Shown: in pieces, positions 1 through 64,000 of the stretch
Layout: every line of letters starts with the position of its first letter
How positions within the stretch are numbered: position 1 is the stretch's first letter
Assembly: GCA_964483535.1 (NCBI GenBank)
Contig: CAZABZ010000001.1
Location: 8,594-72,593 of the forward strand
DNA length: 64,000 bases
From: an uncultured Planctomycetales bacterium
GTDB lineage: Bacteria; Omnitrophota; Gorgyraeia; Zapsychrales; Fredricksoniimonadaceae
Direction of reading: 5' to 3'
Position numbers and translations under genes: made by a program
The notes under the pieces: generated by a model
Databases searched by the model: none
What the model was told of the DNA's origin: nothing
Seen by the model: only the letters and a program-made list of their open reading frames with translations

Positions 1-1053
1 GTTGAGGAAAAAATCCGGGTAAGGATGATTTTAGGCAATATCAATATCCAGCGTCCCCGCCGGGATTTGCAATTTATTTTCATCAATAATCGCCCGGTTG
101 AAAGCAAAAATTTGAGTTTTAATCTCAATGATGTCTACAAACTCATCCTGCCTCCGGGCGTCTATGGGGCTTTTATCGTCGATATCGCTATGGATCCCGC
201 CAATGTGGATGTCAATATTCATCCCACCAAGCGTGAGGTGCGCATCAAAGATGAAGCCAAGATCATCCATTTATTGCGACACATGACGGAATACCAGCTG
301 ATGCATAAAGGCACTCCCAAGCGTATGTCTTTCGGGAGTGACAATGCTGTCGGGGGGCTGCCCGCCGATCAATTAATTTTTGCCCCAGGGCAATTGCAGG
401 CGAAATTTAATTCAAGTCATCCTGAGCGAATCGAAGGATCTCAGAATGCCCTTCCCCTGGATTTTCAACTTTTCGGCCGGGAGGATACACTGCGTTCTAA
501 ATTTGCCAGAGGAAGGTTTGTGGGATCTTTTCTTCAAAAATTCCTGCTTTTTGAAGCCGATGAATCGCTTTTGATCGTTGACCAGCATGCGGCGCAAGAA
601 CGCATCATGTTCGAAAAATTCAAGGACCAAATTGAAAACGCCAAGGTTGAAAGCCAGCCTTTGCTTAATCCTTTATTACTCAAATTGACCCCTCAGGAAA
701 GAATCGCGTGGGAAGAACTACAGGAAGAACTGACCGCCGCTGGTATTGAAACCACCCAATTTGATGAGGACACGATTGCCGTGCAGACCCAACCGTTGTT
801 ACTTAAAAACATCGAAGCCGTAGTACGAGCCCTGCTGGCTGGCGGGGAAGCTCTGAGAATGGACCATGACGCCTTAGCCCGCCGCGCCTGCAAAGCTTCC
901 ATTGTTGCCGGCGACAAACTCGATGGCTCCCAAGCTGATTACCAACGCAAACAATTACTTGAATGTAAAGATCCCTTCATTTGCCCACATGGCCGCCCAA
1001 CGCTCATTGAAGTCACCCAAGACTTTCTCAACCGCCAATTCCTGAGATCATAA
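1..1053 (+). CDS. mutL: DNA mismatch repair protein MutL, 3' partial (C-terminal about 350 aa; 5' end off-window)
   Basis: Frame is open from nt 1 (VEEKIRVRMILGN...). Carries the MutL transducer-domain motif DVNIHPTKREVRI and the C-terminal endonuclease motifs DQHAAQERIMFE (DQHA(X)2E(X)4E, nt 580-615), ACKASI and FICPHGRP (CPHGRP). Confidence 0.85.
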   Translation, partial: VEEKIRVRMILGNINIQRPRRDLQFIFINNRPVESKNLSFNLNDVYKLILPPGVYGAFIVDIAMDPANVDVNIHPTKREVRIKDEAKIIHLLRHMTEYQLMHKGTPKRMSFGSDNAVGGLPADQLIFAPGQLQAKFNSSHPERIEGSQNALPLDFQLFGREDTLRSKFARGRFVGSFLQKFLLFEADESLLIVDQHAAQERIMFEKFKDQIENAKVESQPLLNPLLLKLTPQERIAWEELQEELTAAGIETTQFDEDTIAVQTQPLLLKNIEAVVRALLAGGEALRMDHDALARRACKASIVAGDKLDGSQADYQRKQLLECKDPFICPHGRPTLIEVTQDFLNRQFLRS

Positions 1054-1067
1054 GAAATTCTTTATGC

Positions 1068-4000
1068 TCAATTCAATCCAAATACTTCGGCCAAATTCTG
1101 CACTGGCGTAATGCTGATGACAACTGGGCTAAGCCCGGGCACGCCCTGACGGCGTATCTGCGCGATGAGAGCAGGATCAACTCTTAAAGACACCCCGCCG
1201 TTTTCCTTGCGTGTCTGCCACACAGCATTGTCCGCGTTAAGATCAATGCCCCCGGGCGTTTCGGTGTCAGCAACACCGCTCAGCTGTTTCTTTTTATTGC
1301 TAAAGAAGGCATCTTTCAATGCCTGATTTGACAGGGTGTCCCAAGAAGAAATTTCCCCCACCATCGCTTTGTCTACCTCCAGTACTGCTGTTACGCCAGC
1401 CTTTGCATTAAAGTCTGTTATTGCTTTAGTGACAACGTTCATATTCTTTTTGAAATCAAACGCATACTTCTGGCTTATATCAAATCCTTCTTTAGGTTTA
1501 ATCTCAAAAAGAATTTTTATCTTATCTTCGGGCTTATCGTTTGAATTGCCAAAAGTATTTATAACAGTAGATTTTACGAGAAAGCTAAATGGCAGCCCCT
1601 CTTGCTTGATTTCTACCTGTAATTCACCATTCGTCTTGGCATCATTCCATTCAGGCCTGGTCATTGTTACACCAACCTGATAATTTGCTCCTATTTCTCT
1701 AGAGATAATGGCTTGCAATTGTGTTGTAACACTCTCGCTTGCTTTTTTCCAATTTTGCAAATATAAATATGAGCCATCAACAGGCAAGACGATTTCATTG
1801 TAGCGGGCCAGGCTCGAGGCAATCTCTTTCTTATTAAAGAGTGTGCGCAGAACTTCTTTCGTTACGGTGGAAAACTTACCTATTGGAAGATATCCATAAA
1901 AAAAGCTTTGAATAGCTTCCCTAGTTTCGGTTGCCGCTACAGGCTCCTCATAACCCTTAATATTAACAGCATCTAATTTCCCTTCTGTAATCAGTCTGTC
2001 AGTTAAAGCGTCCCCAAAGAACCCGGCTTCCCGATAAGTATGGGCAAACTTTATTCGGAGGCTTCTATGCTGTGTATCATTAAAATATGATTGAATAATA
2101 TATAATTTCCCAGGGACATCAAGTTCTGGAAGAATAAGGGGAAAGCCCTGATACTTTCCAAGCCCAATAAGTTTCTTCAATTTGGCTTCCATATCACCAA
2201 ACTTAGCAGCATTACGGATGGTATCTATAACGGCATGCCTATAGTCCATATCCAGCTGTGGGGCTTTTCTCTTTTTCGCTTCTTCGCGCATCTTATCTGC
2301 TTTTAAAGTGTGGTCATTGATGTCAACATAAAACTTTCTAACCCCCTCACCATTATTATGCTCAACTTCATGCTGTTGCATGCCGATCAACTTTTTATAG
2401 ATTTCAAAACTAAGTTCCGGGTAGAATAATAATGTCTTTCTAAGCAGGTTGTGCTTGTCGGCAGGAACGACACAGAAGTTCAATATTTTTATAGAGTCTT
2501 TGTTGGCATCAAAAGGCCTCCAAACATAACGATGATCACTCCCGGCAACATAGACTGCTGATTCCATCTGTGGCAACATGTCAAGAATTGTGGCGAGATT
2601 TTCCTCTCCGCCGCCGTCATTAAGTGAAAGCTTGTTTGTTATCCCTATAAGCCCCTTATTAAAATCAAAATCAATGGGCAATAAAGATACTAGATCCCCA
2701 AAAAGTTTTTTCAGTTCTGCCTCGCAGATGTTCCAACGCGCCTTGAATGTCTTCTGAACAAAGGGTTTTCTCGTGGGATCATTCTTGCTGACATTGACAA
2801 TAGCAACAGGCACCCCCATTAGAACAGAAGGCAACAGCATCATAACAAGATCGTGCGCGACCGTTGGCGGGCCAAATTTAGATGGAGCAAACTCAAAGGT
2901 GGTAACGCCGGAAGGGACAGTGATACTGCCTCTCTTACTATCAAAAGTTACTTGAGTTTTATAATTGACAATACCGCTCATTGCGTTACGCGCCATTAGA
3001 TATGCCGCAGACCGGATTATCTTTAGCGTTTCTTTAACAACTTTTATATGATTGCCATCTGGTGCTGGAATTTTAAGGTCTAAGCTCCGTATCTCGTTGT
3101 TTCGATTGGCAAGAAGAAACACTTCCTGTTGATATTGTTCCTCTCGTTCCTTCGGAGTAGTCGGCTTCTCATTTAAGAGAAGATTAGCAGAAAACTCGTT
3201 TATTAAAGTTTCTGGGTCAGCATCAGATGCGAATAATTCCTTTATTTTCCCTCGACTTTTAGATAAAGCATACTTGTACCAAAGTTCATTAGCCCTGTCT
3301 TGGGGCAAGAAGTCATCCTTCCCGTCTGCTATTAAAGCTAAAAACATACCGGCAAAAAAATAATTCAACCCATCATTGCTGTTTTGAATCTTCTTCAAAT
3401 ATTCTTTTGTGATATAAACCGTAGAAGTCGTTTTGCTAATAGCGAATCCTTTACTAAGTTTTTTGGCATGTTTTTTATCATTCACTACTTTAAAATGATT
3501 TGAATATGTTTCTTCCAAATTCCCAATCTTTAACATTTCGCTTTCTGACAGTTTTAAATTTCCCCCCGCGTTAGTCGGAAATAACAAAACGTCAGCATCC
3601 TTATCAACAATCTGCAATAAGGAATGAATTTGCCGATAAGGCGAATAGCCAAGGGTATCATCTATATTCTCAATATCAGTAGGATAATCCCCTCCAAATA
3701 CAATATCTGCATTCGTCTCTTCAAGCACATTGCGAATATTGGAAGGGACCTTGTCTTGTAGCAGCAACATAGCCTTATCAGACTGCATGGCCTTGTCGAA
3801 CCTATCAAGGTTCACCAGCACATCAAAGTCGTTCTTCCCTGCCATGGCCTGACGCGCCTGCAACTCTCCGACTTCGTCCATTTTCTGTGGAACCGGCTGC
3901 ATTCCTCCGGAGAAATACTTTCTGGGAAGAGGCTCATTGGTCAGGGCGTTAATTTCTTCCTTGACATAATTAAACGCTCCCTTCCTGTAAGCCCGCAAAT

Positions 4001-4955
4001 AGCGCTGATAAATTTCCTCCTTTGCCTTAGGCGAAGCCAAGTCGATGCCTGCTACCTTGTTCTTGTCGGCATACACCTCATTAAGAACGGCATCCTTCAA
4101 GGCTCGCTTGAACCACGTAGCCAAAATAACCGAGTTGTATGCCTGTCGCAAAAGAGCGAAATTCTTGCCTGTATTGACTTCTTTTTCAATCTCAGGAAGG
4201 ACTAGTTCCCGCAAAATTTGGTTAGTGATTTCAGAGGACGCCGGTTCCTGCTTGCCGGATAATTGTACTGAGCTTCTCAGTCCCGCAATTTCCGACTTCT
4301 GCTTTGCCAGATAATCCTCTTCCAGCATGACCTTCAAACGGCTATCTACAATATAAACGGACTGATTCTTCTCATAAATGGACACTTTATCTGCCACAAT
4401 CCACACTTTATTAAGAGTAGTGATTGGAATATCGGTTGTGCCGTACTTCTGTTGGGCCAACTTGTACACGCGGCTCCAGAAGTCCCTGCCCAGTTCCTTT
4501 TCAGGATAAAGGGCCGAAGCCGCGGTCTGCTTAAGGATATAATCTTCTCCCAAAAGATCCCGACCAAGCTCGGTAAGACTGAAACTATCCGGTAAAATCT
4601 TGTCCTTCTCATAAGGAGAAAGGTTGACCCACATATCTTTCTCAGGGACTGTCAGCGCGGCGAGGAAATACTTCACCATTTTCTCGCTCTCGGACTTTAA
4701 TTCCTGGCTGGAAAGATTGTTCTTGCCGGCATCCATAATGAAATCCAAAAGAAATGGATTTTCGGGATGAATTTTCAGTCCCTTCATCAACGAAGGCGTG
4801 AAAGGCTCACTTAAACCTACAATAGTCCCAGGAGCAGGAAGCTGATTGATGCTAAAAGCCCCACCTCCCGAAGAAACAGGCTGGGCATGGACATATTGGA
4901 GATTGCTGAAAATAAAGGTAAAGCAGACTAGTGAAGCAATTAAGCGTTTAAACAC
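1068..4955 (-). CDS. Large secreted protein of unknown function (1295 aa) with N-terminal signal peptide
   Basis: ORF of 3888 nt with a GTG start at 4953-4955. A Shine-Dalgarno-like AAGGGGG sits about 7 nt upstream on the minus strand. The N-terminus MFKRLIASLVCFTFIFSNLQYVHA/QPV looks like a Sec signal peptide with an AXA-like cleavage site. I recognise no catalytic motif. Its end converges on mutL with a 14-bp gap. Confidence 0.75.
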   Translation of the reverse strand: MFKRLIASLVCFTFIFSNLQYVHAQPVSSGGGAFSINQLPAPGTIVGLSEPFTPSLMKGLKIHPENPFLLDFIMDAGKNNLSSQELKSESEKMVKYFLAALTVPEKDMWVNLSPYEKDKILPDSFSLTELGRDLLGEDYILKQTAASALYPEKELGRDFWSRVYKLAQQKYGTTDIPITTLNKVWIVADKVSIYEKNQSVYIVDSRLKVMLEEDYLAKQKSEIAGLRSSVQLSGKQEPASSEITNQILRELVLPEIEKEVNTGKNFALLRQAYNSVILATWFKRALKDAVLNEVYADKNKVAGIDLASPKAKEEIYQRYLRAYRKGAFNYVKEEINALTNEPLPRKYFSGGMQPVPQKMDEVGELQARQAMAGKNDFDVLVNLDRFDKAMQSDKAMLLLQDKVPSNIRNVLEETNADIVFGGDYPTDIENIDDTLGYSPYRQIHSLLQIVDKDADVLLFPTNAGGNLKLSESEMLKIGNLEETYSNHFKVVNDKKHAKKLSKGFAISKTTSTVYITKEYLKKIQNSNDGLNYFFAGMFLALIADGKDDFLPQDRANELWYKYALSKSRGKIKELFASDADPETLINEFSANLLLNEKPTTPKEREEQYQQEVFLLANRNNEIRSLDLKIPAPDGNHIKVVKETLKIIRSAAYLMARNAMSGIVNYKTQVTFDSKRGSITVPSGVTTFEFAPSKFGPPTVAHDLVMMLLPSVLMGVPVAIVNVSKNDPTRKPFVQKTFKARWNICEAELKKLFGDLVSLLPIDFDFNKGLIGITNKLSLNDGGGEENLATILDMLPQMESAVYVAGSDHRYVWRPFDANKDSIKILNFCVVPADKHNLLRKTLLFYPELSFEIYKKLIGMQQHEVEHNNGEGVRKFYVDINDHTLKADKMREEAKKRKAPQLDMDYRHAVIDTIRNAAKFGDMEAKLKKLIGLGKYQGFPLILPELDVPGKLYIIQSYFNDTQHRSLRIKFAHTYREAGFFGDALTDRLITEGKLDAVNIKGYEEPVAATETREAIQSFFYGYLPIGKFSTVTKEVLRTLFNKKEIASSLARYNEIVLPVDGSYLYLQNWKKASESVTTQLQAIISREIGANYQVGVTMTRPEWNDAKTNGELQVEIKQEGLPFSFLVKSTVINTFGNSNDKPEDKIKILFEIKPKEGFDISQKYAFDFKKNMNVVTKAITDFNAKAGVTAVLEVDKAMVGEISSWDTLSNQALKDAFFSNKKKQLSGVADTETPGGIDLNADNAVWQTRKENGGVSLRVDPALIAQIRRQGVPGLSPVVISITPVQNLAEVFGLN

Positions 4956-5162
4956 TGTTTCCCCCTTTTTGGGTTGAAAATCTAAAAAAAATATAAAATA
5001 ACGAGTTTGAAAAATGCTTTCATTATAAGCATCTACTTAAAATATAACACATTTTTAATAAAAAGCAAGCTTAAAACTTGATAAATAAGCAATATTTATA
5101 TAATTAAAGAACAATTACCCTGAGAAATAAAATCCCCTATTTTTGCTACTATTTCTTACAAA
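4956..5162 (-). promoter_or_regulatory. AT-rich intergenic spacer, probable promoter/5' UTR of the 1295-aa secreted-protein gene
   Basis: 207-bp non-coding gap, very A/T-rich with runs of A, lying between the PilZ gene stop and the next gene start on the same strand. No -35/-10 pair could be assigned with confidence. Confidence 0.3.
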
Positions 5163-5519
5163 TTAACCGCCCCACCATTTATCCTTAAATTGCTCGGAAC
5201 AATGATCGGTGATGTATTGATAAATCTTGTCCTTGTCCGGGTCCAAAATTTTGTCAAAAGACATCCCATAAACATACCTCCCTTGGTCTTCCTCAACCCA
5301 GGGCAAGCTGACCTCAAGTTTAATGGGATCGAATTTGTCCTCAAGGGCCAACGACATATCCACGGACCGCTCTCGAGGTAACCGTTTGTCAAAAGACGCG
5401 CGCATCCCTTTTAAGTTCAGGTCCTCGATGATACACTGGCTGGATTCCTGCGTTCCGGGCAGCCAGACCTTTGCTTCCCTTTTGACCTGCCAGCGAGGCA
5501 GTTGTCTGCGTTCATCCAT
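5163..5519 (-). CDS. PilZ-domain protein (putative c-di-GMP receptor), 118 aa
   Basis: ATG at 5517-5519 is preceded by AAAGGAGAGAAAA, a strong RBS. The N-terminal ERRQLPR matches the PilZ RxxxR motif. DLNLKG about 24 residues later matches the (D/N)x(S/N)xxG motif. The start is only 30 bp downstream of the giant-gene stop. Confidence 0.6.
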   Translation of the reverse strand: MDERRQLPRWQVKREAKVWLPGTQESSQCIIEDLNLKGMRASFDKRLPRERSVDMSLALEDKFDPIKLEVSLPWVEEDQGRYVYGMSFDKILDPDKDKIYQYITDHCSEQFKDKWWGG

Positions 5520-5548
5520 GTTTTCTCTCCTTTCTAACGGGGTTGTTT

Positions 5549-8500
5549 TTAGACCTCTATTGTGTACGCATACGTTGTTGATGTATAACTAATATCATAT
5601 GTAAATACAGCCATCAGCGGCGGTATTAAATTGTCAAATCCTGACCAGAAACCGCGGCTGTTGTGGTCCATGCCCATTGAACTTTCCGCCCACAGCATAA
5701 ATTGCCTCTCCCTGACTGTTATGACAATTTTAATAACGGTAATATAAATGATACGTACGGCATGGAAGAACCATTTTACAAATATCCATTCAAAAAATAA
5801 CGGGAAGCCCCAGATCCCATATAAAAAGAGAAACGCGGGGCCCTCGTTAAAAATTGTGCCATTGCGAGGAGCATTTTCCAACGACGAAGCTCCGCTTCTT
5901 GCTTCCGCAAGAAAACAACGGGACCACGCCCCAAAAAACAGGGCTCCCAAAGACGCTGGTCGAAACGCTTCCAAGGGCCGGACTACTCCAATGATTTTTA
6001 GCCGATGCCGAATAGTTCTGGGCGTATTCATTGATGCTGGCGCCGGCAAAATATTCATCCTGCCGGTTACCGGCGCTGACGCCCCACTTGGATTAATAGG
6101 CCGCGTTAATATAAAGCAAAGGTCGGACAACATCAGCGGGAAGAACACGATTGCAATTATGATCAAGGCCATCATTATTCTTTTTCGTATTCTTTCCCAT
6201 TTCTTACTGGAATCTTTGGCAACAGTCGTGTCCGGTTTGAATGTCAGCACAGCCCCGGGGTGTTCCAAATTATATTGACGATGCAAGGCGATGTTCTCGC
6301 GAAGAGAGCGTGCCGATTTAATCGCACGAATTCCTGCCCGACGAGTCAGGGAGGCGGGCGAATCATCCCCTGGTAAATGCCCATGCCAGCGCATAAGCAC
6401 CCCTACAGGAAGTATGTAAAAGAATGGGGCCTCAAACCGCGGCGCTACTTCCAGTTCAATCCATCGGTGAATACTTTCATGGTCTGGTTCCCATTTAAAG
6501 AAACTCACTATTCTCCTCAGCCAGTACAAGAAATAGCCAATACGATAGGTGATCCCCAGAGTCAACGGCATTTTTGTAGGGACGGGGGATAGAACCACCG
6601 CCGCCATCATGGCCTTCTTCACAGCTTTGGCAGCCTCCGGCCAAATAATCTGCACGGAAAAGACCCCTTCGATCCCCTGTAAAGGCCTGGCAATATCCTC
6701 TTTGGTCAATAACTTCATACTCCTGGCCGTAAAATGAAGCTCCCCTTGCTCCGGGTTACTTTTCATTTCTATGCCTTCAAGCAGATTGGCTTCCTCTAAT
6801 TTATCCTGTACTTTTTGGGCAATGTCTATCATATTCGCGCCTTGCACGATAATCGAAATTTCCGCCTGCGACTGCATAAAGTTACGCAATTGATCCGGTT
6901 TAATCAAATCCATGGCCAAAGCCGCGCACAATTCATTAAAACGGAAATTGCCTTCATTTTGAGCCAACCGGCGTTCTTCATTAAATCTGGCTATAAAAAT
7001 AAACGTCTCCTCAGAGAATGGCCCCCATCCCAATTCTTTGATGATCCCCATCAGTAAATCTTTGCCTCGTTCGACCGCGGCGTTATATTCATTGCGATTT
7101 TGCAGATATGCCAGCATCAGACGCGCCCGCAATGACTGTATTTTATCCCGCAAATTCTGCCGAACATTAATATCTCCCCTCACATCAATCGATAGGCCTT
7201 GTGTGACTTGCTCCAAAACCATACCAGCCCGTAAAGGGGCATAGGGGAGTAATCTCCCCTTACGGCCGCGCTTAAATTGTTCCAACTGCCCCAACACATA
7301 CGGATGATTACCCTCCCCTAAAACAAAACCCCGGTATTGGTCATCAAGCTGGATTTTACGATGCATGGCCGCGTCAAAGGGAATGGCCTTATCCGGCAAG
7401 GTGATAACAGCAAGCGACTTCCCACCTTTGGGGCCCGTAAGTAATAAGAAAATATACATGCGTTCATTGGCCCGTTCAAAAAGAAGGCGCAAATTCGTGT
7501 CAATGTCCACCCCCAGTTGCAATTCATCCCCGGGAAGCGCTTGTCCCTTTATGCCATCATTTTTCAATACATCATTTGCCTTAAAAGCCCAATGCGCGCC
7601 GGAAATAACTGGCGCCACTAAAATATGATCGGGTTGAAAACCAAAACGGTATTTCAAATAATCGGCCTTAGCCATGACTTGTATTTCCCATTTGCGACCG
7701 TCATCAATTAAATTAATATGGGAAGCGCTATAGCCATGTCTTGTATCATTTTTAAACTTTGTTTCTTTAACTCGATCACCCCATGCATTACGGACACCTA
7801 CTTCCGCGAACAGAGCATCCTCTTTATTTTGGGTAATAACCATAACTCTAAGCACATCCCCCAATTGATCAAATTTTTCATATTTGTTAGTTTTAGATTT
7901 TATTTTATCGTATATCGAAGCCAGACCTTTAAGATCCACATGAATTTGAATACCTGGGATCCCTTGTAAGATGCTCTTCATTTTTTTACGCATCTCTTTA
8001 GCAATATCTATAAACCGCTCTTCCACTATGCCTACGGCATACTCAATGTCCTTGTGCTCTGCGATGGCTTGATTAACATTCTTTGCAATGTCAAGTATTT
8101 CGGCTATTTTTCTGCCAATATCCTTAAATTCCTCCGGATGTTCCACCCTAAAAATACCGTCGCGCAAATCTTCCACCATCCGGGCGGAATTTAACCTCCC
8201 TGCCAAAGCCATGTATAAATGCCTGACCTTCCTTATAGAAAATTTCTGTTGTTGAGGGTCTCCATAACGGGTCTGCCATAATGTCAAAGCAAAAAGGACA
8301 TACAACACCCTGGCATCGCCACCAGTCATTTGAATGATAGCATTCATGTAATTAAGAAATGTTGAATCCGTCCTAAGTCTTTTGAATGTCTCATTCCAAT
8401 ACGGCCAGGCCATGATGGTTGCGGCGCGGTCTATCACCGACCCCACATTAGGCCCTAAATTAAGACTTTGCCTAATGTCCGCCTGCTTGCTTTTGGGGGA

Positions 8501-11500
8501 CGTCATGATCCTCAACTGGGCCAATGCCGCCTCTACTGTAACCGTATCATTCGTCCACTGGGAAATCTGACGACGGACAAAGGACTGTCCCTTTTCCCGT
8601 TTCTCACTGAAATCCTTGGTTCCTGTCGTAGAGGATTTGAATGTCAGCACAGCCCCGGGGGTTTCTAAATTATACTGACGATGCAAGGCAATGTTCTCGC
8701 GAAGAGAACGCGCCGATTTAATCATGCGAATTCCTGCCCGACGAGTCAGGGCGATGAGTGAATAATCCCCCGGTAGATGCCTATGCCAGCGCATAATCCG
8801 CTCCAAAGGAAGCATATAAAATAACGGCGCCTCGAGCCGCGGCGCTACTTCCACTTCAATCCAACGGTGAATACTTTCATAACCTGGTTCCCATTTAAAG
8901 AAACTCCTTATTCTCCCAACCCAATACAACAAATAGCCAATAAAATAGGTGATCCCAAAAGTCAATGGCATTTTGGGAGAGACGAGCAGTAGTGGGGCCA
9001 CCACCGCCTGTTGGAGGCCAAGCAATCCCACCTTGCTGCGGCCAGGATCTTTACTCTCCAGAGGCTCAGAGAGAAGACAGTCTTTAAAGAGCTTCTTTTG
9101 TTCGTCGGTAAATTTAAAATCTCCGGCAATCGCATCCATAAGCCCGGATAGGTCTCCTCGGACAAGATGAGTACGCTCGGGGAAGGTAGCTTGAACCCAG
9201 CCCAGAAAAGCCTTAGTCCCGGCTTTCGTTTTCATCAACTTCCAGCCCATGAGGTCTTTCAGGGTGTATTTCTCTAAAATATCCTGATAAAATGTCGCGG
9301 CTTTAAAAACGGGATTAGGAATACGTTCACCCGGATGTGTACCATTAATCTTAAGTGGAATAAATACTGTCTGGTAAAGATGTGCCCAGAAGATGTATCG
9401 CTCTTTGTTATCAGACAAACTTCTCGAAAGGAAGATTCTCTTTAACACAGCGACACGATCAACTGCAACAGGTGCGTTAAGTTCGGCATAAATTAGGACC
9501 TTAACATAATCTTTCCATACCCTAAAAAGAAAGAAGGAATCATCAATGATATTTTTGGCCTGATTGAGAAAGGAGCCAGCTCCTTTCCCTGCTTCAAGGG
9601 ACTCGCGGGCTTGCGACAAAATACCAAAAAACGATTTTAAGTCAGGCTCGCCTTTGATATCCTCCATCTTGCGTATGCCAAATATACATCCGAGCGCACT
9701 ATCAACATGCCTGCCTCCCAAGCAAAGTTCAGTATCATTAAGAAGCCCCGCTAACTTGATATTTCTCCTTTTAATCTCTCCCCAAAGTTGTGTCAGTTTC
9801 TTATCTACAAGCTTGCCGGCAATAACAGCTGCGTTTCGACTACGCATGTCGGTGTACCATGCGGCCGTCCGCAATAGTCGACTGGCAGTAAACCAACCCT
9901 GTTTACCGCTCTGAATCGCCTCTGAGGCCTCATTTATAAGTCTCCAGGCAATACGTTTCTCTTTAACCTTTAGTAACTTTGGATCCCCCAGATAATCAAG
10001 AAGTTCCTCCAGAGATGCCTTCAATCCGGATGTATTTTCACCGTTTTGCTCTGAAAGTATCTTCTTAAGCTCTGAACTTACTTCCATGACCTTGCGGCGG
10101 TCCTTAAGCTCACTTTCGATGGCATCGCAAATACTACGAAAACGTTCCCACTTAACTCGATTAGCAAGGCGTCTGTTCCTTATGGTAATCTTGAGAGCGC
10201 TTTGTGGAAATTTCTCAGCAGTCTTTTTAATGGCTTGCGTGTGGGCTTGGGCCCTCGTCAATGGATTCTGGCGGTCCAGAAACAGACGGTTTTCGATAAG
10301 TCCGTGATAAGCATCTTCGCGGACCAAATTTTTACTGAGTTTATAAACAAGTTCGGAGGAATAATAAATTTCCAGCGTGGAATTTTTACCGCGGGTAAGC
10401 TTGTCCCAAATAAATCCTCTTGGCGGAGCGCGCGAAATCTGCTGGTTCAAAATGAACAGCCTCACCGGAACATCGACAATCTCTTCAAATATCTTCTGGT
10501 CAACATTAACTTCGTCAAACGCCTTCTGAATGATAAGTTTCTTGATGTCCTTCACGTTTTGCGTCGAAACATTCCCTGAACATCCCGGCCCGCCCTTTAA
10601 AGTATCCCTTGTATTGATTTTCGACCCAATCCTGATATCCACGAATAACTCATTGGAATCCTCTGAGGCCAGAATAGTGGCCGCTTGAACTAAATATGAG
10701 ATAAGGTCCTTCTCCAATGCCAAAACCGGGACCGCAGCCGGAACCAGATGGAGAAGTTGCCGGTTGAGGTGAAGAATATAATCCCTGGTTATTTCGTCAC
10801 GGCGTACAATAAGCCAGGATTCAAGCATCTCATCATAAGATGGCGGCACGCGGATTTCCATGGAGGCCATTGTGTCAAGAATTTTACTTATATGCTCATC
10901 CAACCCATACGATGCTTTTGCTTTTTTAAACGCTTTTAATATATATTGTTTTTCTTTTTGCGTCACAGGCTTATTGACTTCCGTCCAGGTCATGGTCTGT
11001 TTTTGCCTCAACTTTTCTTCCTGCGCCGGATGGGACGACTTGTCGGATACGGCCCTCGCCTTTGCCGGTTTAAAAATTATGGACCTTTGATATACTTCCT
11101 GAAGTCCAACAACGATTTGCATAAAACCAATCAGCTCCAAAATATACTTAAAGACTGCATGAGAAGCGGGAATATAAAACAGCGTGGAGAACAAAAACAC
11201 TGTCCCAACAAAAAAGCCCAATAACCCGTTATAGAAAAGTGTTATCGCGTTTACGCCATCCATGAGACCCGAATAAAGAATGTCCTTCAATGAAGCATGA
11301 GCTTTACGTCCCTGAAGCTTTGCCAACAAGAACATCATGGCCATATTAAACGCTGTGATCCCGGATATAGATAAAATAATCCGGACGACTTTATTTATCC
11401 GCACGTATTTCGGCAGGCCGGCCTGCGCCGCTGAAAAATGCATCGTCAATCCATAACGCGGAAAGACTTCCAAAATCTTCGACAACGCCGGGTGTTGCTC

Positions 11501-14500
11501 CACCGCCCTGACAAACTCCCTTTCCGGCCCCAACCTTCTGCCATGAAATCTCTTTACGCTGTAATAGGTGTGCCACGCCAGATTGGCCGCAAACATAGCT
11601 TCCAGCGACTGTATCCTATGCTCGGCATCATTGGCAGGAGCGTTACGTTTCTTCAAGTTCAAAGCGTTGAGCGCCACCTCAGACAGGTCCAGGTTAATGT
11701 CATTCTTTTTTATGAATGGATCGGTACACGCATCTTTAAAATCAGCGACATCAGGATAAAGGACATGCGCCTTGGCCTTAACCTTGGCGCCAATCTTCGA
11801 GTTTGACAACGCCTCATTGAGCCATTCCGCAGACAATTTAGTCGCATCCAGCGTGGCATCCACATAATCCGCCGGCGTATAGCTGTCAAAATCCTGGTTA
11901 CGCATGAAAAGGTCGTGGTCACGTGTATCGTCCCCCTGGAAAATACAGCTATATCCGTCCTTTATTTCCAACGTCCCCCGCAATGAAAACGGAATATTAT
12001 TTTTTACTTTATCAAATAACGAAAAGATATCAAAAATCACGGAGTCGCTGGAAACGGGATTAATCATAAAACCGGCACTCTTGTCTTCTTTCCATGCCTT
12101 AGACTTCACATAAGCCTCGATCTTCTTCCCGATACCCGCCGCCCCCCTTGTAAATTCGACAATTTCACTCTTCTTGTCAGGGTTAAACGAAATGTAATTA
12201 AAGCGTTTCTGCAAAATATCCTCTGTCCTTGCTTTGGGGTAAGGACTGTCCCACAACAGCAACATCTGGTAAATAACTTCCCGGGTGTACTTTTTGTGCT
12301 TGCGTAGAAGGTCCAATATCTCCCTCAATGTTTCCGGTATATCATTGGTTTTTTCAAAATAGTCATACCAGCGACAGATCATGGCGACTAACGCCTTATA
12401 TTCTACGGGGTCCCCTCCGCTGGTAATATCAATGCTCCCATCACGAGCACATTGCCATGGCCTTCCCTTGTTTTGCGGGTATTTCTTATTAAAAACATCC
12501 TCTGGCAAATCATGGATCACTTGCTCGTGTTTGATATTGACAACACGGAAAAGTTTCCTGAATTCTGCGACCAGGCCGTCAAAATACGGACTGGTAATAT
12601 TTGCCCCCCTCAGATAGGCCTGCAAAAATTCCCCATCTTTATTGATGTCGTTATAATGTGTTTCCTTGATGATCGCGATCGTCATGATAATATCCAAAAT
12701 CTCCCGGCCTGTAGGTTTGGTCCCCCTATCTTCTAAAAATTTCAAACGTTCCAATTTTTGTGAAATACCTACTTCGGTCCCGACTTGGCGGCAGCCCCTG
12801 TTACGAGTAAGAATATGGAAAAAACGTTGCGCGTACAGCCGCGCCAGGCAAGGATCCAGAAACTCGAGGAGTTCCTGCGGAACAAGGCTGCGATCAAACG
12901 CCTTTTCTACAATAAAATAAGTGTCTTCAATCAACGCGCCGGCGGCCGCCAATTTTTTATGCGCGATCGACCTTGGATTATCTAATAAATATCGAAGCGC
13001 CAGACGATAAAAAATGACCGCCCTCATCGATGAGAAATATTGTTCGGCATTACCTTCTAAATAACGCTTCAAATTGATCTCCAGCACATTCGCGAAACGG
13101 TACCCGTAATGAACGGCCCAGTTATCATCATAAACAAATGTCGCTTTAAACGAAAACAGACTGTCTGATCGGTTCTGTGGCAACGCCGGGACCACCTGGT
13201 ACCTCAAACAAATATTCACATTCCGTCCAACCCATAAAATCCGGATCATCGTGTTATAAAATTCTTCTTTCAGGGCTTGATCTTCCACGGATTTTTCGTG
13301 CCATTTCTCCCACAGGGCATCAATGACTTGCTCCATCCCTTTCCCCTGTATCCACTGTATCCACCCTATTGGAAGATCCTCCTCTTTTCGCGGCGGAAAT
13401 AAACATACACTGACCGCTTTAGAGAACTCTTCCTTTGATTTAAAAAGATAACCAAAGCTATCTTCCTGGGGCGTAAAATATCTTTCAAAACAACGCTTGA
13501 CGCGGTCTTCTAATTTCTTCCTCTCGCTTTTATTTATTTGCCCGACCAAATACCAGGCCGGGATCTTTTCAGGCTCTTTTTTCGGCGATATAACGCAAGC
13601 TTTGTCTGCGGCGGCTTTATCTTTCACTGCCGAAGATTTTCCATTTGCCAACGAGCCAAACTTCTTTTGCCAGCTGCGGACAAAAATGGCAGCTATCAAG
13701 CTGACGCCAACTAAAACCATGGTCCACTTGAGCATCCCCCCAAGCCACATAGACGCGATGCTCACCGCATTGATCGCCAACAATGCCGGCATTGCACACA
13801 AACCTTTCGCATCATTCGTGAAGTCCACTAACTGACGAAAGATGTTGACACTGTTCGGCGCGTCTTTCCCTTCAATGGGACAAGAGCGGTCATGAAGAAC
13901 GTCCATCTGAATGCGGGCCCCTGCCTCGATCGTCTCATCCTCTTTTTGCATCTCGCTTAACTGTGCCAGCCTGTCAGACCCTTCAAACTCGGCTAACAAA
14001 CCAGCCAAAGGCGCATTCTTATTTTCAATGAAACCTCTGACGTGTCTGTCCAAAAGACGCGACATGGCTGAAGGATATCTTCCCTGCCAGTACGCGCGTG
14101 TAAAAAGACCTTTGAGTTGCGATGGGTTAAACGCCTGGCCATTATGAATAAATACCGTGCGTATCCCCCGATCAAAGCCATAAAGTTCCACCCCAAAATC
14201 ACCATGCACAAACTTTTCGGTCTCTATCGAAGCACGCTTCTGTAAAGCCTTAAACATTCTGCTAACCCAGAACACGATAACCTCATGAAGCATCTCCCGT
14301 GTTTCCTTCTGTTGTGGGCAAATGCTTTCTAACGCTTCCGGTAAAGAACGGCTGCTGAAATCGTCCACCCATTTCTCAAACTGTTCTTCAAGGCTCCCCC
14401 CGAAAATCTTTTCCGAAAAGCGTTCTTTCAAGAACCAATCCTCTCCACGCAAGTCAATAAAAGCATGTATGAAATCCTTCGTCCGCTCATCATATGCCGC

Positions 14501-17500
14501 ATAACTCGGCACCAAAGATAAACCATAAAAAATCATCTGGATATCTGATTCGACTGGATCTTTGAACCCACGCGTACGGTCCTCAAAACGTACAGCCGTC
14601 CTGTCCGCGTCATCATGAAGACGGTAACGAAGATCGGAGAAATCCAAGAATGCTTCCGCATTGGTGTATTTGCCCTCAAAAATGTAAATAACATCTTTTT
14701 CAAAAACAATCGGAATATCTTGTCTTTCCGTCTGTCCACGGATATAAGCATTTTTGATCACATACTCCTGACGTTTGGAACCGGAGGCGCGAAATGCGTG
14801 TAAGTTCCTTAAAAGATCTAGGGCCAAAGTAAAATCAAAAAAGCCCTCTTCTCCCAGATACTCCTGACCTGGCTTAAGATTGCCGACCATGTCACCTAAA
14901 AGCGCTCTTTCCTGTGGGGTCAAAACCAACGGTCCGTTGGCCGGGTCATGGGCTACAACTTTCTGCACAGCTTCCCGCCACTGGCGGTCTCTAAGGAACC
15001 AGTCCAGCTCAATGATCTTCACACGTGCGGTATCCGCTAGAAACTTCTCAATGAGTTTGGCAATGATCGTCTTCCCTGAACCTGAACCGCCGTCAATGGT
15101 GACAATAGGAGCATTACCTTCAACCCCGCGGGCAAGACGTTCACGGATATGTCTTACGATCGAAATGACAAACGGTGTCATACATGACTGAAGATAGTCA
15201 AGGGAAGTAGCAAATATCGGGTTGCCTGTCTTGGGATCTATCGGAGGATGATTATAATAACCGTGAGCTAAAGCAAACTCATGAGCAGGCAAAGGAATAA
15301 CCGCCGGGTCCTGTCCGTAACGATAACGTGTCGAAGAAATCGACAAATCGATCTGTGGATGTTTCAACAACAGTACCGGCAAATCCATTTGCCCGCCATA
15401 AAGGGCCTTGCCCTGTTGATTATACAACTCCATTCTTTCCTGCGTTATGCCCAGGCCAAACTTGCCGCGTTGTATCCAGCCAATACTAATACGATGCCGC
15501 GGATCTATCCTGTCTTCGTTTTTCTTTAAAATACTGTAAAACAGCTCGTAATAGTGAACGACCCGCTTTTCGTTCTCGATCCCAAGCAAATACACGAAAT
15601 GGACCCGTCGGCCACGGTTATAATCCATCAATTGCAGCATCTCTTCAAATCCTTCTCGCTCATTATCCGGCTCACTGCCAAAATCAGTATAACGTACCAG
15701 AGGCCCCATCCCGTCGATGGACAATTTGGTCATCATATGTCGATGTTCGGTGGAAACCTTCTCTGAGCGATAAACCTTCTTGTAACTGATACGACCCTGC
15801 ACCCTGATGGCCACAAAATCAAGTCCGAGTAAAGCAATAGCAAATAACGACGGTATCAAATGCCCATGGTTGGGAGGATTGCCGGCAATTGGCATAAGCC
15901 CTATCTTGATTTCCTGATCAGGATCGGCATCCTCCAGCGCCACCGGCCCATCATCCTCGATAGAATATCTTAATAATTTCGCGCGCTTAAACGGATTTGT
16001 GACCTTGCGACGAACATTTTCTTCAATCATCCCGAACACAGTCTCATAAGCTCTGAGGATCCTACTATTGAGGAACTTGTTGCTGCGATCACGGATCTGC
16101 GGGTCCGCTTTAATTTGCTGGTCAACAACATTGGCCAGCACTCCTTGCACGGCCTTAATCGCTGTAACATGGCGGGTTGCGGGATCCTGACCACGTTTGC
16201 CTTCAAGCCACCGGCGCAAAATAACTTCACGGGCAGAATTCTGCTCTTCAGTGAGATTAAATTCTTTACCGTGTGTGGCTAAGGCGCGAATTTCATGTCC
16301 AAGACTTAACGCTGTTTCAAGGCGGGTGCTATAAGCGGGATAATAGGTGCTGGCCCAAAGGTATTCCAGGCCATCTTCGATAGTAGACGTGGCCAAGAAC
16401 CCTTTAAAAGGCGCGCCTTTTAACAGGCCTGCCCTTCCCATCCAACGCAGTTTGGCCGCAGCCTGGCTGTCGCCAGTTTCTTCAAGGCCGCGGGCCATCA
16501 GTTCCCACATCTCCTCGGGGATGTCCGTCACCTTGCTCCGATCTAACTGTGTGAACTCATCCGCCACGATCTTCTCATAAGGAATGTCCCTCATTTCTAA
16601 AGGCATAATGGCCTCGGGCAGACGGCGGGTGGGGTCTTTTTTGCTTGAGGATGGCAAATTGTCTTTGGTCTGACATTGTGTCAGAAAATCATGAAGGAAA
16701 TGTTTCTTAAAACTCGCAACATACGCCAACTTTCTCTCTGCATCTGTAAGTTTATTCGCTTTGGCATATCTCTTGGATTCTTTCACAACCAATTGATAAA
16801 GCTCTTGCAATCCTTGAATGGTATATTCCGATTTTATCCTTCCATCAGCATTTAAATATTTAGCTAAGAATTTCTTCCTTTCAGTAGGGATATGATAACC
16901 ATAGCTTGCAGTTGTCATAATTCCGTCTTCTTCCAACACATCACCGTCAGAAACAAACAATGCGTTCTTGTCCCCATCAATAACAACTTTTGATCCTTCC
17001 TTAAGTTTCAGGCCGTCTTTCAAAACAATTCCCTGCCCCGCTCCTGTTAATTGCCACTTAGCAACAGCAAGATTAATTAAAGAAGGAATGCCATCCAGAC
17101 GAGTCAAGTCAGCTTCATGAGAAGAACTATTGCCATAAGTCGTAATCAGGCCTGCTTTGGGATAATCAAACATCACCTCTAAGACCTGCTCTTGATTGCC
17201 TTCGTGCGCAAGAAAAATAACCGGCTTGTTTTCACTCATCAGCTTACGGGCTTTATTAATATTCCAAACAAGATATCCTTGCATAGCCCCGGAGGTTGAA
17301 GCTTCGCCTTGAGCAAGCCTCTTGGCCTTAACGCCTTTTTTAACTTTATATATTCTTCTCACTCCTAATTTATCTTGTAGTTTTTCAATCCGTGGAATGG
17401 CGCGGGCCTCTGAAATCTTACCTTGAGCTAATTGCTCTTTGATATAGGCGATTTCCGCTTGTGGAGCAAAATTTATGTTTCGAGTTTGCAAGAAATAAAT

Positions 17501-20500
17501 CTTCCCGCCATTCACAACAAACTCAACTTCCTGTGGGCCGACTGCTTCCTCTAACTTTTTGCGTACCGCAAGAAGTTGGCGATAAATACGCGGTGCTGTC
17601 TGCGCCAATTTATTAATATCCTGCCCCTTCCGTCCGCCAGTCATCAATTCCTCACCTTTGGCATTTTCAAGATACTGTCCAAATAAAACTTTTTCATTCG
17701 TATTGGGATTACGGGTTGAAAAAACTCCCACGGCATAAAAAGGCCGTGAAGGACCTTTCCCGCTTATCCACAACTGAATAATAATTGGCAGGTCATACGC
17801 CTCCCCCAAACCTTCTCTGCGACGGTAATCTTTAGCCTTCTCTGAATACCATGCTTGCGCAACTTCACGAATAGCGACTAAAAGATCATTTGTGTTGATT
17901 ATGGTTTTAAGAACGCCGGGCATTGATCTCTTGGGATTACTGCGAACCGAATAAGAAACTGATAAATCATCGGACACTCCCGCTTTATGTAATTCTTTAA
18001 AAATCAAAGCCATAAAATCTTCTGCCTTTATTTGGGAAGACTCTATGATAATTTTCACCAAATCTTCAGAAAGAACTATGCCCGATGGATATGGAAGCCC
18101 CAGCTGATCAAGGATTAAAAATCCCGCTTCCTTATTACCCATCTGAGGCCTATAACATCCTTTGCCTAACAGCCTTACACCAAGTTTCACTCTATTGGCA
18201 GCCAATTGTTCTGCTGAAAATATATGCGATTTTTTAGGAAATGAAATGGCCCGCACTAATCTATCTCTCGCTGCTAAATAAAGAGCAATGAAATCCTTAT
18301 ACTCGGCAGGGACCGAAAGACGCAAGCTGTAATCACCATACCCCCAGTGCTTTAATGCGCTCCTCTCGGGATGGGATTCTGATTTCTCCTCCATATAGGC
18401 CTGCGAAAGGTGAAAATATTGCTTTAAAACATCCAGCATGGGGTCTTGATCAATCCGTCTTTTAATGTTAAGCAACACGCGAGACTCTTCAAAGGTATCG
18501 AATTTATATATCGTATATTTTAAAAGGAAAGTTACAAACTTTGAATTCTTCTGAGAAGGGCCTAAGTAACGAGGCTCAGCATTGTCGCCTCTAAGAATCC
18601 TATCGACTCTATTTTCGAATCTCTGATATAAATCGTACAATTTTTCTGAATCAAGTCTTGGATTAATTTTTTGTGCCGCACGAAAAACAGAAGATAGCCG
18701 CTTCTCCGCCATTACTTTTTCTGGAGTCAATAATTGAGTATTGGCTGTGCCCTCAGCCGAGGTTGAATCCTTGATTATGTCCTGATAACGCTTGACCTGC
18801 GCAATAAAATCTTCAATAGTTCTTGCATTAAACCCGACAGCGGCAACTATTCCTTCCGGCATAGCCAGCACACCAGCCACCTTCGTTTCAAAAATCCCAG
18901 CCGCGCCGATAATGATAAGTGACTGATTCTCCCTGCGAATATCCATAAGTGAACTATTCTCTTCTGCCAACTTTGCCTGGACATCAGACCACTTCTTAAG
19001 AACCACTCCATCAACACCGAGTTTGACCGCTGCGTTGATGGTTTCAATGAACGACGGCTGGACGTCCGTTCCAATCTCAGCAAAGATAATTAGGGCCGGA
19101 TACTCAACACGAATCTTAACTATCTCATCGGCCGTTGGGACAAAGTCGATCATAGTGATAAAGCTAGCTCCTGCCATGGCCCCTTCGTAGATCTGGGCAA
19201 CGTTGGTCGCAAAATAACCGATAACAGCTGATGAGTTCTTCGTGCGAACGGCCTTTAGTACATCGATTATATCAACCGTTGGAATAAAATTATTGGCAAT
19301 CAAAATCTCTGCAAACTGTACTAATGTAGCTGCCTCCAGCCCCGCATAGCCCTTGCCGCCGGTGACGGTGTGCAGGCCGACTTCAATACGGGAAGCCATG
19401 ATAACAGCCTTGATATCATCTTTGGCTATAGCCCCCTCCTCTGGGACAACCTCATTCCCAACGGCCATCTGCATCAGCTTTCTCATCTGCACCCCAACAT
19501 CCCCAGAATCTCTGTGATCGAAATTCTTAATAGTTGCAACAGCCGCTGCATTATCAGACAACACCGGCGCAGAGATCGTGCGAGCATCGTTGACGATCCT
19601 CATAAATTCCTGATCCCCGTTGTCCTTCATGGCGAGGAAAAGAGGAGGAATATAAATAATGCTCGCGAGATTTCGTCCTTCGGGATTCCAATCGCCGGAG
19701 ACATTGCCTTCCCTTAACCCTGCGATAATTGGTTCACACCCTTTAACATGCTGTTGCGCATCCGCGCTGCTGCCTAAAAGAAGGACATCTTTCAGCCCGC
19801 GCTTTAACGCAATAGCGGCTAATTCCTTCAGCGCAACTTCCCCAGCTAAAGTAATAAATACAACTTTGCCATCTACGTCCTTGCCTATTATAGAGAAGGA
19901 CGCCTTTTTGGTTTGGATTTCCCAAGCTACGGCATTAGGTTCAAGGGCCGGGAATTTATACTCGATGGTGTCTGATACATCTTCACCCTTATTGTTAATG
20001 ACCACAACCCCGCCAACAGCAAAACGGATCTTTGAAATATCGCTGTCCCTGACTGGTTTGCTGTCCTCAATATCTACTTTTATAATGCCTGCGGTTGGGC
20101 CATCAATAACAAAGAAATAATAGGTATTAGTCAGAGAAACTACTTTATCAAGCCCGATACCGGGAGCTGTCTTAATAATCAATTTGCCGTTTTGAATAAA
20201 CATGGTCTGAGCTTCCCAGAAATTACCCTGATGACCATTGATAGCAAAAATGGCACCGGTTTTCTTGGCGAAGGCCTTTACAGACAAACCCGGGAACCGT
20301 CTAAATATTTTATTGCGCTCTTTGGCGATTTTAATCGTCTGGGCAAATCGGGCGAAGTCGTATCTTATGCCTTTCTTGCTGGTATATAATTTAACTACAT
20401 TCCCAGAAGGAATAACAACTTCACGGGCCCAAATAGCGCCTTCTTTAGACTGGGTGGTAAAGGTTGTAACATTTAATCCTTCTACGGCTTTAGTGCCAAT

Positions 20501-23500
20501 GATCCCGGCATAAGCAAAAATGGCCTTGATAAATTCATAACTATCCCCACTCAACCCTTCAATGACCTGCTGGGACCTAAGGCCAAGCCCTTTGACGTTT
20601 ACCTCAACAAGATTCTTGGCTAACTCTACGCGCTCTGCGGTCTTTAAACTATTCAAAAGCGTCAACGCATCTTCCCATGCCTGTTGAGGCACAACATTGA
20701 TGCCTTCAATACCACTCTTGCCTTCAAGGATCATATCTTGCTTGCGCAAGTTGGCGGCTATGCGGAACATTTCGCCAATATATGTTTTAATGTAATCTTT
20801 CTGCTCTTTGGACTGGAGTTGTTCATCTGTAATTGTGGTAGTTACGCTGACTCCCTTGACTTCCCCTGAAGCAATCAAATCTGCAAAGGCCTTATTGAAC
20901 ATGCCCTTGGTGCGCAATTGCGCCTGGGGCTTGGTCATATATACAATGGTCAGTGTACGGCCTTTCTGTATTAAGCCCTTTTCGAGCATTTCTTTCCTGC
21001 TCTTGTTGAAATTATCAAGGGTGAATTTCGATTCCTCTTCAAGTACAAAAGCCTCGTTGCTGAGCATCTTGTTAAGTACATCTTCTGAGATTATGCCTTC
21101 CTGTGCTTTGCTCTGGGCTATCTTACGTATGATCTGACGGATCAAATCCGCCTCAGAAGTGCCCACAGCCTCTTGAAGCGAAGCGCCTGCTTCAAGGGCG
21201 GCTTTAACTTCCTTAACATGTTCATCCTTGCTTATTTTTCTCCCGCCGCCTATTTCAACCTCAAATGCATTTTCTACTGCCGCTTCAAGAAGAGCTATTG
21301 TCAAGCGACCAACTCCACCGGAGATAATGATACGTAAAGGATTGTCTTTATTGCTTTTGGAACGAACAACGTCTGCCTTGGCAAAAAAATCCAAAATCTT
21401 ATCAAACACCTGTACAACATCAGCGCCAAGGACCATCAACTGACTGTTTTCATTAGCTAATAACTCAATGCTCTGCTCATCGGCGATATCATTAACAGCC
21501 ATCAACGAAACCATTCTTCTTAATGGCTCAATAGGATTAATTGCTCCCTTGTCCTTAGTCCCGTCTTTAGTCACATCAATCCCTACTTTAGCTAACTCGT
21601 TTTGAAGATATTTATCATCATCCGACAATTTTCCTGTTTTTATATCTTCTGCCACGCCTTCCATTATCTCCTCTATCCGAACTTTAGCTTTCGCTTTAAC
21701 ACGCTCAATTTCTTCCTGACCGACCACTTCAATTATTCCCGCCAATTCATCCATTAAATCCAGAAAAACAGATCCAAACTCTTCCACATAATGTTGCGCG
21801 CGTTTTGTCTCCTCATCTTGTCTCTCTGCATCAAATCGCTTCTTAGATTTAATCTTTAAAGCATACCCGACAGCTCTGCTGACCTGACCAACCTCATCTA
21901 CAATTTTTTGAATCCTTTCTACCCCCGGATTTTGATATCTAAATTCATACGCCATAAAGTTAGGATTGGCTTCCCCTAAAATGCCACCTTCCCTCAATTT
22001 CCCAACAATCTTTGCCCCTTCGTTAACAACTAACGGCCGAAATGGCCACTGATTAAACGGCATTAGTTTGTTTCTTTGAAAATATTGAATATTTTCTTTC
22101 ATTTCCGCCAAAGTTAAATATGGATCAAACATGATAAATCCAACATCCAACCCCAGGCCAAGGTCTTGAAGCGTTCTTAACGAAACAGCTATGTCATCAA
22201 ACTGCATCCCTCGTGAATACCTCTTAAATTGGCTAAGGCTTCCAGCCTCAACACCCATAAAAACTTTTACTAACCCTACCTGCTTTAAACGTATGAACAA
22301 TTTCTTCATTTCCTCATTTTGATTCCCCCTATCGTTACTTTTAAAAACAATATCCGGCCTAGTAAAAATACGGAACGTAAATTTAATCCCATATTTCTTC
22401 GACAATGCCTCAATGCCGTCAGCAATTTGATAAATCCTTGAAATATTCTCTTTGTTTCGGCCTCCAATAAACTCATCATCCGAGAACTCCACCTCAGTTA
22501 TTCCCTGAGACATAACCGATTCTAAGTTCTTCAGCACCCGCTCAACAGTAAACCCTTGCCAACTCGCCGTGTTTCCTTTTTGTACTACTTCTCCTGTCCT
22601 TCTAAAGGACGTTCTTGTGCAATAGGCACAACCTCCCCAAGGACATCCCCGGGAAGTTTGGACTTGAACATTGCCGCCATCCTTGACAATATCCTGATAC
22701 GAACCTACCGCAGGCATATAAGGTAACGTCTGAAGATCTATTGTTTCTCTTTTTGTGTCTACCCTTCTGTTAGTCGCCGGATCTAAGAAAACAAGATTTG
22801 AGACCTCTGAAAGAGAGGCCTTCCCTCTATTAAATTCCACTAATCCTCGTAAAGCAATTTCGCCCTCACCCCTCACAACAACACCTTGAGGATAAATTTC
22901 TAAGAACTTGTCTGGGAAATATGTGGGAAGTTGATTGCCAAAGACCACTAAGGTGTGTTTTGGATCAAAGCCTTGCCTGGCCATCAATTGAGACATAATA
23001 GCCTGCACTAATTCTATTGCCCCTGGTTGTACCGATAACCCTAACATATCCGGCTGATCATTAACGATTTCATCGACTATTCCTCGAATATCATCATAGC
23101 TTCTTGTCCATCGGCTTGATACATCCACCGTCCTTCCAAAATGGCCCTGAAGATCTCCTTTTAATGTTTCCAAAGATAAATTATTCCACGCGTTATAATG
23201 TGCCGGTGACCCAAGCCCAATTAATTTGACTTTGCTTACAATTTGGAAGGTAACAAATTTATTAAAGGCAGGGTGAACGCTGGTAACAACTCCGCTTGCG
23301 ATATTTTCGTTAAGCCAGTTCTTGAATGCTTGCAACATGTAACCGTTTTGGGCAATGATGCCCGCGGTAAGGGCGGCTACGTCATCGTTATCCATATTGG
23401 GATTAGCTAAAGATTGGAATTCATCGATCAATACAGCTTCAACCACAGCAGGTGGCGCGCGGCCTAAATGAGGACTTAAGGTAACTACATTGTTGATTGT

Positions 23501-26500
23501 GTCTGTTTCCGCAACGAAACCATTGGCTGTCTCTGCCACATTCAAGGTAAATTGCGCATCGCTTAAGCCAGCCTTGGCCGCGGCAGCTTCGATCGTGCTG
23601 CGAAGCTGGTCAACTTTTTCTGAAGTCATCTGACCTTCTATGGCTTCCACTGTTGCCTTACCGGCAACGATGGCGACCTCCATAGCCACCTTCGCTTCAT
23701 GCGTGGTGGTGACCTTGATGGGGAAGGGTTTCTTGCTCTCATTGGCTATTGTAAAACTGTGCCTGCTAAGCTTGGAAGCTATAATCACCCCAAGCATCAG
23801 CACCGCTGGTACAAACCAGATCGCGCCAAGAGAATAAAAGACAATTATTCCAACAGTGCTCAAGCCAAGAAGGGCCTGTCCAAAGCTCCACGCATAGGCG
23901 AGGACATAGGCCGCAATCCCAACCAGCGTCACTGTCGTAAACCAACTGGAACGAAAGAGCTTCGGCAGTAAATTTGCATCACCGTACTCTTCATCAACGA
24001 TATTGGTAGTATGAATAAACTTATAAACACCGTTGTACATATAACGCGCCTGATTGGCTGAGAGAGATAACGGTTTACTCTGGGCAATGCCCGCCAGTCG
24101 AGCAATCACAGATATATCCATTTTGTCTGCCGCACGCATTTCCCCAATCTTGTTGTAACGATTGAATTCCCCAAACATCTCATTCGCATGGACCATCAGG
24201 CCTTCCTCATAACCCCAACGGGCAAGGAACCGATCCAGCGCCTCACGGAACCAACGGTCAGATGTCACGCGCTTGTTTTCTGGGAGCCCTTCATTTACAT
24301 AATCAACAAAACGATCCAGGCTGGAACGTTCAATGGTTAGATCTGGCCTAACGATCGGATCAAATGAACGAAATTCATTGGCCGTGGAAGCATTTAAGCG
24401 AGCCACTGCCGTACGGATGACCTTTGTTGCACGTGCGATGAGGACTCCCTGAACAAGCCTAACCCCTCCCTTGAACACCACCGGAACCGCGAGTACGACC
24501 AGTGACGCAATCGGAGCAACCCAAAGAAGAGCGATTGCTATCAGCACCGATGCGGCAACACCCGTCCGCGCCCAATTAACACCAAGGGCCTTCTTTTGTG
24601 CCTCTGCATCATTTAAAGCTTTCTCCCAAGTCTTCTTAATGTCCTCATTAGCTTGACCCAAAATGCGCATCCTGAGCGCCTTGATATCATCACGCACGTT
24701 CACGCGTTCAGCTCCCATCAAAATATCGCGCCAAGCGCGGTATTGAGCGTAGAAGAAGAAAATTCCTGTATCAATGATTGCCATCGCAATCTTAATCGGC
24801 ATAGACCATATCGTTCCACGATATTGAATACGATGGTAAATTGCGCTGTAATCAGGGATCTTCTTGTCATAAATGTTATATGCCCATGGCCAAACTTTCA
24901 AAGCGCGACCAAGCCACGGACGAGACAGGTTCGGGATAACGCCTGGATTATAAACTTGAGGATAAATAAGCCAGCCCAAGATCATATTGAAGTAGAAGAT
25001 TGTCACCGCAAGGATCACTGGGTGAAAATTCACAAGGCACCCGATGATGATAACAAACGGAGCGGCCAAAATCATCCCATAGCGATCACCCTTGCCCTTA
25101 ACAACATCAATATATCGCTGGTTCATATACCAACCGCTGCGGTCTGTCGGAGGGAAGCACGGAACGCCCTGTGTTGCCCAGTCATTAATAGCATCCACAT
25201 AGTTCGGATAAAGCGAACCAAAAATCCCCACGAACCCAGGCTTAATGAACATGCGTTTAAGCAAGATCAGGGTCCCCATCGGCCAACCATAAATCTGATT
25301 GTAGAAATGGTGGGCTGACAAACTGATCGAATGCATAAAAAGATAGCTCATCGCAATGGCAATAATTGAAAGCGGCAAGCCATACCAAGGATTGATCTGG
25401 AGAACCATCAAAATAACAAATGTCAAAGTACCGATCATCCCAGGGACCTTGCGCAAGAAGAAATGGCGCATGCCAAGTGAGGTCAATTTGTAATGTACCG
25501 GGATTGGGCTAAGAAGCGATCGCAGCATCTCTTCATGCTGGAAGAGCTCGGTCACGTCAGCGGCATATTTGTATTCTGGTGTCATGTGATTGATACGACG
25601 GTGTGTCTTGTCCTGAATCATTTCCACATATGAACGATATCTAAGCTTCCCACCTTTTGATATAGCGCCCATACCCATCAGTGAATCTTCAGCCGCGGAT
25701 AAAAGCGGCCCATTCCCATCGCGGCCAGAACGCAGATCAACACCCGCAGCCTTAAACGGTGCGCGAACCTGAGCTGTCAAGCCCGAAACACTTGGGAATG
25801 GCTCGCCGAAGAACGAATCAAGTTCCATCTCCCACTTGCCATAAACTTCCAGCGAACCCATACGGTTCATCGCCATCTGAACAGGATGTGTCCAGGCAGA
25901 TTCCGCGAGGCCACCAGATCCGGAAGCCAACGTTGTTAACATATGCTCAGACCACAGCGGGAACAGACTACCAGTGAGTTTCGGATCCGCATCATACTCT
26001 GCAGTCACAAACGGTAAGAATTGCGCTTCTTCAAACGGGATACGGTTAGAGTTATCCTGACCAATCATATGCCTGGCCTGAGTCATTGCGCCTTTCAACT
26101 CCATCCAAGCCGCGTCCTTAACTGGCATGATCAACATATATCCGGATGGCTCAACAACGGAAACATTCGGTAGATATTTTGAATCTTCGGCCATGCCCGC
26201 TTGAGCAGGGCTAAAGCCGGCGGCCCAGGCACCAACCGGCTGATAATTGTATGCGAACTTTTCCGCAGCAAGTTCTTTATAATTCATTTCAGCTTGGATA
26301 AGATAACTATTTTCATCCTCCGTCAAGGCCTGACCATTGGACTGCTTTGTTTTGATTCCTTGATAAATATCATCCCAAAGATAATCTTCAGTATGATGAC
26401 GATAAGCTTGGAATATCTCGGCGTTACGTAAATTAATGTTCTTGATCGTATTTTCACGTACGCTGACCCAAAGCGTAAATGTTTGCATAAGCCCTTCCAA

Positions 26501-29500
26501 ACGCTTGGCTGTATCCGGACTTATTCCTTGCCTCTTTGGAGTTTCCTGTGGGTAAAGCTGGTTTAATATTTCTCTTTTAAGCTTCTTCCCATCAGCAGTA
26601 CTGGCCAGCTTTTGGAAGTCATCATCAGAAAATGTTACAAAACCTTGAGGCAGTAATTCTCTAATATTTTCATCTATCTCATTTGTTTTCAAATGGTTAA
26701 CGTAATTTTGGAATGGGTCTATGCTATTATTTAGCCAATCGACAGCGCCTCTAATGTCTTTAAACCTATCTGTGGATTTGCCTAATTTTTCTAATAACGG
26801 CTTGATTTTCTCTAATGATTTCCTAAATTCACCCTCCTGAAATTCAAAAGAACGTATTACTGCTAAGGCTTTCTGAACCTCTTCGTCAAATTTAATTTGG
26901 GGATTTTGAGGATCAATCTTACACCCTAACTTAACTAAAAACTCCAGATGTCGCCCATTCATAATACCGTTCCCTAATTGTACACTTGCCAAACAGGCGC
27001 GAACTTCATCCTCAATGGCTTGCAGGTTATCCGCCTTAATGAAATCATATCCTCTGCCCTGACGAATAATGCCTGTGATCCGATCCAAAGCTTCATCGCT
27101 TATGCCATATTTATCTTTCCAGAAATTCCGGAATTCAATATTGTGATTGTCATTATTCAAAAATATTGCTGCCGCATGACGAACGGTCTCGTAATTAACC
27201 AATAAGGATACGCCAGCATAAGTTCCATGCAAAAGTATCCGCGGCATATCGCTGAACCGTTCATACGGTGTTGTGCGTCCATTTGCGGTCGCCGGGATAT
27301 CGGTACGGAAAAATTTGTTAAGGAATTGACGTAGATTATGACGAGCTTCATGATTCAATTTTGTCAAATCACTGTGTGTCAGCGTGAAAGCCTTAAACTT
27401 AGCTTGCTGTGCAACGCTCAACATGGTCTTATTCTCCGCTACAAAACGGTCAATTAGCTGACCATAAATCTTCACTGCCACATCGCGACGGCCACCAAAA
27501 GCGTTATACGCAAATAAATTCTTGAGGCGACTGCGTTGCATCAAACGGTATCCCCAGAACGCGGCCGTAATTCCGCCAAGCATAACGGCACCGGGAATTC
27601 CAAGTCCGATATAACCAAGAACTCCGGCCAACGATGTCAACAATGCAAAACCAGCCTGATAACGGATATCTTCTTTCATGCCGCCAAGACTCTCCCCCTT
27701 AAGAATGCTCAACGCGACATATACATCATCATTGCTGCGAACCGTATACGCGCGGATGTCTTCGGCGAAATCTTTAGCAACGCGGTTGACTGAAAGATAA
27801 AACGTTGTCGAAAGGATCATGGCCCCGAACAGGATTGCCAACGCAAAACCCGGAACAGCCACCAACGCCGCACTCCCTACGCCCAAAGCCCCTAACATCA
27901 TCAGAAGTTTTGGCATAGTCAGGATCGCAACCGCGCCAACACTCAAACTCATATAGAACACTGCATTGCGCAGGATGCGACTGAACTCTTTTAAGCCTTC
28001 GATCATCAAGCCCGTTTCCTGCTGAGTCATATGTAACATTTCAGCCTGCCCGCGGATATAATCACGATCAATCAGGATCATTACCCATGTCTTAAAGATT
28101 GAAACACCCGCAGGGACGTTCCAGAAACGGCGATCAAAAAATAGACGGAAATAATTACCATACAAACGAAGTTTGGACATCGGATAGGTAATAAACGGCA
28201 GATTAAGCTTCTTCATCTCTTCGCGCTTCCAGCTCATGAGATATTTGTCCATGATCTGCTGAACAAACGCTTCATAAATCATAAAAATACGATCTACCGC
28301 AGATCCTGGTGGGTTTCCGTCAACGGTAATCCCATCATACTTAGTGGTCCTCCCATCCTTAGTGATCATCCCATACTTAGTGCGCACATCAAAAAGAACC
28401 TCAATGGCATCTGCCAGCTTGCTATAGAATTGATCATCCTTCAGCGTTCCCTCATTAACCTCATTCAGGATTTGATTCGCTTCAGCGACCGCAGCATCTG
28501 TATCAGCAAGAACATTACCAATCACGCCTGGATGTCCCATCTCTTGGAGAATCTGGTGCAAAATAGCCTTTTGCGTAATCGTAGTCTCCGCCAACATCCG
28601 ACGAGCATCGGCAAGTGTTAGCCCCTGAGCACGCAGATCATGACCTCTCAAGAAATACCGATCCAAATCATCCGGCAAGAAAACCGGACGATGCTGAACA
28701 CGTTTGGATTTCACCCCACAATAGAACGTGTCATACATAACCTGAGCGATATAACGGAAGAAGCGGTCATGTCCTCTGACAATCTCATGGAAGCGACTCG
28801 GCTCTGCTTTAACCTTCTCTGCCCAGCGATTGACCAGTGTCGGACGGGTATAGGCTGTTTCCTGTTCAACCATGCGGACCGTCACATATTCTTCCAGCGG
28901 GATCTCAACATTCCCAAATATCGTCTTACGGCCATCGGCTTCGGTCACGACGTGGAACTTGCGGATCTTAATCGTGATAACCCCATTGGGGGCCAATCGA
29001 AACGCATTCTTGCCTCTCATTTCAATATAACGGCGAACAATCTCTTCGTTAATAAGGTCCCTCTTCATACGAATAGTCACCGCCATCTTCGGAGCATCCG
29101 TTGGCCGGCGTAACAAACCGCCAATATAACGTGTCATCTTGGTAAGATATCCATCATAACGGCTCTGGGTATGAATAAGCGGCTGAGCACCAGCGAGCTC
29201 ACCTATAATATTGCGCACCGCATAAAGGCTTGGATGACGAATCTCCCAACGGCTATCAACTGCTGCCACCACATCGTCTGCAGAAATCGGCATATCATCA
29301 TTGGCTTCTGAGCTTTCAACCTTTGTAATGAGAGCATCAATAATGTCAAGAATAACCTCTTTGGTTGGACGTCCATTAACCAGAGGAAAATTCGCATTGT
29401 TCAAAATACCGCCATTAAGGAAGTTCCATGTCCCCGGAAAAGCATTAATGCCACGAACGAAATCCCTCACATTATTAGCGATGACATCTCTGCCCTCACG

Positions 29501-32500
29501 CAAACGAGCCAATACATACGCCTTGTTATTGAAATGATACTTTTCAAATATCGCGGTGTTGATTGGGATAATGGCAGCCTCAACCGACTTACGGATAAGG
29601 TAAGTCGCCAAGCTGTTGGTCTGTATCTTGTTGCGCTTGACCAGCCTATACGCATCCAAAACAACCGCCTTGATTCTAATGTCCGTAACAAGGCCATCCG
29701 CGATCAGACGACGGAAGATATCAGCCACATCTTCTTTATGATTCGGGAAGGCGTGATCCAAAGCCTCTGCAGCAGCAAGCAGTGCATCATTGCCCTGCGC
29801 TCGGAACATAGCCTTAAGTAGATTTAACATGTCCTTCTTACGGGTTGAGATATCCGTGGGAGTTACATTGCGACCGGTCAAAATCTTCACCCGATTCGTG
29901 AACATATCGCGTATCTTTTGGAACTTAAGAATTCTTCGGATGTTAATTGCGCGTAAGAATGCCAACGCCGCCATCAGGAACGCGCCGATTAAAGAATAGA
30001 ACAACGCGCTCTCCTTAATCCCCTGCCAAATGGTCTTCTCTGTCAGAGTACCTATCTGCTTATCGACAGTGGCCTTTGTCGTCGCGACTGTTCCTGTATC
30101 CGGCGTCAATTCATGAGACTCCATTATGCCAACCGGTCGAAGGAGTAGATTCTGTACAATACCGTTATTCAGGGCATCGGAGATGAAGATATTCTTGGGC
30201 ATTCCTTTCGGCAAATACTCCAGACTAAAGGTCTTGCGGATATACTTGCTGTCCTGCAAGATGACCAACTTACCATTGACGTATTCACGATAAGGAATCC
30301 CGGCAAAATTCTGGAAGAGCCGTTTGATTTTGCCGACAATGCCTTGTTCCATATTTAATTCCCAAATATGAACATCGGCTGGATGACCATTAGGTTGGGT
30401 CACGTAGAAAGAAGCAGGCTTTTCTTTGGTTCGGTCATACGCATTGAGAACATTGTTGATATCTTTACCGTTGATCCAAACACTGTACACCGGTTCATTA
30501 TATGGATTGGAATAAACTTTCTTATAATCGGCAAGCACGTTATCATGTTCAAATATTCTATAATCCACGCCACCCCAAGTGAAATTGATTTCATATTTTG
30601 GCAGTTCGGAAAGTAACGGAATGTTCAAGTCTGTGGGACGTAATTTATTGACTAAGCTGCCATTAGCATCTTGCCCTATAAAAATATTCTCTAAATTCGG
30701 TCCGGCTATCGGATTGCCCTTGGCATCAACCTTGGTATACTGGCCGATCTTATCAGAACCATTGAATGCGTACACATAAGACCCATTGCTCATATTGAGC
30801 GCCGCTAAAATAGCTTCCTGCCTGGGAAGGTTGGATGAACGGTCATCGGCGTAAGAACGGAACGCAATAAGTTGTGGATTTTCTAAAGCGCTTTTCAAAT
30901 CCACCTTGCTCTGCCACGACTCTATGGCCTGCAATCTTCCTTTGCCTCCGTTCCTTATTTCCTTAGCAGCTGAGTCAACCTCCATGGATATTTGCCGGCC
31001 CAACACCTTCTCTGCCAGGAGGTCATAATTATCCTTGCTGGCATCGAGCTTGCCGGTGTATTGATCAACCGTCCCGCGCCCACGGAAAACGTCATAACCG
31101 ATAAGCCCTGATAATTTGTCAAAGTTGGTCAAATTGCTATCATCAAAAATATTTTCTGAATTGTCCCTGCCAACAAAAGTAGACAAAGTGTAATCGGCTA
31201 TGCCGTATATGCCGGTATGCCCATTATAGAAATACATAAAGGAAACGTCTCCGGGTAACATCACAATCCGGCCGCCGATTTTATGGCCAAAATCCTCCCG
31301 CGCCAAATCGCCCAGGTTATTGGCAGTTTCGAGAATATCAAACTTGATCGGACGCCCGTTATAATCAAATTCAACATGGCGGTCACTTTTCGTTCTATTG
31401 TTTACGTATAGCTTTTTGATATCAACGCTATTAATATCAGGAATGACATTCCCGTTACCATAAAGCAGTGCGCTCTTATCAAAAGCTTTTCCCATTTCAT
31501 GACCATTACTATCCAAGACAAAAGTTTCTGCCCGGTTACCCAAATCTACTAAGCTAGGAAGGCCTTCAAAATACGCAACGATTTCAATATTGTCCTTGAT
31601 AGTCCTTGTGATATGGTTATCTTTATTATGGGTCTCAACTGTTTTGTGATTGGCCAACATATGATTGATGACTTCAATAATTAAATTACCGGTTTGCGGG
31701 TTAAATGATACCGGTTTGGCGCTCTTGAATGGTTCTATCCTGCCATCCGGATGAACAATTACCGTCTCTGAACTATCCGCTTGGTTATACAAACTAAACG
31801 GACGGCCATCGACAGGATTGATTGCGCCATCATATTTGTTTCTGATGCTGATTAAATATCTCTGGCCATTGACAAAAACCTCGCGGTAGCTTTCTACGGT
31901 CCGGCTACGAGTAAGAACATCTTTTACTTCATACCATTGCAAGTGGCTTAAGAGATTTGTTAACTGGATCCTGATTTTGCCCTTATTGAACTCTTCGAGT
32001 TTAGATACCGTAAACGGAACGGAATATATATGCTGTCCGCGCTGGATTAAAATATCGGTATGGGCCTTGTCAGACAAAAACACATAGTTATGCCCATACC
32101 CATACCCTGTTATGCGCAAAGCTTGGCCGAGAATCTGATTATTATTGTCCACCAAGGTTATCTGCATATCAGTATCGGCTACGGGCAAGCCTTGAGCGGA
32201 AATCACCTGGATAATTTCGCGGTTGCCATTAAGCAATTGTGTCTGGGTACGGGTCAGTTCACCCTTGTTCCAGCTATACTTCCCATAAATAAACTCCGGA
32301 ATACTTTGTCCGTTCCAGACCAGCGATTCCAGCGCCGAAGCTTCCGTCCCTTTATTGTCATACGCGGGCACATAATCGCTTTTAATGCCATCGCTGGAAT
32401 ATGTCCTGCTCCGCATCAACCGGCCAAACGCACTCAAAGTCCTGTCTGCTTCTTCCAGCTTCTGGCCCTTTTCCAATTTAACCTGATGTTCCTGCCATAG

Positions 32501-35500
32501 CCCGGTCACACGATCATAATTGCCAACTGCGGTAATGGCTTTCTTGTGATCTACCAATGTCTCTGCGGTATAGTTCGTGTCGTTGCGGTCCATCTTAACA
32601 TTTGTATTCCACGGACGGCCCCATTTATCAACGCTGTTGATTCCAACCGAGGCTTCCCAGCGGGGATCATGCTTTTCAATAGTCTCTATGCCGCCGTGCG
32701 CCAAGTCGGTCTTTAAGACAGTCATGATCTGGGTCAACGGGTTGTAATCTAAGGTCCGGTAAGTTTCAGTTTCCTGGCCGTTGGTGAATTTAATGGCCAG
32801 AACGGGCGCCTGGCCTGCGAAAAATTCAGGATCATAGAATTTCCTGGTCATATCTTCAAGCGGGCCTGGGATCCCTTTGCCCATATTGACCATTTCTTCA
32901 TATTGACCGCCGATGTCACGTCCTTGATCATCGGTGACGATGATCCTTTGGGTATTGTTGTGGACAACATCTTGATTGACGGTTGGCAAATACCCGCCGA
33001 ACCGGGACAAATCGCGGTCATCGTTGTTCACCGGCGTGGTGTTGATAAACCGCTTATCGCCCGGCTGAGGATTAAGCAAAAGGTTGACCAATTCCTTTGG
33101 TGTTAATTCACTGTTCAAAGGAGCCTGGGGTTGTGTGCCGTTGTTAAACACCGTCGATCCTTGCAGAGGGCCGTAGGGGTTAAGCTGGTTATCGGTCTTA
33201 AAAAGGTTGTTGACCCTTCGGAATGGCTGGCTATCGACGCCGTAGCTATCCGCTTCCACGGAACCGTCCCGCAAATCAATATATATTTTACGAGAAGTCA
33301 TGTCGCGGTTATCAGTGGGGGTCACCTGCTGGTAATCAGTGGTAAAGGTCATGCCCTCCAGGGGCAATTGCCGATCATGGATCATTTGCTTATCAGGGAT
33401 CATTTGCTTGTCTTTGATCAACTGACGAACCCTATCAACATAGTTCTTCAGGTTGGCCTTGGTTGGATTGGCCAACTCCTGTTCATGATTAAAGGTATTA
33501 CCATATACACGGCTATTGGATTCCTTCCTTAATTCATTATATTCGGGGATAGTGATATGCTTAGACTCGATAGTCAATAGCTTCAGGCCTTCGTAGTAAA
33601 CTTCTACTACTTTCTTCCCTGAAGGATTTGTAAATTCGCTGATCATTTCTTTATGCAGAGGGGAAACGATGCTGGCGGCAAACCGGCCCTTTACGGGTGA
33701 GTTCATATCTATCGTGAAATTACTCCAGCCCTGAAGTTCGCCCTTATACCGTTGCAAAGAAGGCTGGCGGCGGTTTTCACTTTCTAATTGCTCCTTCTGA
33801 CTGCTGGTTAAAATTTCCTGGCCGTTGATCTTGACCGCATCGCCCACTGTGTTGTCCGGTCCTAGTTGATTAATGAACCCCGCGCCTTCAGAATATTCCC
33901 CTTCATCCCCGCGCAAGGCCTTGCCGATGTTGTGGGTATTTTCAGATCGATGCTCAACAAATTTCAGATATTCCGCAACTTCTTCCTCACCGGGCAACAA
34001 ATAAACGTGCGTAGTGACCCCATTTTTGGTGACCACCCATTCCTGACCGTTGTTTCGATCGACATAATCAACATAAGTTCCGTCAGCGGGCGCGGATATT
34101 TTTCCTGCTTCTTCATCTTTTTGTTGTTTTTGGTACAAATCAAATATTGCTCTTTGCTCTCTATCGCGTTCTTTTTTATCCGCCGGCTTTATCGTGGTAT
34201 GGCCCTGCTCCTCTTTGGACACTGCATCAGCATTAGGTAAGGCCGGCAAATCGGAACGGCTTGCTACCGGTGAGAGCAGATCATCATTGTGGAGAACGTT
34301 CGTTTCATATTCAATTAACGCGCCCAAGGATTTGTTGCCCCCGGCGGTAAAATAATCTTTGCCACTCCAAACATTCGGATCAGTGGACTCCGGAATGCTT
34401 AGACTGCCGCCTTTGCTTTGCAATGCCATTAAACTAGACTTATATGTTTTAATTACCTCCTGCAAATCCTTGCGTTGCTTCTCGCTTAGCGGAGACGGAG
34501 AAGCATTTAAAATTTGTTTTAAGACGCCCACAAAATCAGATGTTTCCGCCACGGCAACAATGGCCTCGCGTTGCTGGGGTTGAGTCAAAATAGCCAAAAC
34601 TCTATCAGCATCCTTGCCGGCTATTGCCCGTACTTCATCTTCTTTTAAAACAATACCCGGTATTAAACGCACCTGGGTTTGAGAAACTTCTTTCCAAATC
34701 TCTGGATTGTCTGTATCCAAAATCGAATCTGTGCCCAAGTATTTCACGAGACTTTCCTTCTCGATAATCCCCTTCGGGATAAGGCGCAGGGTGCTGTCAA
34801 CCGGGTCTAAACCTTTAAATTCTCCTTTTTCTGTACCAAAAGTATTGACAATGGCACGGGTGACCTTAATTAACTCTTCTGTCTTATCGGCCCCAACCAA
34901 AAACTCCTTGGCGAAGCCCTCCGGCCCCAAGACCCTTAACCAAAGCAGAGTGGTAGAAGACGCGTATCCCGGCTTACCTTCCTTATAATGGAACAACAGT
35001 GCCTCGTGATCCCACAATTTATGAGCGGTATCTATGACCTCCTTGGCGGCCTTAGGGTCACCATATTTATCAAAGAACGCGTACATCAATGGCGCCTCAT
35101 CGCCGTTTTCGATCTGCTTTATCTCTTTAATCAGACATTCGTGGATCGGTTTTAAAGCCCCTTCAAATTGTTTTTGGGCGCTGACCTCTTTCCCATGATT
35201 GTCCTTTTCATTATCCTCAATCTTTTCATTCGGGTAAGCTTTGTGGAAGTTGATCAGGCCAATACCGAACAAAGCTGTCGCTGTGCGGGAACTTGAGGCC
35301 GGCCTTAATTTTTCAACATCATAACTTTCAGGGGCCCCAGCGTATACTTCTCCTGGAATTCTGGTATTGACCTTTAAATTGCTGTAATAGACCGCCAATA
35401 TATTTTTGGCCTTTTGCTTGTCTTTCTCATTGGGGCTGGCAATAGCGCGCAAAACCAAGTTCAATTCATTAACGCTCATACCCCGTGGATTGTAAATTGA

Positions 35501-38500
35501 GCCTCCAATGTCATTAGAACCAAACAGATGCGTAGCCTGATTATTCTGAGCATATGTCCCGAAAGCAGTCGTGACCGTTTCGGAGAAAGATCCGATTTCC
35601 TTTGCTTTTCGGTAATCGATATAGGTTTGCCTGGTCTTTTCTAAATCTTTGATGGTCCGTTCGATGGCATTTGCTTTTAAGATTACTACGTCTGTCACTT
35701 TGCCTGCGTCATCATATTTAACATAGACCGGCACTTCGATTTTTTGGTCTGTCTGGGCAATGGTGATTATGGACTTCCCAGGAAGAAGATTTAAATTGTC
35801 CATCTCCTGTTCAGTGTACCCATAAGATTGTGACTTCCTCCAACCATCAACAACAATAATGGCTTCAATATTCGGATCCGCATACAAATCTTTGAGTGTT
35901 TGCAGATTTTGAATTTCCCAATCTAAGCTAGGGTTCTTAAACGGCAGAGAAAAATTAATCCTCAAATGCTTGGGTGAGTTGAAAAATAGCGGATTTGACT
36001 GATCGCTCCATTCATTAATAAAGCTGCGGGTATCCAATGAAACTCCGATGAATGGAAGCAACGCTAATACTGGGTTGAGTTTGCCATTGAACATATCCTG
36101 GATTCCTATCTTACTTAAGACTCCATAATTTTGCTTCCAGAAACTGTCTCCTGTTTGGATGCTAAGGTAAGGTAAAGTGTTGCCCTGGATGATCAAGGCC
36201 GCGGTCTGGATCAAATTGACCTGGCTGAGGTCCCAGGAAATAATGGGCTGGGTCAAGACAGTGACTAACCCGCTATACTTCGCTTGATACGATGCCCACC
36301 ACATATAATCCGGATGGGAAGTCCCATTTGCTTCAGTCTTGATATACGGATGAAGAATGTGATCATACTGTATCTGCGGTGCATATAAACCAAGTGTCTG
36401 GCCTATCAAGACGGTAATCTCATCTGAAACACTTAAAAATTTACCGACTAACGCTTCGTGCATACGTGATCTTAAGAAACTATCCACTTCGGCAATCTGT
36501 TGCACTGAGAAGGCGCTGGTGCGGAAGTTATGGCCTTTCTTTGTCCATTCATCAAATTGCTGATGGTTGGTTTGCCTGGTCTTTAACCATTCTTCAAACG
36601 TGATGCTGTTAGATCTGTCGCTTTCGGAGAACAGCACCCATCCGACCAACTCATCTTTACGTTTATCATCAATAGGGCCGGGCAAAGTATCCTTGACGTG
36701 ATGACGTAAATCAAAGATCACGTTGCCCAATGCCTGGACCACTCCGCCGCCTGGTATTCCAAAAGCGCTCATACCCGTGGTTATAAAATCTAAGGCAATA
36801 CCCAACCTGCGGCGGCTCTTTTGCATTTCCAGGGTTTTACCTACTGCATTCTTTTCCTGCTCAGCGGCATATTTGGCGAATTGATTTTGGGCAATCCCTA
36901 CACTGAACTTATTAGGCCCGAATAAATACCGCGGCTTTTGAAGCACTTCTTCATAGGTTTCCGGATAATACTGGTTCAAAAATGGTTTACCGTTTTTGTC
37001 GCCTAATAGCTTTTCTTTGTCCGAAGAAATTTCCGCGAACTGTATCCAAACTCCAGAGACGCTGTTGACATATTCCAATTCACGGCTGTTGCCTTTGTCC
37101 CCTTTAATCGCATAAGTCACGCGCTTAAACGGTACCTGTTTGGGCACCTCAACAATTTCGCCTTCAGCCATGAAGCGCTTAACAGAGCCGATGTTGCCCC
37201 ATTTATCAGGGATAATTTCCGCGGTGGTCAAAAGCCCTGTCTCAGGGATGGCCACGCCTTTAAACAATTGTGCCATTTCCGGTTTTGCCAACTCAGCGAG
37301 CTGCTCATTCCGATCAAACATGCCAAGGACCTTAATCAAGGCCATTTGCATTTTGATGTCATGCTGTGCGGACTTTATCAAATCGTATTGGGCCTGGGCC
37401 GCTTTTTCGCCCGACCACAAAATACCTTCTTGATCATGACCGTAGGCATCTTTGAATTTAACCAACGTCAAAAACGGCCGTCCGGCCAGTTCGTTGTTAT
37501 GAACATCCGCGAGATTAATCGGCGGAAACTTCTTATCATCTTTTATGTCAGCCAAATCAAGAGGTTCTGCGCCTAATGGAATAAATTTGGCGATTAGTTC
37601 TGTGTCTTTTTTATACAAGAAATGATTCATCTGTTTCTCAGTCCTAATCTCAAGTAATGGAGCGTGTAAACTGCCAGGCTCTATAGATCCAACGACAGCC
37701 ATGACTTCAGCCCCGAAATACAATTTCTCCTGGATATTTATAAAATTCTTACGGGCAGTTTCAAGCCACTTGATCTTGATGTCTGTGCCCTTGTAATTAA
37801 TTTTTCCTGTTTTCAGAAACTCTATCAAACTCTCGCGGTTTTTGAATAAACCATCCATGTTCAACCGGCTTAATTCTTTCAATTTCTCATTAAGCAATCC
37901 TTTGTACTCTTTAACCCCGAACAATTTATGGACTAAGGAATCATAAGCGACCATGCTCATCTGTTCTGTCCGGGTTTTGTCACCCATATCAATTGTTTCG
38001 CCGTTCAGAATCTTCACGTAATCTCTGACCCTGTCCGGCGTTTGCTGGAACACTGCTGAACTCAAGAGATCTTGACCTGCTTTGGCCCACTCTCCATTCA
38101 ACATATGCTGGCGCCAGGTATAAAATGTGCTATAGGAACCATTGGTCTGATACGCAAGTTCCACCGCAACCCACTGAGCTCTCCAGGACAATTTACTGAA
38201 TGCTTCCGGACCAAAGAAATCAGCTGCTTTATTAATATACTGTGGCAGTATTTCAACCAATATCTTGTCGGCTTCGTCCTGGGTCGATCCTCGCTTGCTT
38301 TGAATAACATCCTTAGGCAGGAGGTTTAGAACGGTGTTCCATTCAAATCCATAACCGATATCCATTTGTTTGTGGTTTGGATCTACATAGGGCCAAGCTC
38401 TAAAACCTTCATGCTTGCGTATGCTGCTCATTACGGATGGGCCAGCTTCCGGTTGTAACAAGGAGTAAGCTTCGGCTAAAGATTCCTGGATTCGTTGCAA

Positions 38501-41500
38501 ATCCAGATTATTCGTCTGATATTCCAGGGCCTCTTTATCCGCGATGACTTTGTACTCTTTATTGATAATACCGGTTAATACCGCTTCGACCTTTTCTAAT
38601 GCCGTCGTATCATTGCGAGAAACCGTGGGCGACGTGGCAATCTTTTGCAATAGCTTTTCCAAATCACGTATGGCCGCTTCCAACGCTTTGGCTTGTTCAT
38701 CGCCGCGAACGGCTATCGGTACGATAATTGAACCCTCCTCAAAGTATCCTTGCAGCTTATCTAATAGATCCTTCGAAAACTTCTTGTCATGGGCTTGTTG
38801 CAGGTCCTCGAGCTGATACCGTATGTCTAAAAGACCAAGTGACTTGACTTTGTTTAAACCGGCCAAAATATCTTTATTCTGCTCTGCATCCCGGATTGCC
38901 AAATCGAGTTCAATCTTTTCAAATTTCCTAAAGTTCCCCTTTTCATTGCTATTTCCCTGCAAACGCTGCAATTCGCTTTTCACTAATAGAGTATCTATCG
39001 CTAATTGTATTGATTCTTTGACCTTCTGGTCCTCTTGATACCGGGCTAATTCTAATTGATACTCGTAGTAGGCGCTGAGTACGCCAAGGGCACGCTGTTG
39101 AGCGGCGAACGCTGTCTTCTGGTCATTAGGGTCATAACGAACAGTGATCGTTTGACCTTCGATTGCCTTTTGGACCACCTGCTGGGTAGCAAGCCAATCT
39201 GAAAGATGATCGCCGCCAACAACTTGTTGAACAATGCCTTTGAATTGCTCAGCAGGCACATTATTGTCTTCTCTTATCTGCAAAAGCTGTTGGGTGTGGT
39301 AAAGCGCGATTAGCTTCTGCATATCCGCGGAGACGCTCTGTGGACCTACCAACAAGACTGTTGAAGCAACCTGCGCCCTGTTAAACGGTACAAAGTCCCG
39401 TACTTCAATAGCGGCTACCTGCGACTGAATGCTCAGTATGGTCGCCATCACGCTTGTAGCGGCTATTTTCTTGATGCGTCCGGCAATAGGAGTAGCGGCT
39501 TTACTCGAGCGTTCTTTGCTCTGAAGGGCCGTGATTTTCTCCTGATCTTTTTTAATTTCTTCTTGGTCCTTTTTGATCTCTGCTAATCTATGTTCAATAT
39601 TTTGGGCCATTCCCTTCAAATTTGAGGCGCCAAAAATATGCTCAACTGCATTCAAATTGCTCTCTTCCTGCAGGGATACGTATGGATTTAATCCCAGCTC
39701 TTGCGCTCCCTCTTGTAACCCTTGCGCTGTCTTGCTGTTCTTCTCTTTTAGCAAATCGTCGCCGTTCAAATTTTTTCTAATAATTGTTTGAAGTCCTGCC
39801 TCAATCCGTTTTTGCTGATTAGCTTGACTGGCCCTGTACCAATCACCTATGGAAATCCCGCGGACGTCTTTAGACGCGACGAAATAAAACGCCTGCCCGT
39901 TCATCTGGCGCTTCACTAAAGCCGCTATGGTTTCAAGGCCATCCTGGTCCAAATCAACCGCCACGCGCTGAGGAATACTCAAAACAAACCTGTCTAATCT
40001 GGCGGCCTCTCCATTCTCCGTTGTCTTAATACCAATAGCCTTAGCCGCGGAATTTTCCGGTGTGGCTGCGCCTGAAAGATTCAGCATATAAGCCAAACCA
40101 AACTCCGGATGGTAAAGATAATTTTCGCCCTGTCTTGCCAAATGCGCTTTGACCTCATCCACGTTTTGAGCTATCGCGCGATTGGTCCGGTAGAAGGCCG
40201 CCGCTATTTGATCACGTATCAACAGGTCCTTGATTAGAGGGACTATGGACAATTTAGCGGAAAGCGTAAATTTGATATCTTCCGCCTTCCGTGCTGTTGC
40301 CTGGGCTAACTTTTCAATTAATGGTTCCAGCTTGGCCTGGAAGGCTTTTTGCTGGCTGACTCGATCTTCTATCGGTAAAATCAAACTGACCTGATGTTTA
40401 TTCTTTAATTCCACAGACGGCACTTCGCCTTCACGAACATCCGTAATTTCCAGTGCTCCCTGTGCCCCGGCGCTATTGGCTAATCGGGCGCCCAATTGCG
40501 CCTTGAGAATAGCTCCGGCAAGGCCTCGGTCATCCAGCTTTTGCTCCAACTCTGCCAAAGTCGACTGCCGTCCCACCTTGGCCACGCCTGCGCCGCCCGG
40601 CAGAAGCTCTAATTCACCGACAATGCGGGTCTGAGGCTCAATGGCGTCACGGAATTCCTCATAAGAAAGATGCTCGCGTCCCGTCGCGATTTGGGCGTCT
40701 TTAATAGCATCTCGCAACTGAGGATATCTTTTAATGAATCCTTGCGGATTTAAGCTAAACTCATCATCTAAATGTCTCAAATTCAATTCATTGACCGGCA
40801 ATCTTGGCTCTCCAAACAAATTATTGACCGTATTGTCAAGGGTGTTCTGAGGCATAACATGATTAAAGAATTGCCCCATAACACTCATCGCGGAAGGAGG
40901 AACGTCTGCGCCGTAAGCAGGTGACTCCGTGGCATTGATGACCGCATTGATGCCATGACCGACAACAGAATCTTTAAACGGAGAATCTTTCTCGACAAAT
41001 GATGCCCCTGCCGCGGTTAATGTAAAGATTTCCGCGGCAATAATCCACATATGCCAGACCCCGGCCCAAAATTCTGCACCTGTATCCGCCAATAAATTCC
41101 AAATGGATCCAGAAGCGAAAGGCTCTTTCCCAAGTGATTGCCGAATCAACCGCCAGGCAGAAACCGGCAATAATAATGGAGACACCAAAGTTAATCCAAA
41201 CGCCACGATGTCCATGGCCACAAAATAAAGGGCCCCCTTAACAGAAGCGCTTTTAATAGGAGTGCTTTGTTCTTCACGGACGGCTTTCTCCAATATCGTT
41301 CCCAGGGCCGGTCTGCCGTTGGTATCTAATCTTCCGGTCTTGATTAAATCTCTAATCAGAACTTTTATCTCATCTCGATCCTCAATAAATCGCTTATCAC
41401 GCAACAAATCATAAAGTGTATTGGCATAAAAACCAACGTAGCCCATTGCCGCGGCTTTTTGGGCGAGAACCGCATGCTTTCTCGTTAAACTGTCACTTGA

Positions 41501-44500
41501 AATACGACCGCTTAAACGGAAAATCCTGTTTAATTTTAAATTCATAAACAGGACCATAAACCCTAATCTAAGCAATTCACCCCAAGTGAAGGTCAAATGA
41601 ACAGTCCACAATTGGTCCTTAAGCCAATTAAGACCGAATACCGCGCTGTGGGCTTGGTCCGGGAAGAAGTAAATCAAAACAAAGGAACCAGCAATTCGAC
41701 CGATGATCGCCAAAGTCGCCCTGCCAAACAAGAATGTCGCTGTCCCAATACCAACTGGGAAGACCAATTGCAAGACACGGCAAACAATGACCCCTCTGTA
41801 CCAGACTGCATTGAGTTTTCCTTTTTGCTCTAATTCATCCTGGGCATCTTTTGCCTCTTTTTTGATGTTCTCCTCAACAGCCGGGGCTAATTTACCCTTA
41901 ATATAATCATCAACGAATTCACCAAAAGCAATCAATGTCCAGGAAGCCACAAAGAAGAATCCCCAAAATACCGAGGCTAAATACGGTGATAAAAATCCAA
42001 TAATCCCGCCTTTGATAGCAGTGCCTATCATGTACCCATAATTGATATACCCCAGACAAGCTCCCAAAATTGTCGCGCCGATAACAAATATTGTGAACAT
42101 CCTGTTGTTAATTAATGAATTTACGAAACCACTCTTCTGTTGTGACCGGTTTTTGGACAGATCGAATAATTTCGTAAACCAGAATGGTTTAACTTCCTTA
42201 AAGAACGCACGCGATACTCCCAATATCATTGCGCCACCACTCACACCAAGTTGCTTTGCCTTGATTGTAATAAGCGAGAAAATATCTCTCAATCCGCCAA
42301 AGAATCTTGTATTTTTGTCCTTATAAAGACGATAGATATCCTTTGCTAAAACTCCGGAAGCTATCAGGAACAAAACTGATGGCAACAAGACAGTAAGTTC
42401 CTTGTAATTCTTAAGGCCATTCTGGTAAAGCTGAACAAGCGGTGATGTGCTTCCGAGGAACAGGCTAAGGGCCTCAAAGAAAAGTGGAATGCTGAAGATA
42501 AGATGTGTGAAGCTCTTTACTGTTGTAAAAAGTTTCTGCCGTGTTTCCTTTATAGGAATGTACTGCAGATGTTTGTCTTTCTGTGCCTTCCATGTGTATA
42601 AAATGAATCCAACTGGAATAGCAACCATGAGCGCATGGATAATGGTGGCCTGCGAAGGAACGGCAAATTGGATGACTTGACTAATTAAGGTTGGTGATGT
42701 TGAAGCAAAGGACAGGGCTGGCATCCCCAGCAAGAGAGCAAAAACTGTTATAGGTCTGACAGCTAATCTCCAAGCCCCATGTCCCTGAATAAATGCTATA
42801 ACTGGCTTGATAGCAGAATTATGGAAGCCTTGAATTAAAGCTTGAATGCGGGTTGCTATAGAAGGAACACGAATTCCACCGTTCTTTTCTGCCTCGTTTT
42901 GGGCGAGCGAAACAACTGTGGCTGCGGCAGTGCTTGTCAGAACAAACACTTTTTGCGCCTTCGATTCATCGCTTCTTGTCGGAGTCGCGGACGCAGTCCT
43001 AGAACCTTGAAGAAATCTATTGTTATAAGCGTCTACGTCGATACCCAATCGTTGCGCAGTTTCCACACTTCTAGAACCTCGCACATCTTGGGTTCTTATA
43101 CCTTTTATGGTTTCTGCTGCCTTGGGTACACTTCCTACACCTTCTGCACCTCTTGCAGCTCCGCCATATAGGCTAGACACGCTATTTTCACTTCTACGGA
43201 TGCCCTTCCCTAATACTATCCGGAATGCACCCAGCACTTCTTTAACGTACCTTACGGTACGAGAACGGATCTTGCTTGCTTCTACTGTGCCTCTACCTAC
43301 TTCGCTTGTAACACCCGCGTTCACCACGAGGGTGGTATTGCCAACTGCATTGTTGCCAACTTCTGTGCTTCTAACTGCTATGTTGCTTGTACTGCCTACC
43401 TCTACTACCTTTACTTCGCTTACTTCTTGCTTCTTCGCGGACGGAGCTCGCGCTAAGCCGCTTCCTGCATTTTCATCAAAAACGGTACTTCTTGTTGCAA
43501 CTCTAGTACTGCCAACTACTTCACTATTTTCCTCTTTTCCTACCATTAATCTGTATGCTAACCTGAGGAAGGTTAGTACAGATTGAAAAATACCCGGAGA
43601 ATATAACCTTGGGCTAGTTCTTGCTACAAAATCCTCCATATTAGTACCAAAATCGCCTCTATTCCCATCGGATAAGCCCATGTTTCCAGGACTTGTCTCA
43701 TTCAAGAACGTACTCGGTGGCGCACCTCCAGGCCCGAAATTCCCTCCAGACCCGGGCGGAGGCTGATTAGGATTAGTCGGTAAATACGGTAACGGCGGTA
43801 CTTGTTGTGTCTCCTTAGACTTAGGCCAACTCTTATTTGGCATCTCTTCCTTAGGCGCTGGCGTTACCGTAGCTGCTGGCAATTGACTTCTGCCGTTGAT
43901 AAAGGACAAGAAGCGATCAGGATCCTGTATTAGTTTCTTATTTGTATATTCATCGATTTTAGCAAACAAACTTTTTGCATCGGCCCGTATATTTTGTCCC
44001 TCTTTATCAACAACTTGCAATCTCCATGCCTCCGGCATCCCCAAGAAATCAGAAGCTTCAAACTGATTATTACCGGAATTAAGCATCTGGCTTAATTTAT
44101 TTATGACTCCCCACTGTCCTTTAATCTTGTCCGCATTTTGATAGAGAGCACGCAGGTAATTCATTGCCGCTCCTCTGGTCACAAAGGTCTCACAGCGCAA
44201 GAAGAAGTCGACATCCAACGCTGTCTTATCAGGCTTAGACTCATAATTTTTAAGGAAAATCGCAATCATTTCCGGATTATTCATCAAATGCGCTAATTCA
44301 TCTAGAGTCAGGGTCTCAAATCTTCCTTTGGTTTCATTCCTGACAAATTGCAGCCTTTCCTGGGCATCCTTGGCATCCATATCAAGCCATATCCCGGCTA
44401 ATGAAAGATAGCTCAACAACGAATCCTCTGTTCTGCCTTCTTTGGCTTCTTGATTCCTTATTGCCTCCAAATCCTTGACTTGCAGAGCACCTTTAGCGGC

Positions 44501-47500
44501 ATACAGTTTGGTCGATTCAGCCAATTCTTTAACTAATTTCATCCGCGTATCAAATGCATTAAGGAAAGGTGTTTTGCCCAATACGCCCCAGAACAGCTGG
44601 ACAACCTTCGGCTTTTGCGATTGCTCCTGCTCAAATCGTAATAACGCATTGCGCTGCGTGATCATTCTTTTATACAAAGTATCCGCGCCATTTTTAGTGA
44701 GTTTGTCAGACAAATGTTTGTACACCGTATTATTATGATCAACTTTCAACGCATCGGCTATTCTAAGCGGCATCAAATCAGGCATCTGATCATTAGTCAA
44801 CTGAGTCTGAAGTGTTCTTAAATTCTTAAGGAAATCTTGGGGTTCTATTTCCGTATTTATGCTGCCGCCATGCTGGGTCCAGAAATCCACCATAGTAGCC
44901 CAACGTAAAACATCCGTTACATTATTCTCATTGGCCTCGAATAAACGATTGGTTACGTCAAAAGCCAACCGATTAATTTCTTGACGGTCTTCGCTTTCGG
45001 CAGGGGCGTTTTGAGTTAGAACGGCCAACTGTCGACGTAACTCAGCTGAAAGTTTGGCAACCGTCTCCATCTGGCTTAAGAAAATTAACCCGAGCTGGGT
45101 GACGGAGTGGTTGGTAAAATACAAATCATTGTTTAAGAATTGGTCCGCCAGCGATGGTCCTAATCTTTGCTGCAAAGTATCAGCCGTGATTGGGCCATTG
45201 CTGGAAAGGGCTTGGGCTGTGACATTGGCCGCATGAATGGCGTCTTGACCATATACAGGAGCTATGTTGGTTGGCAAAACAGCTTCAGCAAATTTATCAC
45301 GCAAAGTCTCAAAGACCTCTGTGAAATTAACTCTTATCTGTTGAATCTCCTGGGGGAATTCCAAACTCGGCAATTTGCTCTTGCCGTAAGGATTGATTTT
45401 AATCTTGGGCAACTCTTCTCGTTGAAGGTCATGGGCTATATTCAAATAGCGACGCACCTGGTCTTCCAATGCAGGGCTTATGCCGGATGAGAGTAGCCCT
45501 TCGAGCATACTGGTCGTGCCGTTCCAATTCGATTGTGACGCGGCAATAAACCATTCCGGACCACTGACGGTATAATTAAGGAGCATTTCGCGTTCATTGC
45601 TGAATCGTCCTCCCAAAACCTGGGTCAACATTAACTCCAATAATTTTTTATCTCCAGGGGATTTCTCAAACAGGGCCAGCCATTTTTGCAAGGGGCTGAC
45701 TTGGCGTAAATTGTGCAATACATTAAGCACCGCATGGCGTACAGTCCGGTCACGATGGGCCAAAGCATTATATTTGACAATCAAGCCTAACAGAATCTCC
45801 GGCTTAATCGTCTTTGAATCAACTCCTGACAAATTCTGTTGAGCATCCTTTACAAAATCGCGGATATCTTGATACATTTTCCCATCCGGCAGGCGTTTGC
45901 TTAATATATCGACTTGTTCCTGAAGATATCCTCGATAACGCTCAAGGTTTTCTCTATCGTTGTAGAGGTATTTATCTCCCTGCTCGCCATTACGATTATT
46001 ACGGTTTAATGCCTGGATCAATAAGGACTCTTGCCATAAATGGCCGGCAAGTACATGGTTGTCCAAAGCGCCATTGAAAGAGATACCAGTGGAGATAAAC
46101 GGTAAGCCCAATACTATCCAGTTGTTGGGGGCCGCGTTATTTTCCAAATATTCAATTATTTCATTTTGATTTTGATTACTGCCATCGAGAATAAGTACCC
46201 TGATTTGGTCAATCGCTTCTTCTTTTTTCAAGTCATCCACCGTCAAAACAGGAGAATCTCCCCAAAATACGCCGGTTGAGGCTGAGGCCAAAGCGGCTTT
46301 CAATTGATCCGCGAATTGGCGCTGAATATCCGCATACGGAGATTGCACAACCACCGCGCGTTTTCCCGCTTGTTCGACAACTTTATCGACTGCAGCTTTT
46401 AAAGATTCACCTAATGTATCCTTCAAATCAAATAATGTGAGTTTGTCCAATTCGAGTGTGCTGGGTGAAATCTCTTCAAATGGGCCCTGCACAAGACCGG
46501 ATTGCAATATGGCCTCCAAGCCTTGAGCTGTCGCGGTAAAACCAACGACCTCATCATGGCCCAAGACCAATTCCCACAAAGGATTTTCACTCTTGGTTTC
46601 ATTGGTGATTGGCATCTTATCAATGTCAATTTTGTTATCGGGATTACGTTCGTTATATTGCAGGACCTTGCCAAACAAATAGGCAATGTATGAAATATTC
46701 TTTTCGACTTCCACGATGCCTGTCGGACCTACAGGGAAGTATCCTAATTTTCCATTTTTATCCAGAGCTAAATTTAATCTAATCCCGTCGGGTTCAAGCA
46801 TGGACTGAATGGTCGCGGCAAAATGGTTTTTATCGCCTTCATCTGTTATTTTGTATGCGTCATAAACCCCCCAGGAAACCAAGAAATGCCGGCCATCGAC
46901 GGCAATGTTAGGATTGTAATAAACAATGGCCTCGCCGCTGGCCTCTGCTTGACGAAAGACGTCCAGACTGTCCGTGATCTTGTATTTTTGTCCTTTACTT
47001 AAATCCTTAAGCCAGTCGGCCACTTGATTGCGCACGTGGGCCAAATAGGGATCTTGAGTTATATCCGTCGTAGTGGAAACAACGTAATTGTATATCTCGG
47101 CCAGCTTCTGCATCTCATCGACAATGAGCGAGCCGTGTTTAAATGTCACCGCGGCTTTGGCGATTTCAGGTTCTTCAAAAATAATCGGCATGAACCCGCG
47201 GGCATTGTAGGACGAAACCTTGATCTTATTGGGATTTGTCAGCATATTGACAAACTCCTGAATGCGGGCCTCTTTGTCTATTGAAGAAGGACCGGTCGCG
47301 ATATATTCTTTTAATTGATTAGACAATTCATCAAGATTGACAAATTCAAAATCCGGCGGCAATTCCCGGCCCAAAGCGCTAACCATGTCTAGAGCAAATT
47401 CTGCGGATGTCTTTCCAAAAATATGTTTCCCCTGAACAACGCGTCTGACAATGGGTTCGCTGTCAAAAAGCATCAACACATTTTTATTGGATAAAGAACG

Positions 47501-50500
47501 TATGACAGCCTGGAACACTTCGGGCAGGGTCTTGCCCGAACTATTGCCGGCCACAATGCTTTTGCCCATGTCCGCGGCCCTGATCATCTTCTTCTGATCT
47601 CCCCATTTCTGAAGATCAACGTAAACTCCACTTTGCTGCAAATTTTCTAATTCCTGATCAAGGGAATTCAAAATGGTCTCAACATCCTGAGGATTGACCG
47701 CAGCGACCATGGCCCGATCCCTATACGCAAAATTCAAAACCTCATCCATGAGAGCCACTACAAGAATTTTCTCCTGTTCGGTTTTATCTGTAATGCCCTT
47801 ATTCAGGAAGAATGTTAAAATCAAACGAATGACATCCGGATCGGCTCCATATTCCCTCGAGGCCTTTGATATTCTATCTCCCCAGTTTGTGGAACCAATC
47901 GCCATTGATGTCAGTGTATATGTGCTTCTGTAGGCTTCGAGATTTCTACGGGCCTCATCCTCCGAAATTTGGGCTTCTTTTAATCCGCTGATTAACTCCC
48001 TTGCCTTCTCTATATTGTCCTTTACATCTCCTGTCATGGCCTTATCATTCTTCCCATTATTACCATCCTCCATGGCTAAATTCAAACTAACTGAAACGAC
48101 AGGAATATTAATATTGACGGGCGGTTGAATATTGGGAATGCCCTTAGGAGGCACATTTTGCATTTCATTAGAAACCTTCCCCCAAGCCTGTTGTAAAATA
48201 TTCTTTGCTTTTTGAGTATCGCCAAAGATAACTTTAGGAATTTCCGTGAGAACTTTCTTGCGATGAGGATCATTTAGCATCTCCTCAGGAATTTGACGAT
48301 ACACCTCAACAATCTGTGCGGCATCAAGTCCTTTGGTAAGCTTAACAAGCGCCGCTCGATCATCCACAAGAACGCCTTTTAGATCAGCCATAGAATAAAG
48401 ATCCGGGCCCATGCTCTGCAACATGACATTATCAGGCGCTAATAATAGGAAGGTGCGTGAAGCAACATACCATCTGAAAGCTTCTAGCCTGCTCAACTGT
48501 CCGGCATCTACTTTCTTCCCTTTATATTCCACCCATTGTATTTCGTTGGCTGACTGGGACATGTCCACACTAGCAAACGTCGAAGATCCGACATGATCAC
48601 CATTTGTCAGCGGGGCAATCTCTGCCTTATCATACTCAGCTAAAATTGGAATAAGTTGTGCGCTGTCAGCTAAAGCAACATAACGGATATCCAGTCCTTG
48701 TTTAGCCAAAGACATAAAAGCAGTGTAATTATTTTTTGCAAAATTTCTAAGCAACCTGACTATACGGAGGGTTCGGGCAGAGGAAATAGCAGCATTTATC
48801 CGCCCTTTCGGTGGTGCTGTTGACTGAGGATTCATGTATGTGTCATTGCGAGGAGCCGCAAGTGACGAAGCAATCTCTTTTTGCATCTCAGCAACAGGCA
48901 CAGATGCCAAAACGGCATTGCCCCCTGCGATCAAAGCTTTAATATCCATTAAGCCTTTAGCCTTCAACGATAGCTTTTTAGCCACAGCATAAGCCTTAAG
49001 TACGCTCAAAACAATTTTCAACGCATATTGAGGATTATTCTTAGTCTGTACGGCCACAGCCTTCTCCAAAATCCTACCCATTGCTGCTTTAGGCAACAAC
49101 ATCAAGAGCGGAACAAGTTTACCGTAAAAATCCTTGGCACTTAACATTGAGTCATCAGAATCGAATTCACTATCTTTGGCAGCAAGTACAAAGTCCTTAC
49201 CAGGAGGAGCATACATGGCCCAGTCCAGACGAGAGGCTATGTTACTAATTACATTCATGGCCGCATCCAGAGGATTTTTAAATTTCTTGTCTGCCTGATT
49301 GATTATCCATATTTCTGTGACGGTATCCGCATAATCAACAGGACTGGTATCGCTCACGACTTCAGCGCTGTCGATAACCGACGACCCCGGCTGAAATTTA
49401 GTCTGGTTAACTAATTGAGCCTGATTCGCTGAAGCAGATATTTGTTCATCAGCTAAAGCATTGCGCTCTGGTTGTACAGGAAGCCCGTCGGAACCAATAA
49501 CCAAGCCCTCTCCATAGGGACCAATAGGCACCCTTTGCGGTTCTGGCTCAATCTGCGGAGTAACTCGGTTAATGCCCGCCTGATTATTGAAAACTATTTG
49601 AGGTGGTAGGACAATTCCCCTTTGTGCTTCTCCATCATACGAGGCATACACGCGATCCCAAGCTTCCTGCAAATTATTACTAAATGTTTGCGATACATTT
49701 TTCCATTTGGATTGATATTTAGTATCAAGGAATTTTAAAATAGGGACCAGTTTCTTGGCTTTGTCCCCATATTTGCTCCTTACCGTTTGTTCTGTCTCGC
49801 CTTTTAAAAACCCATATTGTTCCCGCAAAGCATCTAATTTGGTAAGCCAACCCGGCCCTTCACGACGGATGGCTTCAACATCATCTTTATCATAACCATG
49901 ATTTTCCATCATGCTGATAAAGATGCCTTTCAAATCCGTGTCGTCTCCTGCCCGCCAGAATTTCGGATCTTCATAAGATAAGCTGTTAGCATCATGTAAA
50001 ACCTTATCAACTTCTTCCAAAGAGTGGATGCTCTCATGGTTAAATCCATAGTTGATGTTGTGTAGATTTTCCTGCTCTTCATTGTCCAGATCCACAAACT
50101 CTGCTTGGATAGCCCAGATGCCGTCTGTCTCAACCCATTGGTCACCTTGTTTGGATATGAGCCCAAGTGTTTGTAAATATTCTACAAATTGCTCTTCTTG
50201 CTTTGTCAACTGCCGCCCCTTCGCGGAGTTCAAAAATTCAACAATCCCATAATTGCCAGCCTGATTAGTCAAGTTAACCCCATTATATTTAAACCCGCCG
50301 GCTGCCTTAAGAGGCACGATATCTCCTTTTTTAAATTCTTCTCCCGCACCTTCACGGAACACCATGAAGCGAGACATGGCGTTTAGCCCCCAACCCCTGG
50401 TCGCGACGATGTTGAGTATCTTTGTGCCTTTACCTACCTCTTCCCCTACAAATGGCGACTGCCCCATTTGAAGGTTGAATATTAAATGGCCCAATGATTG

Positions 50501-53500
50501 TTCTAATCGAAATCTTTTATTTTCCCTATCTAATGACATTGGAGTCAAACGCTGTTGGGGGGCCAAAGTCAAAAGTTGTTGATTGTAATTCTCTGCCATA
50601 GCTATTTCATCAGCGGTCAACTTTTGACGTTTTTCTTTTTCAGCGGCAATAACACCTTCCACTTTAACGCGCTCATCATCTAATTTTGCCCAATCGCCCG
50701 AGGCCTCAGTAATATTTCCACTTTTGTCAATATCCACCTTGATGCCAGTCTTCCCATCTTCCAGATGCAAAATACCATCTTGAAAACTTTGTTTAAAATC
50801 AATGGCCGCCAGCACATGCGCCAGAGCGCGCAAATTTATTTCTGAACCGCCACCAATCTTGCCATTATATATATTATCCAAGACCTTCGTTAAGGTTGTA
50901 TCCGTGATATGGTGTTCCAGTATATGGGTCATCACATCCATCTCTGCTGCTCTGAGGGCCAAAAGATCTGTAGTCTTTGCCAGCGAAGCCCGGATCTTTG
51001 CTAAGATTTGATCTGCATCTGGTTTGTTATTCTCGCGATAGGGCAGTTTTTGCTGGAAGGTATACAGCTTGCGGCCATCGCCCGGATCATACACGGGAAT
51101 ATTGGCCACTAACAGATCTTCAAATCCTTTCATTCCCTTGGTTTCGTCATCTTTGACCACTTCAATGATCCCTTTTTCAAGTCCCTTGCCGGATTTGATC
51201 TGTTCATCGAGCACCCCTAAAGCCAATCGTGCGGCTGGCAAACCGGAGATAGCCATGTTGCGACTGCGTTCAAATACTTTTTGAGCCTCGTCTCTGAAAG
51301 CGACATACATTCTTTCATCGCCCAGCGCTAAGGCGCGTCTGGCTTTCTGCAATTTCCCCCAGCCTTCAATCATATGTGTAAAGATTTCACCCAAAGCGTA
51401 ATCATGATCGTAAATTCCGACGTTCAAATTCTTTGCATCATTATGTTCGATGATGGTGCGCGATGCCCCCAGCACCGTCTCTACTTCCACCAGACGGGCT
51501 ATGCGGTCAATGATGTGGCCCACTTCATGGTCAGGAACGCCATTTTCCAAACTTTCCGGGTCAAGATCAAGCAGGGCTAACAAAGCTTTAGTCCCCAAAG
51601 CCAATCTCAAATTATCCGCCAAACCGGCGCTGCCATGCTGTTCCGCATAAGGATCAAATGTCATTTCAAAATCATTGTCTTTGAGATATTGATTAATTCG
51701 TTCCTTAGCTTCTTTTATGTTTGCCTCAGTTGGATCTAATAAAAGCCTGGGCAATTGATGATCTAGGTTCTCCAATAAATAACCTTTCAGCCACATAAGC
51801 ATATGACTTAAGCGGCTGCTTTTTTGACTGTCTGTCTTGAACTTCAGATAAACCCTTTGGCCTGAGCGAAGAACTTCTTTCCATTGACTTTGGTCTTCTA
51901 AACGAATAGACTTTTTATTTTCATCATCCAAAGTAATAAACTCGACATCAATGTCGTAACGTTTGACCAAATCCGCCATATCCTCCAAAAGACCTTCATA
52001 AACTGCGGTCCTGTCATCATTGCCGGGTAAACGCACTAATTCACTGCGTTTTTCCAAAGATTCCTTAAAACGGTTCGTGGCCGCGATATGATCGTGCACG
52101 GTAGCAATATCTTCTGCATAAATGATCGCGTCCTTGGGTGGCTTTAAACCCCTTCCTCTTAAATCTTTCCGTAAATACGGATCACTGTTCAAATCAAAAA
52201 TATATTTATTGTCTTTAGTGGTCTTAATGATACGTCCTAATAAATACGCTCTATTTTTAAATGTTCCGTCCTTACCGATAATGCGTCCTGTGTCATGCTC
52301 TATTACATCCCCCTGCTCAATCCCTTCCTTGGCATACCCATTTGTTTCAACAATAACCTTTTTAACATTCCAGGTTCCGTTTTCTTTCATGCGGCGTTCA
52401 CTGGTGATGATACGTTCGGTACGGAACTTGGTTGGGTCAGCCTCATCCTTTGTTAAAATCGGTTCAACAAACCGCTTGATATCCACTTCAGTGGCCCCCT
52501 TGGGGATCGCCGCAAAATTATTGTTGACGAATATGCCTTGATCCGGTAATTCCAAAATTTCATCGCCCTTGTTCTCATCTAAGGTGCGGATCAACACGTC
52601 TCCGTTTTTAATCGTTACCCCCTTATATTTGATAGGAGTCGGGTTGGTGACAATGATCTTTCTGATATTAACCTGCCCATTCTTATCGACGCTGACAATC
52701 GAACGGCCATAAATCGTCTCCCAGCCACGCATGCCCCCTAAGAAAACCTGTCGCTTGGTGTTGATGCTGTATTCTTGAATTTGTTTCTCTATGTCTTTTT
52801 CTTTCTTAAGCGCCTCCTGATCAATACGGATCAATTGATTTTCAACCAGCAGTGCTCTTAGGGCCCCGTCTGATGATGTTAAGCGAGAAATCAAATCTTT
52901 CTCTCCGGTGGAAAATTCTTCAATACTTAAACGTTCCTGGGCATTCTCCCCGCTGGCTTCAACCATTTGTCCGTTATTTGCGATACTGAAATCCCCTTTT
53001 TTACCGCCGATAGCCTGTAGTAAAATATTTTGATTGAAACGGTTATCTTTCTCTAATCTCATCCTATGATTAATCTTGTCATAAGCATATTGAACAGGCG
53101 CCAAATATTGTTCCCCTGTTTGGGCATCAATGATTTGCAAAATAGCATCTGAAACATATTCACCTTTATCTTTTCGTACATTAAACTGCACCAAACGCTT
53201 TTCAGCAACAGGCGCGAATGACATGAATGCCCGTTCATGTTCAGCTAAAGGATCGTCTGTTTCCTCGAATATTTTTAAAAGTTCTTGATCGGCCTCAGAT
53301 TTATACCAATCCTCCTGGGAAACGACCTTTTTAGTATTGGGGTTATAGACCTGATTTTCATTTGCGTCCATAGTCGGAGCATTGGCATAATTACCAAATT
53401 TTAACCGCTGACCGACGTTAAATATCTCCCCTTCCTTATAACGCATGGTACTAACAGACTTGTCAACCAGTATCCGCTGATAGCCGCCTGTGTCGCGAGG

Positions 53501-56500
53501 AAGAATATATTCATTGGGCCCCTTGGCAGCAGGCTTCTGCGTGCTGACTTGTGGTGTTCCCGTGGATTGACTTTTTTCTTCAGCCATAACAGCTTCTCCT
53601 AAATGTCGCTGCCTGATCATTCTTACGACTTCAGATATCAACTCTGGATTGGCACGATAATCGGTTTGCATGGTCTGGTGCGCCCCGTTTTGCGCCATAT
53701 CTAAAGAAATGCCCTGGGCGATGGCCATCATGAATTTCTTAAGATCCTGGCGCACTTGATCTTTTTGTTCTTTGGTCAAAGTGGGATCATTTAATTTTTG
53801 GTTATAACCTCTCAAAGTATCCTTGGTGTCTGACTTTAGATTAGGATCTTCTTCTATCATAAGCACTTGCTTATAGCGACCCTTGGTACGCTGGGAATTA
53901 TCATAATCTTCCGTATTTTTTAGATACGAATTTTGACGGCCCATGGCCTGCATAATACCCGATAAAGAACGCGAAGAAAGGTCAATTTGAAAAGCAGTAA
54001 GAACATCCGCTATTTTATTCCTTACTTTAATGCGTCCTACCGTATCATCGATGTCTTCCTTCATCGATGTAAGAATGACTCGAGCTTTCATTTTCCGACC
54101 AATTTCTGCAGGCGAAAGACCTTGATTCTCCGGTCTGCCGCTTAATTTATTAAATTCTGCTTCTACATCATCCTTGAGTTCCCCTTCAATAAATCCCTTA
54201 GCTTGATCATGCCTTTTTATGTACACTTCCCCGTCAATGCCTAACTCAGCCAATGCTTTTATTAATTCTTTTTTGACGGCTTTTTCACCATAGCGTTCAA
54301 GCAAAGGTTGCAACATAATAGTGTTTAAATACAATAATCTCTCATTGCTAGTCCTGCCCACCCCATCTTCGCCAAACTGTTCTTGAAGTTCTCTGACGAT
54401 TCTTTGCTTTAATGTAAGTTTACCTTCCACATCAAACTCGTATTTTCTATCTGTGACAGGAACCTCTGCTTTAGGCTGCCAGAATTCAAACCCTGCGATT
54501 TCCATGAGATCCCTGGCTTCTCCAAAAGAACCGCTAAATCCCATGACCAAGGCACCTTCACTTTGGAAACGTTTGACCACCTGAATACCTGTAGCGCGAT
54601 TACTCGGATGTTCTGCGGTATGCTGGAACCAATCTTCCATTCCAATATCCACTGCCTTTTTCTCAACTTCTTTCCCTCCCTCCATGACCTTGACCCCATT
54701 CTTCAAGTGTGAGACAATGACCCTCGAGTACATGTTCAAACCACTTTCATCTGAGAATATGCGATTAAGCTCCTCCTCCCCTACGTTTAGCATGTTGCGA
54801 GGATTGAGGGTGAATCCTTTGCGACGACTGAGCGTAAATCCACCATCTTTATTAATTATAATTTCCAACAAACCCATATTAAGAGCATAAACAAAATCTG
54901 CTTCTGCTCGTAGGGCCTTCCCTAACTCTTCACCTGTATAAACTATTTTCCCGTCTTTCCTAACGTTGTTGTCTTTATCAATCTCAAAACCTTTTTCCTT
55001 ACCCATTGACAATATTTTCTCATATAAAACTTTTTGAACCTCTTCAATAAATTCATGTGCATGGAAGGATTGACCAAATCCTTCGCTTTTATTGATCACG
55101 TTTCTAACATTATTCTTAACAGCCTCATCCACCACCTGAGTTAAAACATCAACATGAAAAGACAGCCTGGCCATTTCCCTTTTATACTCATCACTGTCCT
55201 CACCAAGTCTGGTGACAATTTCTTTGCCATATTCCGCATGCTTCCCGAATATCAAGGTTGGTATGGTTGCTTGAAGGTGGGCTTCATCTATAAATACAAT
55301 CGCGTTCTTCGTGCTAGTTAATTTACCTTTAATAGCGTTTATTTGAAGATTTAAATCCGCTGTTTGAGACCCCCGATGCGATATGACCGTTATCTTGCCT
55401 TCTTCATAAGGGATCTTACCCTTAATATCTTCACTATCGACGACTAAATAGTGTTCGGGATTATCCTTAAATGTATTGATGGCTTGGTCCGTCGTAATAT
55501 AGATGATCTGCCGGCCTTTATCCGTTTTGACGACTGTTTCCATAATACTTCTGGCTAAGGTTGACTTCCCTTCACCTGTGCCCAACGCTATAGCAATCAA
55601 ACGGCTCCCTTCTATCGTATTAGGATTTTCAATGGCTTCAAGAATTCCACGAATCATAGACATCTGCCCCTTTTTATAGGCAAATACTTCCCCACGAGGG
55701 ATCTGTTTTGCGAGGGCGCTAAACACTTCGAAAAACTGCGTGTCCCTATCTTGGGCTGTTCCCCAGCCTTCCCGCTGTCGTATTTCCCCTAATTTACCCT
55801 TAAATATCTCCTTGGCTATGGCATCCGCTGAAGCTTGCAGGTCTAACATCTGGGCCTTTTTCACCCGCCACTGTTTTTCTACTTCTTTCAGATCAGTGAT
55901 GAGATTATCTACCTCCCCTCCTAATCCCGGTTGCTGTCCCCATTTTTGCTTGATTATGCTTTGGGCTTGATCAAATTTCTTTGCTTTTATCAAAGAAGAT
56001 ATTTGAACCAAATCACTTATAACATCTTTCGCTGTAATAAAATCAGCTTCCTTTTCTCTTTGGTAGGCTAATGCTAACGTCTCTTCCCCTACTTCCTGCC
56101 CCTTAAGCCCATACTGCCCTAACAATAATTTCTGCAATGTCCCCTTAATTATGTCCAATTCTAATCGTTGAGATTTCAGACGGGAACCGATAATAGCAGT
56201 AACGGGGGAATTTATCCCTTGAGCATCTTCTCTTGGGGTGTTCCAATAAAGGGCGTTCGCAAACTCCCGTTCCGGGGTCCAAAAATCAGATGAAAAATAC
56301 TTGGTTTGAGAAGGGAATTGTGTGTCACGGGATGCAGGGTGGATGACGTTTGTACTAGCGCCGACTTCTTCAACCGCAACTTCTTTTGTTTTAGTGTTTT
56401 CTGCGGAAGTTTCCGGCGGAGCCTTGGATGGTGGCTGGGTCCCTTCAATTGCCTCGCGTTGTCCTTTCCTGCCGTTAAGATATTCCGCGATATCATGCGC

Positions 56501-59500
56501 GTCTGCGCTGAACTCCTCTGCTCCCGGCAAGAGAACGCCTTGTTCTAAAAGTGCGCGTGTTACCTTGCTAATTCCTTCCAGTCGACTAATTCCTTCCGGA
56601 AGGATCTGTTTAAGTAAATTTTGCTGACGTTTAACACGCGCCTCGGTTAACTCATGCAGAGTGGCTTGAGCGGCGCCTTCTTTGGTAACAATCAAATACT
56701 CACGATTGCCTCGGGCATCTCGAAAAACAACAAAGCCTCCGTCAGCGCCGTCTAAATAAGAAGAATTATCCTTAACGATATATCGCCTGAACGTCGTAGT
56801 TGTTCCATCAGAATTTTGAATAACTCGTTGTAATCTTCCTTCGCTAGGGGATCCTATATATAAAGGCTTAGCAGTTCCTGTTCGAGCTGCGTTCTGTAGG
56901 CGCTCAAGCCAAGCTTGTTTTTCTTGTTCTGTTACAATTTTACGTCCATCTGCTGCGCCGGCATCCTCCACAGTCCGGACTTTAAAATTGTCGTCAATGA
57001 AATCATCCACTTCTTTGCCCTTCTTCCCCAGAATATCAGCTATATCTTTCAAATATTCCAGCGCCTTCGTTTGATCACCAGATGTTTTGTCAATCTTCCC
57101 TTCAGCCCTGTTTTCAAAAAATCTCGCTTCTGGATTTAATTGGAATATTTTTTCAAAAGCTAAACGAGCTTCTTCTCTGTTGCCAGCTTCCATAAAAGCA
57201 TGTCCCAAATCATCATATAACTGTGACACGGCAACTTTCTTCCCATAATCTTTCCCGGCCAAGTCTTCAGCTTCTTGCGCCAATGTCTTGGCACTGTTTA
57301 AATCGCCAGGATCTTTAGAGAGCGCGGCTTTTCTTATTGCCATAAGTGCTGTGTCATTTCCCCTACGGAATTTATTATGGGAATACTCATTGGCCTTTGC
57401 AAATGCCTCTCTGGCAATGAGTGTATATCCATTCTTATTGAACTCTTCAACGAATACGTCATGTGCCAGATTAGACGCAATATCACGCAATGCCTTGCCT
57501 TGATCTTTTTTGCCTTGCTGACTTGCCACTTCCATCAATTGCTCTGCAATTTTTAAAGACGTGCCCTTGTTTGCTCCGCTCCCTTCTCTAATACTTAGTA
57601 AATTCCACCCACTCTCCAATTTGGAATCCCCCGGCGCATTATCAAACGCCACCTCCGCAAACAAAGTTGCAAAATTACGGCCTTCCGGAATACTTTTCCC
57701 TAACAACCCTCGGGAAACCGCCATCAAATCTTCTATCAGCGATTGATGCTGACTCGCGCCCTGCTGCTCTTTGGCTTCAGAAACCAATTTTTCCATTGCT
57801 GTTCTTGCGGCCTCAATATTACTTCCGCCATTCTTTGATAGCTCTAACGTTTGATCAAGTATCGCTTGTCTTTGAAATAAAATTCTTGCATTAAATTTCC
57901 CCGAGGCCGAAGCCTTTTCATTTAAATCGCCAGCTCCCTTCAAATCACCTACCGAAAATAGAGCTCTAACAGCACTATCTAAAGCTTTACGGTCCCCTAC
58001 CTCTACTGATTTAGCTCCTATTTCGTTAAAAATCTCTATCGCTTCTTCACTGTGTCCTGCCCTCTGCAAACTCTCCCCAACAGCCAAATGATCTAAAAGA
58101 ATCCCCGCCTGAGCTGATTGGTCACCCTTCTGACCTGCAAGCTCAAACGCTTTTTTAAATGACGCCACTGCATCATCTGTTTTGCCCTGCGCCCGTTGAG
58201 CTACAGCAAGAGAATAATACTTTTCATGGCTCTGAGAATCAGATTCAACAGCTTTAGAATAATACGCTTCAGCTGCCGCAAATTGTGCTTTCCCCTCCGC
58301 TTCTTTGCCTATGCTAACCAACCGTTGCCCTTCTTGAATAGAATATTCTCCTTTGCTTAATACATTAGACGGCTTGGCACCTAAAATCAGTCCTACCCAA
58401 CTGCCAATGCTTCTTTCGCTAAAGCCGCCGGAGTTGGGGCCAAAACCTGTAGAAAGATTTTCACGCGTAACAGTAATAGAACCGTCCTTATTAATTACTG
58501 GATTTCCCGCCCGCATTGTAGAAGCCCAATCAATTGCTGAGTCTATTCCTGTTACAACCGCGGCCACTTTAGCTAACCCTAACGGCTCAGCCAAACCGCT
58601 TTTTTGTATAGTATCCCTTAAGCTAATCCTCCATTCGCTAGCAGGGCCACTGGACTTACTCATTAATGTCGTCGCTGCAAGCATCGGGTTTAATGAAACA
58701 CCGCTATTAGGTGCTGTTACAGCGGCATTCCACAAAATTCCCTTTGCCTCAGGTGAGAGACTCCAAGAATCTCCTTGAAATAATTGTACAAAAGTAGTGT
58801 TCTCTTTGCCAAATGCCGAACCTTCCTGAGTCAAATTTAACAATGTCCCATGAGGCAATTGCCCAGTTTCTAAACCAACTATGATTGATTTGTAAACACC
58901 TGTATAAAGAGGGAATTGTGTGCCAATCGGTATCCACTTCAATCCGCCCCATGCGCCATAGGCCCCGAATCGTTCAGCCCCGTTTATAGATAGCCTATCC
59001 AGTAAATTTTCCATCGTTCTAATAGGTTGTCCTGAGGCAGTCTCTGATCCCGTTGTCTCTAATCCAAATTTCTTACCAACATTTTTTGATATCTCCCCTG
59101 AATCTTTAACGGCTAGTCCTGCCATCACTGACCAAAATGCGCCACGGAAAGCTGATGCCCCTATTTCACCACTTAAATTTTCATCCCCAAGCGCCATCCC
59201 TCCATAGCCATTATTTAAACTTACATCACCTAGATGCCAACCAAATGTGTGTTCCAGCGACCCCACTGCAAAGTCTTTACTGACATTTACTACAGCTCCG
59301 GCACCCGCCAACGAAGCATATCCTTTAATCCCATTATTCACGAAATACTTAGCTTGCCCACCCGCGAGAAAACGCGCGCCCAAAGCAAATGTTGTAATAT
59401 CAATAGCATCTTTCGGTGAGATATAATTCCCTGAAGCCAAACCATATCCTGCTCTTACGCCAACAGCAAGGGCTGGCCAAGTAAAATAACTCAAATTAGA

Positions 59501-62500
59501 CGTCGGCGAAAGCCATCGTGTAAGGCTTGTCGACACTGCACCACTTGTTAATGAAGTGGCTGATGAATAAGCGCCCATTCCTAATCCAAAAAGAGCAGGC
59601 TTCCAGGCACTGTTGAGCCCTGCAGACAACATTTCTCCAAATTCTGCTTTTGGATTTTGCCATTGATTACTAATAATGCCCCAAGTGGCACCCCAACTGC
59701 CTAATTGTACGCCATAATTTAAAGAATTAACTGCTCCGACTACCCCCTTAGTTCCAGACGAGGCTTTTTGTAAGATTTCCAATGCCTCTTTAGAAACTCC
59801 CCCTGTAACGTCTTTCATAGAGGCCACTGTTTCTTGGGAAGCTTCTTGCGTAATTCTTTCTGAAGATCCTTCTGCAGTTGCTTTGGCAGAAGCCAACGCA
59901 TCTTGAACGGCTCCTTTAGTTACTGTATTTGCCAATGCCCCTACTCCAATTCTTCCAGTATTCACCAATATTAAAGCTGTGGCTAATTCCACATTCTGAG
60001 AAAATGTGAGAGGGCTCCCTTGATATATAGGAACGGCATTAGCCAGTGCCAATCCGGTGCCGACAACGGTTAAATTGCTGATGGCAAAATTCTTTACTCG
60101 ACTTGTTGTTAATGCCACAAATTCGCCATTGCCTCCTCTAATTGTTAAAGGGCTAAGAACGGTATTCGCAAGTCTTCCCGCCGCTGATTGCTCTATAGCA
60201 TTCCCCCAAATATTACTAATAGAACCTGTAACTGCCTTAAAAGCGGCTCCAGCTGCAAATACTTTCAAATCTTGTTCTGGTGTCAAAAGTTCATGATTCC
60301 TAACTAAAGAAAAAGCATTTGAAACCCCTACCCAGCTTAATCCAGAACCAACGATTGGTCGCAAAAGCGCCCCTCCCCATATTCCACCTGCGCCCACAAC
60401 TAACGGAACTGAAGCTGCCTTCGTAAAACCTGAAGAAAAATTATCTAATGAATACCCATTAGTATACATACTCCTCAAACCCTCTGCGGTACCTGCTGAT
60501 AATGCCAAAGTTCCCAACCCAAACTTAGCTGCGTTCTCTCCTGCCAAACCACCCAAGCTCGTCCATCCAAGCCTAGCTGCTAACGTATCCCCTGTAGCAG
60601 TACCTAAACTACCTAAGACACGCGTCACCGGCACACTTAATTTTGATGCTGCAACATCCAACCCTAACAATCCCCCTGTAACTTTAAATAAAGATGTTGC
60701 TAAAGAAGCGGCCTCTCCGGTTGCTGAAAAAGCCATCAAGGTATCAACCTCTACTGGATTCTCTTCCACTATTTTGTTAATTTTAGATGCAACAACTTGG
60801 GTCACACCATCTCTTCCCAATGCATTATCCCTTACGCTTTCAGATATTGGCTGATGTAAATAGTATGTGCTGTTACTCCACATGTTGTATTCTCCCTCAG
60901 GACGATCGATATAGCCCCCTCCCATATTGTCAATCTCATTGGAAAGGTGCGCTATATTTGCACCCGCCCAATTCGCGAAACCGCTTATCGCATACAACTC
61001 TTTACTACCCGTCAACCATGATTTATCTTTCGTTTCAAAAGATGCTCTGGGAATAGCACCCCAAGCTTCATAAGCCTTGCCTGCTGATGCAAAATATCCA
61101 TTAATATTTTCTTGGTCTGTCCCTATTCCAGCTTTTGCGCGCTGTAAATATCTATTCGCATCATCCAAGAAATTCTGAACTGTCTCTTCCTTTCCTGTTC
61201 CCTTAGCGCCATATTTCCCTTCCATCAGAGCATCTTGTAGTCCCGCCATCGTATACAAAGCAGACTCTTTAGACAAAGATACCGCCCCATTATTCCAAAC
61301 CCTCTCAGCTAATTCGGGTGTACCATTTTTACCAAAATTCACACTTCCTTGCTCCGGCGCCAATTGATATACTGATTCTGAAAGAAGCTGGGGAGCGTTA
61401 GACCCCTCTGTATTGCCAAATTCCCGGTTCCAGGTGAACGCTGTAACCCCCAAGGAATCAAGTCCTTTTATTGTGACAGCTGTTAAATCCCCATGCGCGC
61501 CAGCGTTAAAAGTCGCATGATTAAAAGAATCAATTATCAACTTTTGATCGCCGCTTCCCCAAATGGTCCCGTCATCTTCTATCGCACGAGCTTGAAATAT
61601 TCTTCCCTCAACAGACTTCGTGTTATCTTGTTTCTTAGTCTGAGTATTTTCTTGAGGTTTAGTACTGTCTGAAGCAAATATCGGCAACATCACATTTTTG
61701 CCATCAAAACTCACCACAGGATTTCCTTGGTCGTTTATTTTCGATACCACGGGAATAAAAGTCTTCCCATCTCCTGACAGCCCTTTAACATTAAAATTCC
61801 AATCGATCTTGCCTCCTATGCCTGTCTGGGCACTAATCACATCGCCGGCATTCATTGACAACAGCACTTGTTTATTATTTAGATATCTTGCTTGAACTGT
61901 ATCGCCCTTTAAGAGAGCTGCTGTAAGGGCCGGTGATGTCGCGGTAACCCACGCATTATTTACCAGGGCCTTAGTCGCAACTGCAGATCCAATCTCTTTA
62001 CCTTGCACTGCTTGTCCGCTGTCATCAAAATGTACTGTGTCTTGGCCCTTGCCCGGAGCAAATGAGCTGATGAGTGAAGTTATTGTTGTCCCCTCCGCAG
62101 TCTGTTTTAATCCCCTTGCATAAGCAACTGCTTGAATCTCCGGGTGCGCTAGAAAACCCTTCAAATCGACGTCCCTCCAATCCCCCTGTCCACTAAAAGA
62201 GAAACTCGCGGGATTATAAGAAGTAACATCGACTTTTTGAACCCCTGTCCCATTAACAATTCCCTGTTTTTCTCCATCCACATAAATAACTCTTCTCGAT
62301 CCCGAACTTCCGAGGAAATCCAAACTAATATCATTCCCTAAATTAGAAACTAATCCCAGGCGTCCGAGGAAATCCGAAATAGGTCCCTCACCTGAATTAG
62401 GAGCTGTCCCCCGACCTCCGAGAAAATACAAAGGAGATTCCTTCTGCGCTGTTATCTTCCCTTCCGATGCCTGCCCGCCTACCAATGGCATATTAGTTCC

Positions 62501-64000: not shown

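Follow-up and report, generated by a model that had tools for sequence, protein, structure and literature searches.

A small PilZ-domain gene directly downstream of a giant Omnitrophota gene, conserved as a pair and possibly linking the giant protein to c-di-GMP

Analysis of a 64,000-nt stretch of Omnitrophota DNA (here called the window) revealed that a 118-codon, ATG-initiated open reading frame on the minus strand (5163..5519) encodes a single-domain PilZ protein, and that this gene directly follows, on the same strand, the gene of a giant multi-TM protein of 21,986 aa. The arrangement was found to be strongly conserved among relatives. We hold it to be somewhat probable that the 118-aa product is a cytoplasmic, stand-alone PilZ-domain protein of an Omnitrophota-specific orthologous family, which would form a two-gene unit with an "Archaeovorin-like" giant membrane-protein gene and act as a ligand-dependent, c-di-GMP-responsive switch of the giant. 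The initial annotation of this locus had proposed c-di-GMP-dependent control of the giant membrane protein, or a partnership with it; as far as sequence analysis goes this interpretation is supported, with both a significant PilZ match and a conserved synteny with giant genes found.

The pairing itself is already known, since West-Roberts et al. (2023; 10.1101/2023.11.21.568195) report pilZ homologs directly after most giant genes of Omnitrophota. In that preprint, conserved pilZ genes and carbohydrate transporters are depicted downstream of giant genes (Fig. 5C), T2SS/T4P-like clusters are described upstream of them, and giant genes of up to >85,000 aa are reported; a GGDEF domain occurs in many, not all, of the giants and was proposed as the partner of PilZ and a local source of c-di-GMP. 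A 2026 preprint (10.64898/2026.06.07.730766), in which giant genes reach 147,155 aa, analysed the giant-gene flanks of 176 complete Omnitrophota genomes and leaves PilZ unmentioned, and our literature search retrieved no further paper linking PilZ with Omnitrophota giants. The window locus, with its small pilZ gene on the same strand as the giant and separated from its 3' end by a 29-nt gap, is thus an instance of the published pattern. It shares with the loci of the 2023 preprint the phylum, the small pilZ gene(s) immediately 3' of a giant multi-TM gene and the c-di-GMP hypothesis, and distant relatives of its PilZ gene also precede solute-binding-protein ABC transporters. It differs from them in that its giant is smaller than the 30,000-aa focus set of that study, has no GGDEF domain in its 19,484 visible aa and is not accompanied by a downstream ABC transporter.

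The earlier description consists of one sentence and a figure panel, without motif analysis, selection analysis or the giant's C-terminal module; what is new here is the motif variant, the purifying selection, the contrast with the rapid divergence of the giant, the C-terminal module and the absence of GGDEF from the visible giant. Few proteins in biology are as poorly understood as the products of Omnitrophota giant genes. No new kind of system is added by our results, and the conserved small PilZ protein encoded at the giant's 3' end offers experiments the easiest access to giant-gene control, its 118 aa being a practical entry into giant-gene biology. If the proposed function is true, c-di-GMP would switch a presumed predatory or attachment apparatus.

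The PilZ protein and its family

The assignment of the small ORF to the PilZ family, initially made from a short signature in its translation, was borne out by a profile search, in which Pfam PilZ (PF07238) gave a significant full-length match (37.6 bits, with the gathering score at 22.5 bits; E 3e-9), with residues 3-104 of the protein covering positions 1-101 of the 102-position profile. NCBIfam returned a sub-threshold PilZ-type paralog domain only. Since a profile of the family had no match at E<=1 among PDB sequences, fold comparison was needed, and 39 family members served to build an AlphaFold2 model for it. The model (mean pLDDT 83) comprises six strands (residues 10-19, 26-34, 38-43, 52-58, 66-78 and 81-91) and then two helices, with residues 1-4 disordered. 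In a Foldseek comparison with the PDB, all matches at E<=0.001 were PilZ domains that bind c-di-GMP, among them MotI/DgrA, the P. aeruginosa PilZ domain 4xrn, MapZ, Alg44, YcgR, VCA0042 and PlzA; MrkH and BcsA followed with slightly weaker E-values. The fold agrees with the profile match, and the model shows the product to be a true PilZ beta-barrel, of a family that is divergent in sequence. RRxxxR lies in a loop at the N-terminus, D33-x-N35-x-x-G38 and W74 are placed on the beta-barrel, and the chain closes with two helices that end in KWW. Two plus-strand ORFs (5190..5381 and 5323..5592) are antisense to the conserved PilZ frame and were not treated as genes.

A search of 5.8 billion proteins retrieved 81 homologous clusters (51-90% identity, 106-147 aa), all of which carry PF07238. 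Their sources, where named, were Candidatus Omnitrophica/Omnitrophota, some of the MAGs being labelled "uncultured Planctomycetales". The PilZ gene is under purifying selection, with pairwise dN/dS values of 0.11-0.26 against the seven orthologues with unsaturated synonymous sites; these values, together with the preservation of the N-terminus MDERRQLPRW in the 81 homologous clusters, indicate that the ORF is a real gene and not a chance frame. A profile search of 1.84 billion representatives further yielded 847 matches at E<=0.001, 153 of them at E<=1e-10. The best 150 of these 847 matches were all small, either single PilZ proteins of ~117-130 aa or tandem di-PilZ proteins of ~215-265 aa, and the longest among them (412 aa) consists of four PilZ repeats; none of the 150 is a fusion of the PilZ family to a giant protein, of the Rosetta-stone kind.

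PilZ copy number varies in the relatives. Two PilZ genes (146 and 118 aa; 9440..10357) adjoin each other in locus L017 and three stand in a row in L040 (1561..2727), and in many representatives two domains are fused into a tandem di-PilZ protein of ~230 aa, as in L038 (958..1665).

The protein reads MDERRQLPRW...IIEDLNLKGM..., and both halves of the RxxxR...DxNxxG signature on which the first assignment was based can be read in it, as RRQLPR at residues 4-9 and D33-L-N35-L-K-G38. The RxxxR motif of the N-terminal loop (R5-Q-L-P-R9) is preceded by R4. The second motif differs from the canonical [D/N]xSxxG by an Asn at the Ser position; in the 39-member alignment this position is Asn in the close relatives of the window protein and His in most other family members. 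Fourteen positions are invariant in the 39 members (M1, E3, R5, P8, R9, E32, K37, G38, M39, S42, W74, Y84, G85 and C107) and at least 90% conservation was found for a further eight (D2, Q6, L7, W10, C29, D33, W115 and W116), the N-terminal MDERRQLPRW being near-invariant across the family.

The closest parallel among characterized proteins is MapZ (PA4608) of Pseudomonas aeruginosa, likewise a stand-alone single domain (125 aa, as compared to 118 aa) with RRxxxR at the very N-terminus and a beta-barrel followed by a C-terminal helix (Foldseek TM-score 0.62-0.64). MapZ acts by binding its partner CheR1 when loaded with c-di-GMP. In a profile-sequence alignment (hhalign; MapZ sequence verified against PDB 5xly_B), R4/R5/R9 of the window protein correspond to R8/R9/R13 of MapZ, D33/N35/G38 to D35/S37/G40 and W74 to W77, so that the R, D, G and W positions align. 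The two proteins are, however, only ~20% identical, Ser37 of MapZ corresponds to Asn35 of the window protein and to His in most family members, and the genomic context and presumed partner differ, with no chemotaxis genes near the window PilZ gene. Judged by its motifs, the PilZ protein appears fairly likely to bind c-di-GMP, and would probably do so as a dimer because the residue before its RxxxR is Arg; the residue at this position governs monomer versus dimer binding (10.1101/2020.02.11.943704).

Further parallels come from PilZ domains that serve membrane machines. The C-terminal PilZ domain of BcsA and the PilZ domain of Alg44, both among the structural matches, are associated with large membrane export or synthesis machines, and these machines are switched on by c-di-GMP. 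BcsA and Alg44 carry the PilZ domain as a fusion with the machine, whereas the window PilZ is a separate polypeptide, and the window giant does not belong to the glycosyltransferases of the BcsA type. MotI/DgrA and YcgR ("brake/clutch" proteins), which were the top structural matches, respond to c-di-GMP by binding to a membrane machine, in their case the flagellar stator or rotor. Unlike the single-domain window protein they have two domains (YcgR_N/PilZN and PilZ; 210-245 aa), and no flagellar genes occur in the window locus.

The giant gene and its junction with the PilZ gene

The giant ORF (5549..64000, minus strand) comprises 19,484 codons in the window and is open at its 5' end. Its frame is open from 5552 to base 64000, and a start at the ATG at 63991 was rejected as internal, the frame continuing to the window edge (63989..64000). 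The gene is called at 21,986 aa on the 115-kb JGI contig 3300041809|Ga0455670_0001368, which the window matches at 100% identity over the shared 14.8 kb, extending 717 nt past the contig end. The visible part therefore amounts to 89% of the protein, with the 2,502 N-terminal aa falling outside the window; for this N-terminal part and the upstream genes, metagenome contigs gave no match, either with a protein query or with an exact 40-mer. Strain variants of the window, at 95.6-97.2% identity, occur in other samples.

About ten clusters of hydrophobic helices are distributed between residues ~7,080 and ~19,430 of the giant, which is thus a multi-TM protein, as "Archaeovorin" is described to be; its cysteine content is only 0.2%. 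Recognisable domains are sparse. On the minus strand, Pfam identified a PPDK_N ATP-grasp domain (17693..18013; 49.9 bits), a radical-SAM-like region without CxxxCxxC (22085..22660; 25.2 against 29.5 bits, below threshold), a ResIII/DEAD-like ATPase with Walker A GTGEGKS and DEAH (55277..55675; 20.1 bits, below threshold) and TPR repeats (57125..58219; up to 34.7 bits). A RelA/SpoT-like domain (PF04607; 7667..7930, minus strand) lies ~700 aa before the C-terminus and scores 26.4 bits against a cut-off of 27 bits (E 8.9e-6). Its motifs are partly degenerate, with ExQ and Y.S.H kept and D..G.R lost, and several synthetase motifs are missing. The low-confidence structural model of this domain (pLDDT 49.7, core 66-89) matches Rel, RelA, SAS and CapRel structures only, and a single homologue was found in the 5.8-billion-protein database; in L014 (GCA_041643075.1), a related locus, a separate 555-aa ORF directly before PilZ encodes the domain.

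The 19,484 aa within the window contain no GGDEF, EAL or HD-GYP domain (GGDEF by Pfam at E<=0.001) and no such motif, GG[DE]EF included; the local c-di-GMP source proposed in the 2023 preprint is therefore absent from the visible 89% of the giant. GG[DE]EF-like strings do occur in the giant flanks of relatives. These were rejected as GGDEF domains, as they appear to be chance occurrences or parts of other folds, for example LLGGDEFCRTQRGNNNA in L024, which we take to resemble a glycogen-debranching/GH13 motif.

The last ~85 aa of the giant form a C-terminal module (5552..5806, minus strand), in which the last TM helix is followed by a juxtamembrane stretch of basic character (K..IK.R.RQ) and by a tail of ~45 aa (...LxT.F..DI.YT.TTYQY). 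An HMM of this module matched in 14 distinct loci, solely where the ORF before PilZ ends, and found no match in eight PilZ-bearing loci (L014, L016, L021, L022, L028, L032, L034 and L036). The positive-inside rule predicts a cytoplasmic location of the tail, where the signal-less PilZ protein would be as well, and we infer from this that the tail is a candidate docking site for it. The giant of L014 does not have the ~440-aa C-terminal TM region seen in the window.

The giant's stop codon (TAA, 5549..5551) and the ATG of the PilZ gene are separated by a spacer of 29 nt (5520..5548, minus strand), so that the earlier description of a PilZ gene 30 bp after the giant gene was right about the strand and one base too long in its distance. 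The spacer holds the near-consensus ribosome binding site that had also been noted, with the core AAGGAG at 5527..5532, 7 nt before the ATG, and the sequence tAGAAAGGAG before the ATG recurs across related loci, in which the gap between giant and PilZ varies from -8 to +47 nt. Where the two genes overlap (-8), the overlap has the ATGGATGA form, which is typical of translational coupling. In the vicinity of the junction (5520..5548) we found no sigma-70-like promoter and no minus-strand terminator consensus. Co-transcription of the PilZ gene with the giant gene is plausible from these sequence features, since the gap is short or replaced by the 8-nt overlap across species, the ribosome binding site is kept and promoter and terminator signals are missing from the junction; the original argument, that 30 bp leave no room for a promoter or terminator, overlooks a possible promoter within the 3' end of the giant gene.

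On its other side the PilZ gene is followed by an AT-rich spacer of 207 nt (4956..5162, minus strand), which separates it from the next same-strand gene. This spacer shows no significant RNA structure (z = -0.34) and no consensus terminator or promoter, and Rfam detected no c-di-GMP riboswitch and no other RNA family over positions 1..7000 of the window. The spacer is likely to mark where the giant-PilZ transcription unit ends at its 3' side, to hold the promoter region for the next gene, or to do both.

Conservation of the gene pair and its surroundings

An identical PilZ protein is encoded on 11 contigs, each time with a long ORF before it and a 1295-aa gene after it. A huge ORF on the same strand, of 13,670-42,417 aa, directly precedes PilZ in almost all of the contexts that we examined. 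The upstream gene encodes 42,417 aa next to a 54% identical PilZ orthologue (gap 27 nt), and 21,745 aa (gap 29 nt) and 13,670 aa (with a second PilZ gene in between) next to two 56% orthologues. The 78% orthologue of L014 follows a 29,339-aa gene and then the 555-aa ORF mentioned above, whose counterpart in the window is an internal part of the giant. Next to a 60% orthologue the upstream gene was called at 1,511 aa with its frame open across the whole 10-kb flank (gap 18 nt), and next to a 51% orthologue the upstream ORF overlaps the PilZ start by 8 nt. Among GTDB species-representative genomes, the upstream same-strand ORF was open to the limit of the fetched DNA in 13 of 17 loci, spanning 848-3,335 codons within that DNA and separated from PilZ by a gap of -8 to +47 nt; the exceptions had upstream ORFs of 1,205, 843 and 2,880 codons, those of L026, L032 and L037 measuring only 843-2,880 aa. 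With five called giants and 13 of the 17 GTDB loci, synteny of this gene with giant ORFs is strongly conserved, as a partnership of the two would lead one to expect.

Part of this conservation reflects common descent. Genes for MutL and MutS lie convergent to the pair, downstream, in nearly all loci, and MutL is 70-86% identical; the clade is therefore fairly narrow, and its gene order is partly inherited. Two observations point to more than inheritance, namely that the interval between PilZ and mutL varies while the giant-PilZ junction stays tight, and that distant PilZ relatives also follow a long ORF. The latter (profile E 1e-19 to 1e-28) are located after the long ORF and before an ABC transporter that depends on a solute-binding protein (SBP); an SBP_bac_1 gene follows PilZ in L038, L039 and L040, and BPD_transp_1 permease genes come next in L040. 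Apart from the C-terminal module the giants show no recognisable conservation; they are far more divergent than their neighbours, PilZ identity across loci being 41-90% and that of MutL 70-86%: a tblastn search with the last 3,300 aa of the window's giant matched the closest locus, L014, only, plus a weak C-terminal match in L019.

The gene that follows PilZ in the window is the 1295-aa ORF (1068..4955, minus strand), which has a signal-peptide-like N-terminus and no Pfam or NCBIfam match. In about 10 related loci the first ~350 aa of its product (45-52% identity) and the final ~60 aa are kept, with a variable middle part, and the ORF is missing from several loci, in which PilZ still adjoins the giant. 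Beyond it lies the C-terminal part of MutL (DNA_mis_repair and MutL_C; 25..1053, plus strand), convergent to the giant-PilZ unit. In relatives the PilZ-mutL interval is filled by a homologue of the 1295-aa protein, a 2,918-aa protein, a PIN/RHH toxin-antitoxin pair or nothing. The 2,918-aa gene, with hexokinase and PGM/PMM domains, takes the position of the 1295-aa gene in L012, and the toxin-antitoxin pair (FitA-like) is found between PilZ and mutL in L014 (10473..11110; GCA_041643075.1).

Candidate ligands, targets and modes of action

In the explanation that we favour, the giant gene and the PilZ gene would be co-transcribed and sometimes translationally coupled, and the PilZ protein would for this reason appear only after the ~66-kb message has been completed. 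It would bind c-di-GMP, probably as an intercalated dimer owing to its RR-xxx-R, and the liganded protein would then bind a cytoplasmic part of the giant, or the giant's export or assembly machinery. In this way c-di-GMP may control the giant protein, switching the deployment or activity of this giant surface protein; the action of MapZ on CheR1 and that of the BcsA PilZ domain on cellulose synthase would be the models for such a switch. We give about an even chance to the giant or its assembly machinery being the direct target of PilZ. Several points speak against the explanation as a whole: the replacement of Ser by Asn or His, the divergence of the family, the lack of a GGDEF domain in the visible part of the giant, the lack of a fusion among the profile matches considered, the partly inherited synteny and the three short upstream ORFs.

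Some of these points would be accounted for if the protein were a degenerate adaptor like the PilZ proteins PA2960/XAC1133, making protein-protein contacts only and sensing no c-di-GMP, for example by linking another factor with the giant or with a type II/IV-like secretion ATPase. The Ser is replaced throughout the family, the family is too divergent for a sequence match to solved PilZ structures, T2SS/T4P-like clusters are found upstream of giants (West-Roberts et al., 10.1101/2023.11.21.568195), and non-canonical proteins make up >17% of single-domain PilZ proteins (10.1101/2020.02.11.943704). The known non-binders, however, have lost RxxxR and DxSxxG altogether (10.1101/2020.02.11.943704). 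In the present family R5, R9 and the Trp equivalent to MapZ W77 are invariant and D33 and G38 are conserved, and the near-invariance of MDERRQLPRW is as expected of a ligand-binding loop. Asn and His, moreover, are still able to donate hydrogen bonds, and we regard a degenerate adaptor as unlikely. A further alternative, rather unlikely in our view, is that PilZ does bind c-di-GMP and merely shares the giant's transcript, its target being the downstream secreted protein, the sugar ABC transporter of other Omnitrophota or the pilus/secretion ATPases. Such a target would fit the distant relatives, in which one to three PilZ genes or a tandem di-PilZ gene stand between the long ORF and an SBP_bac_1/BPD_transp operon (as the 2023 preprint notes as well), the lack of a fusion to giants among the best 150 of the 847 profile matches, and the retention of PilZ in loci whose giant does not have the conserved C-terminal module. 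Yet the window's clade has no downstream ABC transporter, in several loci PilZ is directly followed by the convergent mutL, and the 207-nt AT-rich spacer intervenes between PilZ and the next gene in the window; the giant gene is the only constant neighbour, and the tight gap or overlap occurs with the giant gene only.

A different ligand was considered as well. The D-x-N/H-x-x-G pocket might recognise another nucleotide, possibly one made by the RelA/SpoT-like pyrophosphokinase domain of the giant, whose 26.4-bit match at 7667..7930 is joined by a model that resembles only Rel, SAS and CapRel structures, which stands directly before PilZ as an ORF of its own in L014, and which is found in a giant whose visible part contains no GGDEF. 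This we consider highly improbable: the domain scores below the Pfam threshold, has lost several synthetase motifs, is modelled at a pLDDT of 49.7 and has one detectable homologue, while PilZ accompanies many giants without an RSH-like domain. We also know of no PilZ domain that binds (p)ppGpp or related nucleotides. The preferred explanation, with c-di-GMP as ligand and the giant as target, can be taken further, to a PilZ protein that is an obligate, detachable subunit of the giant. Made upon completion of the ~66-kb message, it would dock on the giant's C-terminal tail as in a "split BcsA" and, through c-di-GMP bound in its D-x-N/H-x-x-G pocket (or, less probably, the nucleotide of the giant's RelA/SpoT-like domain), license the export or activity of a predator's giant surface protein. 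In this extended form we judge the proposal quite unlikely.

Outside the canonical PilZ signature, the family also keeps C29 (codon 5433..5435, minus strand; at least 90% conserved), the invariant C107 (codon 5199..5201, minus strand) and the C-terminal KWW, and these residues may represent a partner-binding or redox-sensitive feature.

Follow-up and report, generated by a model that had tools for sequence, protein, structure and literature searches.

A single reading frame fills most of the window, the whole 64,000-nucleotide stretch of DNA analysed here, and is probably (a probability of about 0.6) one genuine gene of 21,986 codons, which encodes a mosaic protein anchored in the membrane by multiple passes, a kind already described from Omnitrophota. 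Read on the minus strand from window position 64000 to a TAA at 5549–5551, the frame contains zero TGA, TAG or TAA codons. This 3′ part of the giant ORF (5549..64000, minus strand) comprises 19,483 sense codons and the TAA, with the 5′ end lying beyond 64000, and the stop-free span amounts to 58,452 nt with the stop codon included. It occupies 91.3% of the window, in agreement with the 91% given in an earlier note on this DNA. Since the remaining two minus-strand frames carry 1,136 and 1,657 stops over the same span, a chance ORF is excluded, and the earlier note was right that an open frame of more than 58 kb could not be fortuitous. Its coordinates for the ORF also stand; the strand is minus, and its figure of 19,480 codons is obtained when counting starts at the first ATG inside the window (63991), the full in-window count being 19,483. 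The view that one giant gene runs past the window edge is borne out by JGI contig 3300041809 Ga0455670_0001368 (115,215 bp), which is 100% identical to the window across the 14.8 kb compared and on which a public gene call gives the giant gene 21,986 aa. The call therefore places about 2,503 further codons outside the window, and the true gene is longer than its in-window part, as had been expected.

Codon usage follows the open frame along its length. The log-odds score puts frame 0 at the top in every 600-nt scanning window, with a mean of 0.26 ± 0.06 bit per codon, and almost vanishes within a stretch of low complexity at about aa 6,800–7,000 (residues are numbered here from window position 64000) and in the final ~550 nt, the last ~200 codons. 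The hydrophobic C-terminal tail (aa 19271–19483; 5552..6190, minus strand), with three TM-like segments, shows a weak signal of codon usage, and strain variants are densest there, but all five of the assemblies that differ from the window in this part keep it open. Strain-variant pN/pS had too few sites for a usable value. In-frame SD+ATG sites inside the ORF number 13 against 13.3 expected, which is the chance rate, and promoter-like and terminator-like matches in window positions 1–20000 show no excess over shuffled controls. DNA tandem repeats are nearly absent from the ORF, which rules out a collapsed-repeat artefact. Standard stop codons terminate the neighbouring genes, so codon reassignment is ruled out as the cause of the open frame.

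The giant gene was found again in several public metagenome assemblies, so that existing meta-omics data could show whether it is expressed. Comparison with independent assemblies (ENA and two JGI samples) covers the 3′ 7.8 kb, which is matched at 99.4–99.8% identity with zero gaps, while the internal ~50 kb is known from two near-identical contigs (115,215 and 118,561 bp). A query with aa 1–1000 returned no match among metagenome contigs, genome contigs or proteins, the query's own source included, and the giant protein seems not to be indexed there. The dependence of the internal part on just two contigs, which may share raw data, together with the missing coding signal in the final ~200 codons, is what speaks for an assembly or sequencing artefact, in which adjacent genes would have been fused into one frame through consensus errors or chimeric joins. 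Such a fusion would require that dozens of genes lost every stop while a single frame was held over 58 kb. It is countered by the continuity of the frame-0 codon signal, by the chance rate of in-frame RBS+ATG sites, by the indel-free agreement of the 3′ 7.8 kb with ENA and JGI assemblies of other samples, and by homologous regions in two other organisms that are open over 22 kb. This explanation is close to refuted.

The host of the giant gene is most likely an uncultured bacterium of the Omnitrophota, an attribution in the earlier note that fits the genomic context. A gene for a PilZ-domain protein of 118 aa (5163..5519, minus strand; Pfam PF07238, E=3e-9) starts 30 nt past the giant stop and has its own RBS (GAAAGGAGAG). 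A pilZ gene directly downstream is the layout of most Omnitrophota giant genes (10.1101/2023.11.21.568195). The next gene after it (1068..4955, minus strand) encodes p1295, a secreted protein of 1,295 aa whose N-terminal domain is ~50–55% identical to thousands of proteins. Members of the p1295 family have common N-terminal and C-terminal domains flanking a variable 'cargo'; the family gave at least 3,900 matches, and among the best 120 every NCBI-named one belongs to Candidatus Omnitrophica/Omnitrophota. The host could instead be a deep-branching member of the Planctomycetota or of another PVC lineage, in which case the gene would belong with the planctomycetal 'giant genes'. The closest MutS among GTDB representative genomes (58%; others at most 44%) comes from a MAG labelled 'uncultured Planctomycetales bacterium', which has an ORF of >2,718 aa convergent on mutL, and several PVC phyla have proteins that reach 10,000 aa or more. 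However, the Planctomycetales label on this MAG is automatic, and its mutL-adjacent ORF was rejected as a homologue of the giant gene, with no detectable similarity between the two. With the p1295 names and the pilZ position both following the Omnitrophota, a planctomycetal or other PVC host is improbable.

The in-window protein begins with Gly/Asn/Thr-rich repeats (aa 1–896; 61313..64000, minus strand) in about four divergent copies of ~230 aa at 25–29% identity, which have zero Cys and no HMM match and are presumed to be surface or adhesion repeats. A Gly/Ala/Ser-rich region follows at aa ~1000–1900 (58301..61003, minus strand), with weakly hydrophobic, glycine-zipper-like segments (Kyte-Doolittle 1.1–1.6); a similarly composed region, judged by eye and unaligned, is seen in one relative, P0001, directly upstream of the parts that resemble TPR and a helicase. 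TPR repeats were detected by HMM at aa 1882–2018 and 2218–2291 (57128..58357, minus strand). They lead into a conserved core, aa 2343–6191 (45428..56974, minus strand), that is collinear with P0001–P0007, L092 and L093 at 21–46% identity. About ten fragments or loci related to the giant protein were found. A query with aa 2651–3650 (HMMER, representative library) returned relatives, some of which span aa 3900–5030, a region that gave no match as the query of a separate homologous-protein search. L092 and L093 are whole 22-kb loci that are stop-free and collinear with aa 2373–6191, and the GC content of the core-bearing relatives is 41–52%. It is these few relatives and the conserved core of ~3,800 aa that are unusual about the giant protein.

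The core contains two ATPase-like modules with two HExxH motifs between them. The first is a two-lobed SF2/SecA-like DEAD motor ATPase at aa 2760–3469 (53594..55723, minus strand), with Walker A ALGTGEGKST and Walker B VFIDEAH. Neither sequence, HMM nor profile comparison identified it as SecA, and the SecA_DEAD HMM did not match; fold comparison is what points to SecA, with SecA and other SF2 helicases not clearly separated. The second is a P-loop NTPase-like module at aa 5415–6191 (45428..47758, minus strand), with Walker A GNSSGKT at ~aa 5484–5490 and Walker B LIVDEMQ, which is conserved in L092 and L093; kinship between the two modules was rejected, since hhalign gave a probability of 3.7% and no significant relation. 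An orphan module at aa ~4087–4260 (51221..51742, minus strand) carries HEVGH at aa 4158 and a downstream GEIxTHxIE, and both its HExxH and the GEIxTHxIE are invariant in five family sequences. By this motif it is a possible zincin-type metallopeptidase. The module had no match among HMMs or PDB profiles, and an AF2 model of the region from a three-sequence alignment reached a pLDDT of 46.9, with values below 50 in the HExxH stretch. The other HExxH motif, HESIH at aa 4655 (region aa ~4600–4700; 49901..50203, minus strand), is present in all five family sequences examined.

Recognisable enzymes are confined to the C-terminal third of the protein, and aa 1–13,600 are nearly all dark. HMM matches cover ~9% of residues (Pfam and NCBIfam, two tilings), with the Pfam curated cut-offs reached solely by TPR, ResIII, PPDK_N and, marginally, B12-binding. 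The earlier note had described recognisable enzymatic modules strung in order and interleaved with membrane segments; the alternation holds, while a recognisable string overstates this coverage. Its further remark that the protein is not a simple repetitive adhesin proved correct, because internal repeats are limited to aa 1–896 and one 180-aa duplication, whose copies lie at aa 18293–18470 (8591..9124, minus strand) and aa 19086–19270 (6191..6745, minus strand) and share 50–77% aa and 72% nt identity.

Among the enzyme-like modules, a putative T4-type (GH24-like) lysozyme domain at aa 8521–8672 (37985..38440, minus strand) carries the motif HEGFRAWPYVD, which preserves counterparts of both catalytic residues, Glu and Asp. 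It matches two PHROG families, 'internal virion lysozyme motif' (phrog_2083, E=2.5e-7) and phrog_13211 (E=0.013), and T4-type lysozymes make up seven of its eight weak PDB matches. An end-to-end alignment with T4L gave z=6.3, a value reached by none of 2000 shuffles, with the equivalents of Glu11 and Asp20 conserved; Pfam Phage_lysozyme was unmatched. At aa 13607–13980 (22061..23182, minus strand) lies an OxsB-like cobalamin-binding and radical-SAM domain with the triad CPWGGCAYC, which accounts for all three Cys within aa 13,501–14,000. B12-binding scored 32.7 bits, where the cut-off is 32.1, and Radical_SAM 28.6 bits, with an NCBIfam match as well, and the order of B12-binding part and three-Cys [4Fe-4S] core agrees, at the level of sequence, with class B cobalamin-dependent radical-SAM enzymes.

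PPDK consists of three domains: an ATP-grasp domain, a phospho-His swivel and a PEP/pyruvate TIM barrel. The module at aa 15330–15688 (16937..18013, minus strand) corresponds to the ATP-grasp and swivel, matching NCBIfam TIGR01828 at E=2.8e-46 over model positions 200–507 of 865 and Pfam PPDK_N at 55.9 bits, and no TIM barrel and no PF02896 match was found for it. As the barrel and the first ~200 residues are missing, it cannot be a complete PPDK, and its similarities mark it as a PPDK-derived phosphotransfer module rather than a PPDK. Weaker resemblances complete the set: DUF218 and NAGPA (phosphodiester glycosidase) at aa 14298–14742 (19775..21109, minus strand), both under the Pfam cut-offs; a NadD-like nucleotidyltransferase (HxGH) and a uridine-kinase-like P-loop (GGSGSGKT), both weak, at aa 16029–16351 (14948..15916, minus strand); and a RelA/SpoT-type nucleotidyltransferase-like module at aa 18546–18778 (7667..8365, minus strand), with 26.4 bits where 27 is the cut-off.

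A hydropathy scan predicts ~30 transmembrane helices, grouped into seven or eight clusters whose individual counts are ambiguous. About ten of them fall at aa 7079–7669 (40994..42766, minus strand). A single helix and two clusters (aa 12009–12149 and 12848–13412) lie within aa 11330–13412 (23765..30013, minus strand), ~12–14 helices in total, and two smaller groups follow at aa 16731–16778 (~2 helices) and aa 17538–17633 (3–4 helices; 11102..13810, minus strand, for both groups). Sequence or fold similarity establishes that modules for cofactors and nucleotides are present in the giant protein, and from this layout we infer how it may function. The predicted helices would thread the chain through the cytoplasmic membrane. 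Modules that require cofactors or nucleotides would then be cytoplasmic, namely the two P-loop/SF2 motors and the B12 radical-SAM, PPDK-type, kinase/nucleotidyltransferase-like and RelA/SpoT-like modules. Other segments, among them the N-terminal repeats that lack Cys and the domain resembling T4-type lysozymes, would lie outside the cytoplasm, where they could provide attachment to another cell and local wall hydrolysis. The SecA-like motor might assist the threading of the protein's own external segments, and the PilZ protein from the directly downstream gene might place the system under c-di-GMP control. Awkward for such membrane stitching, hydropathy predicts no helix, within aa 1–7078, that would part the Cys-free repeats from the two ATPase modules.

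The same layout could also be read as a polyprotein, a single chain cut by the embedded HExxH proteases into separate enzymes and membrane proteins and never acting whole. The retention of both HExxH motifs in five of five family sequences at ~25–40% identity is consistent with this, as is the heterogeneity of the modules, which are enzymatically unrelated, and West-Roberts et al. suggest likewise for peptidase domains (C39 and S8) in other giants. However, the HExxH modules have no detectable kinship to solved peptidases, the AF2 model of the HExxH region is of low confidence, and sites of cleavage are not known. Peptides of V. archaeovorus have been mapped along a giant ORF, with processing left unsettled there (PMC10066038). 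Cleavage of this kind is unlikely in our view. A more specific proposal takes aa 2343–6191 as the mark of a distinct, sparsely sampled giant-protein family and as a built-in machine that exports the remaining chain and then processes it proteolytically. This is quite doubtful; were it true, the product would be a self-secreting, self-cleaving polyprotein that brings the lysozyme, together with further modules, to the surface of the cell, a mechanism that to our knowledge has been described for no bacterial protein. The preferred reading remains a single membrane-anchored mosaic protein.

With ~22,000 residues, the protein ranks with the longest products of bacterial genes. Giant genes are already well documented in ultra-small Omnitrophota, so the gene belongs to a known class and is a new, poorly sampled addition to it, leaving unchanged the picture of giant genes as a normal feature of the phylum. 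The class is thought to mediate attachment to other microbes and digestion of their walls by ultra-small episymbiotic or predatory bacteria, and we know of no member that has been characterised biochemically. The T4-type lysozyme-like domain, the OxsB-like domain with its intact motif, the PPDK-derived module and the two HExxH modules offer handles in an otherwise dark protein. The earlier note called proteins above 15,000 aa very rare in bacteria, which is out of date: 77 of 116 genomes of Velamenicoccia and 20 of 23 of Omnitrophia have ORFs of >20 kb (PMC10066038), and a survey from 2026 lists 3,650 proteins that reach 10,000 aa or more, with a maximum of 147,155 aa (10.64898/2026.06.07.730766). 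Giant ORFs are common in Omnitrophota; their products have many TM helices but few domains that are annotated, and they have been proposed to serve attachment to a host or to prey and the degradation of walls (PMC10066038).

Individual parts of the protein can be compared with proteins of known structure. Residues 13,638–13,978 align to residues 166–497 of OxsB of oxetanocin biosynthesis (PDB 5UL2; E=1.4e-40), taking in the Rossmann part for B12 binding as well as the cluster motif CX4CX2C, which is identical in the two; here the domain lies inside a 22,000-aa membrane protein, and the N- and C-terminal domains of OxsB are unmatched. The ATP-grasp and phospho-His swivel of PPDK (PDB 1KBL) align at E=5e-28, and with the remainder of that enzyme missing the module resembles the stand-alone 'ATP-grasp + swivel' phosphotransferases. 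The SecA DEAD motor (PDB 3BXZ, 6SXH) is also counted among the closest known systems. As a whole, the protein resembles the multi-enzyme metabolic clusters that Nielsen & Lui describe among long proteins of Omnitrophota (10.64898/2026.06.07.730766), being longer than 10,000 aa and membrane-anchored, with varied Pfam families of which none dominates and with radical-SAM, kinase and phosphotransferase modules. It is also a near sequence singleton, as are 80% of the clusters in that survey. It differs in having ~8–10 Pfam families, most under the cut-offs and each present once save TPR, against 21–50 in the published examples, and in its source, since those clusters come from Fennoscandian groundwater and the Baltic Sea and the gene described here from elsewhere.

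Another counterpart of the whole architecture is Archaeovorin, whose type protein, from Velamenicoccus archaeovorus LiM, has 39,678 aa (10.1101/2023.11.21.568195). On the size classes of West-Roberts et al. ('giant', at least 30,000 aa; 'large', at least 10,000 aa; same source), the 21,986 aa found here rank as large and fall short of giant. The glycosyltransferase, methyltransferase, NUDIX, HEAT and GGDEF domains typical of Archaeovorin were not detected in the Pfam and NCBIfam tilings, and neither were C39 or S8 domains. Glycosyl hydrolases and peptidases also count among the characteristic domains of the type; the present protein instead has TPR, the PPDK-type and lysozyme-like domains and the HExxH motifs. 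In this class such domains are known to diverge beyond the reach of HMMs. The Archaeovorin pattern further includes a type II/IV secretion or pilus-like locus upstream, a position that here falls beyond the window. The wall hydrolase is T4-lysozyme-like here and SLT in the Archaeovorin type, SecA_DEAD is a divergent domain there and an unmatched HMM here, and the kinship of ~10 known fragments or loci also sets the present protein apart. In both, however, a single ORF of tens of kb encodes numerous TM regions (by hydropathy in the present case) in a mostly unannotated chain with scattered, divergent enzyme domains, including TPR, a PPDK-type domain, an SF2/SecA-like DEAD motor and a peptidoglycan-hydrolase-type domain, and in both a small pilZ gene lies directly downstream.

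The giant open reading frame lies on the minus strand and has no stop between position 64000 of the window and its terminal TAA (5549-5551), a span of 58,452 nt and 19,483 sense codons. The earlier note had placed this stop-free frame exactly; its strand is minus, the frame being found on the reverse complement, and the note's 19,480 codons are a count from the first in-window ATG rather than of the whole in-window frame. TGA, TAG and TAA are all absent from frame 0, while the alternative minus-strand frames over the same span contain 1,136 and 1,657, which bears out the view that the frame did not arise by chance. Since ordinary stop codons also end the flanking genes, codon reassignment is ruled out as well as chance. 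The gene is indeed longer than its in-window part, with an N-terminus beyond position 64000: it is called at 21,986 aa on an identical contig (JGI 3300041809 Ga0455670_0001368; 115,215 bp; 100% identity over the 14.8 kb compared).

Whether this frame is one real gene can be judged from its composition and from independent assemblies. A log-odds score of codon usage, with the giant ORF itself as training set and read in 600-nt windows, places frame 0 on top in all windows but the last, with a mean of 0.26 +/- 0.06 bit per codon; it falls to near zero where the sequence is Pro/Gly-rich and of low complexity (aa ~6,800-7,000) and in the final ~550 nt. Separate internal genes, which the earlier note held would undo its reading, find no trace in the signals scanned: in-frame Shine-Dalgarno plus ATG combinations number 13 with 13.3 expected, and promoter-like or terminator-like matches show no excess over shuffled controls in the 20 kb scanned. 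Tandem Repeats Finder returns just three tiny arrays across the window, which makes a collapsed-repeat artefact unlikely. Eleven public contigs were found through the small gene downstream, and the 3'-terminal part of the ORF, over a length of up to 7.8 kb, recurs in ENA ERZ27250145, JGI 3300018046 and other samples at 99.4-99.8% identity with 0 gaps, a comparison that covers this 3' part. Two distant relatives (loci L092 and L093) are likewise stop-free over their entire 22 kb. An origin in assembly or sequencing error is highly improbable.

These two are among three loci that a pattern scan built on an alignment of the HExxH region picked up in JGI metagenomes; both share 23-26% identity with aa 2373-6191 and are collinear with it (L092, GC 41%, lies on a contig of 1.02 Mb; L093 has a GC of 52%). 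Queried with aa 2651-3650, HMMER finds only seven relatives among 1.84 billion representative proteins, apparent fragments of 149-4,901 aa with 21-46% identity and collinear with aa 2343-5029. From the seven fragments and the two collinear loci, the giant protein is a member of a small, thinly sampled giant-protein family with a conserved ~3,800-aa core. A word-indexed protein search with the segments encoded at window 48911-52303 and 61001-64000 gives zero matches, self included, and the exhaustive HMMER library holds no self-match either. The apparent rarity of relatives is therefore partly a database effect, as very long proteins appear absent from the collections searched.

The earlier note's ordered string of recognisable enzymatic modules overstates what the domain scans return: Pfam in two offset tilings and NCBIfam in one leave ~90% of the protein without any match, and the recognisable enzymes are located in the C-terminal third. 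The N-terminal part has about four divergent ~230-aa repeats (aa 1-896), a Gly/Ala/Ser-rich, weakly hydrophobic region (aa ~1000-1900) and TPR repeats (aa 1882-2291), followed by HExxH motifs at aa 4158 and 4655, common to all five family sequences examined, and a second Walker A/B module (aa 5415-6191) conserved among relatives. Hydropathy predicts ~30 clustered TM helices, at aa 7079-7669, 11330, 12009-12149, 12848-13412, 16731-16778, 17538-17633 and 19271-19430. A T4-type lysozyme-like domain at aa 8521-8672 matches the PHROG 'internal virion lysozyme motif' (E=2.5e-7) and a T4 gp5-type family (E=0.013); 7 of its 8 weak PDB matches are T4-type lysozymes, and its end-to-end alignment to T4 lysozyme (z=6.3; score reached by 0/2000 shuffles) keeps the equivalents of Glu11 and Asp20. 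The C-terminal third carries a cobalamin radical-SAM domain resembling OxsB (E=1.4e-40), whose CPWGGCAYC lines up with the CX4CX2C of OxsB, a PPDK-derived module with ATP-grasp and phospho-His parts and without the PEP/pyruvate domain, a RelA/SpoT-like module, weak matches to DUF218 and NAGPA, and weak NadD-like and uridine-kinase-like motifs. The RelA/SpoT-like module stands between two copies of a ~180-aa module (aa 18293-18470, window 8591-9124; aa 19086-19270, window 6191-6745; minus strand) with 50-77% aa and 72% nt identity, each with a hydrophobic segment at its start and the motif FFKWEP..ESIHRWIE.EVAPR.

The giant ORF is extremely poor in cysteine, with 37 residues in 19,483 aa (0.19%); nine housekeeping proteins encoded nearby have 1.12%. 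Cysteine is absent from the first 6,602 residues (window 44194-64000; P about 2e-32), aa 13,501-14,000 hold just the three of the radical-SAM motif, and only aa ~16,270-18,310 come close to the normal density. The final ~210 codons (window 5552-6190, minus strand) show little or no codon-usage signal, an odd hydrophobic composition and most of the strain-level substitutions, and their frame is open in 5/5 independent assemblies differing from the window there; they may represent a membrane tail that evolves fast, or else an extension gained recently by read-through. Where contig L001 of another assembly begins, 12 substitutions, 10 of them non-synonymous, fall in 44 codons (aa 16874-16917, window 13250-13389), followed by ~2,300 codons with zero substitutions; the cluster is either a patch that varies between strains or noise from assembly at the contig's end. 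In the mutL 3' region (plus strand), L001 and a second contig, L003, match the window at 99.4-99.6% identity as far as position 459, falling to 89.8% with gaps over 1-398 inside mutL, which suggests a recombination boundary between strains.

The mosaic combines modules needing cytoplasmic cofactors (ATPases, radical SAM, phosphotransfer, nucleotidyltransferases) with a domain resembling peptidoglycan hydrolases and with repeats that lack Cys; TM-helix clusters lie in between. By analogy, the protein probably works as proposed for its class (PMC10066038; 10.1101/2023.11.21.568195; 10.64898/2026.06.07.730766). Such a chain would cross the cytoplasmic membrane many times, its external segments binding another cell and hydrolysing the wall of that cell and its internal modules energising or regulating these steps; the external parts may be threaded by the protein's own SecA-like motor, with PilZ as a possible link to c-di-GMP. 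This model is weakened by the finding that no strong TM helix is predicted between the N-terminal repeats and the ATPases. A polyprotein self-cleaved by the HExxH modules is a live, if rather unlikely, alternative; these modules have no recognisable relatives in the searches made, and the predicted structure of their region is poor.

The adjacent PilZ gene (118 aa, own RBS) starts 30 nt past the giant-ORF stop. The next gene (window 1068-4955, minus strand) encodes p1295, a secreted 1,295-aa protein with a signal peptide and at least 3,900 homologues; all NCBI-named ones among the best 120 are Candidatus Omnitrophica/Omnitrophota. The host is quite likely, at roughly four chances in five, an Omnitrophota; counted against this is that, among GTDB species representatives, MutS is matched best in a MAG labelled Planctomycetales (58%; all others <=44%). 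In that MAG, an ORF of >2,718 aa (locus L011, 14375-22507, on CAZAXH010000018.1) runs off the contig, convergent on mutL; it has no detectable similarity to the giant gene, and about 115 aa in its C-terminus are duplicated in tandem almost exactly. The p1295 family shares an N-terminal domain of ~350 aa (~50-55% identity; LPxPGTMVxLSPxxxPxxIKGLxxHxxNPFLFDF...VWVNLSPYEK...) and a C-terminal domain of ~60 aa (GGIDLN...KDGxGVEMNIDPAM...LSPVI..ITPV). The cargo between these caps is wholly different: enolase, hexokinase, full PPDK, UDP-glucose pyrophosphorylase, adenylate kinase, NUDIX, ankyrin, glutamate dehydrogenase, malate synthase/isocitrate lyase, transaldolase, PGK and HD. No description of this cap-cargo-cap architecture was found in a limited set of Omnitrophota literature.

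Giant ORFs are a documented, common trait of Omnitrophota, and the earlier note's 'very rare' is outdated: ORFs >20 kb occur in 77/116 Velamenicoccia and 20/23 Omnitrophia genomes (PMC10066038). Genes >90 kb number 46, up to 85,804 aa, and proteins of at least 10,000 aa number 3,650, up to 147,155 aa (10.64898/2026.06.07.730766). The giant gene fits the 'multi-enzyme metabolic cluster' class, which includes radical-SAM domains (10.64898/2026.06.07.730766). Most Omnitrophota giant genes are reported to be directly followed by at least one small pilZ, with a type II/IV secretion-like locus upstream (10.1101/2023.11.21.568195). Compared with the Archaeovorin type of giant protein, the gene is below the 30,000-aa threshold of West-Roberts et al., most signature domains have no detectable copies and its SecA-like domain is supported at fold level only; the TM helices and the pilZ agree with the description. 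What distinguishes the giant gene is a rare family with a conserved core and experimentally tractable domains.

Follow-up and report, generated by a model that had tools for sequence, protein, structure and literature searches.

An eroded long-RSH-like module within a giant membrane protein of an Omnitrophota bacterium

The DNA analyzed here, a stretch of 64,000 nucleotides referred to below as the window, encodes a module related to the long RelA/SpoT homologs (RSH) near the C-terminus of a giant open reading frame. The reading favored here, with a probability of about 0.55, is that this is a complete, heavily eroded long-RSH module kept in frame in a giant membrane protein, with a regulatory role and weakened catalysis, and not a delivered toxin. 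The module would be translated as part of a multi-pass-membrane, multi-enzyme Omnitrophota protein and would act mainly in regulation or scaffolding, in the manner of RelA with its pseudo-HD and Acinetobacter SpoT with its pseudo-SYNTH. As a pyrophosphokinase it is predicted to be at best weak or re-specified, and a ligand or partner would be sensed by its TGS-like and ACT-like parts, which would lie on the cytoplasmic side of the giant protein. In the stringent response of bacteria, long RelA/SpoT proteins form a conserved hub linked to the ribosome. The features discussed are collected in Table 1.

Table 1. Coordinates of the giant ORF, the long-RSH-like module and its surroundings in the window.
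Feature	Positions	Strand	Residues of giant ORF	Basis or remark
Giant ORF	5549..63991	-	19,480 aa within window	Membrane-anchored mosaic with weak enzyme-like domains; ORF list, Pfam, hydropathy
Direct repeat copy 1	8594..8974	-	18340-18466	Immediately upstream of the RSH module
Whole long-RSH-like module	6593..8614	-	18460-19133	Family profile, AF2 model, Foldseek
Pseudo-hydrolase (HD) remnant	8138..8614	-	18460-18618	Aligned to Rel HD from helix GEPYIxH onward
Helical linker HD-SYN (three-helix)	7970..8137	-	18619-18674	Helices in model
Synthetase (SYN) domain	7559..7969	-	18675-18811	Pfam PF04607; holds most of interval 7580-8053
SYN-TGS linker	7463..7558	-	18812-18843	Model helix 371-382; family motif Q.F..DE....DF..N
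TGS-like beta-grasp domain with loop insertion	7205..7462	-	18844-18929	Family profile, model
Helical (AH) domain	6863..7174	-	18940-19043	Aligned to Rel/RelA AH
ACT/RRM-like domain	6641..6862	-	19044-19117	Model topology, weak family matches
Direct repeat copy 2	6194..6574	-	19140-19266	Immediately downstream of the RSH module
C-terminal tail, hydrophobic and aromatic-rich	5552..6193	-	19267-19480	TM-like segments; ends ...TSTTYAYTIEV
PilZ-domain protein, downstream gene	5163..5519	-		118 aa; Pfam PilZ E=3e-9

Translated on the minus strand, positions 7580-8053 read KDIEYAV...HGYSASHINLIDDGRKWEIQVMAKADYLKYRFGFQPDHILVAPVISGAHWAFK (residues 18647-18804 of the giant ORF), and the RSH synthetase motifs that a sequence-only reading had quoted from this stretch are present. 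The RelA_SpoT profile search proposed there gave a borderline Pfam match above the cut-off (PF04607, 29 bits against 27, E=1.4e-6) when a 301-aa piece was scanned. The score dropped to 25.8-26.4 bits within pieces of 1,000-1,317 aa, and the match was not listed for a 4,480-aa chunk in the scan with pieces of about 5,000 aa; shorter pieces were needed. A family profile built from nine distant relatives, leaving out this sequence and its two close relatives, matched the giant ORF with 285.9 bits (E=3.5e-89) in an unbroken alignment of 646 residues (18472-19117). Judged by these scores, the RelA/SpoT-type resemblance is well beyond chance, and the assignment of an RSH-superfamily synthetase-like domain to the C-terminal region of the giant ORF holds. 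For NCBIfam TIGR00691 (spoT_relA) the cut-off is 499.2 bits, and the module, at 24.8 bits, stayed far below it; on its sequence it is a long-RSH homolog and, by the NCBI rule, not a member of TIGR00691.

The same reading had placed the domain among the stand-alone synthetases of the small alarmone synthetase (SAS), toxSAS or Tas1 type, with neither a hydrolase domain nor a TGS/ACT region. This part was not borne out. RSH homology begins about 185 residues upstream of 7580-8053, in an HD remnant, and ends about 310 residues downstream, past TGS-like, helical and ACT-like parts seen with the family profile, AF2 and Foldseek. Searched against the PDB, the family profile matched B. subtilis Rel (6yxa, E=8.5e-48) in a single alignment that spans Rel residues 47-555. 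Other matches were Rel 8fr8 (2e-44) and RelA (3e-40), so that full-length Rel/RelA lie at about 1e-40 to 1e-48, compared with only 8e-5 for the small synthetase YjbM. An AF2 model calculated from a 12-sequence alignment reached a pLDDT of 81.5 and a pTM of 0.81; a run on a 2-sequence alignment was poor (pLDDT 45) and its model was not used. With the 12-sequence model, Foldseek ranked full-length Rel, RelA and SpoT best (4e-14 to 1e-12), compared with 8e-4 for SAS1 and 6e-3 for CapRel. The top TM-score to the model, 0.36-0.38, was that of A. baumannii SpoT (7qpr).

The order of the module is thus read as pseudo-hydrolase, helical linker, SYN, TGS-like, helical and ACT-like, without a zinc-finger domain. 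The last helices of the HD remnant before the linker, LYMALAGRLNSARMVEDLRDGIFRVEHPEEF, were aligned to E. coli RelA 171-215. To judge from its position only, the SYN-TGS linker may correspond to the 'Core' helix-turn-helix of SpoT. Positions 381-573 of the family profile matched 6htq_x, the TGS and helical chain of ribosome-bound B. subtilis Rel, with E=1e-10, and were aligned to Rel 400-470 in 6yxa. In the AF2 model the TGS-like segment begins with a pair of strands, followed by a helix and two further strands, both short. Pfam TGS was not detected on the module sequence alone, and the isolated TGS-like segment gave no Pfam match.

Within the helical domain, NELCAALAMDLIKPDQLRNFMQSQ was aligned to RelA 538-566 (DELLAAIGGGDIRLNQMVNFLQSQ). 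The ACT-like segment was modeled as strand-helix-strand-strand-helix-strand, with a pLDDT of about 65-94 per 10-residue block. It matches Rel 721-790 weakly through the family profile and aligns with family segments that weakly match Pfam ACT_4 (E=0.0026 for the P0028 fragment). Pfam gave no match on the isolated segment of this sequence, and the name ACT-like reflects the model topology and the weak family matches. A zinc-finger (ZFD/RIS) domain is absent between these two parts: the helical domain runs directly into the first ACT-like strand, and the alignment leaves about 106 residues of Rel (615-720) unmatched. Binding of stalled ribosomes and deacylated tRNA by the module seems unlikely, given that this domain is missing and that the module is tethered to a membrane.

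The module has HD, three-helix linker, SYN, TGS and helical domains in the order of the long RSH proteins Rel, RelA and SpoT (6yxa, E. coli RelA 5iqr, M. smegmatis Rel 8fr8), probably followed, as in them, by an ACT/RRM domain. Its identity to the solved structures is about 15-19%. It differs from them in lacking the HD metal ligands, the R241/R269 clamp and the ZFD/RIS domain, and in the insertion added to TGS. Moreover, long RSHs are free factors of about 740 aa that associate with the ribosome, whereas the module forms part of a membrane protein of 19,480 aa. Small alarmone synthetases, toxSAS and Tas1 (RelQ/YjbM 5dec, CapRel 7ztb) share with it the SYN fold and the catalytic acids; they consist of a single domain whose ATP clamp is intact, and the toxins among them have a partner gene for an antitoxin, an immunity protein or a small alarmone hydrolase (SAH), none of which applies to the module.

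The hydrolase site has been erased. The H53 region is deleted, H77-D78 align to R-I (AALaqLRI), and D144 is a leucine, the local context being FALTL compared with FADKL/LADRL. All four Mn2+ ligands are lost in the alignment, from which the hydrolase half is certainly dead; the same reasoning applies to the pseudo-HD of RelA. RelA[hS], with its pseudo-HD, and Moraxellaceae SpoT[Hs], with its pseudo-SYNTH, are cases in which a catalytic domain has been kept as a non-catalytic regulatory fold. The module combines an HD that is certainly dead with a SYN that appears compromised as well, a pairing that was not found described in the literature surveyed.

The synthetase site is mixed. Both Mg2+ acids are kept (D18712, RelSeq D264; E18769, E323), as are K243 (K18688), S247 (S18692), K251 (K18696) and H342 (H18800), the ligands of the ATP phosphates and ribose, and also Q325 (Q18771) and W343 (W18801). 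The G-loop residues Y308 (Y18754) and H312 (H18758), on which the acceptor stacks, are also in place; the catalytic acids and the G-loop were the positions singled out for checking in the sequence-only reading. Both adenine-clamp arginines are lost, R241 being D18686 and R269 being M18717, and K304, N306 and R327 are replaced by T18750, H18752 and M18773. In characterized synthetases R241 and R269 hold the ATP adenine between them, and the guanine stacks on Y308 (PMC7983052); the RelP equivalents of these ligands have been described (PMC5794853). Among 53 relatives, K243, K251 and D264 are essentially invariant and E323 is Glu in 49; none of the four is missing from this sequence. At the R241 position 45 of the 53 have Arg, whereas this sequence and its two closest relatives carry D, D and G. 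The R269 position is Met in 13 of the 53, several of them otherwise intact-looking, so that the loss of R269 alone may not be disabling. Conceivably, R18715, two residues before M18717, substitutes for it.

These residues bear on a rather doubtful alternative, which sees the module as an alarmone synthetase that is active, monofunctional and RelA-like, with a dead HD and a live SYN. Tethered to the giant protein, it would supply (p)ppGpp, or some related nucleotide, locally in response to a signal sensed by its TGS-like or ACT-like parts. All of the kept positions listed above fit this alternative. So does an RxKE motif, RVKE, at the place of RxKD in bifunctional Rel. The wider family in Omnitrophota giant proteins mostly keeps R241, K243, D264, Y/F308 and E323 and has HK in place of HD, a RelA-like pattern, and the SYN domain is itself under purifying selection (dN/dS 0.45 against the closest relative). 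Against it stand the charge reversal from R241 to Asp together with the other four losses, and the G-loop, which drifts across the two closest relatives, the closest carrying Y308F and H312Q. SYN is also the least conserved domain, with 52% aa identity to the closest relative and 28% in the G-loop region. A precedent is A. baumannii SpoT, a proven pseudo-SYNTH that has lost exactly these two clamp arginines and the G-loop Tyr (PMC9974481); unlike it, the module keeps the G-loop Tyr and the Mg2+ acids. The lost clamp arginines, and SYN being the fastest-evolving part of the module, speak for the favored reading of a weakened, mainly regulatory module.

In the three members of the subclade (49-67% overall identity), the Mg2+ acids, phosphate lysines, ribose His and Q325 are all conserved, as are the strands GDVLRVMVI, RKWEIQVM and AHWAFK. 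The kept acids, lysines, His and Q325 resemble an active site under selection, an observation that runs against weakened catalysis.

Only one homolog was returned by a word-indexed search of 5.8 billion proteins; the family was found by index-free HMMER search. A search of genome contigs with the module gave no match. Among 37 relatives, Pfam detected RelA_SpoT in 34, HD_4 in 24, and TGS and ACT_4 in seven each. The relatives lie mostly inside Omnitrophota giant multi-enzyme proteins, often of 1,000-8,000+ aa. At least several dozen related modules exist, many in large Omnitrophota proteins annotated after other domains; NCBI names include 'glycogen/starch synthase, partial', 'phosphoglycerate kinase, partial' and 'HD domain-containing protein' [Candidatus Omnitrophota bacterium]. 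Relatives P0003-P0038 represent the family to which the module belongs; its common traits are HK for HD, VM/IM for IRT behind the catalytic Glu, PHWIYK, an insertion in TGS and the lack of a ZFD. Most of them keep R241, D144 and H77, which this sequence, P0001 and P0002 have lost. A further difference is the position of the present module, near the C-terminus and bracketed by a 381-nt direct repeat.

The module is still under selection, with an overall dN/dS of 0.35 against the closest relative and normal codon usage. The pseudo-HD is its most conserved part (79% aa identity, dN/dS 0.21), with the helical domain close to it (78%, 0.28). These values also weigh on the idea of a decaying, functionless relic, in which a once-separate RSH gene was joined to the giant frame through a missing stop codon and is being lost. 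The closest relative lends this idea some substance, for there the module forms an ORF of its own, shorter and in a different frame, and a TAG stands in frame exactly where the window has CAG (Q18475, 8567-8569). The eroded catalytic motifs point the same way, as does the lack of the module at the corresponding position in other related MAGs of Omnitrophota. A relic is nevertheless improbable given the dN/dS values, the 2 kb without stops or frameshifts, the normal codon usage and the compact, confident model. The ACT-like part is absent from the close relative P0001. The giant gene of the relative ends in 667 additional aa that by eye resembled an HD domain (SGEPYYVH..., ILGHDFVEEG); having no Pfam support, they were dropped as a candidate.

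The giant ORF begins with a Met inside an N-terminal repeat unit, and the 9 nt upstream of it hold no stop. The protein is probably cut N-terminally and extends past the window edge; residue numbers are therefore relative to the window. Scanned in 1,000-aa chunks, it gave Pfam matches to TPR, ResIII, B12-binding with Radical_SAM, DUF218, NAGPA, PPDK_N with PEP-utilizers, AAA_16 and RelA_SpoT. Hydropathy shows many TM clusters between residues 7076 and 19426. The RSH module, present in a single copy, is flanked by such clusters in the enzyme-rich C-terminal part and is presumed to lie on the cytoplasmic face.

The sequence-only reading had proposed that a toxSAS-like module on a giant envelope protein would fit an offensive or host-manipulating role. 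A toxSAS/Tas1-like effector of this kind would deplete ATP or pyrophosphorylate tRNA in a target cell. The shared superfamily and the kept catalytic acids are compatible with such an effector, and predatory lifestyles have been linked to Omnitrophota giant proteins (bioRxiv 10.1101/2023.11.21.568195). Against it stand the long-RSH architecture with HD remnant, TGS, AH and ACT, and SAS and CapRel similarity that is weaker by orders of magnitude. In addition, no secretion or cleavage motif was identified around the module, which lies between TM segments, and PADLOC defense models gave no match. The loss of the adenine-clamp arginines, as seen in the alignment, argues against a high-turnover, ATP-depleting toxin. 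A cognate immunity or hydrolase gene was looked for as well. None adjoins the giant ORF: no antitoxin, immunity, SAH or PAAR/VgrG context was found among the downstream neighbors, the region upstream of the ORF lying outside the window. The next gene encodes the PilZ-domain protein, which is conserved in relatives. Taken with the rest, an offensive effector is very improbable, and the toxin on a giant protein, tempting as it is, was dropped as unsupported.

On the side of the module, the neighbors in the window are PilZ, a 1,295-aa ORF without a Pfam match and MutL; those of the closest relative are PilZ, PIN/FitA, MutL and MutS. The PilZ protein is 78% identical to the product of the gene that follows the RSH ORF of the closest relative, and synteny is conserved. 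The PilZ gene adjoins MutL in L003-L005. Rfam and tRNA scans across the window were empty.

The PVC group, including Omnitrophota, has been reported to be without long RSHs (PMC3153485). If the favored reading is true, it qualifies that claim, adds another RSH catalytic domain recycled as a regulatory fold and offers a testable handle on the regulation of enzyme mosaics in Omnitrophota giant proteins. RelA/SpoT, ppGpp and PF04607 are not mentioned in two published Omnitrophota giant-gene papers, and no paper in the literature surveyed names both Omnitrophota and ppGpp. A broader proposal, which we regard as doubtful and more speculative, is that Omnitrophota carry a lineage of modules derived from long RSHs that occur mainly in membrane-anchored giant multi-enzyme proteins, where they would be built-in switches sensing a nucleotide or ligand for the neighboring enzyme modules. 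The subclade of the present sequence would then be a 'double pseudo-enzyme', in which both catalytic halves were given up and the module was kept purely for regulation or scaffolding.

The direct repeat that brackets the module consists of a hydrophobic segment and a W/R/H-rich domain of about 100 aa, on which Pfam gave no match. Its two copies are 75% identical at the amino acid level and 83% identical over a 300-nt core, and are spaced exactly 2,400 nt apart. A non-coding element was considered for the 381-nt repeat and rejected: dN/dS is 0.38, differences at the three codon positions number 23/12/27, the second position being the least changed, and stop codons abound in the other frames.

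The codon-usage score of the C-terminal tail, the last 214 residues, is unusually low, and Pfam gave no match on it. Non-coding read-through was considered here too and rejected. In the Omnitrophota MAG L005, the ORF that lies upstream of PilZ has a C-terminus matching residues 19333-19478 (29% identity, E=3e-9). By this comparison the tail is probably a genuine protein end, the related MAG having a homologous C-terminus with the same TTTYxYT ending.

Window positions 7580–8053 contain stop codons when read on the plus strand. The minus-strand reading is an open frame (KDIEYAVGIVEERF...HGYSASHINLIDDGRKWEIQVMAKADYLKYRFGFQPDHILVAPVISGAHWAFK) and corresponds to residues 18647–18804 of a single giant ORF of 19,480 aa. 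The first Met of this ORF lies inside an N-terminal repeat unit and the 9 nt upstream are free of stops; the gene therefore probably runs on beyond the window edge. The repeats, each of ~230 aa (MNAGGVISQ...GRVGWDNFDVTG...; LSMNAGDVISAQTGIGGKIDWNFNVKG...), have no Pfam match.

The claim of the sequence-only reading that this interval encodes a RelA/SpoT homologue (RSH)-type synthetase sequence was borne out. Pfam RelA_SpoT (PF04607) matched a 301-aa piece with 29 bits (E = 1.4e-6; cut-off 27), a fragile match that scored 25.8–26.4 bits in pieces of 1,000–1,317 aa and was unlisted for a 4,480-aa chunk. Searching 1.84 billion representatives with index-free HMMER gave 58 relatives at E ≤ 1e-3. 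An independent family profile, made from nine distant relatives with the window sequence and its two close relatives left out, had one match in the giant ORF, unbroken over residues 18472–19117 (285.9 bits, E = 3.5e-89). At the sequence level the RSH resemblance is real, and the family-level evidence is decisive. Among 37 relatives scanned with Pfam, RelA_SpoT was found in 34, HD_4 in 24, TGS and ACT_4 in 7 each, and RelA_AH_RIS in 3.

Features of the window and of related loci
Feature	Window position	Strand	Residues of giant ORF	Other loci	Remarks
Giant ORF	5549–63991	minus	1–19,480		
N-terminal repeats	~61000–63991	minus	1 to ~1000		
Lysozyme-like motif	37760–38602	minus	~8524		IRKHEGFRAWPYVDPNHKQMDIGYGF
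B12-binding + radical SAM	~21992–24991	minus			Pfam, E = 1e-7 and 6e-6
PPDK_N + PEP-utilizers	~15992–18991	minus			Pfam, E = 5e-15 and 2.5e-3
Direct repeat (381 nt, in frame), copy 1	8594–8974	minus	18340–18466		brackets RSH module
RSH module	6593–8614	minus	18460–19133		
Direct repeat, copy 2	6194–6574	minus	19140–19266		brackets RSH module
Hydrophobic C-terminal tail	5552–6193	minus	last 214		
PilZ-domain small gene	5163–5519	minus		L001 11716–12069; L003–L005	Pfam, E = 3e-9
1,295-aa ORF	1068–4955	minus			hydrophobic signal-peptide-like N-terminus
MutL fragment	25–1053	plus			
Extra 667-aa region				L001 7920–9917	

The module proved to be a whole long RSH rather than a lone synthetase domain. 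In a single-sequence phmmer search, the match to E. coli RelA begins at RelA residue 171, the end of the hydrolase domain plus inter-domain helices. The profile of a 12-sequence family alignment (A3) matched full-length B. subtilis Rel (6yxa, residues 47–555; E = 8.5e-48), mycobacterial Rel (8fr8; 2e-44) and E. coli RelA (3e-40), each in one alignment running from the hydrolase (HD) through the synthetase (SYN) and TGS to the helical domain; its TGS-plus-helical positions matched Rel chain 6htq_x (1e-10). An AlphaFold2 model computed from A3 was confident (pLDDT 81.5, pTM 0.81) and showed, in order, a helical HD-like element, the SYN alpha/beta core, a beta-grasp-like TGS region, a helical domain and an ACT-like unit of strand-helix-strand-strand-helix-strand topology. 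In a Foldseek search of the PDB, full-length Rel, RelA and SpoT came out on top (4e-14 to 1e-12; best TM-score 0.38, SpoT 7qpr).

The sequence-only reading had also held that hydrolase, TGS and ACT regions were missing. Pfam run on the module sequence alone indeed detected neither TGS nor ACT; nevertheless, an HD remnant and a TGS-like region align to Rel. The TGS-like domain is supported by these profile alignments, and the predicted ACT-like domain mainly by model topology, together with weak ACT_4 matches in aligned relatives. Canonical long RSHs have a zinc-finger/RIS domain, whereas the module lacks one, and ~106 Rel residues are without counterpart in the alignment. Long-RSH homology and architecture are established.

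A stand-alone toxic synthetase of the toxSAS/Tas1 type, as first proposed, is thus very improbable. The synthetase sequence on which that proposal was built is real, but the interpretation fails on architecture, relatedness and gene neighbourhood. The A3 profile reached only 8e-5 against the small synthetase YjbM/RelQ, covering SYN alone, compared with 8.5e-48 for Rel, and Foldseek gave ~1e-3 for SAS1 and 6e-3 for CapRel. PADLOC returned no match for the module, and the only NCBIfam model found was the long-RSH model TIGR00691 (24.8 bits against a cut-off of 499).

Catalytic residues were numbered as in RelSeq/B. subtilis Rel by transfer through the profile alignments. The hydrolase site has lost the H53 region by deletion, and R-I stands in the alignment where Rel has the HD dipeptide, as does Leu for D144; the hydrolase is therefore dead. 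In SYN, K243 (K18688), S247 (S18692), K251 (K18696), Q325 (Q18771), the G-loop residues G307–Y308 (G18753–Y18754), H312 (H18758) and H342–W343 (H18800–W18801) are retained, as are the catalytic acidic residues D264 (D18712) and E323 (E18769). Substitutions are R241 to D18686, R269 to M18717, K304 to T, N306 to H and R327 to M. The ATP adenine is sandwiched between R241 and R269, and Y308 stacks on guanine (PMC7983052); the RelP equivalents of the two arginines, the Lys/Ser phosphate ligands, the ribose His and the Asp/Glu Mg2+ ligands have been described (PMC5794853). As judged from these alignments, the metal and phosphate site is intact and the adenine clamp is gone. Across 53 aligned relatives K243, K251 and D264 show essentially no variation, and Glu occupies E323 in 49. 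At R241, 45 of them have Arg, but the window sequence and its two closest relatives carry Asp, Asp and Gly; at R269, Arg occurs in 27 and Met in 13. P0001, the closest relative, additionally carries Y308F and H312Q. A. baumannii SpoT, which has a proven pseudo-SYNTH, lacks the same two arginines and also the G-loop Tyr (PMC9974481), which the module keeps.

Selection was measured against P0001 (67% identity, locus L001). The overall dN/dS of 0.35 indicates that the module is no neutral pseudogene, and the whole of it is under purifying selection. SYN is the least conserved domain (52% aa identity, dN/dS 0.45), with a G-loop region only 28% identical; the pseudo-HD is 79% identical (0.21) and the helical domain 78% (0.28). 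Constraint on SYN is relaxed, the reverse of the usual pattern for a catalytically constrained synthetase. The main competing explanation, an active RelA-like synthetase, would account for the phosphate, Mg2+ and ribose ligands, all retained in 3/3 subclade members, and appears unlikely though not negligible. The module is a long RSH, degenerate and built into a giant protein of Omnitrophota. By analogy with the pseudo-HD of RelA and the pseudo-SYNTH of SpoTAb, its role is probably for the most part regulatory or scaffolding, on what would be the cytoplasmic face of the giant protein; if it is active as a pyrophosphokinase at all, that activity would be weak or re-specified.

In L001, the giant gene (29,339 aa) stops 80 nt short of a separate 555-aa RSH ORF in another frame, which is followed by PilZ, PIN/FitA, MutL and MutS. 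Homology with the window starts exactly at the first HD-helix remnant. The L001 ORF starts with TTG, and the upstream homology crosses, within L001 9918–10001, an in-frame TAG that is CAG in the window (Gln18475, 8567–8569), so that a single nucleotide sets separate versus fused product at this site. P0001 ends with ...FMQSQR, without the ACT-like part and all downstream sequence. The L001 giant gene has an extra C-terminal region without counterpart in the window; SGEPYYVH and ILGHDFVEEG look HD-like by eye, but Pfam gives no HD match.

The direct-repeat copies are 84% (nt) and 75% (aa) identical and spaced exactly 2,400 nt apart. They are coding in the giant-ORF frame (dN/dS 0.38) and encode a hydrophobic segment plus a ~100-aa W/R/H-rich domain with no Pfam match. 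The repeat, which L001 lacks, suggests that a cassette was inserted and the flanking segment duplicated in the process. The tail behind the second copy has a codon-usage score below nearly all of the remaining giant gene. Its final 146 residues are homologous to the C-terminal end of an ORF that lies upstream of PilZ in L005, another Omnitrophota MAG (29% identity, E = 3e-9); both have aromatic-rich hydrophobic segments and then a TTTYxYT-type motif at the end. No RSH module was found in the 870 available residues of the L005 ORF. The shared tail may serve the giant-gene family as a conserved anchor or sorting signal at the C-terminus. Most simply read, the RSH module would be a variable cassette that members of this family can carry at the 3' end, here inserted in frame with flank duplication.

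The MutL fragment shares 75–79% identity with MutL from MAGs titled Candidatus Omnitrophota, and 80% with the MutL encoded on L001. Several RSH-family members appear at NCBI as Candidatus Omnitrophota proteins labelled by other domains (starch synthase, phosphoglycerate kinase, HD domain), of up to 7,967 aa and mostly partial. Like the tabulated enzyme-like matches, those of the giant ORF to Pfam TPR, ResIII (helicase), DUF218, NAGPA and AAA_16 are weak though recognisable, with many TM clusters separating the modules. This arrangement agrees with the 'multi-enzyme' class described among giant proteins of Omnitrophota (bioRxiv 10.64898/2026.06.07.730766). RelA/SpoT is mentioned neither there nor in West-Roberts et al., who assign Omnitrophota to the PVC supergroup; long RSHs were reported missing from the PVC superphylum (Atkinson et al. 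2011). The lysozyme-like motif is sub-threshold for Pfam Phage_lysozyme (E = 0.014, 16 bits, cut-off 22), but noteworthy in view of the reported link between giant genes of Omnitrophota and cell-wall degradation.

The 1,295-aa ORF has no Pfam match; homologues in two related MAGs (L006, L007) are 46–49% identical over parts, and L001 has a PIN/FitA toxin-antitoxin pair in its place. The PilZ gene directly follows the giant gene and adjoins MutL in several related Omnitrophota MAGs; its conservation is a hint that c-di-GMP may be connected with the giant-gene locus.

Follow-up and report, generated by a model that had tools for sequence, protein, structure and literature searches.

A direct repeat around a RelA/SpoT-like cassette as the probable footprint of duplication plus insertion at the 3' end of a giant gene of Omnitrophota

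The window, by which the whole analysed stretch of 64,000 nucleotides is meant, contains near the 3' end of a single giant gene two copies of one protein module, here called M, on either side of a RelA/SpoT-like cassette. This direct repeat is probably, with a confidence somewhat above even, the trace left by a duplication plus insertion that is specific to this lineage and lies at the 3' end of the Omnitrophota gene. The repeat marks how the cassette was built in, and a role as a recombination switch is unsupported. The features concerned are the following:

5163..5519, minus strand: pilZ, directly downstream of the giant gene (Pfam PilZ, E=3e-9)
5549..63991, minus strand: giant ORF of the open reading frame list, a probable 'archaeovorin'-type giant gene of Omnitrophota
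5549..6193, minus strand: conserved membrane tail T with the terminus ...ISYTSTTYAYTIEV (aa ~19267-19480 and stop codon)
6194..6592, minus strand: module M, downstream copy C, aa ~19134-19266, native M-T junction kept
6593..8593, minus strand: inserted long-RSH (RelA/SpoT-like) cassette, very divergent, ~660 aa
6644..6862, minus strand: putative ACT/RRM-like beta-alpha-beta-beta-alpha-beta element at the cassette end (AF2 residues 581-653, pLDDT ~70-80)
7667..7930, minus strand: synthetase-like core, the Pfam RelA_SpoT match (residues 227-314 of window:6602-8608:-)
8594..8992, minus strand: module M, upstream copy N, aa ~18334-18466, native A-M junction kept
8993..10597, minus strand: region A, aa ~17799-18333, conserved region before the module

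The direct repeat pair described in the earlier note was confirmed, with both copies in frame and in the same orientation on the minus strand. Independent repeat detection placed it at 6193-6492 versus 8593-8892 (83% identity, spacing 2400), and full alignment of the copies gave a homologous block of about 400 nt. In register, positions 6203-6592 and 8603-8992 share 82.6% of their nucleotides and 74.6% of their amino acids, values that reach 85.1% and 78.9% in the core (6236-6577 versus 8636-8977), and past ~6592/8992 the similarity fades into a small indel. The repeat block first proposed stands, but with the copies precisely 2400 nt (800 codons) apart its pairing of 6236 with 8635 and of 6602 with 9008 is a few bases off. 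Random pairs of 390-nt segments drawn from this gene (about 200,000) had a mean identity of 25.5% (SD 2.4) and a maximum of 38%, which excludes a chance origin. Self-comparison of the giant protein aligned aa 18326-18467 with 19124-19267 (70% identity, E=5e-61), the M pair being its only strong internal repeat. The duplicated part is a module of ~133 aa only, and the interval of ~660 aa matches nothing else in the gene, so that the suggested growth of the C-terminal region by segmental duplication holds for the module, while the interval is an insertion.

The conserved module of about 110 aa noticed in each copy was borne out by an M family HMM, which matched copy N at aa 18328-18469 (i-E 4e-60) and copy C at aa 19126-19269 (i-E 2e-59). 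The structure prediction for M is a five-helix domain of ~110 residues, at good confidence; M had no Pfam, NCBIfam or PDB sequence match, and a fold search gave no informative match. Its first helix, previously taken for a transmembrane helix, has 16 residues in the predicted structure, and the hydropathy of this start lies under the usual threshold in most family members, two of which are charged there; it is therefore probably not transmembrane. With the M profile, the window protein has two matches, and every one of the homologues has a single one (8/8). Identity is 71% between the window copies and 35-46% between them and the rest of the family, and a tree places the two as sisters, so that mutually closest copies stand against single-copy homologues, as in a duplication in place. 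Both also lack the 'GY..GW' segment, which is full length in seven of the eight homologues and shortened in the other. With a dS of 0.33-0.37 and a dN of 0.12-0.15 between them, both copies have evolved under moderate purifying selection, a dN/dS of ~0.4 indicating only moderate constraint.

Wherever the flanks are present in homologues, M lies between region A and tail T. Region A aligns to the homologues P0003 (192-547), P0007 (3-288) and P0009 (11-233), as well as to the loci L002 and L004, and it abuts a single M in P0003 and P0007. Tail T has strong hydrophobic segments at aa 19276-19294 and 19387-19426, and a phmmer search found 32 proteins at E<=0.001, most of them matched at or very near their own C-terminal end. 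The M+T unit aligned to P0003, P0004, P0006 and P0007 from query residues 10-19 to 354-356, the matches stopping 1-3 residues short of the C-termini. Given this family order of A-M-T with a single M, the cassette in the window order, A-M-cassette (~660 aa)-M-T, is an insertion.

The family ending ordinarily consists of A, then the helical M of ~110 residues, then the membrane tail T, and in the window lineage the RelA/SpoT-like cassette of ~660 residues stands in frame between two M copies, of which the upstream one retains the native A-M junction and the downstream one the native M-T junction. In the proposed history, the rearrangement would postdate the split from the RSH-bearing relatives L002 (GCA_041643075.1) and L006, given that the copy dS of ~0.35 is below that of the window cassette against L006 (0.50) and L002 (0.61), a dating that assumes equal rates and no gene conversion. 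Both M copies may have been kept since each does a structural job, for example as an adaptor joining the cargo domain to its neighbour, a role that is conjectural given the family, sequence and fold searches of M described above. The RSH-like cargo itself may be a functional, probably modified domain of nucleotide-pyrophosphokinase type or a regulatory one, and the repeats would by now be too diverged for efficient recombination.

The interval between the repeats had been read as an RSH domain, and what lies there is a whole, very divergent long-RSH-like unit with scores below the curated cut-offs, and not a canonical catalytic module. Against Pfam RelA_SpoT (PF04607) the cassette scored 26.5 bits (gathering 27.0, E=8.2e-6, profile 4-92 of 113), a borderline result in which the E-value is significant and the curated threshold is missed; the homologue P0001 scored 26.3 bits. 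Against NCBIfam TIGR00691 (spoT_relA) it scored 24.9 bits with a cut-off of 499.2 (E=5.9e-6, profile 65-299 of 687), and against PDB RelA it matched (E=7.6e-5) the collinear segments 173-224, 252-343 and 535-564, the last of which is not significant alone. The AF2 model is poor overall, with a pLDDT of 44, and reaches 70-83 in the core, where an alternating beta/alpha pattern is seen, and in a Foldseek search of the PDB the top 48 matches were all RSH enzymes (best E=4.5e-7), with low TM-scores. The reading of the cassette as RSH follows from the agreement of these three sequence libraries with the fold search.

In comparison with E. coli RelA, the cassette keeps the K, S and K of 'RxKxxxSxxxK', the Asp of 'DV', 'GY.S.H' and 'EIQ', while Asp stands in place of the first Arg of 'RxKxxxSxxxK' and Met in place of the Arg that follows EIQ. 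Both Arg replacements are present in all three cassette lineages, and P0001 additionally lacks the His of GY.S.H. The catalytic and substrate-binding roles of the aligned synthetase residues are taken here to be those of the RelSeq/RelA literature. Given the scores below the cut-offs and the two replaced Arg residues, the catalytic activity of the cassette is, as judged from sequence, uncertain. The ACT/RRM-like element is present in L006 and absent from L002, and this assignment reflects predicted topology only, as the element has no Pfam match. A TGS-like stretch in the cassette is a candidate by the author's own reading. The orthologous cassettes of L002 and L006 are 67-69% identical to that of the window, with a dN/dS of ~0.35-0.4.

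The gene pilZ served as the synteny marker for positional orthologues, and it also follows the giant gene in L002, L004, L006 and L017, L004 being a Candidatus Omnitrophota MAG. These orthologues carry differing 3' ends, since L002 and L006 have the RSH cassette without M or T, L004, which lies at the same place in the chromosome, has A and T separated by a GNAT domain, and other segments are found elsewhere, which makes the 3' end of the giant gene a mosaic. The breakpoints fall at the same short junctions, namely '..QQA..' before M or before a 681-aa segment and 'SFVRRQISQW' at the cassette start. The order and mechanism of events are tentative, drawn as they are from four or five mosaic loci; among the matches listed, which comprised the same population plus L002, L004 and L006, no close relative had a plain A-M-T ending or a one-copy intermediate, and none more than 80% identical had another architecture.

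A mosaic of this kind also suits a different history, in which the M copies never duplicated in place and an M+RSH cassette recombined into a resident A-M-T gene from a diverged allele, a paralogue or another strain, such that the divergence of the copies predates their joining. Such an exchange would resemble integration by a single, Campbell-type crossover, or the way in which Rhs/CdiA toxin genes accumulate orphan C-terminal cassettes. The recurrent junctions and the different cargo at one site (RSH in the window, GNAT in L004) speak for it, as does the hint of movement between lineages given by RSH cassettes that are equidistant in all pairs (68-69%) when PilZ puts L006 far outside (55-56% versus 73-80%). 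On the other hand, no M-RSH donor was found, L002 and L006 having RSH without M, and the two copies have in common a deletion specific to the lineage, while no other M comes nearly as close to either of them as they do to each other. Any donor must then have been a very close relative, which makes the exchange hardly separable from duplication in place, and it is regarded as a minority possibility, though one to be taken seriously.

The repeats might alternatively serve, or be maintained, as sites at which RecA deletes or amplifies the RSH cassette in frame, and this would mean population-level on/off or copy-number variation of the cassette. The same orientation and the exact 800-codon offset fit such a switch, given that an in-register crossover between the copies would leave an in-frame, intact A-M-T protein of ancestral type. 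However, the copies are 17% diverged, and their longest perfect run of 25 nt is at or below reported minimal processing segments (thresholds in part from PMC4824099), so that they are not near-identical repeats. In B. subtilis, recombination drops log-linearly with divergence, by ~200-400-fold at 8% and, in the same system, by up to ~45,000-fold at 21% (PMC4824099). MutS/MutL genes adjoin the giant-gene locus, and the synonymous differences are spread evenly along the repeat, with no recent conversion tract. Ten contigs of the same population, which all carry an identical pilZ and derive from JGI, ENA and Logan samples, are, wherever they overlap the window, collinear with it, and none of them (0/10, two of which span both copies) has a deletion of the 6.6-8.6 kb interval or an extra copy. 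In other samples, contig breaks fall on or close to the repeats (window positions 8660, 8667, 6334, 6283, 6162 and 6158), to which structural heterogeneity could contribute, but breaks at short shared k-mers are expected in short-read assembly, and L009 starts exactly where the shared 25-mer ends. The loss or amplification of the module envisaged in the earlier note is thus possible in principle and is improbable as the function of these repeats.

Still less probable is an older duplication whose copies were held similar by gene conversion, as in concerted evolution, such that its age is greater than the low dS suggests and a wider clade could have had the two-copy arrangement from its ancestor. 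Between the copies, the 3' half of M is indeed more alike than the 5' half, but synonymous changes occur throughout, also in that more conserved half, with 5 and 3 synonymous codon differences in the stretches starting at aa 18420 and 18430, and neither the RSH-bearing L002 and L006, with M on neither side, nor the single-copy state of all eight other family members fits this. An assembly artefact, whether by chimeric joining or by a repeat wrongly resolved from short reads, is hardly credible: several short-read contigs do end in or next to the repeats, but the assemblies JGI 3300041809 and ENA ERZ27250145, from separate repositories and samples, are identical over window positions 988-13250, which take in both copies, the interval and both junctions; two further assemblies (L009 and L010) cover RSH-M-T, no exact inter-copy match exceeds 25 nt, when the k=141 that the contig names imply is far longer, and the reading frame continues unbroken over both M junctions as one ORF.

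With duplication plus insertion as the favoured reading, the window can be compared with several known systems, the first of them being its probable gene class. The giant ORF encodes at least 19,480 aa within the window, with no stop before the right edge, and on the source contig, Ga0455670_0001368, the gene call is 21,986 aa long. This one ORF exceeds 10,000 codons and carries numerous hydrophobic or transmembrane segments (54 hydropathy peaks, many overlapping, which form ~30 separate segments), and in the Pfam search PPDK_N and some TPR models were above the cut-off, Radical_SAM and a weak ResIII were below it, and SecA_DEAD had no match. Archaeovorin-type genes of Candidatus Omnitrophota are likewise single ORFs of tens of thousands of codons with many hydrophobic segments, with PPDK_N, Radical_SAM, TPR and a helicase-like region, and with a small pilZ directly 3' of the giant gene. 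In West-Roberts et al. (bioRxiv 10.1101/2023.11.21.568195), pilZ is reported downstream of giant genes, and the typical set comprises PPDK_N, Radical_SAM, TPR, a SecA_DEAD helicase and others; the window gene differs in having the weak ResIII match instead of SecA_DEAD. The term 'ppGpp' has no mention in the main texts of the Omnitrophota literature compared, and 'RelA_SpoT' and 'alarmone' are absent from one of these texts, where the displayed 'rela' strings are unrelated words. An account of the M+T unit or of a varying 3' end was likewise not encountered in these main texts.

With the long RSH enzymes (RelA/Rel/SpoT), the cassette shares collinear weak matches in the order of C-terminal HD helices, synthetase core and later helical region, together with the kept GY.S.H, EIQ and aligned Asp and, by prediction, an ACT-like end. 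It differs from them in being embedded in a giant protein, where RSH enzymes are free-standing, in lacking the N-terminal half of the HD domain, and in its two replaced Arg residues and its scores far under the family cut-offs.

The RSH-type synthetase fold is also known as the terminal cargo domain of larger delivery or toxin proteins, as in toxSAS (FaRel/CapRel) and the T6SS effector Tas1, and a predatory lifestyle has been proposed for Omnitrophota. For the window cassette a toxin role is hypothetical. The cassette has a long-RSH layout, with an HD remnant and an ACT-like end, where toxSAS are compact, and at the window locus no antitoxin or immunity neighbour was identified and PADLOC gave no match, with no defence or toxin model matching.

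The Rhs/CdiA polymorphic-toxin genes encode a large surface-associated protein with a strain-variable 3' end and have displaced orphan C-terminal cassettes, in which a conserved upstream piece is repeated directly on either side of the variable cassette, and these repeats can mediate swapping. The variable 3' end and the direct repeats around the cassette of the window gene may be seen as analogous. Here, however, the arrangement is all one reading frame rather than an orphan array, the two repeats differ by 17%, the gene has no identified immunity partner next to it, no VENN or PxxxxDPxGL-type demarcation motif was noticed, and what lies downstream is pilZ alongside a 1295-aa ORF without family match.

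The generic case of intragenic segmental duplication or domain shuffling offers a further likeness, in that the duplicated module is in frame, the paralogous copies are mutually nearest, the homologues are single-copy and both window copies are under purifying selection. The window differs from this case in that its copies are non-tandem, bracket a foreign insert of ~2 kb and keep both native junctions.

The 3' end of the giant gene is a case of domain duplication and shuffling, in which two uncharacterised conserved modules, here named M and T, are combined with a divergent cargo resembling RelA/SpoT homologues (RSH), arranged along the window as follows.

5549–63991, minus strand: giant ORF, with 19,480 codons in the window, carrying both M copies
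8993–10597, minus strand: conserved region A, preceding M
8594–8992, minus strand: upstream copy of the helical module M (copy N)
6593–8593, minus strand: RSH-like cassette, with a synthetase-like core (7667–7930) and an ACT-like end (6644–6862)
6194–6592, minus strand: downstream copy of M (copy C)
5549–6193, minus strand: membrane tail T, a conserved C-terminal unit also present in proteins P0003–P0033, seen in 32 proteins
5163–5519: pilZ, the next gene 3' of the giant ORF
1068–4955, minus strand: orf1295, a 1295-aa ORF downstream of pilZ
25–1053, plus strand: mutL/mutS, just past the giant-gene locus in the window and in two related loci (L002 and L004)

Ahead of its first in-window ATG, the giant ORF stays open to the window edge (63991–64000). 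The window belongs to the 115-kb JGI contig Ga0455670_0001368, on which this gene has a call of 21,986 aa, leaving about 2,500 residues beyond the window. The downstream pilZ and the PPDK, Radical SAM and TPR content fit the published description of Omnitrophota giant genes (bioRxiv 10.1101/2023.11.21.568195). The 1295-aa ORF has no Pfam match, and its position is conserved in three related loci (L004, L006 and L017), with 44–58% identity over the N-terminal parts. A plus-strand ORF antisense to T (5748–6278, 176 aa), which has no family match, is probably spurious as a gene and was rejected because more than 30 proteins conserve the frame that it overlaps. The mutL end of the window differs from two other assemblies (L001 and L007) by about 34 clustered substitutions (498–987), a sign of strain-level mosaicism.

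A repeat search over positions 1–14000 returned a single long direct pair (6193–6492 and 8593–8892, 83% identity) with a spacing of exactly 2400 nt, and alignment of both regions on the minus strand revealed a sharp-edged homologous block of about 400 nt. The direct repeat of about 85% identity that the earlier note had described within one ORF is thereby borne out, at 82.6% DNA and 74.6% protein identity in register over 390 nt (6203–6592 and 8603–8992), rising to 85.1% and 78.9% in the core (6236–6577 and 8636–8977). Chance is excluded: 390-nt pairs drawn at random from this gene, about 200,000 in all, had a mean identity of 25.5% and never exceeded 38%. The proposed comparison of the gene with itself, carried out as a BLAST of 300-aa chunks, gave the M pair as its only strong internal repeat (aa 18326–18467 and 19124–19267, E=5e-61). 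Weak repeats (26–36% identity, E down to 1e-21) form an array at the in-window start of the protein (aa 1–925 of the in-window ORF, about 61200–63991 on the minus strand), which is unrelated to the M repeat.

An assembly artefact, the weakest of the explanations, is dismissed by an ENA contig from another sample (ERZ27250145 k141_1763695), identical to positions 988–13250 through both copies and both junctions, and by the longest perfect run between the copies, only 25 nt (shared 25-mer at 8636–8660 in copy N), which makes a collapse at k=141 implausible. Two further contigs (JGI Ga0187851_10005250 and ENA ERZ27249965) each take in the interval and, beyond it, copy C with the tail and pilZ. 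In at least six other metagenome assemblies of this population, short contigs begin in or close to the repeats (8660, 8667, 6334, 6283, 6162 and 6158), one of them at the exact end of the shared 25-mer, which is probably ordinary repeat-associated fragmentation, with a possible contribution of population heterogeneity. The JGI 3300018046 population (L009) has an identical RSH cassette, and differs over 5841–6235 by 12 substitutions clustered in the tail, plus one in copy C; strain variation seems to be locally concentrated in T.

When copy C and the rest of the C-terminus (357 aa) were searched against 1.84 billion representative proteins, 32 matched at E<=0.001, and in four of these (P0003, P0004, P0006 and P0007) nearly the whole query was aligned, ending a few residues from their own C-termini, so M (about 133 aa) and T (about 215 aa) make up a single conserved unit at the C-terminus. 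With a profile made of ten M sequences, M is detected twice in the window protein and once only in each of eight others. Region A, in turn, aligns with P0003 (192–547) and P0007 (3–288), stopping where their lone M starts, which, together with the M-T unit, establishes A-M-T as the family architecture. The window has the order A-M-[insert]-M-T, in which copy N lies in its native 5' context and copy C in its native 3' context.

Neither M nor T has a match in Pfam, NCBIfam or the PDB. The tail comprises a strong hydrophobic segment, a variable Cys/Arg-rich loop and about 70 highly conserved final residues, closing on the near-invariant end ...ISYTSTTYAYTI(I/E)V, and might serve giant proteins as a signal for sorting or anchoring. 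The one TM helix that had been assigned to each repeat copy is probably a misreading, since the first helix of M has 16 residues, the best 19-residue hydropathy there lies between 0.03 and 1.7 in the family members, and P0007 and P0018 have a strongly charged segment at this place; the first segment of T scores 2.66. A word-indexed protein database returned only two tail fragments for M plus T, no match for the M family alignment, and P0001 as the sole match of a 1000-aa query; these negatives are weak, as this database seems short of giant and end-truncated proteins.

The interval between the copies (aa ~18467–19130) does not resemble the rest of the giant gene. The RSH domain previously proposed there stands as an RSH-like region, although not as a canonical RelA/SpoT. 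The family scores fall below cut-off: Pfam RelA_SpoT gave E=8.2e-6 (26.5 bits, cut-off 27) and NCBIfam TIGR00691 gave E=5.9e-6 (24.9 bits, cut-off 499). With a three-sequence profile, E. coli RelA in the PDB was matched at E=7.6e-5, collinearly over residues 173–224, 252–343 and 535–564, the third segment not being significant alone. An AlphaFold model from two sequences has low overall confidence (pLDDT 44), with 70–83 in the synthetase-like core and in a beta-alpha-beta-beta-alpha-beta element at the end, and its best 48 Foldseek matches in the PDB are all RSH enzymes (RelA, Rel, SpoT, SAS1 and RelP; best E=4.5e-7, with low TM-scores). In the alignments GY.S.H, EIQ and the aligned Asp are retained, and two arginines are replaced, by Asp and Met. 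From these profiles and this model, we conclude that the cargo is probably a long-RSH-like cassette, very divergent, whose catalytic competence is uncertain; a stretch of it appears TGS-like on our own reading. The composition profile gives no clear island for the cassette (GC 0.37–0.49, against about 0.45), and PADLOC matched neither the cassette, nor M plus T, nor the 1295-aa neighbour.

Among the matches listed, only two other lineages carry the cassette. In L002 (GCA_041643075.1), a 29,339-aa giant gene finishes after A and an unrelated 681-aa segment, its ORF ending at 9920 (region L002:9800–10010), and the cassette follows as a separate 555-aa ORF without the ACT-like end, resumed in another frame beyond a frame change and an in-frame stop ('SFLRR*ISQW', with a stop in place of Gln, against 'SFVRRQISQW' in the window). 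This junction could be pseudogenised, a sequencing error or a case of recoding. L006 (JGI Ga0209824_10004346) is continuous at this point: a single ORF contains a segment like that of 681 aa, about 130 additional residues and the whole cassette, and stops directly after the ACT-like element. M and T are absent from the DNA retrieved for both lineages. The 681-aa segment of L002 has a single PDB match (N-terminal part of a GTP pyrophosphokinase, E=0.17), and an HD-hydrolase-like motif in it, without Pfam or NCBIfam support, was not relied on.

In L004, an Omnitrophota MAG, region A is followed by an insert with a GNAT acetyltransferase domain (L004:8200–10714; Acetyltransf_1, E=2.5e-11) and extra hydrophobic segments, a different pre-tail module and T, an arrangement that parallels the bracketed insert of the window. 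The motif 'AMLP' occurs there after A as well as before the pre-tail module. A short M-like stretch of L004 scored E=0.31 against the M profile, which is not significant, and L004 was therefore not counted as a second two-copy case. In L017, T is preceded by yet another segment. As pilZ follows every one of these gene ends, and an orf1295-like gene and/or mutL is also found in four, they are positional orthologues with mosaic 3' ends.

The two M copies are sisters on the tree, with 71% identity to each other and 35–46% to others, and a 'GY..GW' segment is missing from both, which is present at full length in seven of the eight further M sequences and shortened in one. Their synonymous differences are scattered over the whole repeat, with dS of 0.33–0.37 and dN of 0.12–0.15 (dN/dS about 0.4). 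The RSH cassettes of the window and L006 have a dS of 0.50 and a dN of 0.20 (dN/dS about 0.4), and those of the window and L002 a dS of 0.61 and a dN of 0.21 (about 0.35). Taken at face value, these rates would place the M duplication after the divergence from the other lineages with the cassette, both copies having been retained under moderate constraint, the same as that of their surroundings.

The best-supported reading of M-RSH-M is a lineage-specific duplication plus insertion, or a closely related cassette recombination, the exact mechanism being no longer recoverable. Such an event would have set the RSH-like cargo in frame while keeping both native M junctions.

An origin by cassette exchange has to be taken seriously as a rival. 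Certain short junctions are breakpoints repeatedly, and different cargo lies at the same site (RSH in the window, GNAT in L004). The cassettes are also equally similar in all three pairs (68–69%, dS 0.47–0.61), whereas PilZ (73–80% among the window, L002 and L004) places L006 far outside (55–56%, dS 2.3), a discordance that hints at exchange of cassettes across lineages, or at very unequal rates.

The earlier suggestion that the repeats are a substrate for loss or amplification of the cassette is geometrically sound, given that an in-register crossover would give back A-M-T in frame, but lacks support. Divergence between the copies is 17%, no perfect run exceeds 25 nt, and recombination frequency falls steeply with divergence in one experimental system (PMC4824099); mismatch-repair genes adjoin the locus; and the deletion or extra-copy variants that had been anticipated did not appear among the contigs listed, only two of which span both copies.

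Omnitrophota giant genes are among the longest known, and their growth and diversification are poorly understood. Under duplication plus insertion, this locus would provide a dated, base-resolved gain of cargo, in frame between copies of an adaptor-like module, with mosaicism of the 3' end visible in four or five positional orthologues. With M and T, the locus further yields two conserved families, and it places within a giant protein a divergent RelA/SpoT-like unit, apparently not mentioned in two papers on Omnitrophota. Current ideas are not overturned; this is an informative case of domain shuffling, and no new mechanism.

Finally, it is conceivable, if rather improbable, that the whole stretch from A to pilZ is a hot spot of cassette exchange whose RSH-like cargo serves as an effector or a PilZ-linked signalling module. 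Enzymatic cargo (RSH-like in the window, L002 and L006, GNAT in L004) would then be swapped or stacked through recombination at short conserved junctions and at M, and the window would show one such stack, M-cargo-M-T. Nucleotide signalling together with the PilZ protein encoded downstream is one role that the RSH-like unit might have; another is that of an effector, for example an alarmone/nucleotide pyrophosphokinase toxin delivered to prey, by analogy with Tas1 and the toxSAS enzymes.

Follow-up and report, generated by a model that had tools for sequence, protein, structure and literature searches.

A cassette derived from pyruvate, phosphate dikinase and lacking the PEP/pyruvate barrel within a giant protein of Omnitrophota

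INTRODUCTION

What does a dikinase-like module do inside a protein of 19,480 or more residues? The question arises from the window analysed here, a stretch of 64,000 nucleotides from an Omnitrophota contig (CAZABZ010000001.1), in which a sequence-only reading had proposed an ATP-grasp and phospho-histidine module like those of PEP synthase and rifampin phosphotransferase (RPH). PPDK_N matches in such proteins are already published, since PPDK_N is among the 20 most frequent domains of the Omnitrophota giants termed 'Archaeovorins' (bioRxiv 10.1101/2023.11.21.568195). That work, which concerned host proteins of this kind and this Pfam match, took these domains for pyruvate/PEP-interconverting kinases, and did not note the missing barrel, cassette limits, clade signature, or stand-alone and signal-peptide versions described below.

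RESULTS

Limits and parts of the cassette

The module is encoded within a single open reading frame, in which residue n begins at window position 63991-3(n-1):

5549..63991, minus strand: giant ORF hosting the cassette, 19,480 aa, N-terminus cut by the window

The gene call on the source contig, JGI contig 3300041809 Ga0455670_0001368, gives the same gene as 21,986 aa. The three codons upstream of the ORF contain no stop, and locus L003 is 100% identical to window positions 718-15519. A crude hydropathy scan found 16 TM-like segments, and Pfam scans of the 19,480 residues left most of the giant without recognisable domains.

The earlier mapping of the module to window positions 16922-18184 on the minus strand (residues 15270-15690) was exact; the three peptides quoted for it were recovered at residues 15421-15453, 15488-15506 and 15617-15643, and the histidine it had named stands at position 15625. 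Its limits were too narrow, as the conserved unit runs from residue ~15091 to 15777 and comprises an N-extension, ATP-grasp, linker, His domain and helical C-extension:

18215..18721, minus strand: N-extension, alpha/beta domain, residues ~15091-15259
17477..18214, minus strand: PPDK-type ATP-grasp nucleotide-binding domain, residues ~15260-15505
17351..17476, minus strand: helical linker from ATP-grasp to His domain, residues ~15506-15547
16928..17350, minus strand: swivelling phospho-histidine (PEP-utilizer mobile) domain, residues ~15548-15688
17117..17119, minus strand: codon of His15625, predicted phosphoryl carrier, in the loop Y-G-N-S-S-S-H-E-A-D-L-T-R
16661..16927, minus strand: helical C-extension replacing the PEP/pyruvate barrel, residues ~15689-15777

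In the AF2 model (pTM 0.84) the N-extension is predicted to fold as a pair of helices, a sheet with about six strands and one long helix (pLDDT mostly 80-92). It lies upstream of the core in 11 relatives, is optional and sometimes repeated among them, and gave no match to Pfam or PDB sequences. The linker aligns continuously with PPDK, as the equivalent of PPDK linker 341-389, and its helices are modelled at model residues 421-433 and 439-453. The C-extension (pLDDT 82-89) is kept in relatives down to ~30% identity and closes with a two-helix hairpin bearing a K-H-F-L-H motif (15763-15767), in which conservation is complete for H15767 and at least 90% for K15763 and H15764. It matched neither the PPDK C-domain (hhalign 0.3%) nor PDB sequences.

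The closest relative is PPDK

The proposed order of an ATP-grasp followed by a PEP-utilizer-type mobile domain was borne out by matches to PPDK_N, TIGR01828 and PPDK entries in the PDB. Pfam PPDK_N scored 55.9 bits (E 5e-15; cut-off 27 bits), the NCBIfam PPDK model TIGR01828 matched over profile positions 201-506 (E 1e-45) with 156 bits against a cut-off of 843, and phmmer against the PDB aligned PPDK of C. symbiosum at residues 12-117 and 202-508 (E 3e-31). The Pfam PEP-utilizers profile alone stayed below threshold in this copy (17.8 bits; cut-off 23.1), but the His domain is settled by other evidence. The cassette and PPDK (EC 2.7.9.1; TIGR01828; C. symbiosum, PDB 1KBL/1DIK) share the ATP-grasp, helical linker and swivelling His domain at ~25-30% identity; the cassette lacks the helical subdomain of PPDK (residues ~118-201) and its C-terminal PEP/pyruvate TIM barrel, and adds the N-extension and the helical C-extension with KHFLH.

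A specific likeness to PEP synthase or RPH did not hold. A profile of 32 family sequences matched PPDK with 220 bits (E 3e-64), PEP synthase with 74 bits (E 1e-19) and RPH with 67 bits (E 8e-18); the PEPS-type NCBIfam match NF004881 reached 18 bits against a cut-off of 883, and the RPH model NF041857 gave no match in the window sequence. The second-best NCBIfam match, at 133.7 bits (cut-off 456), was NF004531, a 'pyruvate, phosphate dikinase' model of 534 aa that lacks the C-domain and presumably covers VadK-type proteins. By these sequence comparisons, the similarity to PPDK is far beyond chance and PPDK is the closest relative. Nor is the domain order diagnostic of RPH, as had been argued, because RPH places an acceptor-binding domain between its ATP-grasp and C-terminal His domain (PMC4844700), whereas here the His domain follows the ATP-grasp via a PPDK-type helical linker.

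Catalytic residues are intact in a distinct clade

His15625 does occupy the catalytic position: its counterpart in the alignment with C. symbiosum PPDK is His455, and it is invariant in 54 of 54 relatives, and also in alignment A1. The equivalents of PPDK residues K22, R92, E323, Q335, R337, H455 and R461 are all conserved, being invariant or near-invariant in ~50 representatives whose identity to the giant is only 29-63%. The ATP-binding and phosphate-carrying halves of PPDK are apparently present in the cassette as an active, self-contained copy. Activity may nevertheless be altered or lost, since the His loop reads YGNSSSHEA in place of canonical GGxTSHAA (SSHEA against TSHAA in PPDK) and the position of PPDK D321 is occupied by Glu.

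The residue after the catalytic His is Glu in 49 of 53 clade members and Ala in 79 of ~92 other PPDK-like proteins. In a neighbour-joining tree, one clade of 59 members held every sequence with the C-extension (45) and every 'His-Glu' sequence (51), and no His-Glu occurred among the 76 other PPDK-like proteins of the tree. Judged by tree and alignment, the cassettes form a distinct clade with a signature of their own, His-Glu in place of His-Ala.

Compared with PPDK structures, the AF2 model gave TMq values of 0.50-0.51 against 1kbl, 1dik and 1jde, 0.34 against 2r82 (the same enzyme in a 'second conformational state') and 0.33-0.35 against maize PPDK 1vbg and 1vbh. We take His455 to face the nucleotide domain in 1DIK-type structures; a His domain docked on the ATP-grasp would fit these values, as read from the TM-score differences alone.

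The PEP/pyruvate barrel is absent

Pfam scans found no PF02896 in all 19,480 residues of the giant. An HMM built from 19 PPDK C-domains, which matches 34 ordinary PPDKs at E<1e-10, had no match in the giant when run unfiltered, and among 60 clade members no match was better than E~1. A 'TIM-like' segment had been proposed upstream as a possible PEP-utilizing barrel, and a genuine (beta/alpha)8 barrel does lie there, outside the cassette, although of another type:

18758..19423, minus strand: small (beta/alpha)8 barrel of KDPG/KHG-aldolase type, residues ~14857-15078

It is unrelated to the PEP-utilizer barrel: hhalign against the PPDK C-domain gave it a probability of 0.9%, and the cassette 0.3%. 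The upstream barrel is not co-inherited with the cassette. A homologous barrel accompanies the cassette in P0041; in almost every other cassette context, the stand-alone protein among them, it is missing. The PEP/pyruvate TIM barrel is lost from the cassette, which is therefore not a pyruvate/PEP-interconverting enzyme.

The cassette is an autonomous, mobile unit

Cassettes occur in other very long ORFs (L010, L012 and L015, each open across the whole 22-kb locus), in two genes on one contig (L009/L014), in two adjacent genes (L019), and as a stand-alone homologue of 712 aa (L013) that ends 6 residues past the HFLH motif and has no signal peptide. The flanks of the cassette are otherwise unrelated among these contexts. 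Other carriers, P0007, P0009, P0010 and P0013 among them, have signal peptides as judged by eye. Such N-terminal signal peptides would mean export of an ATP-dependent enzyme from the cytoplasm, and the mechanism proposed below does not explain this.

Two neighbouring blocks of the giant were recognised:

14429..16153, minus strand: nucleotidyltransferase and P-loop small-molecule kinase, residues ~15947-16521
22085..23182, minus strand: B12-binding and radical-SAM module, residues 13604-13969 (Pfam 31.8 and 26.9 bits)

The first carries nucleotidyltransferase motifs HxGH (16041-16044) and ISST (16218-16221) and the P-loop kinase motif GSGSGKT (16302-16308), with weak family matches to udk (1e-4), PRK (0.0013), APS_kinase (0.003), CTP_transf_like (0.009) and NadD (0.03). 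When tiles of the whole giant were searched against all fetched loci by tblastn, only the cassette, this block and the radical-SAM region matched. Of the rest of the giant, only the nucleotidyltransferase-kinase block recurs by the cassette in other giant ORFs (alignment A3): upstream of it in L012 (34-44% identity) and downstream in L015 (38-40%). Order and spacing relative to the cassette vary, and the block is found beside it in only 2 of ~12 other large contexts. Because the giants are mosaics of many enzymes, this adjacency could be chance or shared ancestry. The B12-binding/radical-SAM module shares its TM-free block with the cassette; in L020, a homologue of this region (E 3e-41) is encoded by a gene of its own, which overlaps a cassette gene at the latter's end, and a DUF218 gene lies upstream. 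We infer that the cassette of the giant is cytoplasmic.

DISCUSSION

By analogy, the best functional precedent for the cassette would be VadK (Rv1127c) of M. tuberculosis, because its autophosphorylation has been shown experimentally: this truncated PPDK, made of ATP-binding and His domains only, autophosphorylates His422 with ATP and Mg2+ (PMC13400623). Compared by description, VadK is a small stand-alone actinobacterial protein, whereas the cassettes form their own clade with extra N- and C-terminal domains; the targets of VadK are methylcitrate-cycle enzymes (PMC13400623), which have no counterpart by the cassette. RPH and the two-component dikinases HpeHI, CreHI and PpsAB use the same ATP-grasp and swivelling His modules and follow the same dikinase logic towards an acceptor that is not pyruvate (PMC4844700, PMC12167813), but their acceptor domain sits after the grasp and ahead of a C-terminal His domain, or else on the subunit with the His, and RPH is much less similar to the cassette than PPDK is. 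PEP synthase (pyruvate, water dikinase; TIGR01418) has three-step phospho-His chemistry and the same order of the first two domains, but it keeps the PEP/pyruvate barrel and its profile score is low.

We take Cj1418 of Campylobacter jejuni to be a PPDK/RPH-superfamily dikinase. The glutamine kinase Cj1418, the cytidylyltransferase Cj1416 and the kinase Cj1415 belong to the O-methyl phosphoramidate pathway (PMC11800397), in which dikinase, nucleotidyltransferase and P-loop kinase build a nucleotide-activated phospho-donor. Likened by description, the fusion of cassette, nucleotidyltransferase and P-loop kinase in one polypeptide may be an analogous arrangement, although the nucleotidyltransferase of the giant is of HxGH type and no Cj1417-like hydrolase was identified.

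The cassette might instead be a regulatory histidine kinase like VadK, which autophosphorylates and acts on or binds protein partners (other domains of the giant or separate enzymes), tuning their activity and making no phosphorylated metabolite. The shared two-domain core without a PEP domain (PMC13400623), the rank of NF004531 and the many unrelated enzymes beside the cassette, as a general regulator might have, speak for such a role. We nevertheless consider it rather unlikely: the NF004531 score is far under its cut-off, short two-domain PPDK-like proteins in the match list fall outside the cassette clade, no partner is conserved beside the cassette, and the clade-specific extensions with invariant His and Lys resemble an added binding site. 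A genuine PPDK or PEP synthase, borrowing its pyruvate/PEP site from another domain or protein, is essentially the reading of West-Roberts et al. (bioRxiv 10.1101/2023.11.21.568195). PPDK is by far the nearest family, and a candidate site exists in the KDPG-aldolase-like barrel 200 residues upstream, a fold that binds pyruvate in aldolases and that accompanies the cassette in P0041. That barrel, however, has no homology to the PF02896-type barrel and is missing from nearly all other contexts, no PF02896-type barrel was found in the giant or 60 relatives, and the TIGR01828 score is far from its cut-off, which makes this quite improbable.

We give no more credence to the RPH- or HpeHI-type dikinase of the sequence-only reading, which would inactivate or activate an antibiotic or phenolic, given the low RPH score, the lack of any NF041857 match in the window, a PPDK-type linker and no RIF-binding-type domain between grasp and His domains. 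It is similarly improbable that the cassette is an exported effector consuming ATP in prey or host cells. The organisms are thought predatory or epibiotic, a dikinase with no acceptor would break ATP down to AMP, RelA_SpoT matches the giant weakly (26.4 bits, just below the 27-bit cut-off), and P0007, P0009, P0010 and P0013 combine Sec-type signal-peptide-like starts with N- and C-terminal domains common to a 1295-aa ORF adjoining the giant gene. Yet the window copy shares a TM-free block with a radical-SAM domain, a type of domain that requires the cytoplasm, and the stand-alone homologue lacks a signal peptide; no toxin or immunity context was found for the cassette, and PADLOC gave no match. 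A decayed, non-catalytic remnant whose sole role in a mosaic giant is that of a structural spacer would suit the sparse recognisable domains and the departing His-loop motif, but is scarcely credible when all key catalytic residues persist across ~50 divergent representatives, the AF2 model is confident and a stand-alone gene exists.

We conclude that residues ~15091-15777 are probably an autonomous PPDK-derived enzyme cassette that passes phosphate via His15625 to a non-pyruvate acceptor. As the pyruvate-binding half is lost, phosphate is most likely moved from ATP to another acceptor. Mg-ATP would be bound by the ATP-grasp and phosphate passed to His15625, by analogy with PPDK through a pyrophosphoryl-His intermediate with release of AMP and Pi or PPi; like VadK, the cassette would thereby autophosphorylate. 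The His domain would then swing away and hand its phosphoryl group to a non-pyruvate acceptor. Our preferred guess is a small phospho-acceptor held by the N- or C-extension, whose product would feed the adjacent nucleotidyltransferase-kinase block; the main alternative would be a protein acceptor like that of VadK.

The host reading frame

The module analyzed here is encoded in a minus-strand reading frame that runs without a stop from its first ATG to the edge of the window. Residue numbers follow this frame, residue n starting at window position 63991-3(n-1), and residues 15270-15690 are encoded by window 16922-18184. The gene call on the source contig (JGI metagenome 3300041809, Ga0455670_0001368) is 21,986 aa long, and the true N-terminus lies ~2,500 residues past the window edge; window 718-15519 is 100% identical to the fetched locus L003.

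Features of the window discussed in the text
5549..63991, minus strand: giant ORF, 19,480 codons
19775-23182, minus strand: block N-terminal to the cassette, with B12-binding + radical SAM (residues 13604-13969), DUF218 (residues 14295-14405) and NAGPA-like phosphodiester glycosidase (residues 14579-14739)
18758-19423, minus strand: small KDPG/KHG-aldolase-like (beta/alpha)8 barrel, residues 14857-15078
14429-16153, minus strand: fused HxGH/ISST nucleotidyltransferase + P-loop kinase (GSGSGKT) block, residues ~15947-16521
8591-9019 and 6191-6625, minus strand: duplicated ~145-residue segment, residues ~18325-18467 and ~19123-19267

With >10,000 aa and many transmembrane segments (16 hydrophobic segments in a crude hydropathy scan), the product has the length and membrane character of an Archaeovorin-type giant. 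The named relatives of its cassette, the conserved unit delimited below, come mostly from Candidatus Omnitrophota/Omnitrophica MAGs, and the assignment of the giant to Omnitrophota rests on these names. Pfam reported a ResIII helicase match (25.7 bits; residues 2773-2905, window 55277-55675, minus strand) and no SecA_DEAD, and the bulk of the remaining ~19,000 residues had no Pfam match at E<=0.01. Near the C-terminus, a RelA_SpoT nucleotide pyrophosphokinase match scored 26.4 bits, just below the cut-off (residues 18688-18775, window 7667-7930, minus strand), and a ~145-residue segment of the pattern SFFKWEP..ESIHRWIE.EVAPR occurs twice at 70% identity. Residues 1 to ~1100 (window ~60700-63991, minus strand) consist of diverged repeats, apparently of ~300-380 residues, that are 25-29% identical to one another (BLAST E 1e-11 to 1e-17). 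The stretch SSIRKHEGFRAWPYVDPNHKQMDIGYGF (residues 8522-8549, window 38345-38428, minus strand) resembles by eye the catalytic motif of a T4-type (GH24) lysozyme and had no Pfam match at E<=0.01. Strain variants of the C-terminal part of the giant carried too few substitutions for pN/pS to inform, and the cassette lies outside those contigs.

Relationship of the ATP-grasp/His core to PPDK

The sequence-only reading had described an ATP-grasp domain followed by a phospho-His domain, likened both to PEP synthase (PEPS) and rifampin phosphotransferase (RPH), and proposed H15625 as the phosphoryl carrier. The peptides that it quoted were all found where it placed them, and residue 15625 is a His. 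The Pfam profile PPDK_N (PPDK, pyruvate phosphate dikinase) matched at 55.9 bits (E 5e-15; cut-off 27), as predicted, and the PEP-utilizers profile, also predicted, was recovered at 17.8 bits (E 0.0025), slightly below its 23.1-bit cut-off. The NCBIfam PPDK model TIGR01828 matched with E 1e-45 across profile positions 201-506 of 865, its 156.1 bits lying below the equivalog cut-off of 843. When all PDB sequences were searched with phmmer, PPDKs only were retrieved (E 3e-31 to 1e-20), the query aligning to residues 12-117 and 202-508 of C. symbiosum PPDK, whose numbering is used here; helical subdomain 118-201 of PPDK, ~85 residues, is missing from the giant's module. The candidate His aligned with the catalytic His455. 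All five residues of a PPDK-type ATP-grasp (Lys22, Arg92, Glu323, Gln335 and Arg337) were found, followed by a PPDK-type central swivelling domain with its phosphoryl-carrier His.

PPDK residue; counterpart in the giant (phmmer alignment); conservation in the cassette clade
Lys22; K15287; 43/44
Arg92; R15350; 50/50
Asp321; E15488; Glu in 48/53
Glu323; E15490; 53/53
Gln335; Q15502; 51/53
Arg337; R15504; 52/53
His455; H15625; 54/54

Compared with PDB structures, a profile of the family scored ~220 bits against PPDK (E 3e-64), 74 bits against PEPS (E 1e-19) and 67 bits against Listeria RPH (E 8e-18), and the proposed PEPS/RPH-like identity was thus outscored by PPDK. Domain order, which had been offered as a hallmark of RPH, does not discriminate, because PPDK and PEPS also place the grasp before the His domain, and in RPH an acceptor domain sits between the ATP-grasp and the C-terminal His domain (PMC4844700). 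In the giant, the His domain is joined to the grasp directly via a PPDK-type linker, and the window has no match to the RPH model NF041857. PEPS (TIGR01418) was rejected on the lack of a PEP/pyruvate barrel and on a best PEPS-type NCBIfam match of 18.4 bits, where the cut-off is 883. The two-domain PPDK model NF004531, which we assume to cover two-domain PPDKs of the VadK type, gave 133.7 bits against a cut-off of 456, and short two-domain PPDK-like proteins fell outside the cassette clade in a neighbor-joining (NJ) tree, which argues against membership of that family. The cassette does resemble VadK in having ATP-binding and His domains and no PEP/pyruvate domain (PMC13400623). From these comparisons, we conclude that the module is best described as an offshoot of PPDK, neither PEPS- nor RPH-like, and that the curated models place it outside the PPDK, PEPS, RPH and VadK families (156/843, 18/883, none and 134/456, respectively).

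The PEP/pyruvate barrel is missing and the upstream barrel is a separate module

Pfam scans run in 1000-residue pieces found no PEP-utilizers_C domain (PF02896) in the 19,480 residues. A custom C-domain HMM, built from 19 full-length PPDKs and run without filters, recovered 34 ordinary PPDKs at E<1e-10 as a control; it had no match in the giant, and its best match among 60 relatives of the module was at E~1. With hhalign, the cassette alignment gave a probability of 0.3% against the PPDK C-domain, while the positive control, the cassette against the PPDK N-half, gave 100% (E 1e-67).

The TIM-barrel-like segment that the sequence-only reading had noted upstream does have the fold of a (beta/alpha)8 barrel; its suggested kinship with the PEP-utilizer barrel did not hold, the hhalign probability against the PPDK barrel being 0.9%. 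AlphaFold2, run from 4 sequences only, predicted eight alternating strand/helix units over residues 14859-15079 (pLDDT ~90). Pfam did not detect the barrel at residues 14857-15078, a word-index homologue search with its alignment returned no matches, and its sequence matches, to HisF, TrpA, TrpF and QRPTase, were weak only. Two of its homologues from the HMMER search described below (P0067 and P0084) matched via the barrel segment alone, without a cassette match, and P0041 was the only one with both; the upstream barrel is a separate module. It carries an EVGLHTVTxxK motif in which Glu, His, Thr and Lys are invariant. The comparison with E. coli Eda (approximate sequence) was not significant by hhalign, so we limit any claim on catalytic residues to noting the invariant Lys 14999, a possible Schiff-base lysine located where predicted strand 6 ends.

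The core belongs to a larger, mobile cassette

Residues 14751-15950 were searched exhaustively with HMMER against 1.84 billion representatives, which gave 80 proteins at E<1e-30 (P numbers below). The stretch common to these relatives, query 330/348-1030 or residues ~15091-15777, is larger than the two PPDK domains. About a quarter of them have an N-extension of ~170 residues, repeated in some, for which Pfam and PDB gave no match by sequence. The C-extension of ~90 residues, found in nearly all, is likewise unmatched in both by sequence and is unrelated to the PPDK barrel by hhalign; it is predicted to be helical, with a K-H-F-L-H motif on its terminal two-helix hairpin. Within this motif H15767 never varies, and K15763 and H15764 reach >=90% conservation. 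A word-index search with a 1200-aa query had returned just 6 ordinary PPDKs, missing relatives 50-59% identical over ~500-680 residues that the exhaustive search found; a verdict of 'no close homologues' from such a search is therefore untrustworthy for giant-protein segments like these. A genome-collection scan returned a Lactobacillus PPDK only, and PADLOC gave no defence-system match for the cassette.

The cassette occurs in very long ORFs, the frames of loci L010, L012 and L015 being open over the whole 22 kb and proteins P0011 (7,976 aa), P0026 and P0043 (~6,800 aa) also bearing it. It is paired in two genes on one contig (L009/L014) and in two adjacent genes in L019. Proteins with signal peptides, judged by eye, carry it as well (P0007, P0009, P0010, P0013 and others), with a conserved ~350-aa N-domain at the start and a 'GGIDL' C-domain at the end. 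Finally, a 712-aa protein (L013/L018; 2863-5001 in L013) without a signal peptide consists of the cassette standing alone, and ends 6 residues past HFLH. Apart from the N-extension, no partner is conserved within 600 residues of the cassette, and the flanks are otherwise unrelated. A shared unit in these four settings with unrelated flanks indicates an autonomous, shuffled cassette.

The genes around the stand-alone protein in L013 and L018 are unrelated and divergently oriented; they comprise an AbiE toxin-antitoxin pair, a metallophosphoesterase, a PRTase, a response regulator and two radical-SAM (rSAM) genes. In the window, the giant gene and a PilZ gene (5163-5519) are closely followed on the downstream side by a 1295-aa ORF (1068-4955, minus strand). 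This ORF has a signal-peptide-like N-terminus, a conserved N-domain of ~350-400 aa and a likewise conserved C-terminal 'GGIDL...PV(V/I)I' domain of ~60-80 aa, and had no match in Pfam, NCBIfam or PADLOC. The same N/C frame encloses the cassette as a middle 'cargo' in P0007, P0009, P0010, P0012, P0013, P0017, P0020 and P0022, from other metagenomes, and these proteins have the look of a polymorphic family of cargo proteins with a link to giant genes. Right behind the giant's cassette, residues 15780-15950 (window 16142-16654, minus strand) are 70-80% identical to parts of P0039, P0045 and P0052, proteins of unrelated lengths that share this unusually conserved module without the cassette or the nucleotidyltransferase block; no family match was found for it. 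The best identity of the cassette to anything is at most ~60%.

Conservation was counted over ~50 representatives, 29-63% identical to the giant's copy. Besides the catalytic residues tabulated, Arg461 is kept in 53 of 54 clade members. The residue behind the carrier His is Glu in 49 of 53, and Ala in most PPDK-like proteins. In the NJ tree, one 59-member clade holds all 45 sequences bearing the C-extension and all 51 with His-Glu, a pair seen in none of the 76 sequences outside it. Such a pattern fits a functional enzyme with a putatively changed second half-reaction, not a relic.

Recurring neighbors of the cassette

When the whole giant was tiled against all fetched loci, the only parts to recur were the cassette, the nucleotidyltransferase-kinase block and the rSAM module. 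The nucleotidyltransferase-kinase block, which has weak family matches to uridine kinase/PRK, APS kinase, CTP_transf_like and NadD, precedes the cassette by ~850 aa in L012 (6197-7969) and follows it after ~480 aa in L015 (12890-14599), at 34-44% identity to the giant. Since it recurs in altered order and spacing while the rest differs, functional coupling with the cassette is suggested, from few loci: the block stands beside the cassette in just 2 of ~12 other large contexts. In L020 (ACD_79C, uncultured bacterium), DUF218, the cassette and a B12-rSAM-metallophosphoesterase occur together as separate genes, the last (E 3e-41 to residues 13605-14142) overlapping the stop of the cassette gene and DUF218 lying upstream. 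The rSAM/DUF218/cassette block of the giant may thus be a fused gene cluster.

Cj1418 belongs to the dikinase superfamily of the cassette. In C. jejuni, Cj1418/Cj1416/Cj1415 provide a route to CDP-phosphoramidate 3'-phosphate (PMC11800397), and a trio of dikinase, nucleotidyltransferase and kinase would follow a similar logic. By this analogy, the cassette would head a three-step 'phospho-activation line' whose enzymes are fused in a single polypeptide, a PPDK-derived counterpart of Cj1418-Cj1416-Cj1415 in which the dikinase phosphorylates a small acceptor bound at the N- or C-extension, the HxGH nucleotidyltransferase converts it to a nucleoside-diphospho derivative and the P-loop kinase adds one more phosphate. 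We regard this scheme as unlikely; if true, its product would be an activated donor with which to decorate glycans, or further polymers that the rest of the giant protein handles.

Discussion

We propose that the cassette is a PPDK-derived, TIM-less dikinase that would work like VadK. By homology, His15625 would be phosphorylated in an ATP-dependent first step, and the phosphoryl group would then pass to an acceptor, which is unlikely to be pyruvate because the barrel is gone. The predicted structure of the cassette superimposed on PPDK structures 1kbl, 1dik and 1jde with TMq 0.50-0.51, compared with 0.34 for 2r82, the 'second conformational state' of the same PPDK, and 0.33-0.35 for maize 1vbg and 1vbh. 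In 1kbl, 1dik and 1jde the His domain presumably faces the nucleotide site, and the model agrees with the proposed phosphorylation of His15625. VadK (Rv1127c), a truncated PPDK made of these two domains only, autophosphorylates His422 with ATP and Mg2+ (PMC13400623).

According to the hydropathy scan, the cassette lies within a transmembrane-free block (residues ~13,410-16,730) that also contains the B12-binding/radical-SAM, DUF218 and NAGPA-like domains, the KDPG-aldolase-like barrel, the HxGH nucleotidyltransferase and the P-loop kinase. Given the radical-SAM chemistry and the ATP dependence, the cytoplasmic side is its likely location.

PPDK_N ranks within the top 20 domains by frequency in the Omnitrophota 'Archaeovorin' giants (West-Roberts et al., bioRxiv 10.1101/2023.11.21.568195), so its presence in giants is already known; it had been read as pyruvate/PEP interconversion. 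What appears to be new is that PPDK_N is part of a distinct cassette from which the PEP/pyruvate barrel is missing, that this cassette is marked by N- and C-extensions and a His-Glu signature of its own, and that it exists in stand-alone and signal-peptide versions. Lacking pyruvate/PEP binding of a known type, the cassette probably does not interconvert pyruvate and PEP, and the earlier metabolic reading is probably wrong. The 712-aa stand-alone homologue offers a tractable handle on the biochemistry of these 20,000-residue proteins. After mycobacterial VadK, the cassette would represent a second lineage in which the third domain of PPDK was lost and the enzyme repurposed; in this lineage the module carries new domains on its flanks and has spread by shuffling.

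What the first reader, a model, noticed from the sequence alone, without database searches (positions are those of the whole stretch)
21962..23194. B12-binding plus radical SAM module with non-canonical Cx4Cx2C cluster inside a membrane giant
A Rossmann-like B12-binding stretch (DMLGLSVQPGA...VVVRGEGE) is followed by SRGCPWGGCAYC and a GVEAGS motif, the arrangement typical of class-B radical SAM methyltransferase-like enzymes. The cysteine spacing is Cx4Cx2C rather than the canonical Cx3Cx2C, confirmed codon by codon at 22619-22645. An oxygen-sensitive Fe-S/cobalamin enzyme domain embedded in a giant envelope protein is highly unusual. It implies either cytoplasmic localisation of this segment or a non-catalytic, degenerate role.
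Basis: partly seen in the sequence, partly recalled or inferred. Interest (0 to 1): 0.8.

Follow-up and report, generated by a model that had tools for sequence, protein, structure and literature searches.

The report
OxsB-like B12 radical-SAM module in giant
A stretch of a giant (about 22,000-residue) membrane protein is an intact copy of a vitamin-B12-dependent radical enzyme whose closest known relative, OxsB, reshapes nucleotides; its odd cysteine spacing is normal for that enzyme family, and such modules recur in giant proteins, so it is a real but fairly ordinary find.

Summary
Giant-ORF residues 13,586–14,143 (window 21,563–23,236, minus strand) form a discrete ~555-aa cobalamin-binding plus radical SAM module. 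Its cluster motif CPWGGCAYC lies at 22,619–22,645.

It is not a generic class-B methylase lookalike. Its closest characterised relative, by sequence (E 2.7e-40) and by predicted fold (pLDDT 93.7, TM 0.81), is OxsB. OxsB is the cobalamin-dependent ring-contraction enzyme of oxetanocin A biosynthesis, and its crystal structure shows the same Cx4Cx2C motif.

- **Active site:** most OxsB cofactor-binding motifs are conserved. The module's only three cysteines are the cluster ligands. A degenerate role is therefore unlikely.
- **Location:** positive-inside charge bias, and ATP-using domains in the same TM-free stretch, place the module in the cytoplasm.
- **Rarity:** embedding is not rare. Of the 150 best family representatives, 41 exceed 1,000 aa. 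A 2026 preprint lists radical SAM in 90 long Omnitrophota proteins.
- **Substrate:** unknown. Recurrent co-fusion with nucleotide kinases, UDPGP and, in the nearest relative, an HD domain hints at a nucleotide or sugar phosphate.

Verdict: new member of a known kind, moderate interest.

The parts
5549..63991 (-). Giant ORF, 19,480 aa within the window. The frame is still open at the window edge. The full product is 21,986 aa on the source contig.
21563..23236 (-). OxsB-like cobalamin-dependent radical SAM module (giant aa 13,586-14,143). It is the only segment shared with 22 other long proteins.
22745..23224 (-). Cobalamin-binding domain: five-stranded Rossmann fold plus beta-hairpin (giant aa 13,590-13,749).
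   Evidence: Pfam PF02310 at 32.7 bits; DSSP of the AF2 model
23027..23041 (-). GLSVQ, equivalent to the OxsB Gly182-x-Ser184-x-Asn186 cobalamin motif. Gln sits at the lower-axial position.
22859..22870 (-). GEGE, equivalent to the 'GE' cobalamin-positioning motif. Both Glu are invariant in 32 of 32 family members.
22025..22681 (-). Radical SAM partial (beta/alpha) barrel (giant aa 13,771-13,989).
   Evidence: Pfam PF04055 E 2.9e-6; AF2 model and Foldseek
22619..22645 (-). CPWGGCAYC, a Cx4Cx2C [4Fe-4S] ligand motif (C13783, C13788, C13791). It aligns with OxsB C313/C318/C321. These are the only Cys in the module.
22472..22483 (-). SDDE, equivalent to the OxsB 'GGE' motif Ala361-Asp362-Glu363. 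The Asp is invariant.
22238..22255 (-). GVEAGS, the ribose motif. Its Glu corresponds to OxsB Glu436.
22124..22141 (-). GFIMFD, equivalent to the GxIxGxxE motif (OxsB Ile474). The hexapeptide is identical in OxsB.
21563..22024 (-). C-terminal helical region of the module (giant aa 13,990-14,143). It corresponds to the extra helices and helix bundle of OxsB.
23774..23947 (-). Hydrophobic cluster of about 58 aa (roughly 2-3 TM helices) just upstream of the module. There are 7 K+R in the 40 aa after it and 2 in the 40 aa before.
20774..21109 (-). DUF218-like segment downstream of the module. The hit is weak, below the Pfam cut-off.
   Evidence: 21.9 bits; a firm DUF218 is co-fused in L007
19775..20257 (-). 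NAGPA-like (phosphodiester glycosidase) segment, just under the Pfam cut-off. A homologous piece sits next to the module in L011.
18737..19423 (-). Phosphate-binding-type TIM barrel (KDPG aldolase / IGPS / RPE-like fold). Homologous copies flank the module on both sides in L011.
16940..18010 (-). Pyruvate-phosphate-dikinase-like ATP-grasp plus phospho-histidine domain. It serves as an ATP-dependent cytoplasmic marker.
   Evidence: TIGR01828, 160 bits
15533..15916 (-). NadD-like nucleotidyltransferase with the motif GNPPNHGH. The profile hit is weak, and the segment is homologous to one in P0186.
14957..15109 (-). Uridine-kinase-like P-loop (GGSGSGKT). The profile hit is weak.
13673..13804 (-). 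Hydrophobic hairpin that ends the ~3,300-aa TM-free stretch containing the module.

Best explanation
Giant-ORF residues 13,586-14,143 are a catalytically competent, OxsB-clade, cobalamin-dependent radical SAM enzyme domain.

Shown:
- It has OxsB's Rossmann domain, partial barrel and helical region, but not OxsB's N-terminal domain.
- The three cluster cysteines keep OxsB's own Cx4Cx2C spacing.
- The SAM-binding motifs (GGE-equivalent, ribose Glu, alpha4a Arg/Lys, GxIxGxxE) and the cobalamin motifs (GxSx-polar, GG, GE) are conserved.

Inferred:
- The domain lies in a ~3,300-residue cytoplasmic loop of the polytopic giant, together with ATP-using domains. There it can receive SAM, cobalamin and low-potential electrons.
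- It would reductively cleave SAM at the [4Fe-4S] cluster to make a 5'-deoxyadenosyl radical. That radical would abstract a hydrogen atom from a small phosphorylated substrate.
- Cobalamin would act as in OxsB, as an electron sink or transient adduct. This fits the hydrophilic Gln under the corrin and the Arg after the Cys motif. Methyl donation looks less likely.

Most tentative: the substrate is a nucleotide or sugar phosphate handled by neighbouring domains. The product and its use are unknown.
For: Identity of the module:
- OxsB is the top PDB hit by sequence, E 2.7e-40 over 340 residues.
- The family profile matches OxsB at E 1.2e-71. The next best are MgmA at 4e-14 and TokK at 1e-7.
- The AF2 model has pLDDT 93.7 and pTM 0.91. 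Foldseek gives OxsB E ~1e-31, TM 0.81-0.82; other cobalamin radical SAM enzymes reach about 0.6.

Active site:
- Residue mapping onto published OxsB functional residues gives C313/C318/C321 = C13783/C13788/C13791, R323 = R, D362 = D, E436 = E, K448 = R and I474 = I.
- These columns are invariant or conservatively kept in 32 family members.
- The module has exactly three Cys, in a protein that is 0.2% Cys.
- The Asn186-equivalent column is hydrophilic, E or Q in 26 of 32. A 2026 review associates this with non-methylases.

Cytoplasmic side:
- K+R count is 7 in the 40 aa after the preceding TM cluster, against 2 before it.
- No convincing TM segment occurs between aa 13,407 and 16,729.
- That stretch holds a PPDK-like ATP-grasp (160 bits), a NadD-like nucleotidyltransferase and a Udk-like P-loop.

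Substrate hint, from domains on the same polypeptide in other module-bearing long proteins:
- Cytidylate kinase in L008 and P0214.
- Guanylate kinase plus DUF218 in L007.
- Uridine kinase/PRK in P0195.
- UDPGP in L008, P0169 and P0214.
- An HD domain in the closest relative, P0123.
- A phosphate-binding-type TIM barrel next to the module here and in L011.
- OxsB and AlsB both act on 2'-deoxyadenosine nucleotides.
Against: - No biochemical data exist for any member of this subfamily.
- Identity to OxsB is only about 21-30% (Foldseek reports 21%), so the reaction could differ.
- The OxsB cobalamin contacts His325-Lys326 are replaced by Ser-Phe and followed by an 11-residue insertion.
- OxsB's N-terminal domain is missing.
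- No OxsA-like HD domain and no second radical SAM domain was found in the 19,480 aa visible here.
- The Pfam Radical_SAM score is slightly below its gathering cut-off.
- Co-occurrence with nucleotide enzymes was not tested against the background frequency of such domains in giant proteins, which carry many kinases anyway.
- Topology rests on hydropathy and charge bias, not on a dedicated predictor. Predictions for such giants are known to be unreliable.
- Whether the organism has access to cobalamin is unknown.
Confidence: 0.65

Rival explanations
1. It is a conventional class-B (cobalamin-dependent) radical SAM methyltransferase. It would methylate an unactivated carbon or phosphorus of a glycan, lipid, peptide or small molecule, using methylcobalamin as the methyl donor.
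For: - Most cobalamin-dependent radical SAM enzymes are methylases.
- GenD1, an active C-methyltransferase, also has Cx4Cx2C.
- OxsB itself can form SAH and a methylated dAMP derivative in vitro.
- NCBIfam gives weak partial hits to methylase families: the MCR glutamine C-methyltransferase at 42 bits, and KedN5 and PhpK at about 31 bits.
Against: - All NCBIfam hits lie far below their equivalog cut-offs.
- OxsB is closer than any solved methylase by a wide margin: E 1e-40 against 3e-5, and TM 0.81 against about 0.6.
- The lower-axial position is hydrophilic Gln/Glu rather than the Trp/Leu seen in radical methylases.
- The residue two positions after the Cys motif is Arg, as in OxsB, not the Trp of TokK.
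Confidence: 0.2
2. The module is a degenerate, non-catalytic relic that serves only as a structural spacer in the giant protein.
For: - The Pfam Radical_SAM score is marginally below its gathering threshold.
- Two OxsB cobalamin-contact residues are not conserved.
- Giant proteins contain much divergent, unannotatable sequence.
Against: - Every cluster, SAM and core cobalamin motif residue is retained and matches the family consensus.
- Exactly the three ligand cysteines survive in a protein with 0.2% Cys.
- The model is very confident, pLDDT 93.7.
- The fused copies are 45-56% identical to free-standing enzymes of ordinary size and share their invariant columns.
Confidence: 0.04
3. The segment is extracytoplasmic, like most annotated domains of Omnitrophota giants, and acts on the envelope or on prey surfaces.
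For: - Published TMHMM-based maps place most domains of such giants outside the cell.
- A NAGPA-like glycosidase segment lies nearby, and a T4-lysozyme-like motif lies elsewhere in the protein.
Against: - Radical SAM chemistry needs SAM, a low-potential reductant and an intact O2-sensitive cluster. These are cytoplasmic resources (established knowledge).
- The positive-inside bias points the other way.
- The same TM-free stretch holds ATP-dependent PPDK-like, kinase-like and nucleotidyltransferase-like domains.
- The authors of the published maps themselves call their localisations unreliable.
Confidence: 0.03
4. The module does not function as part of a 22,000-aa polypeptide. The giant ORF would be processed proteolytically, or translated from internal starts, so the module acts as a free ~60-kDa enzyme. 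Less likely, the ORF is an assembly or gene-calling artefact.
For: - Free-standing homologs of 550-600 aa have the same boundaries as the module.
- The module behaves as a cassette in otherwise unrelated giants.
- Peptidase domains that might cleave giants have been proposed.
Against: - The ORF is free of all three stop codons for 58 kb.
- The locus was recovered in at least three independent assemblies, one of which has a 21,986-aa gene call.
- The module is embedded in long ORFs in many unrelated MAGs.
- No peptidase domain was detected in the window's ORF.
- This rival concerns only the physical form, not the chemistry, and is compatible with the best explanation.
Confidence: 0.08

Closest known systems
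OxsB (Bacillus megaterium; PDB 5UL2/5UL3/5UL4), the cobalamin-dependent radical SAM ring-contraction enzyme of oxetanocin A biosynthesis
   Same: - It is the best sequence and fold match (E 2.7e-40; TM 0.81).
- Both have a Rossmann cobalamin domain with a beta-hairpin, a partial barrel and a helical C-terminal region.
- Both share the Cx4Cx2C cluster motif and an Arg two residues after the third Cys.
- Both share an acidic GGE-equivalent, the ribose Glu, a basic alpha4a residue and the identical GFIMFD strand.
- Both have a hydrophilic lower-axial residue, Gln here and Asn in OxsB.
   Different: - The relationship is distant (Foldseek 21% identity).
- The module lacks OxsB's N-terminal domain.
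- His325-Lys326 are replaced by Ser-Phe, followed by an 11-residue insertion.
- No OxsA-type HD partner is found in the visible ORF.
- It is embedded in a ~22,000-aa membrane protein instead of being a 744-aa soluble enzyme.
- Its substrate and product are unknown.
AlsB (albucidin pathway), the only other characterised OxsB-type enzyme
   Same: According to the literature it has the same enzyme type and four-domain plan as OxsB and acts on 2'-dAMP. It works with a second radical SAM enzyme, AlsA. Some module-bearing giants (L008, P0195, P0122) also carry extra canonical radical SAM domains.
   Different: AlsB was not compared directly, because no sequence was available in the tools. The window's giant has no second radical SAM motif.
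GenD1 / GenK-type cobalamin-dependent radical SAM C-methyltransferases
   Same: They belong to the same cobalamin-dependent radical SAM class. GenD1 is reported to have a Cx4Cx2C motif and to be active.
   Different: They are methyl-transfer enzymes of aminoglycoside pathways. No specific similarity was detected here beyond the shared class.
Class 1 cobalamin-dependent radical SAM enzymes with solved structures (TsrM, TokK, CysS, MgmA/QCMT)
   Same: They share the two-domain core and base-off cobalamin architecture. Foldseek TM is 0.56-0.63.
   Different: They have the canonical Cx3Cx2C motif. Radical methylases among them have a hydrophobic residue under the corrin (Trp in TokK), whereas TsrM has Arg. 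Sequence similarity is much weaker, E 1e-7 to 4e-14 with the family profile.
Multi-enzyme giant proteins of Omnitrophota (West-Roberts et al. 2023 'Archaeovorins'; 2026 complete-genome preprint)
   Same: - It is a single ORF of more than 10,000 aa with many TM segments.
- It is largely Pfam-dark, with scattered enzyme domains including PPDK-like and helicase-like ones.
- Radical SAM (PF04055) is listed in 90 long proteins.
   Different: - The taxonomy of this window was not established.
- The published work lists radical SAM only as a Pfam count.
- The papers read here do not describe the OxsB-type identity, the Cx4Cx2C motif or the cassette-like recurrence of this module.

Membership tests
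Radical SAM superfamily | Three-Cys [4Fe-4S] motif (CX3CX2C or an accepted variant) in the loop after beta1 | tested here: met
   CPWGGCAYC lies at giant aa 13,783-13,791 and follows strand E185-188 of the model. It aligns with OxsB C313/C318/C321.
Radical SAM superfamily | [quoted passage not shown] | tested here: met
   SDD(E), GVEAGS, GFIMFD and KRYSRG align with OxsB 361-363, E436, I474 and K448. They are conserved in 32 family members.
Radical SAM superfamily | [quoted passage not shown] | tested here: met
   AF2 model with pLDDT 93.7. Foldseek finds radical SAM structures exclusively among its top hits.
Radical SAM superfamily | Pfam PF04055 at or above the gathering score | tested here: not met
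   28.0 bits against a cut-off of 29.5, E 2.9e-6. This is marginal. Relatives of the same module score 36-88 bits.
Radical SAM superfamily | Reductive cleavage of SAM to the 5'-deoxyadenosyl radical | not testable with these tools
   Requires anaerobic biochemistry.
Cobalamin-dependent radical SAM enzymes, class 1 (OxsB/TsrM/TokK/QCMT) | [quoted passage not shown] | tested here: met
   The model has strands E2-4, E38-40, E60-65, E92-96 and E115-117, plus a hairpin at E144-147/E154-156. The feature is described in PMC13331322. Pfam PF02310 scores 32.7 bits against a cut-off of 32.1.
Cobalamin-dependent radical SAM enzymes, class 1 (OxsB/TsrM/TokK/QCMT) | Cobalamin motifs: Gly-x-Ser-x-(lower-axial residue), GG and GE | tested here: met
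   G-L-S-V-Q, F-G-N and G-E-G-E are present. G, S, G and both E are invariant or nearly so.
Cobalamin-dependent radical SAM enzymes, class 1 (OxsB/TsrM/TokK/QCMT) | Actual binding of cobalamin (base-off, His-off) | not testable with these tools
   No cofactor modelling or biochemistry was available.
OxsB/AlsB clade | Closer to OxsB than to any other characterised enzyme, in both sequence and fold | tested here: met
   A rough neighbour-joining tree places OxsB as sister to the family (no bootstrap support).
OxsB/AlsB clade | Cx4Cx2C cluster motif | tested here: met
   It is present in 24 of 32 family members; 8 have reverted to Cx3Cx2C.
OxsB/AlsB clade | Arg two residues after the third Cys, pairing with the acidic GGE residue | tested here: met
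   R (C-T-R) and D250 of the query. R occurs in 22 of 32 and D/E in 29 of 32. The pairing geometry itself was not measured.
OxsB/AlsB clade | Cys-loop cobalamin contacts His325-Lys326 | tested here: not met
   Ser-Phe occupies these positions, followed by an 11-residue insertion.
OxsB/AlsB clade | Four-domain plan including the N-terminal domain I | tested here: not met
   Similarity to OxsB starts at OxsB residue ~137-166. Free-standing relatives start about 20-40 aa before the Rossmann domain.
OxsB/AlsB clade | Dedicated partner: HD phosphohydrolase (OxsA) or second radical SAM enzyme (AlsA) | tested here: not met
   No HD or second radical SAM motif or Pfam hit occurs in the 19,480 aa of the window. 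No conserved neighbour exists across lineages. An HD domain is present in the relative P0123. The 2,506 N-terminal residues outside the window were not seen.
OxsB/AlsB clade | Ring contraction of 2'-deoxyadenosine nucleotides | not testable with these tools
   Requires an enzyme assay.
Omnitrophota multi-enzyme giant proteins | Single ORF above 10,000 aa with multiple TM segments and scattered enzyme domains | tested here: met
Omnitrophota multi-enzyme giant proteins | SecA-DEAD-like helicase domain | tested here: inconclusive
   Only a ResIII hit at giant aa ~2,773-2,905 was found, 25.7 bits. The SecA_DEAD model did not hit.
Omnitrophota multi-enzyme giant proteins | Encoded in an Omnitrophota genome | not tested
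   The source contig was identified (JGI 3300041809 Ga0455670_0001368), but no marker-gene taxonomy was run. The closest module relatives come from MAGs labelled Omnitrophota or Planctomycetales.

The most novel reading that the evidence does not exclude
The giant protein would be a membrane-anchored assembly line for a radical-rearranged (oxetanocin-like) nucleotide or sugar-phosphate antimetabolite. The OxsB-type module would be its key step. It would be fed and processed by co-fused nucleotide kinases, nucleotidyltransferases, an HD phosphohydrolase (in relatives) and a phosphate-binding TIM barrel. The product would be used against prey, hosts or phages. On this reading, the large uncharacterised OxsB-like family, including free-standing copies next to TIR/SIR2 genes, is a widespread source of nucleoside-analogue chemistry.
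Probability: 0.1. Interest if true: 0.75.

Novelty: new member of a known kind. Interest (0 to 1): 0.38.

Why it matters
Only two OxsB-type enzymes have been characterised, OxsB and AlsB. Both make oxetane nucleoside antimetabolites.

This work shows that an intact OxsB-like module is a recurrent cassette in giant, mostly unannotatable membrane proteins. These come from Omnitrophota-type uncultured bacteria. The module is soluble, about 555 aa long and confidently modelled, so it could be expressed and assayed.

That gives a concrete experimental handle on a class of proteins whose function is essentially unknown. It also widens the sequence space in which to look for new cobalamin-dependent radical rearrangements.

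The finding corrects the impression that the Cx4Cx2C spacing or the fusion is anomalous. Both have clear precedent.

Tried and rejected
- **Conserved neighbours.** I compared the neighbours of free-standing homologs in 17 loci. Only within-genus synteny appeared (Accumulibacter, and one Bacteroidetes lineage). No cross-lineage partner and no OxsA-like HD gene was found.
- **Defence systems.** PADLOC models gave only a weak partial hit to candidate PDC-M51A, 30-44 bits. This reflects the shared B12/radical SAM class, not membership.
- **NDK-like domain.** By eye, a nucleoside-diphosphate-kinase-like domain follows the module in P0169 and others. Pfam NDK gives only E 0.07, so this is not claimed.
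- **HD or second radical SAM domain in the window's ORF.** None was found by Pfam or regex.
- **Source genome.** The genome-contig scan did not contain it; the best match was 55% identical. The source was found instead through an exact-protein look-up of the PilZ neighbour.
- **Neighbouring TIM-barrel module.** The homolog search returned a single hit in a Pfam-dark context. The fold assignment therefore rests on a two-sequence AF2 model of moderate confidence.
- **NCBIfam equivalog models** (ArsL, MCR glutamine methylase, BchE, HpnR and others). All hits lie far below their cut-offs, so none was used for naming.
- **Composition.** There is no GC anomaly at the module that would suggest recent insertion.
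Full report

Yes. The window holds one open reading frame on the minus strand, 5549..63991, of 19,480 codons. The frame is still open at the window edge. On the source contig (JGI 3300041809, Ga0455670_0001368, 115 kb) the product is called as 21,986 aa. The same locus occurs in at least two other assemblies.

Translating the finding's coordinates in this frame gives giant residues 13,600-14,010. This stretch contains DMLGLSVQPGA, VVVRGEGE, SRGCPWGGCAYC and GVEAGS. The cysteine codons lie at 22645-22643, 22630-22628 and 22621-22619. Pfam finds B12-binding at 32.7 bits (cut-off 32.1) followed by Radical_SAM at 28.0 bits (E 2.9e-6, cut-off 29.5).

**2. What is it?**

A search of 5.8 billion proteins gave a tight family of about 33 proteins. 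They are 32-56% identical over essentially the whole 521-aa query, and most are free-standing enzymes of 550-850 aa.

A profile of this family hits one solved structure far above all others. That is OxsB (5UL2-4), at E 1.2e-71 across the cobalamin and radical SAM domains. The next hits are MgmA/QCMT at 4e-14 and TokK at 1e-7. The window's segment alone hits OxsB at E 2.7e-40.

An AlphaFold2 model built on the family alignment is very confident, with pLDDT 93.7 and pTM 0.91. It shows three elements:
- a five-stranded Rossmann fold with a beta-hairpin;
- a partial beta/alpha barrel;
- a helical C-terminal region.

Foldseek against the PDB returns the three OxsB entries first (E ~1e-31, TM 0.81-0.82). 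CysS, MgmA, TokK and TsrM follow at TM ~0.56-0.63.

OxsB is the cobalamin-dependent radical SAM enzyme that contracts the deoxyribose ring of dAMP, dADP or dATP during oxetanocin A biosynthesis.

**3. The 'non-canonical' cysteine spacing**

Reviews of the OxsB structure state explicitly that OxsB has a CX4CX2C cluster-binding motif instead of CX3CX2C. The active methylase GenD1 is also reported to have Cx4Cx2C. RadicalSAM.org lists a megacluster with this motif.

- In the family alignment the three Cys are invariant. The spacing is Cx4Cx2C in 24 of 32 members and Cx3Cx2C in 8, an Accumulibacter-type subgroup.
- A sister group of free-standing bacterial and archaeal proteins also has Cx4Cx2C. 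More distant B12/radical SAM proteins have Cx3Cx2C. The neighbour-joining tree is rough and has no support values.

The spacing is therefore a trait of the lineage, not a lesion.

**4. Is the module intact?**

I mapped the published functional residues of OxsB onto the alignment and counted residues across the family.

| OxsB residue or motif | Window's module | Family conservation |
|---|---|---|
| Gly182-x-Ser184-x-Asn186 | G-L-S-V-Q | G and S in 31/32; lower-axial column E or Q in 26/32 |
| 'GE' motif | GEGE | both Glu in 32/32 |
| C313 / C318 / C321 | C13783 / C13788 / C13791 | 32/32 |
| Arg323 | Arg | 22/32 |
| Asp362-Glu363 ('GGE') | Asp-Asp | first Asp 32/32; second position Asp 28/32, Glu 1/32 |
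| Glu436 (ribose) | Glu of GVEAGS | 30/32, the rest Asp |
| Lys448 | Arg | R or K in 32/32 |
| Ile474 | Ile, within an identical GFIMFD | I or L in 32/32 |

Two features are not conserved. His325-Lys326 are Ser-Phe here, followed by an 11-residue insertion. OxsB's N-terminal domain is absent.

The module contains exactly three cysteines, all cluster ligands. There is no other Cys between giant residues 12,985 and 14,752, and the whole protein is only 0.2% Cys. This argues strongly against a degenerate role.

A 2026 review notes a pattern in the residue under the corrin. Radical methylases place a hydrophobic residue there, whereas the non-radical-methylating OxsB (Asn-water) and TsrM (Arg) have a hydrophilic one. 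The Gln/Glu found here fits the latter group. This is an inference, not a test.

**5. Where is it in the cell?**

Hydropathy shows clusters of TM-like segments at about aa 7,076-7,660, 11,328, 12,006-12,148, 12,846-13,010, 13,138-13,173 and 13,349-13,406. A long stretch without convincing TM segments then runs to a hairpin at 16,730-16,773.

The 40 residues after the 13,349-13,406 cluster have 7 K+R, against 2 in the 40 before it. By the positive-inside rule, the module side is cytoplasmic.

The same stretch contains, in order:
- a DUF218-like segment;
- a NAGPA-like segment;
- a phosphate-binding-type TIM barrel (AF2 pLDDT 76.7; KDPG aldolase/IGPS/RPE-like, target-normalised TM up to 0.75);
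- a PPDK-like ATP-grasp plus phospho-His domain (TIGR01828, 160 bits);
- a NadD-like nucleotidyltransferase motif;
- a uridine-kinase-like P-loop.

ATP-dependent domains in the same compartment support a cytoplasmic location. A dedicated topology predictor was not available, and the literature warns that such predictions are unreliable for giants.

**6. How unusual is the fusion?**

Not very.

- In reference genomes, the same module sits inside ORFs of at least 5,685 aa (L008), at least 4,363 aa (L011), and 2,222, 1,259 and 1,082 aa. These come from MAGs labelled Omnitrophota or Planctomycetales. It is free-standing in Bacteroidetes, Altiarchaeales, Acidobacteriota and others.
- An exhaustive profile search of 1.84 billion representatives found 2,153 proteins at E ≤ 1e-30. 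Of the best 150, all of which score higher than OxsB does, 41 are longer than 1,000 aa and 22 are longer than 2,000 aa, up to 7,176 aa.
- BLAST of the giant against 22 of these long proteins shows that only the module is shared (aa ~13,586-14,140), apart from one NadD-like piece. The module therefore behaves as a cassette in otherwise unrelated giants.
- One protein, P0122, carries three OxsB-like copies plus three canonical radical SAM motifs.
- A 2026 preprint on Omnitrophota lists radical SAM (PF04055) in 90 long proteins, out of 779 Pfam-positive proteins of 10,000 aa or more. The main text of the 2023 giant-gene preprint mentions neither radical SAM nor B12.

**7. What might it act on?**

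This is unknown. Gene neighbourhoods of free-standing homologs share no partner across lineages.

Domain co-residence gives a hint. Module-bearing long proteins contain:
- cytidylate kinase (L008 at 165 bits; P0214 at 90 bits);
- guanylate kinase plus DUF218 (L007);
- PRK/uridine kinase (P0195);
- UDPGP (L008, P0169, P0214);
- GHMP kinase (P0169) and histidine phosphatase (P0163);
- in the closest relative, P0123 (52.5% identical module), an HD domain at 33 bits against a cut-off of 22.

L011 places homologs of the window's NAGPA-like and TIM-barrel segments directly around the module, in a shuffled order. OxsB and AlsB act on deoxyadenosine nucleotides, and OxsB works with an HD phosphohydrolase. 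A nucleotide or sugar-phosphate substrate is therefore the most economical guess.

I did not test enrichment against the background. Giant proteins are rich in kinases in any case, so I treat this as a lead only.

**8. Verdict**

The two features that made it look exceptional both have clear precedent.
- The Cys spacing matches OxsB and GenD1.
- Embedding of a radical SAM domain in a giant protein is a catalogued, recurrent feature of Omnitrophota-type giants.

What this analysis adds:
- the specific assignment to the OxsB clade;
- evidence that the active site is intact;
- the likely cytoplasmic placement;
- the cassette-like recurrence of the module;
- the repeated association with nucleotide-handling domains.

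I rate it a new member of a known kind, of moderate interest.

Noticed in passing
window 63991-64000 and beyond (minus strand): The giant ORF's frame is open up to the window edge. On the source contig (JGI 3300041809 Ga0455670_0001368) the gene product is 21,986 aa, so about 2,500 N-terminal residues lie outside the window. The same locus is present in at least three independent assemblies.
   Followed up: partly
whole giant ORF, window 5549-63991 (-): Cysteine is strongly depleted: 37 Cys in 19,480 aa, and none in the first 6,599 residues. Most Cys cluster in aa ~16,270-18,305.
   Followed up: no
window ~8591-9124 and ~6191-6745 (-); giant aa ~18,290-18,467 and ~19,083-19,267: An internal duplication of about 180 aa, 59% identical, brackets the RelA/SpoT-like region near the C-terminus.
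   Followed up: partly
window ~38353-38416 (-); giant aa 8,526-8,547: A T4-lysozyme-like catalytic motif, HEGFRAWPYVDPNHKQMDIGYG, is present. A PDB sequence search of the surrounding 200 aa gives only sub-significant hits (E 0.13-0.7), but all six are T4-type or gp5 lysozymes. It may be an extracytoplasmic, cell-wall-degrading segment.
   Followed up: partly
window 18737-19423 (-); giant aa 14,857-15,085: A Pfam-dark segment folds as a phosphate-binding-type TIM barrel (KDPG aldolase / IGPS / RPE-like). Two homologous copies flank the OxsB-like module in the Omnitrophica locus L011. Only one other homolog, free-standing and 344 aa, was found.
   Followed up: yes
window 16940-18010 (-); giant aa 15,328-15,684: A pyruvate-phosphate-dikinase-like ATP-grasp plus phospho-histidine swivelling domain (TIGR01828 positions 200-506 of 865) has no detectable PEP/pyruvate barrel. 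This suggests a phosphotransfer module repurposed for another acceptor.
   Followed up: partly
window 7667-7930 (-); giant aa 18,688-18,775: A RelA/SpoT-like nucleotidyltransferase segment (26.4 bits, cut-off 27) lies near the C-terminus of the giant.
   Followed up: no
window 55277-55675 (-); giant aa ~2,773-2,905: A ResIII/DEAD-type helicase P-loop segment (25.7 bits) follows TPR repeats. It may correspond to the divergent SecA-DEAD-like domains described for Omnitrophota giants.
   Followed up: no
protein P0122 (5,727 aa), from the exhaustive search: A single long protein carries three OxsB-like modules (CAHGLCTFC, CPWGACTFC, CSWGRCAFC), three canonical Cx3Cx2C radical SAM motifs and an HD motif.
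   Followed up: partly
loci L003/L004/L013 (Bacteroidetes GWF2_33_16), gene at 10001-11662: A free-standing family member (P0027) lies about 1.3 kb from SEFIR/TIR-ankyrin and SIR2 genes, a defence-island-like neighbourhood. PADLOC gives only a weak hit to candidate PDC-M51A.
   Followed up: partly
loci L001/L015/L018 (Accumulibacter): In three Accumulibacter genomes the Cx3Cx2C-type family member follows four conserved genes with no Pfam hits and lies near transposase genes. This may be a mobile operon.
   Followed up: no
window 1068-4955 (-) and 5163-5519 (-): Downstream of the giant gene lie a PilZ-domain protein (118 aa) and a 1,295-aa Pfam-dark protein with an N-terminal signal-like hydrophobic segment. 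The N-terminal region of that protein resembles the N-termini of some module-bearing long proteins (P0174, P0163, P0214); this was judged by eye only.
   Followed up: no
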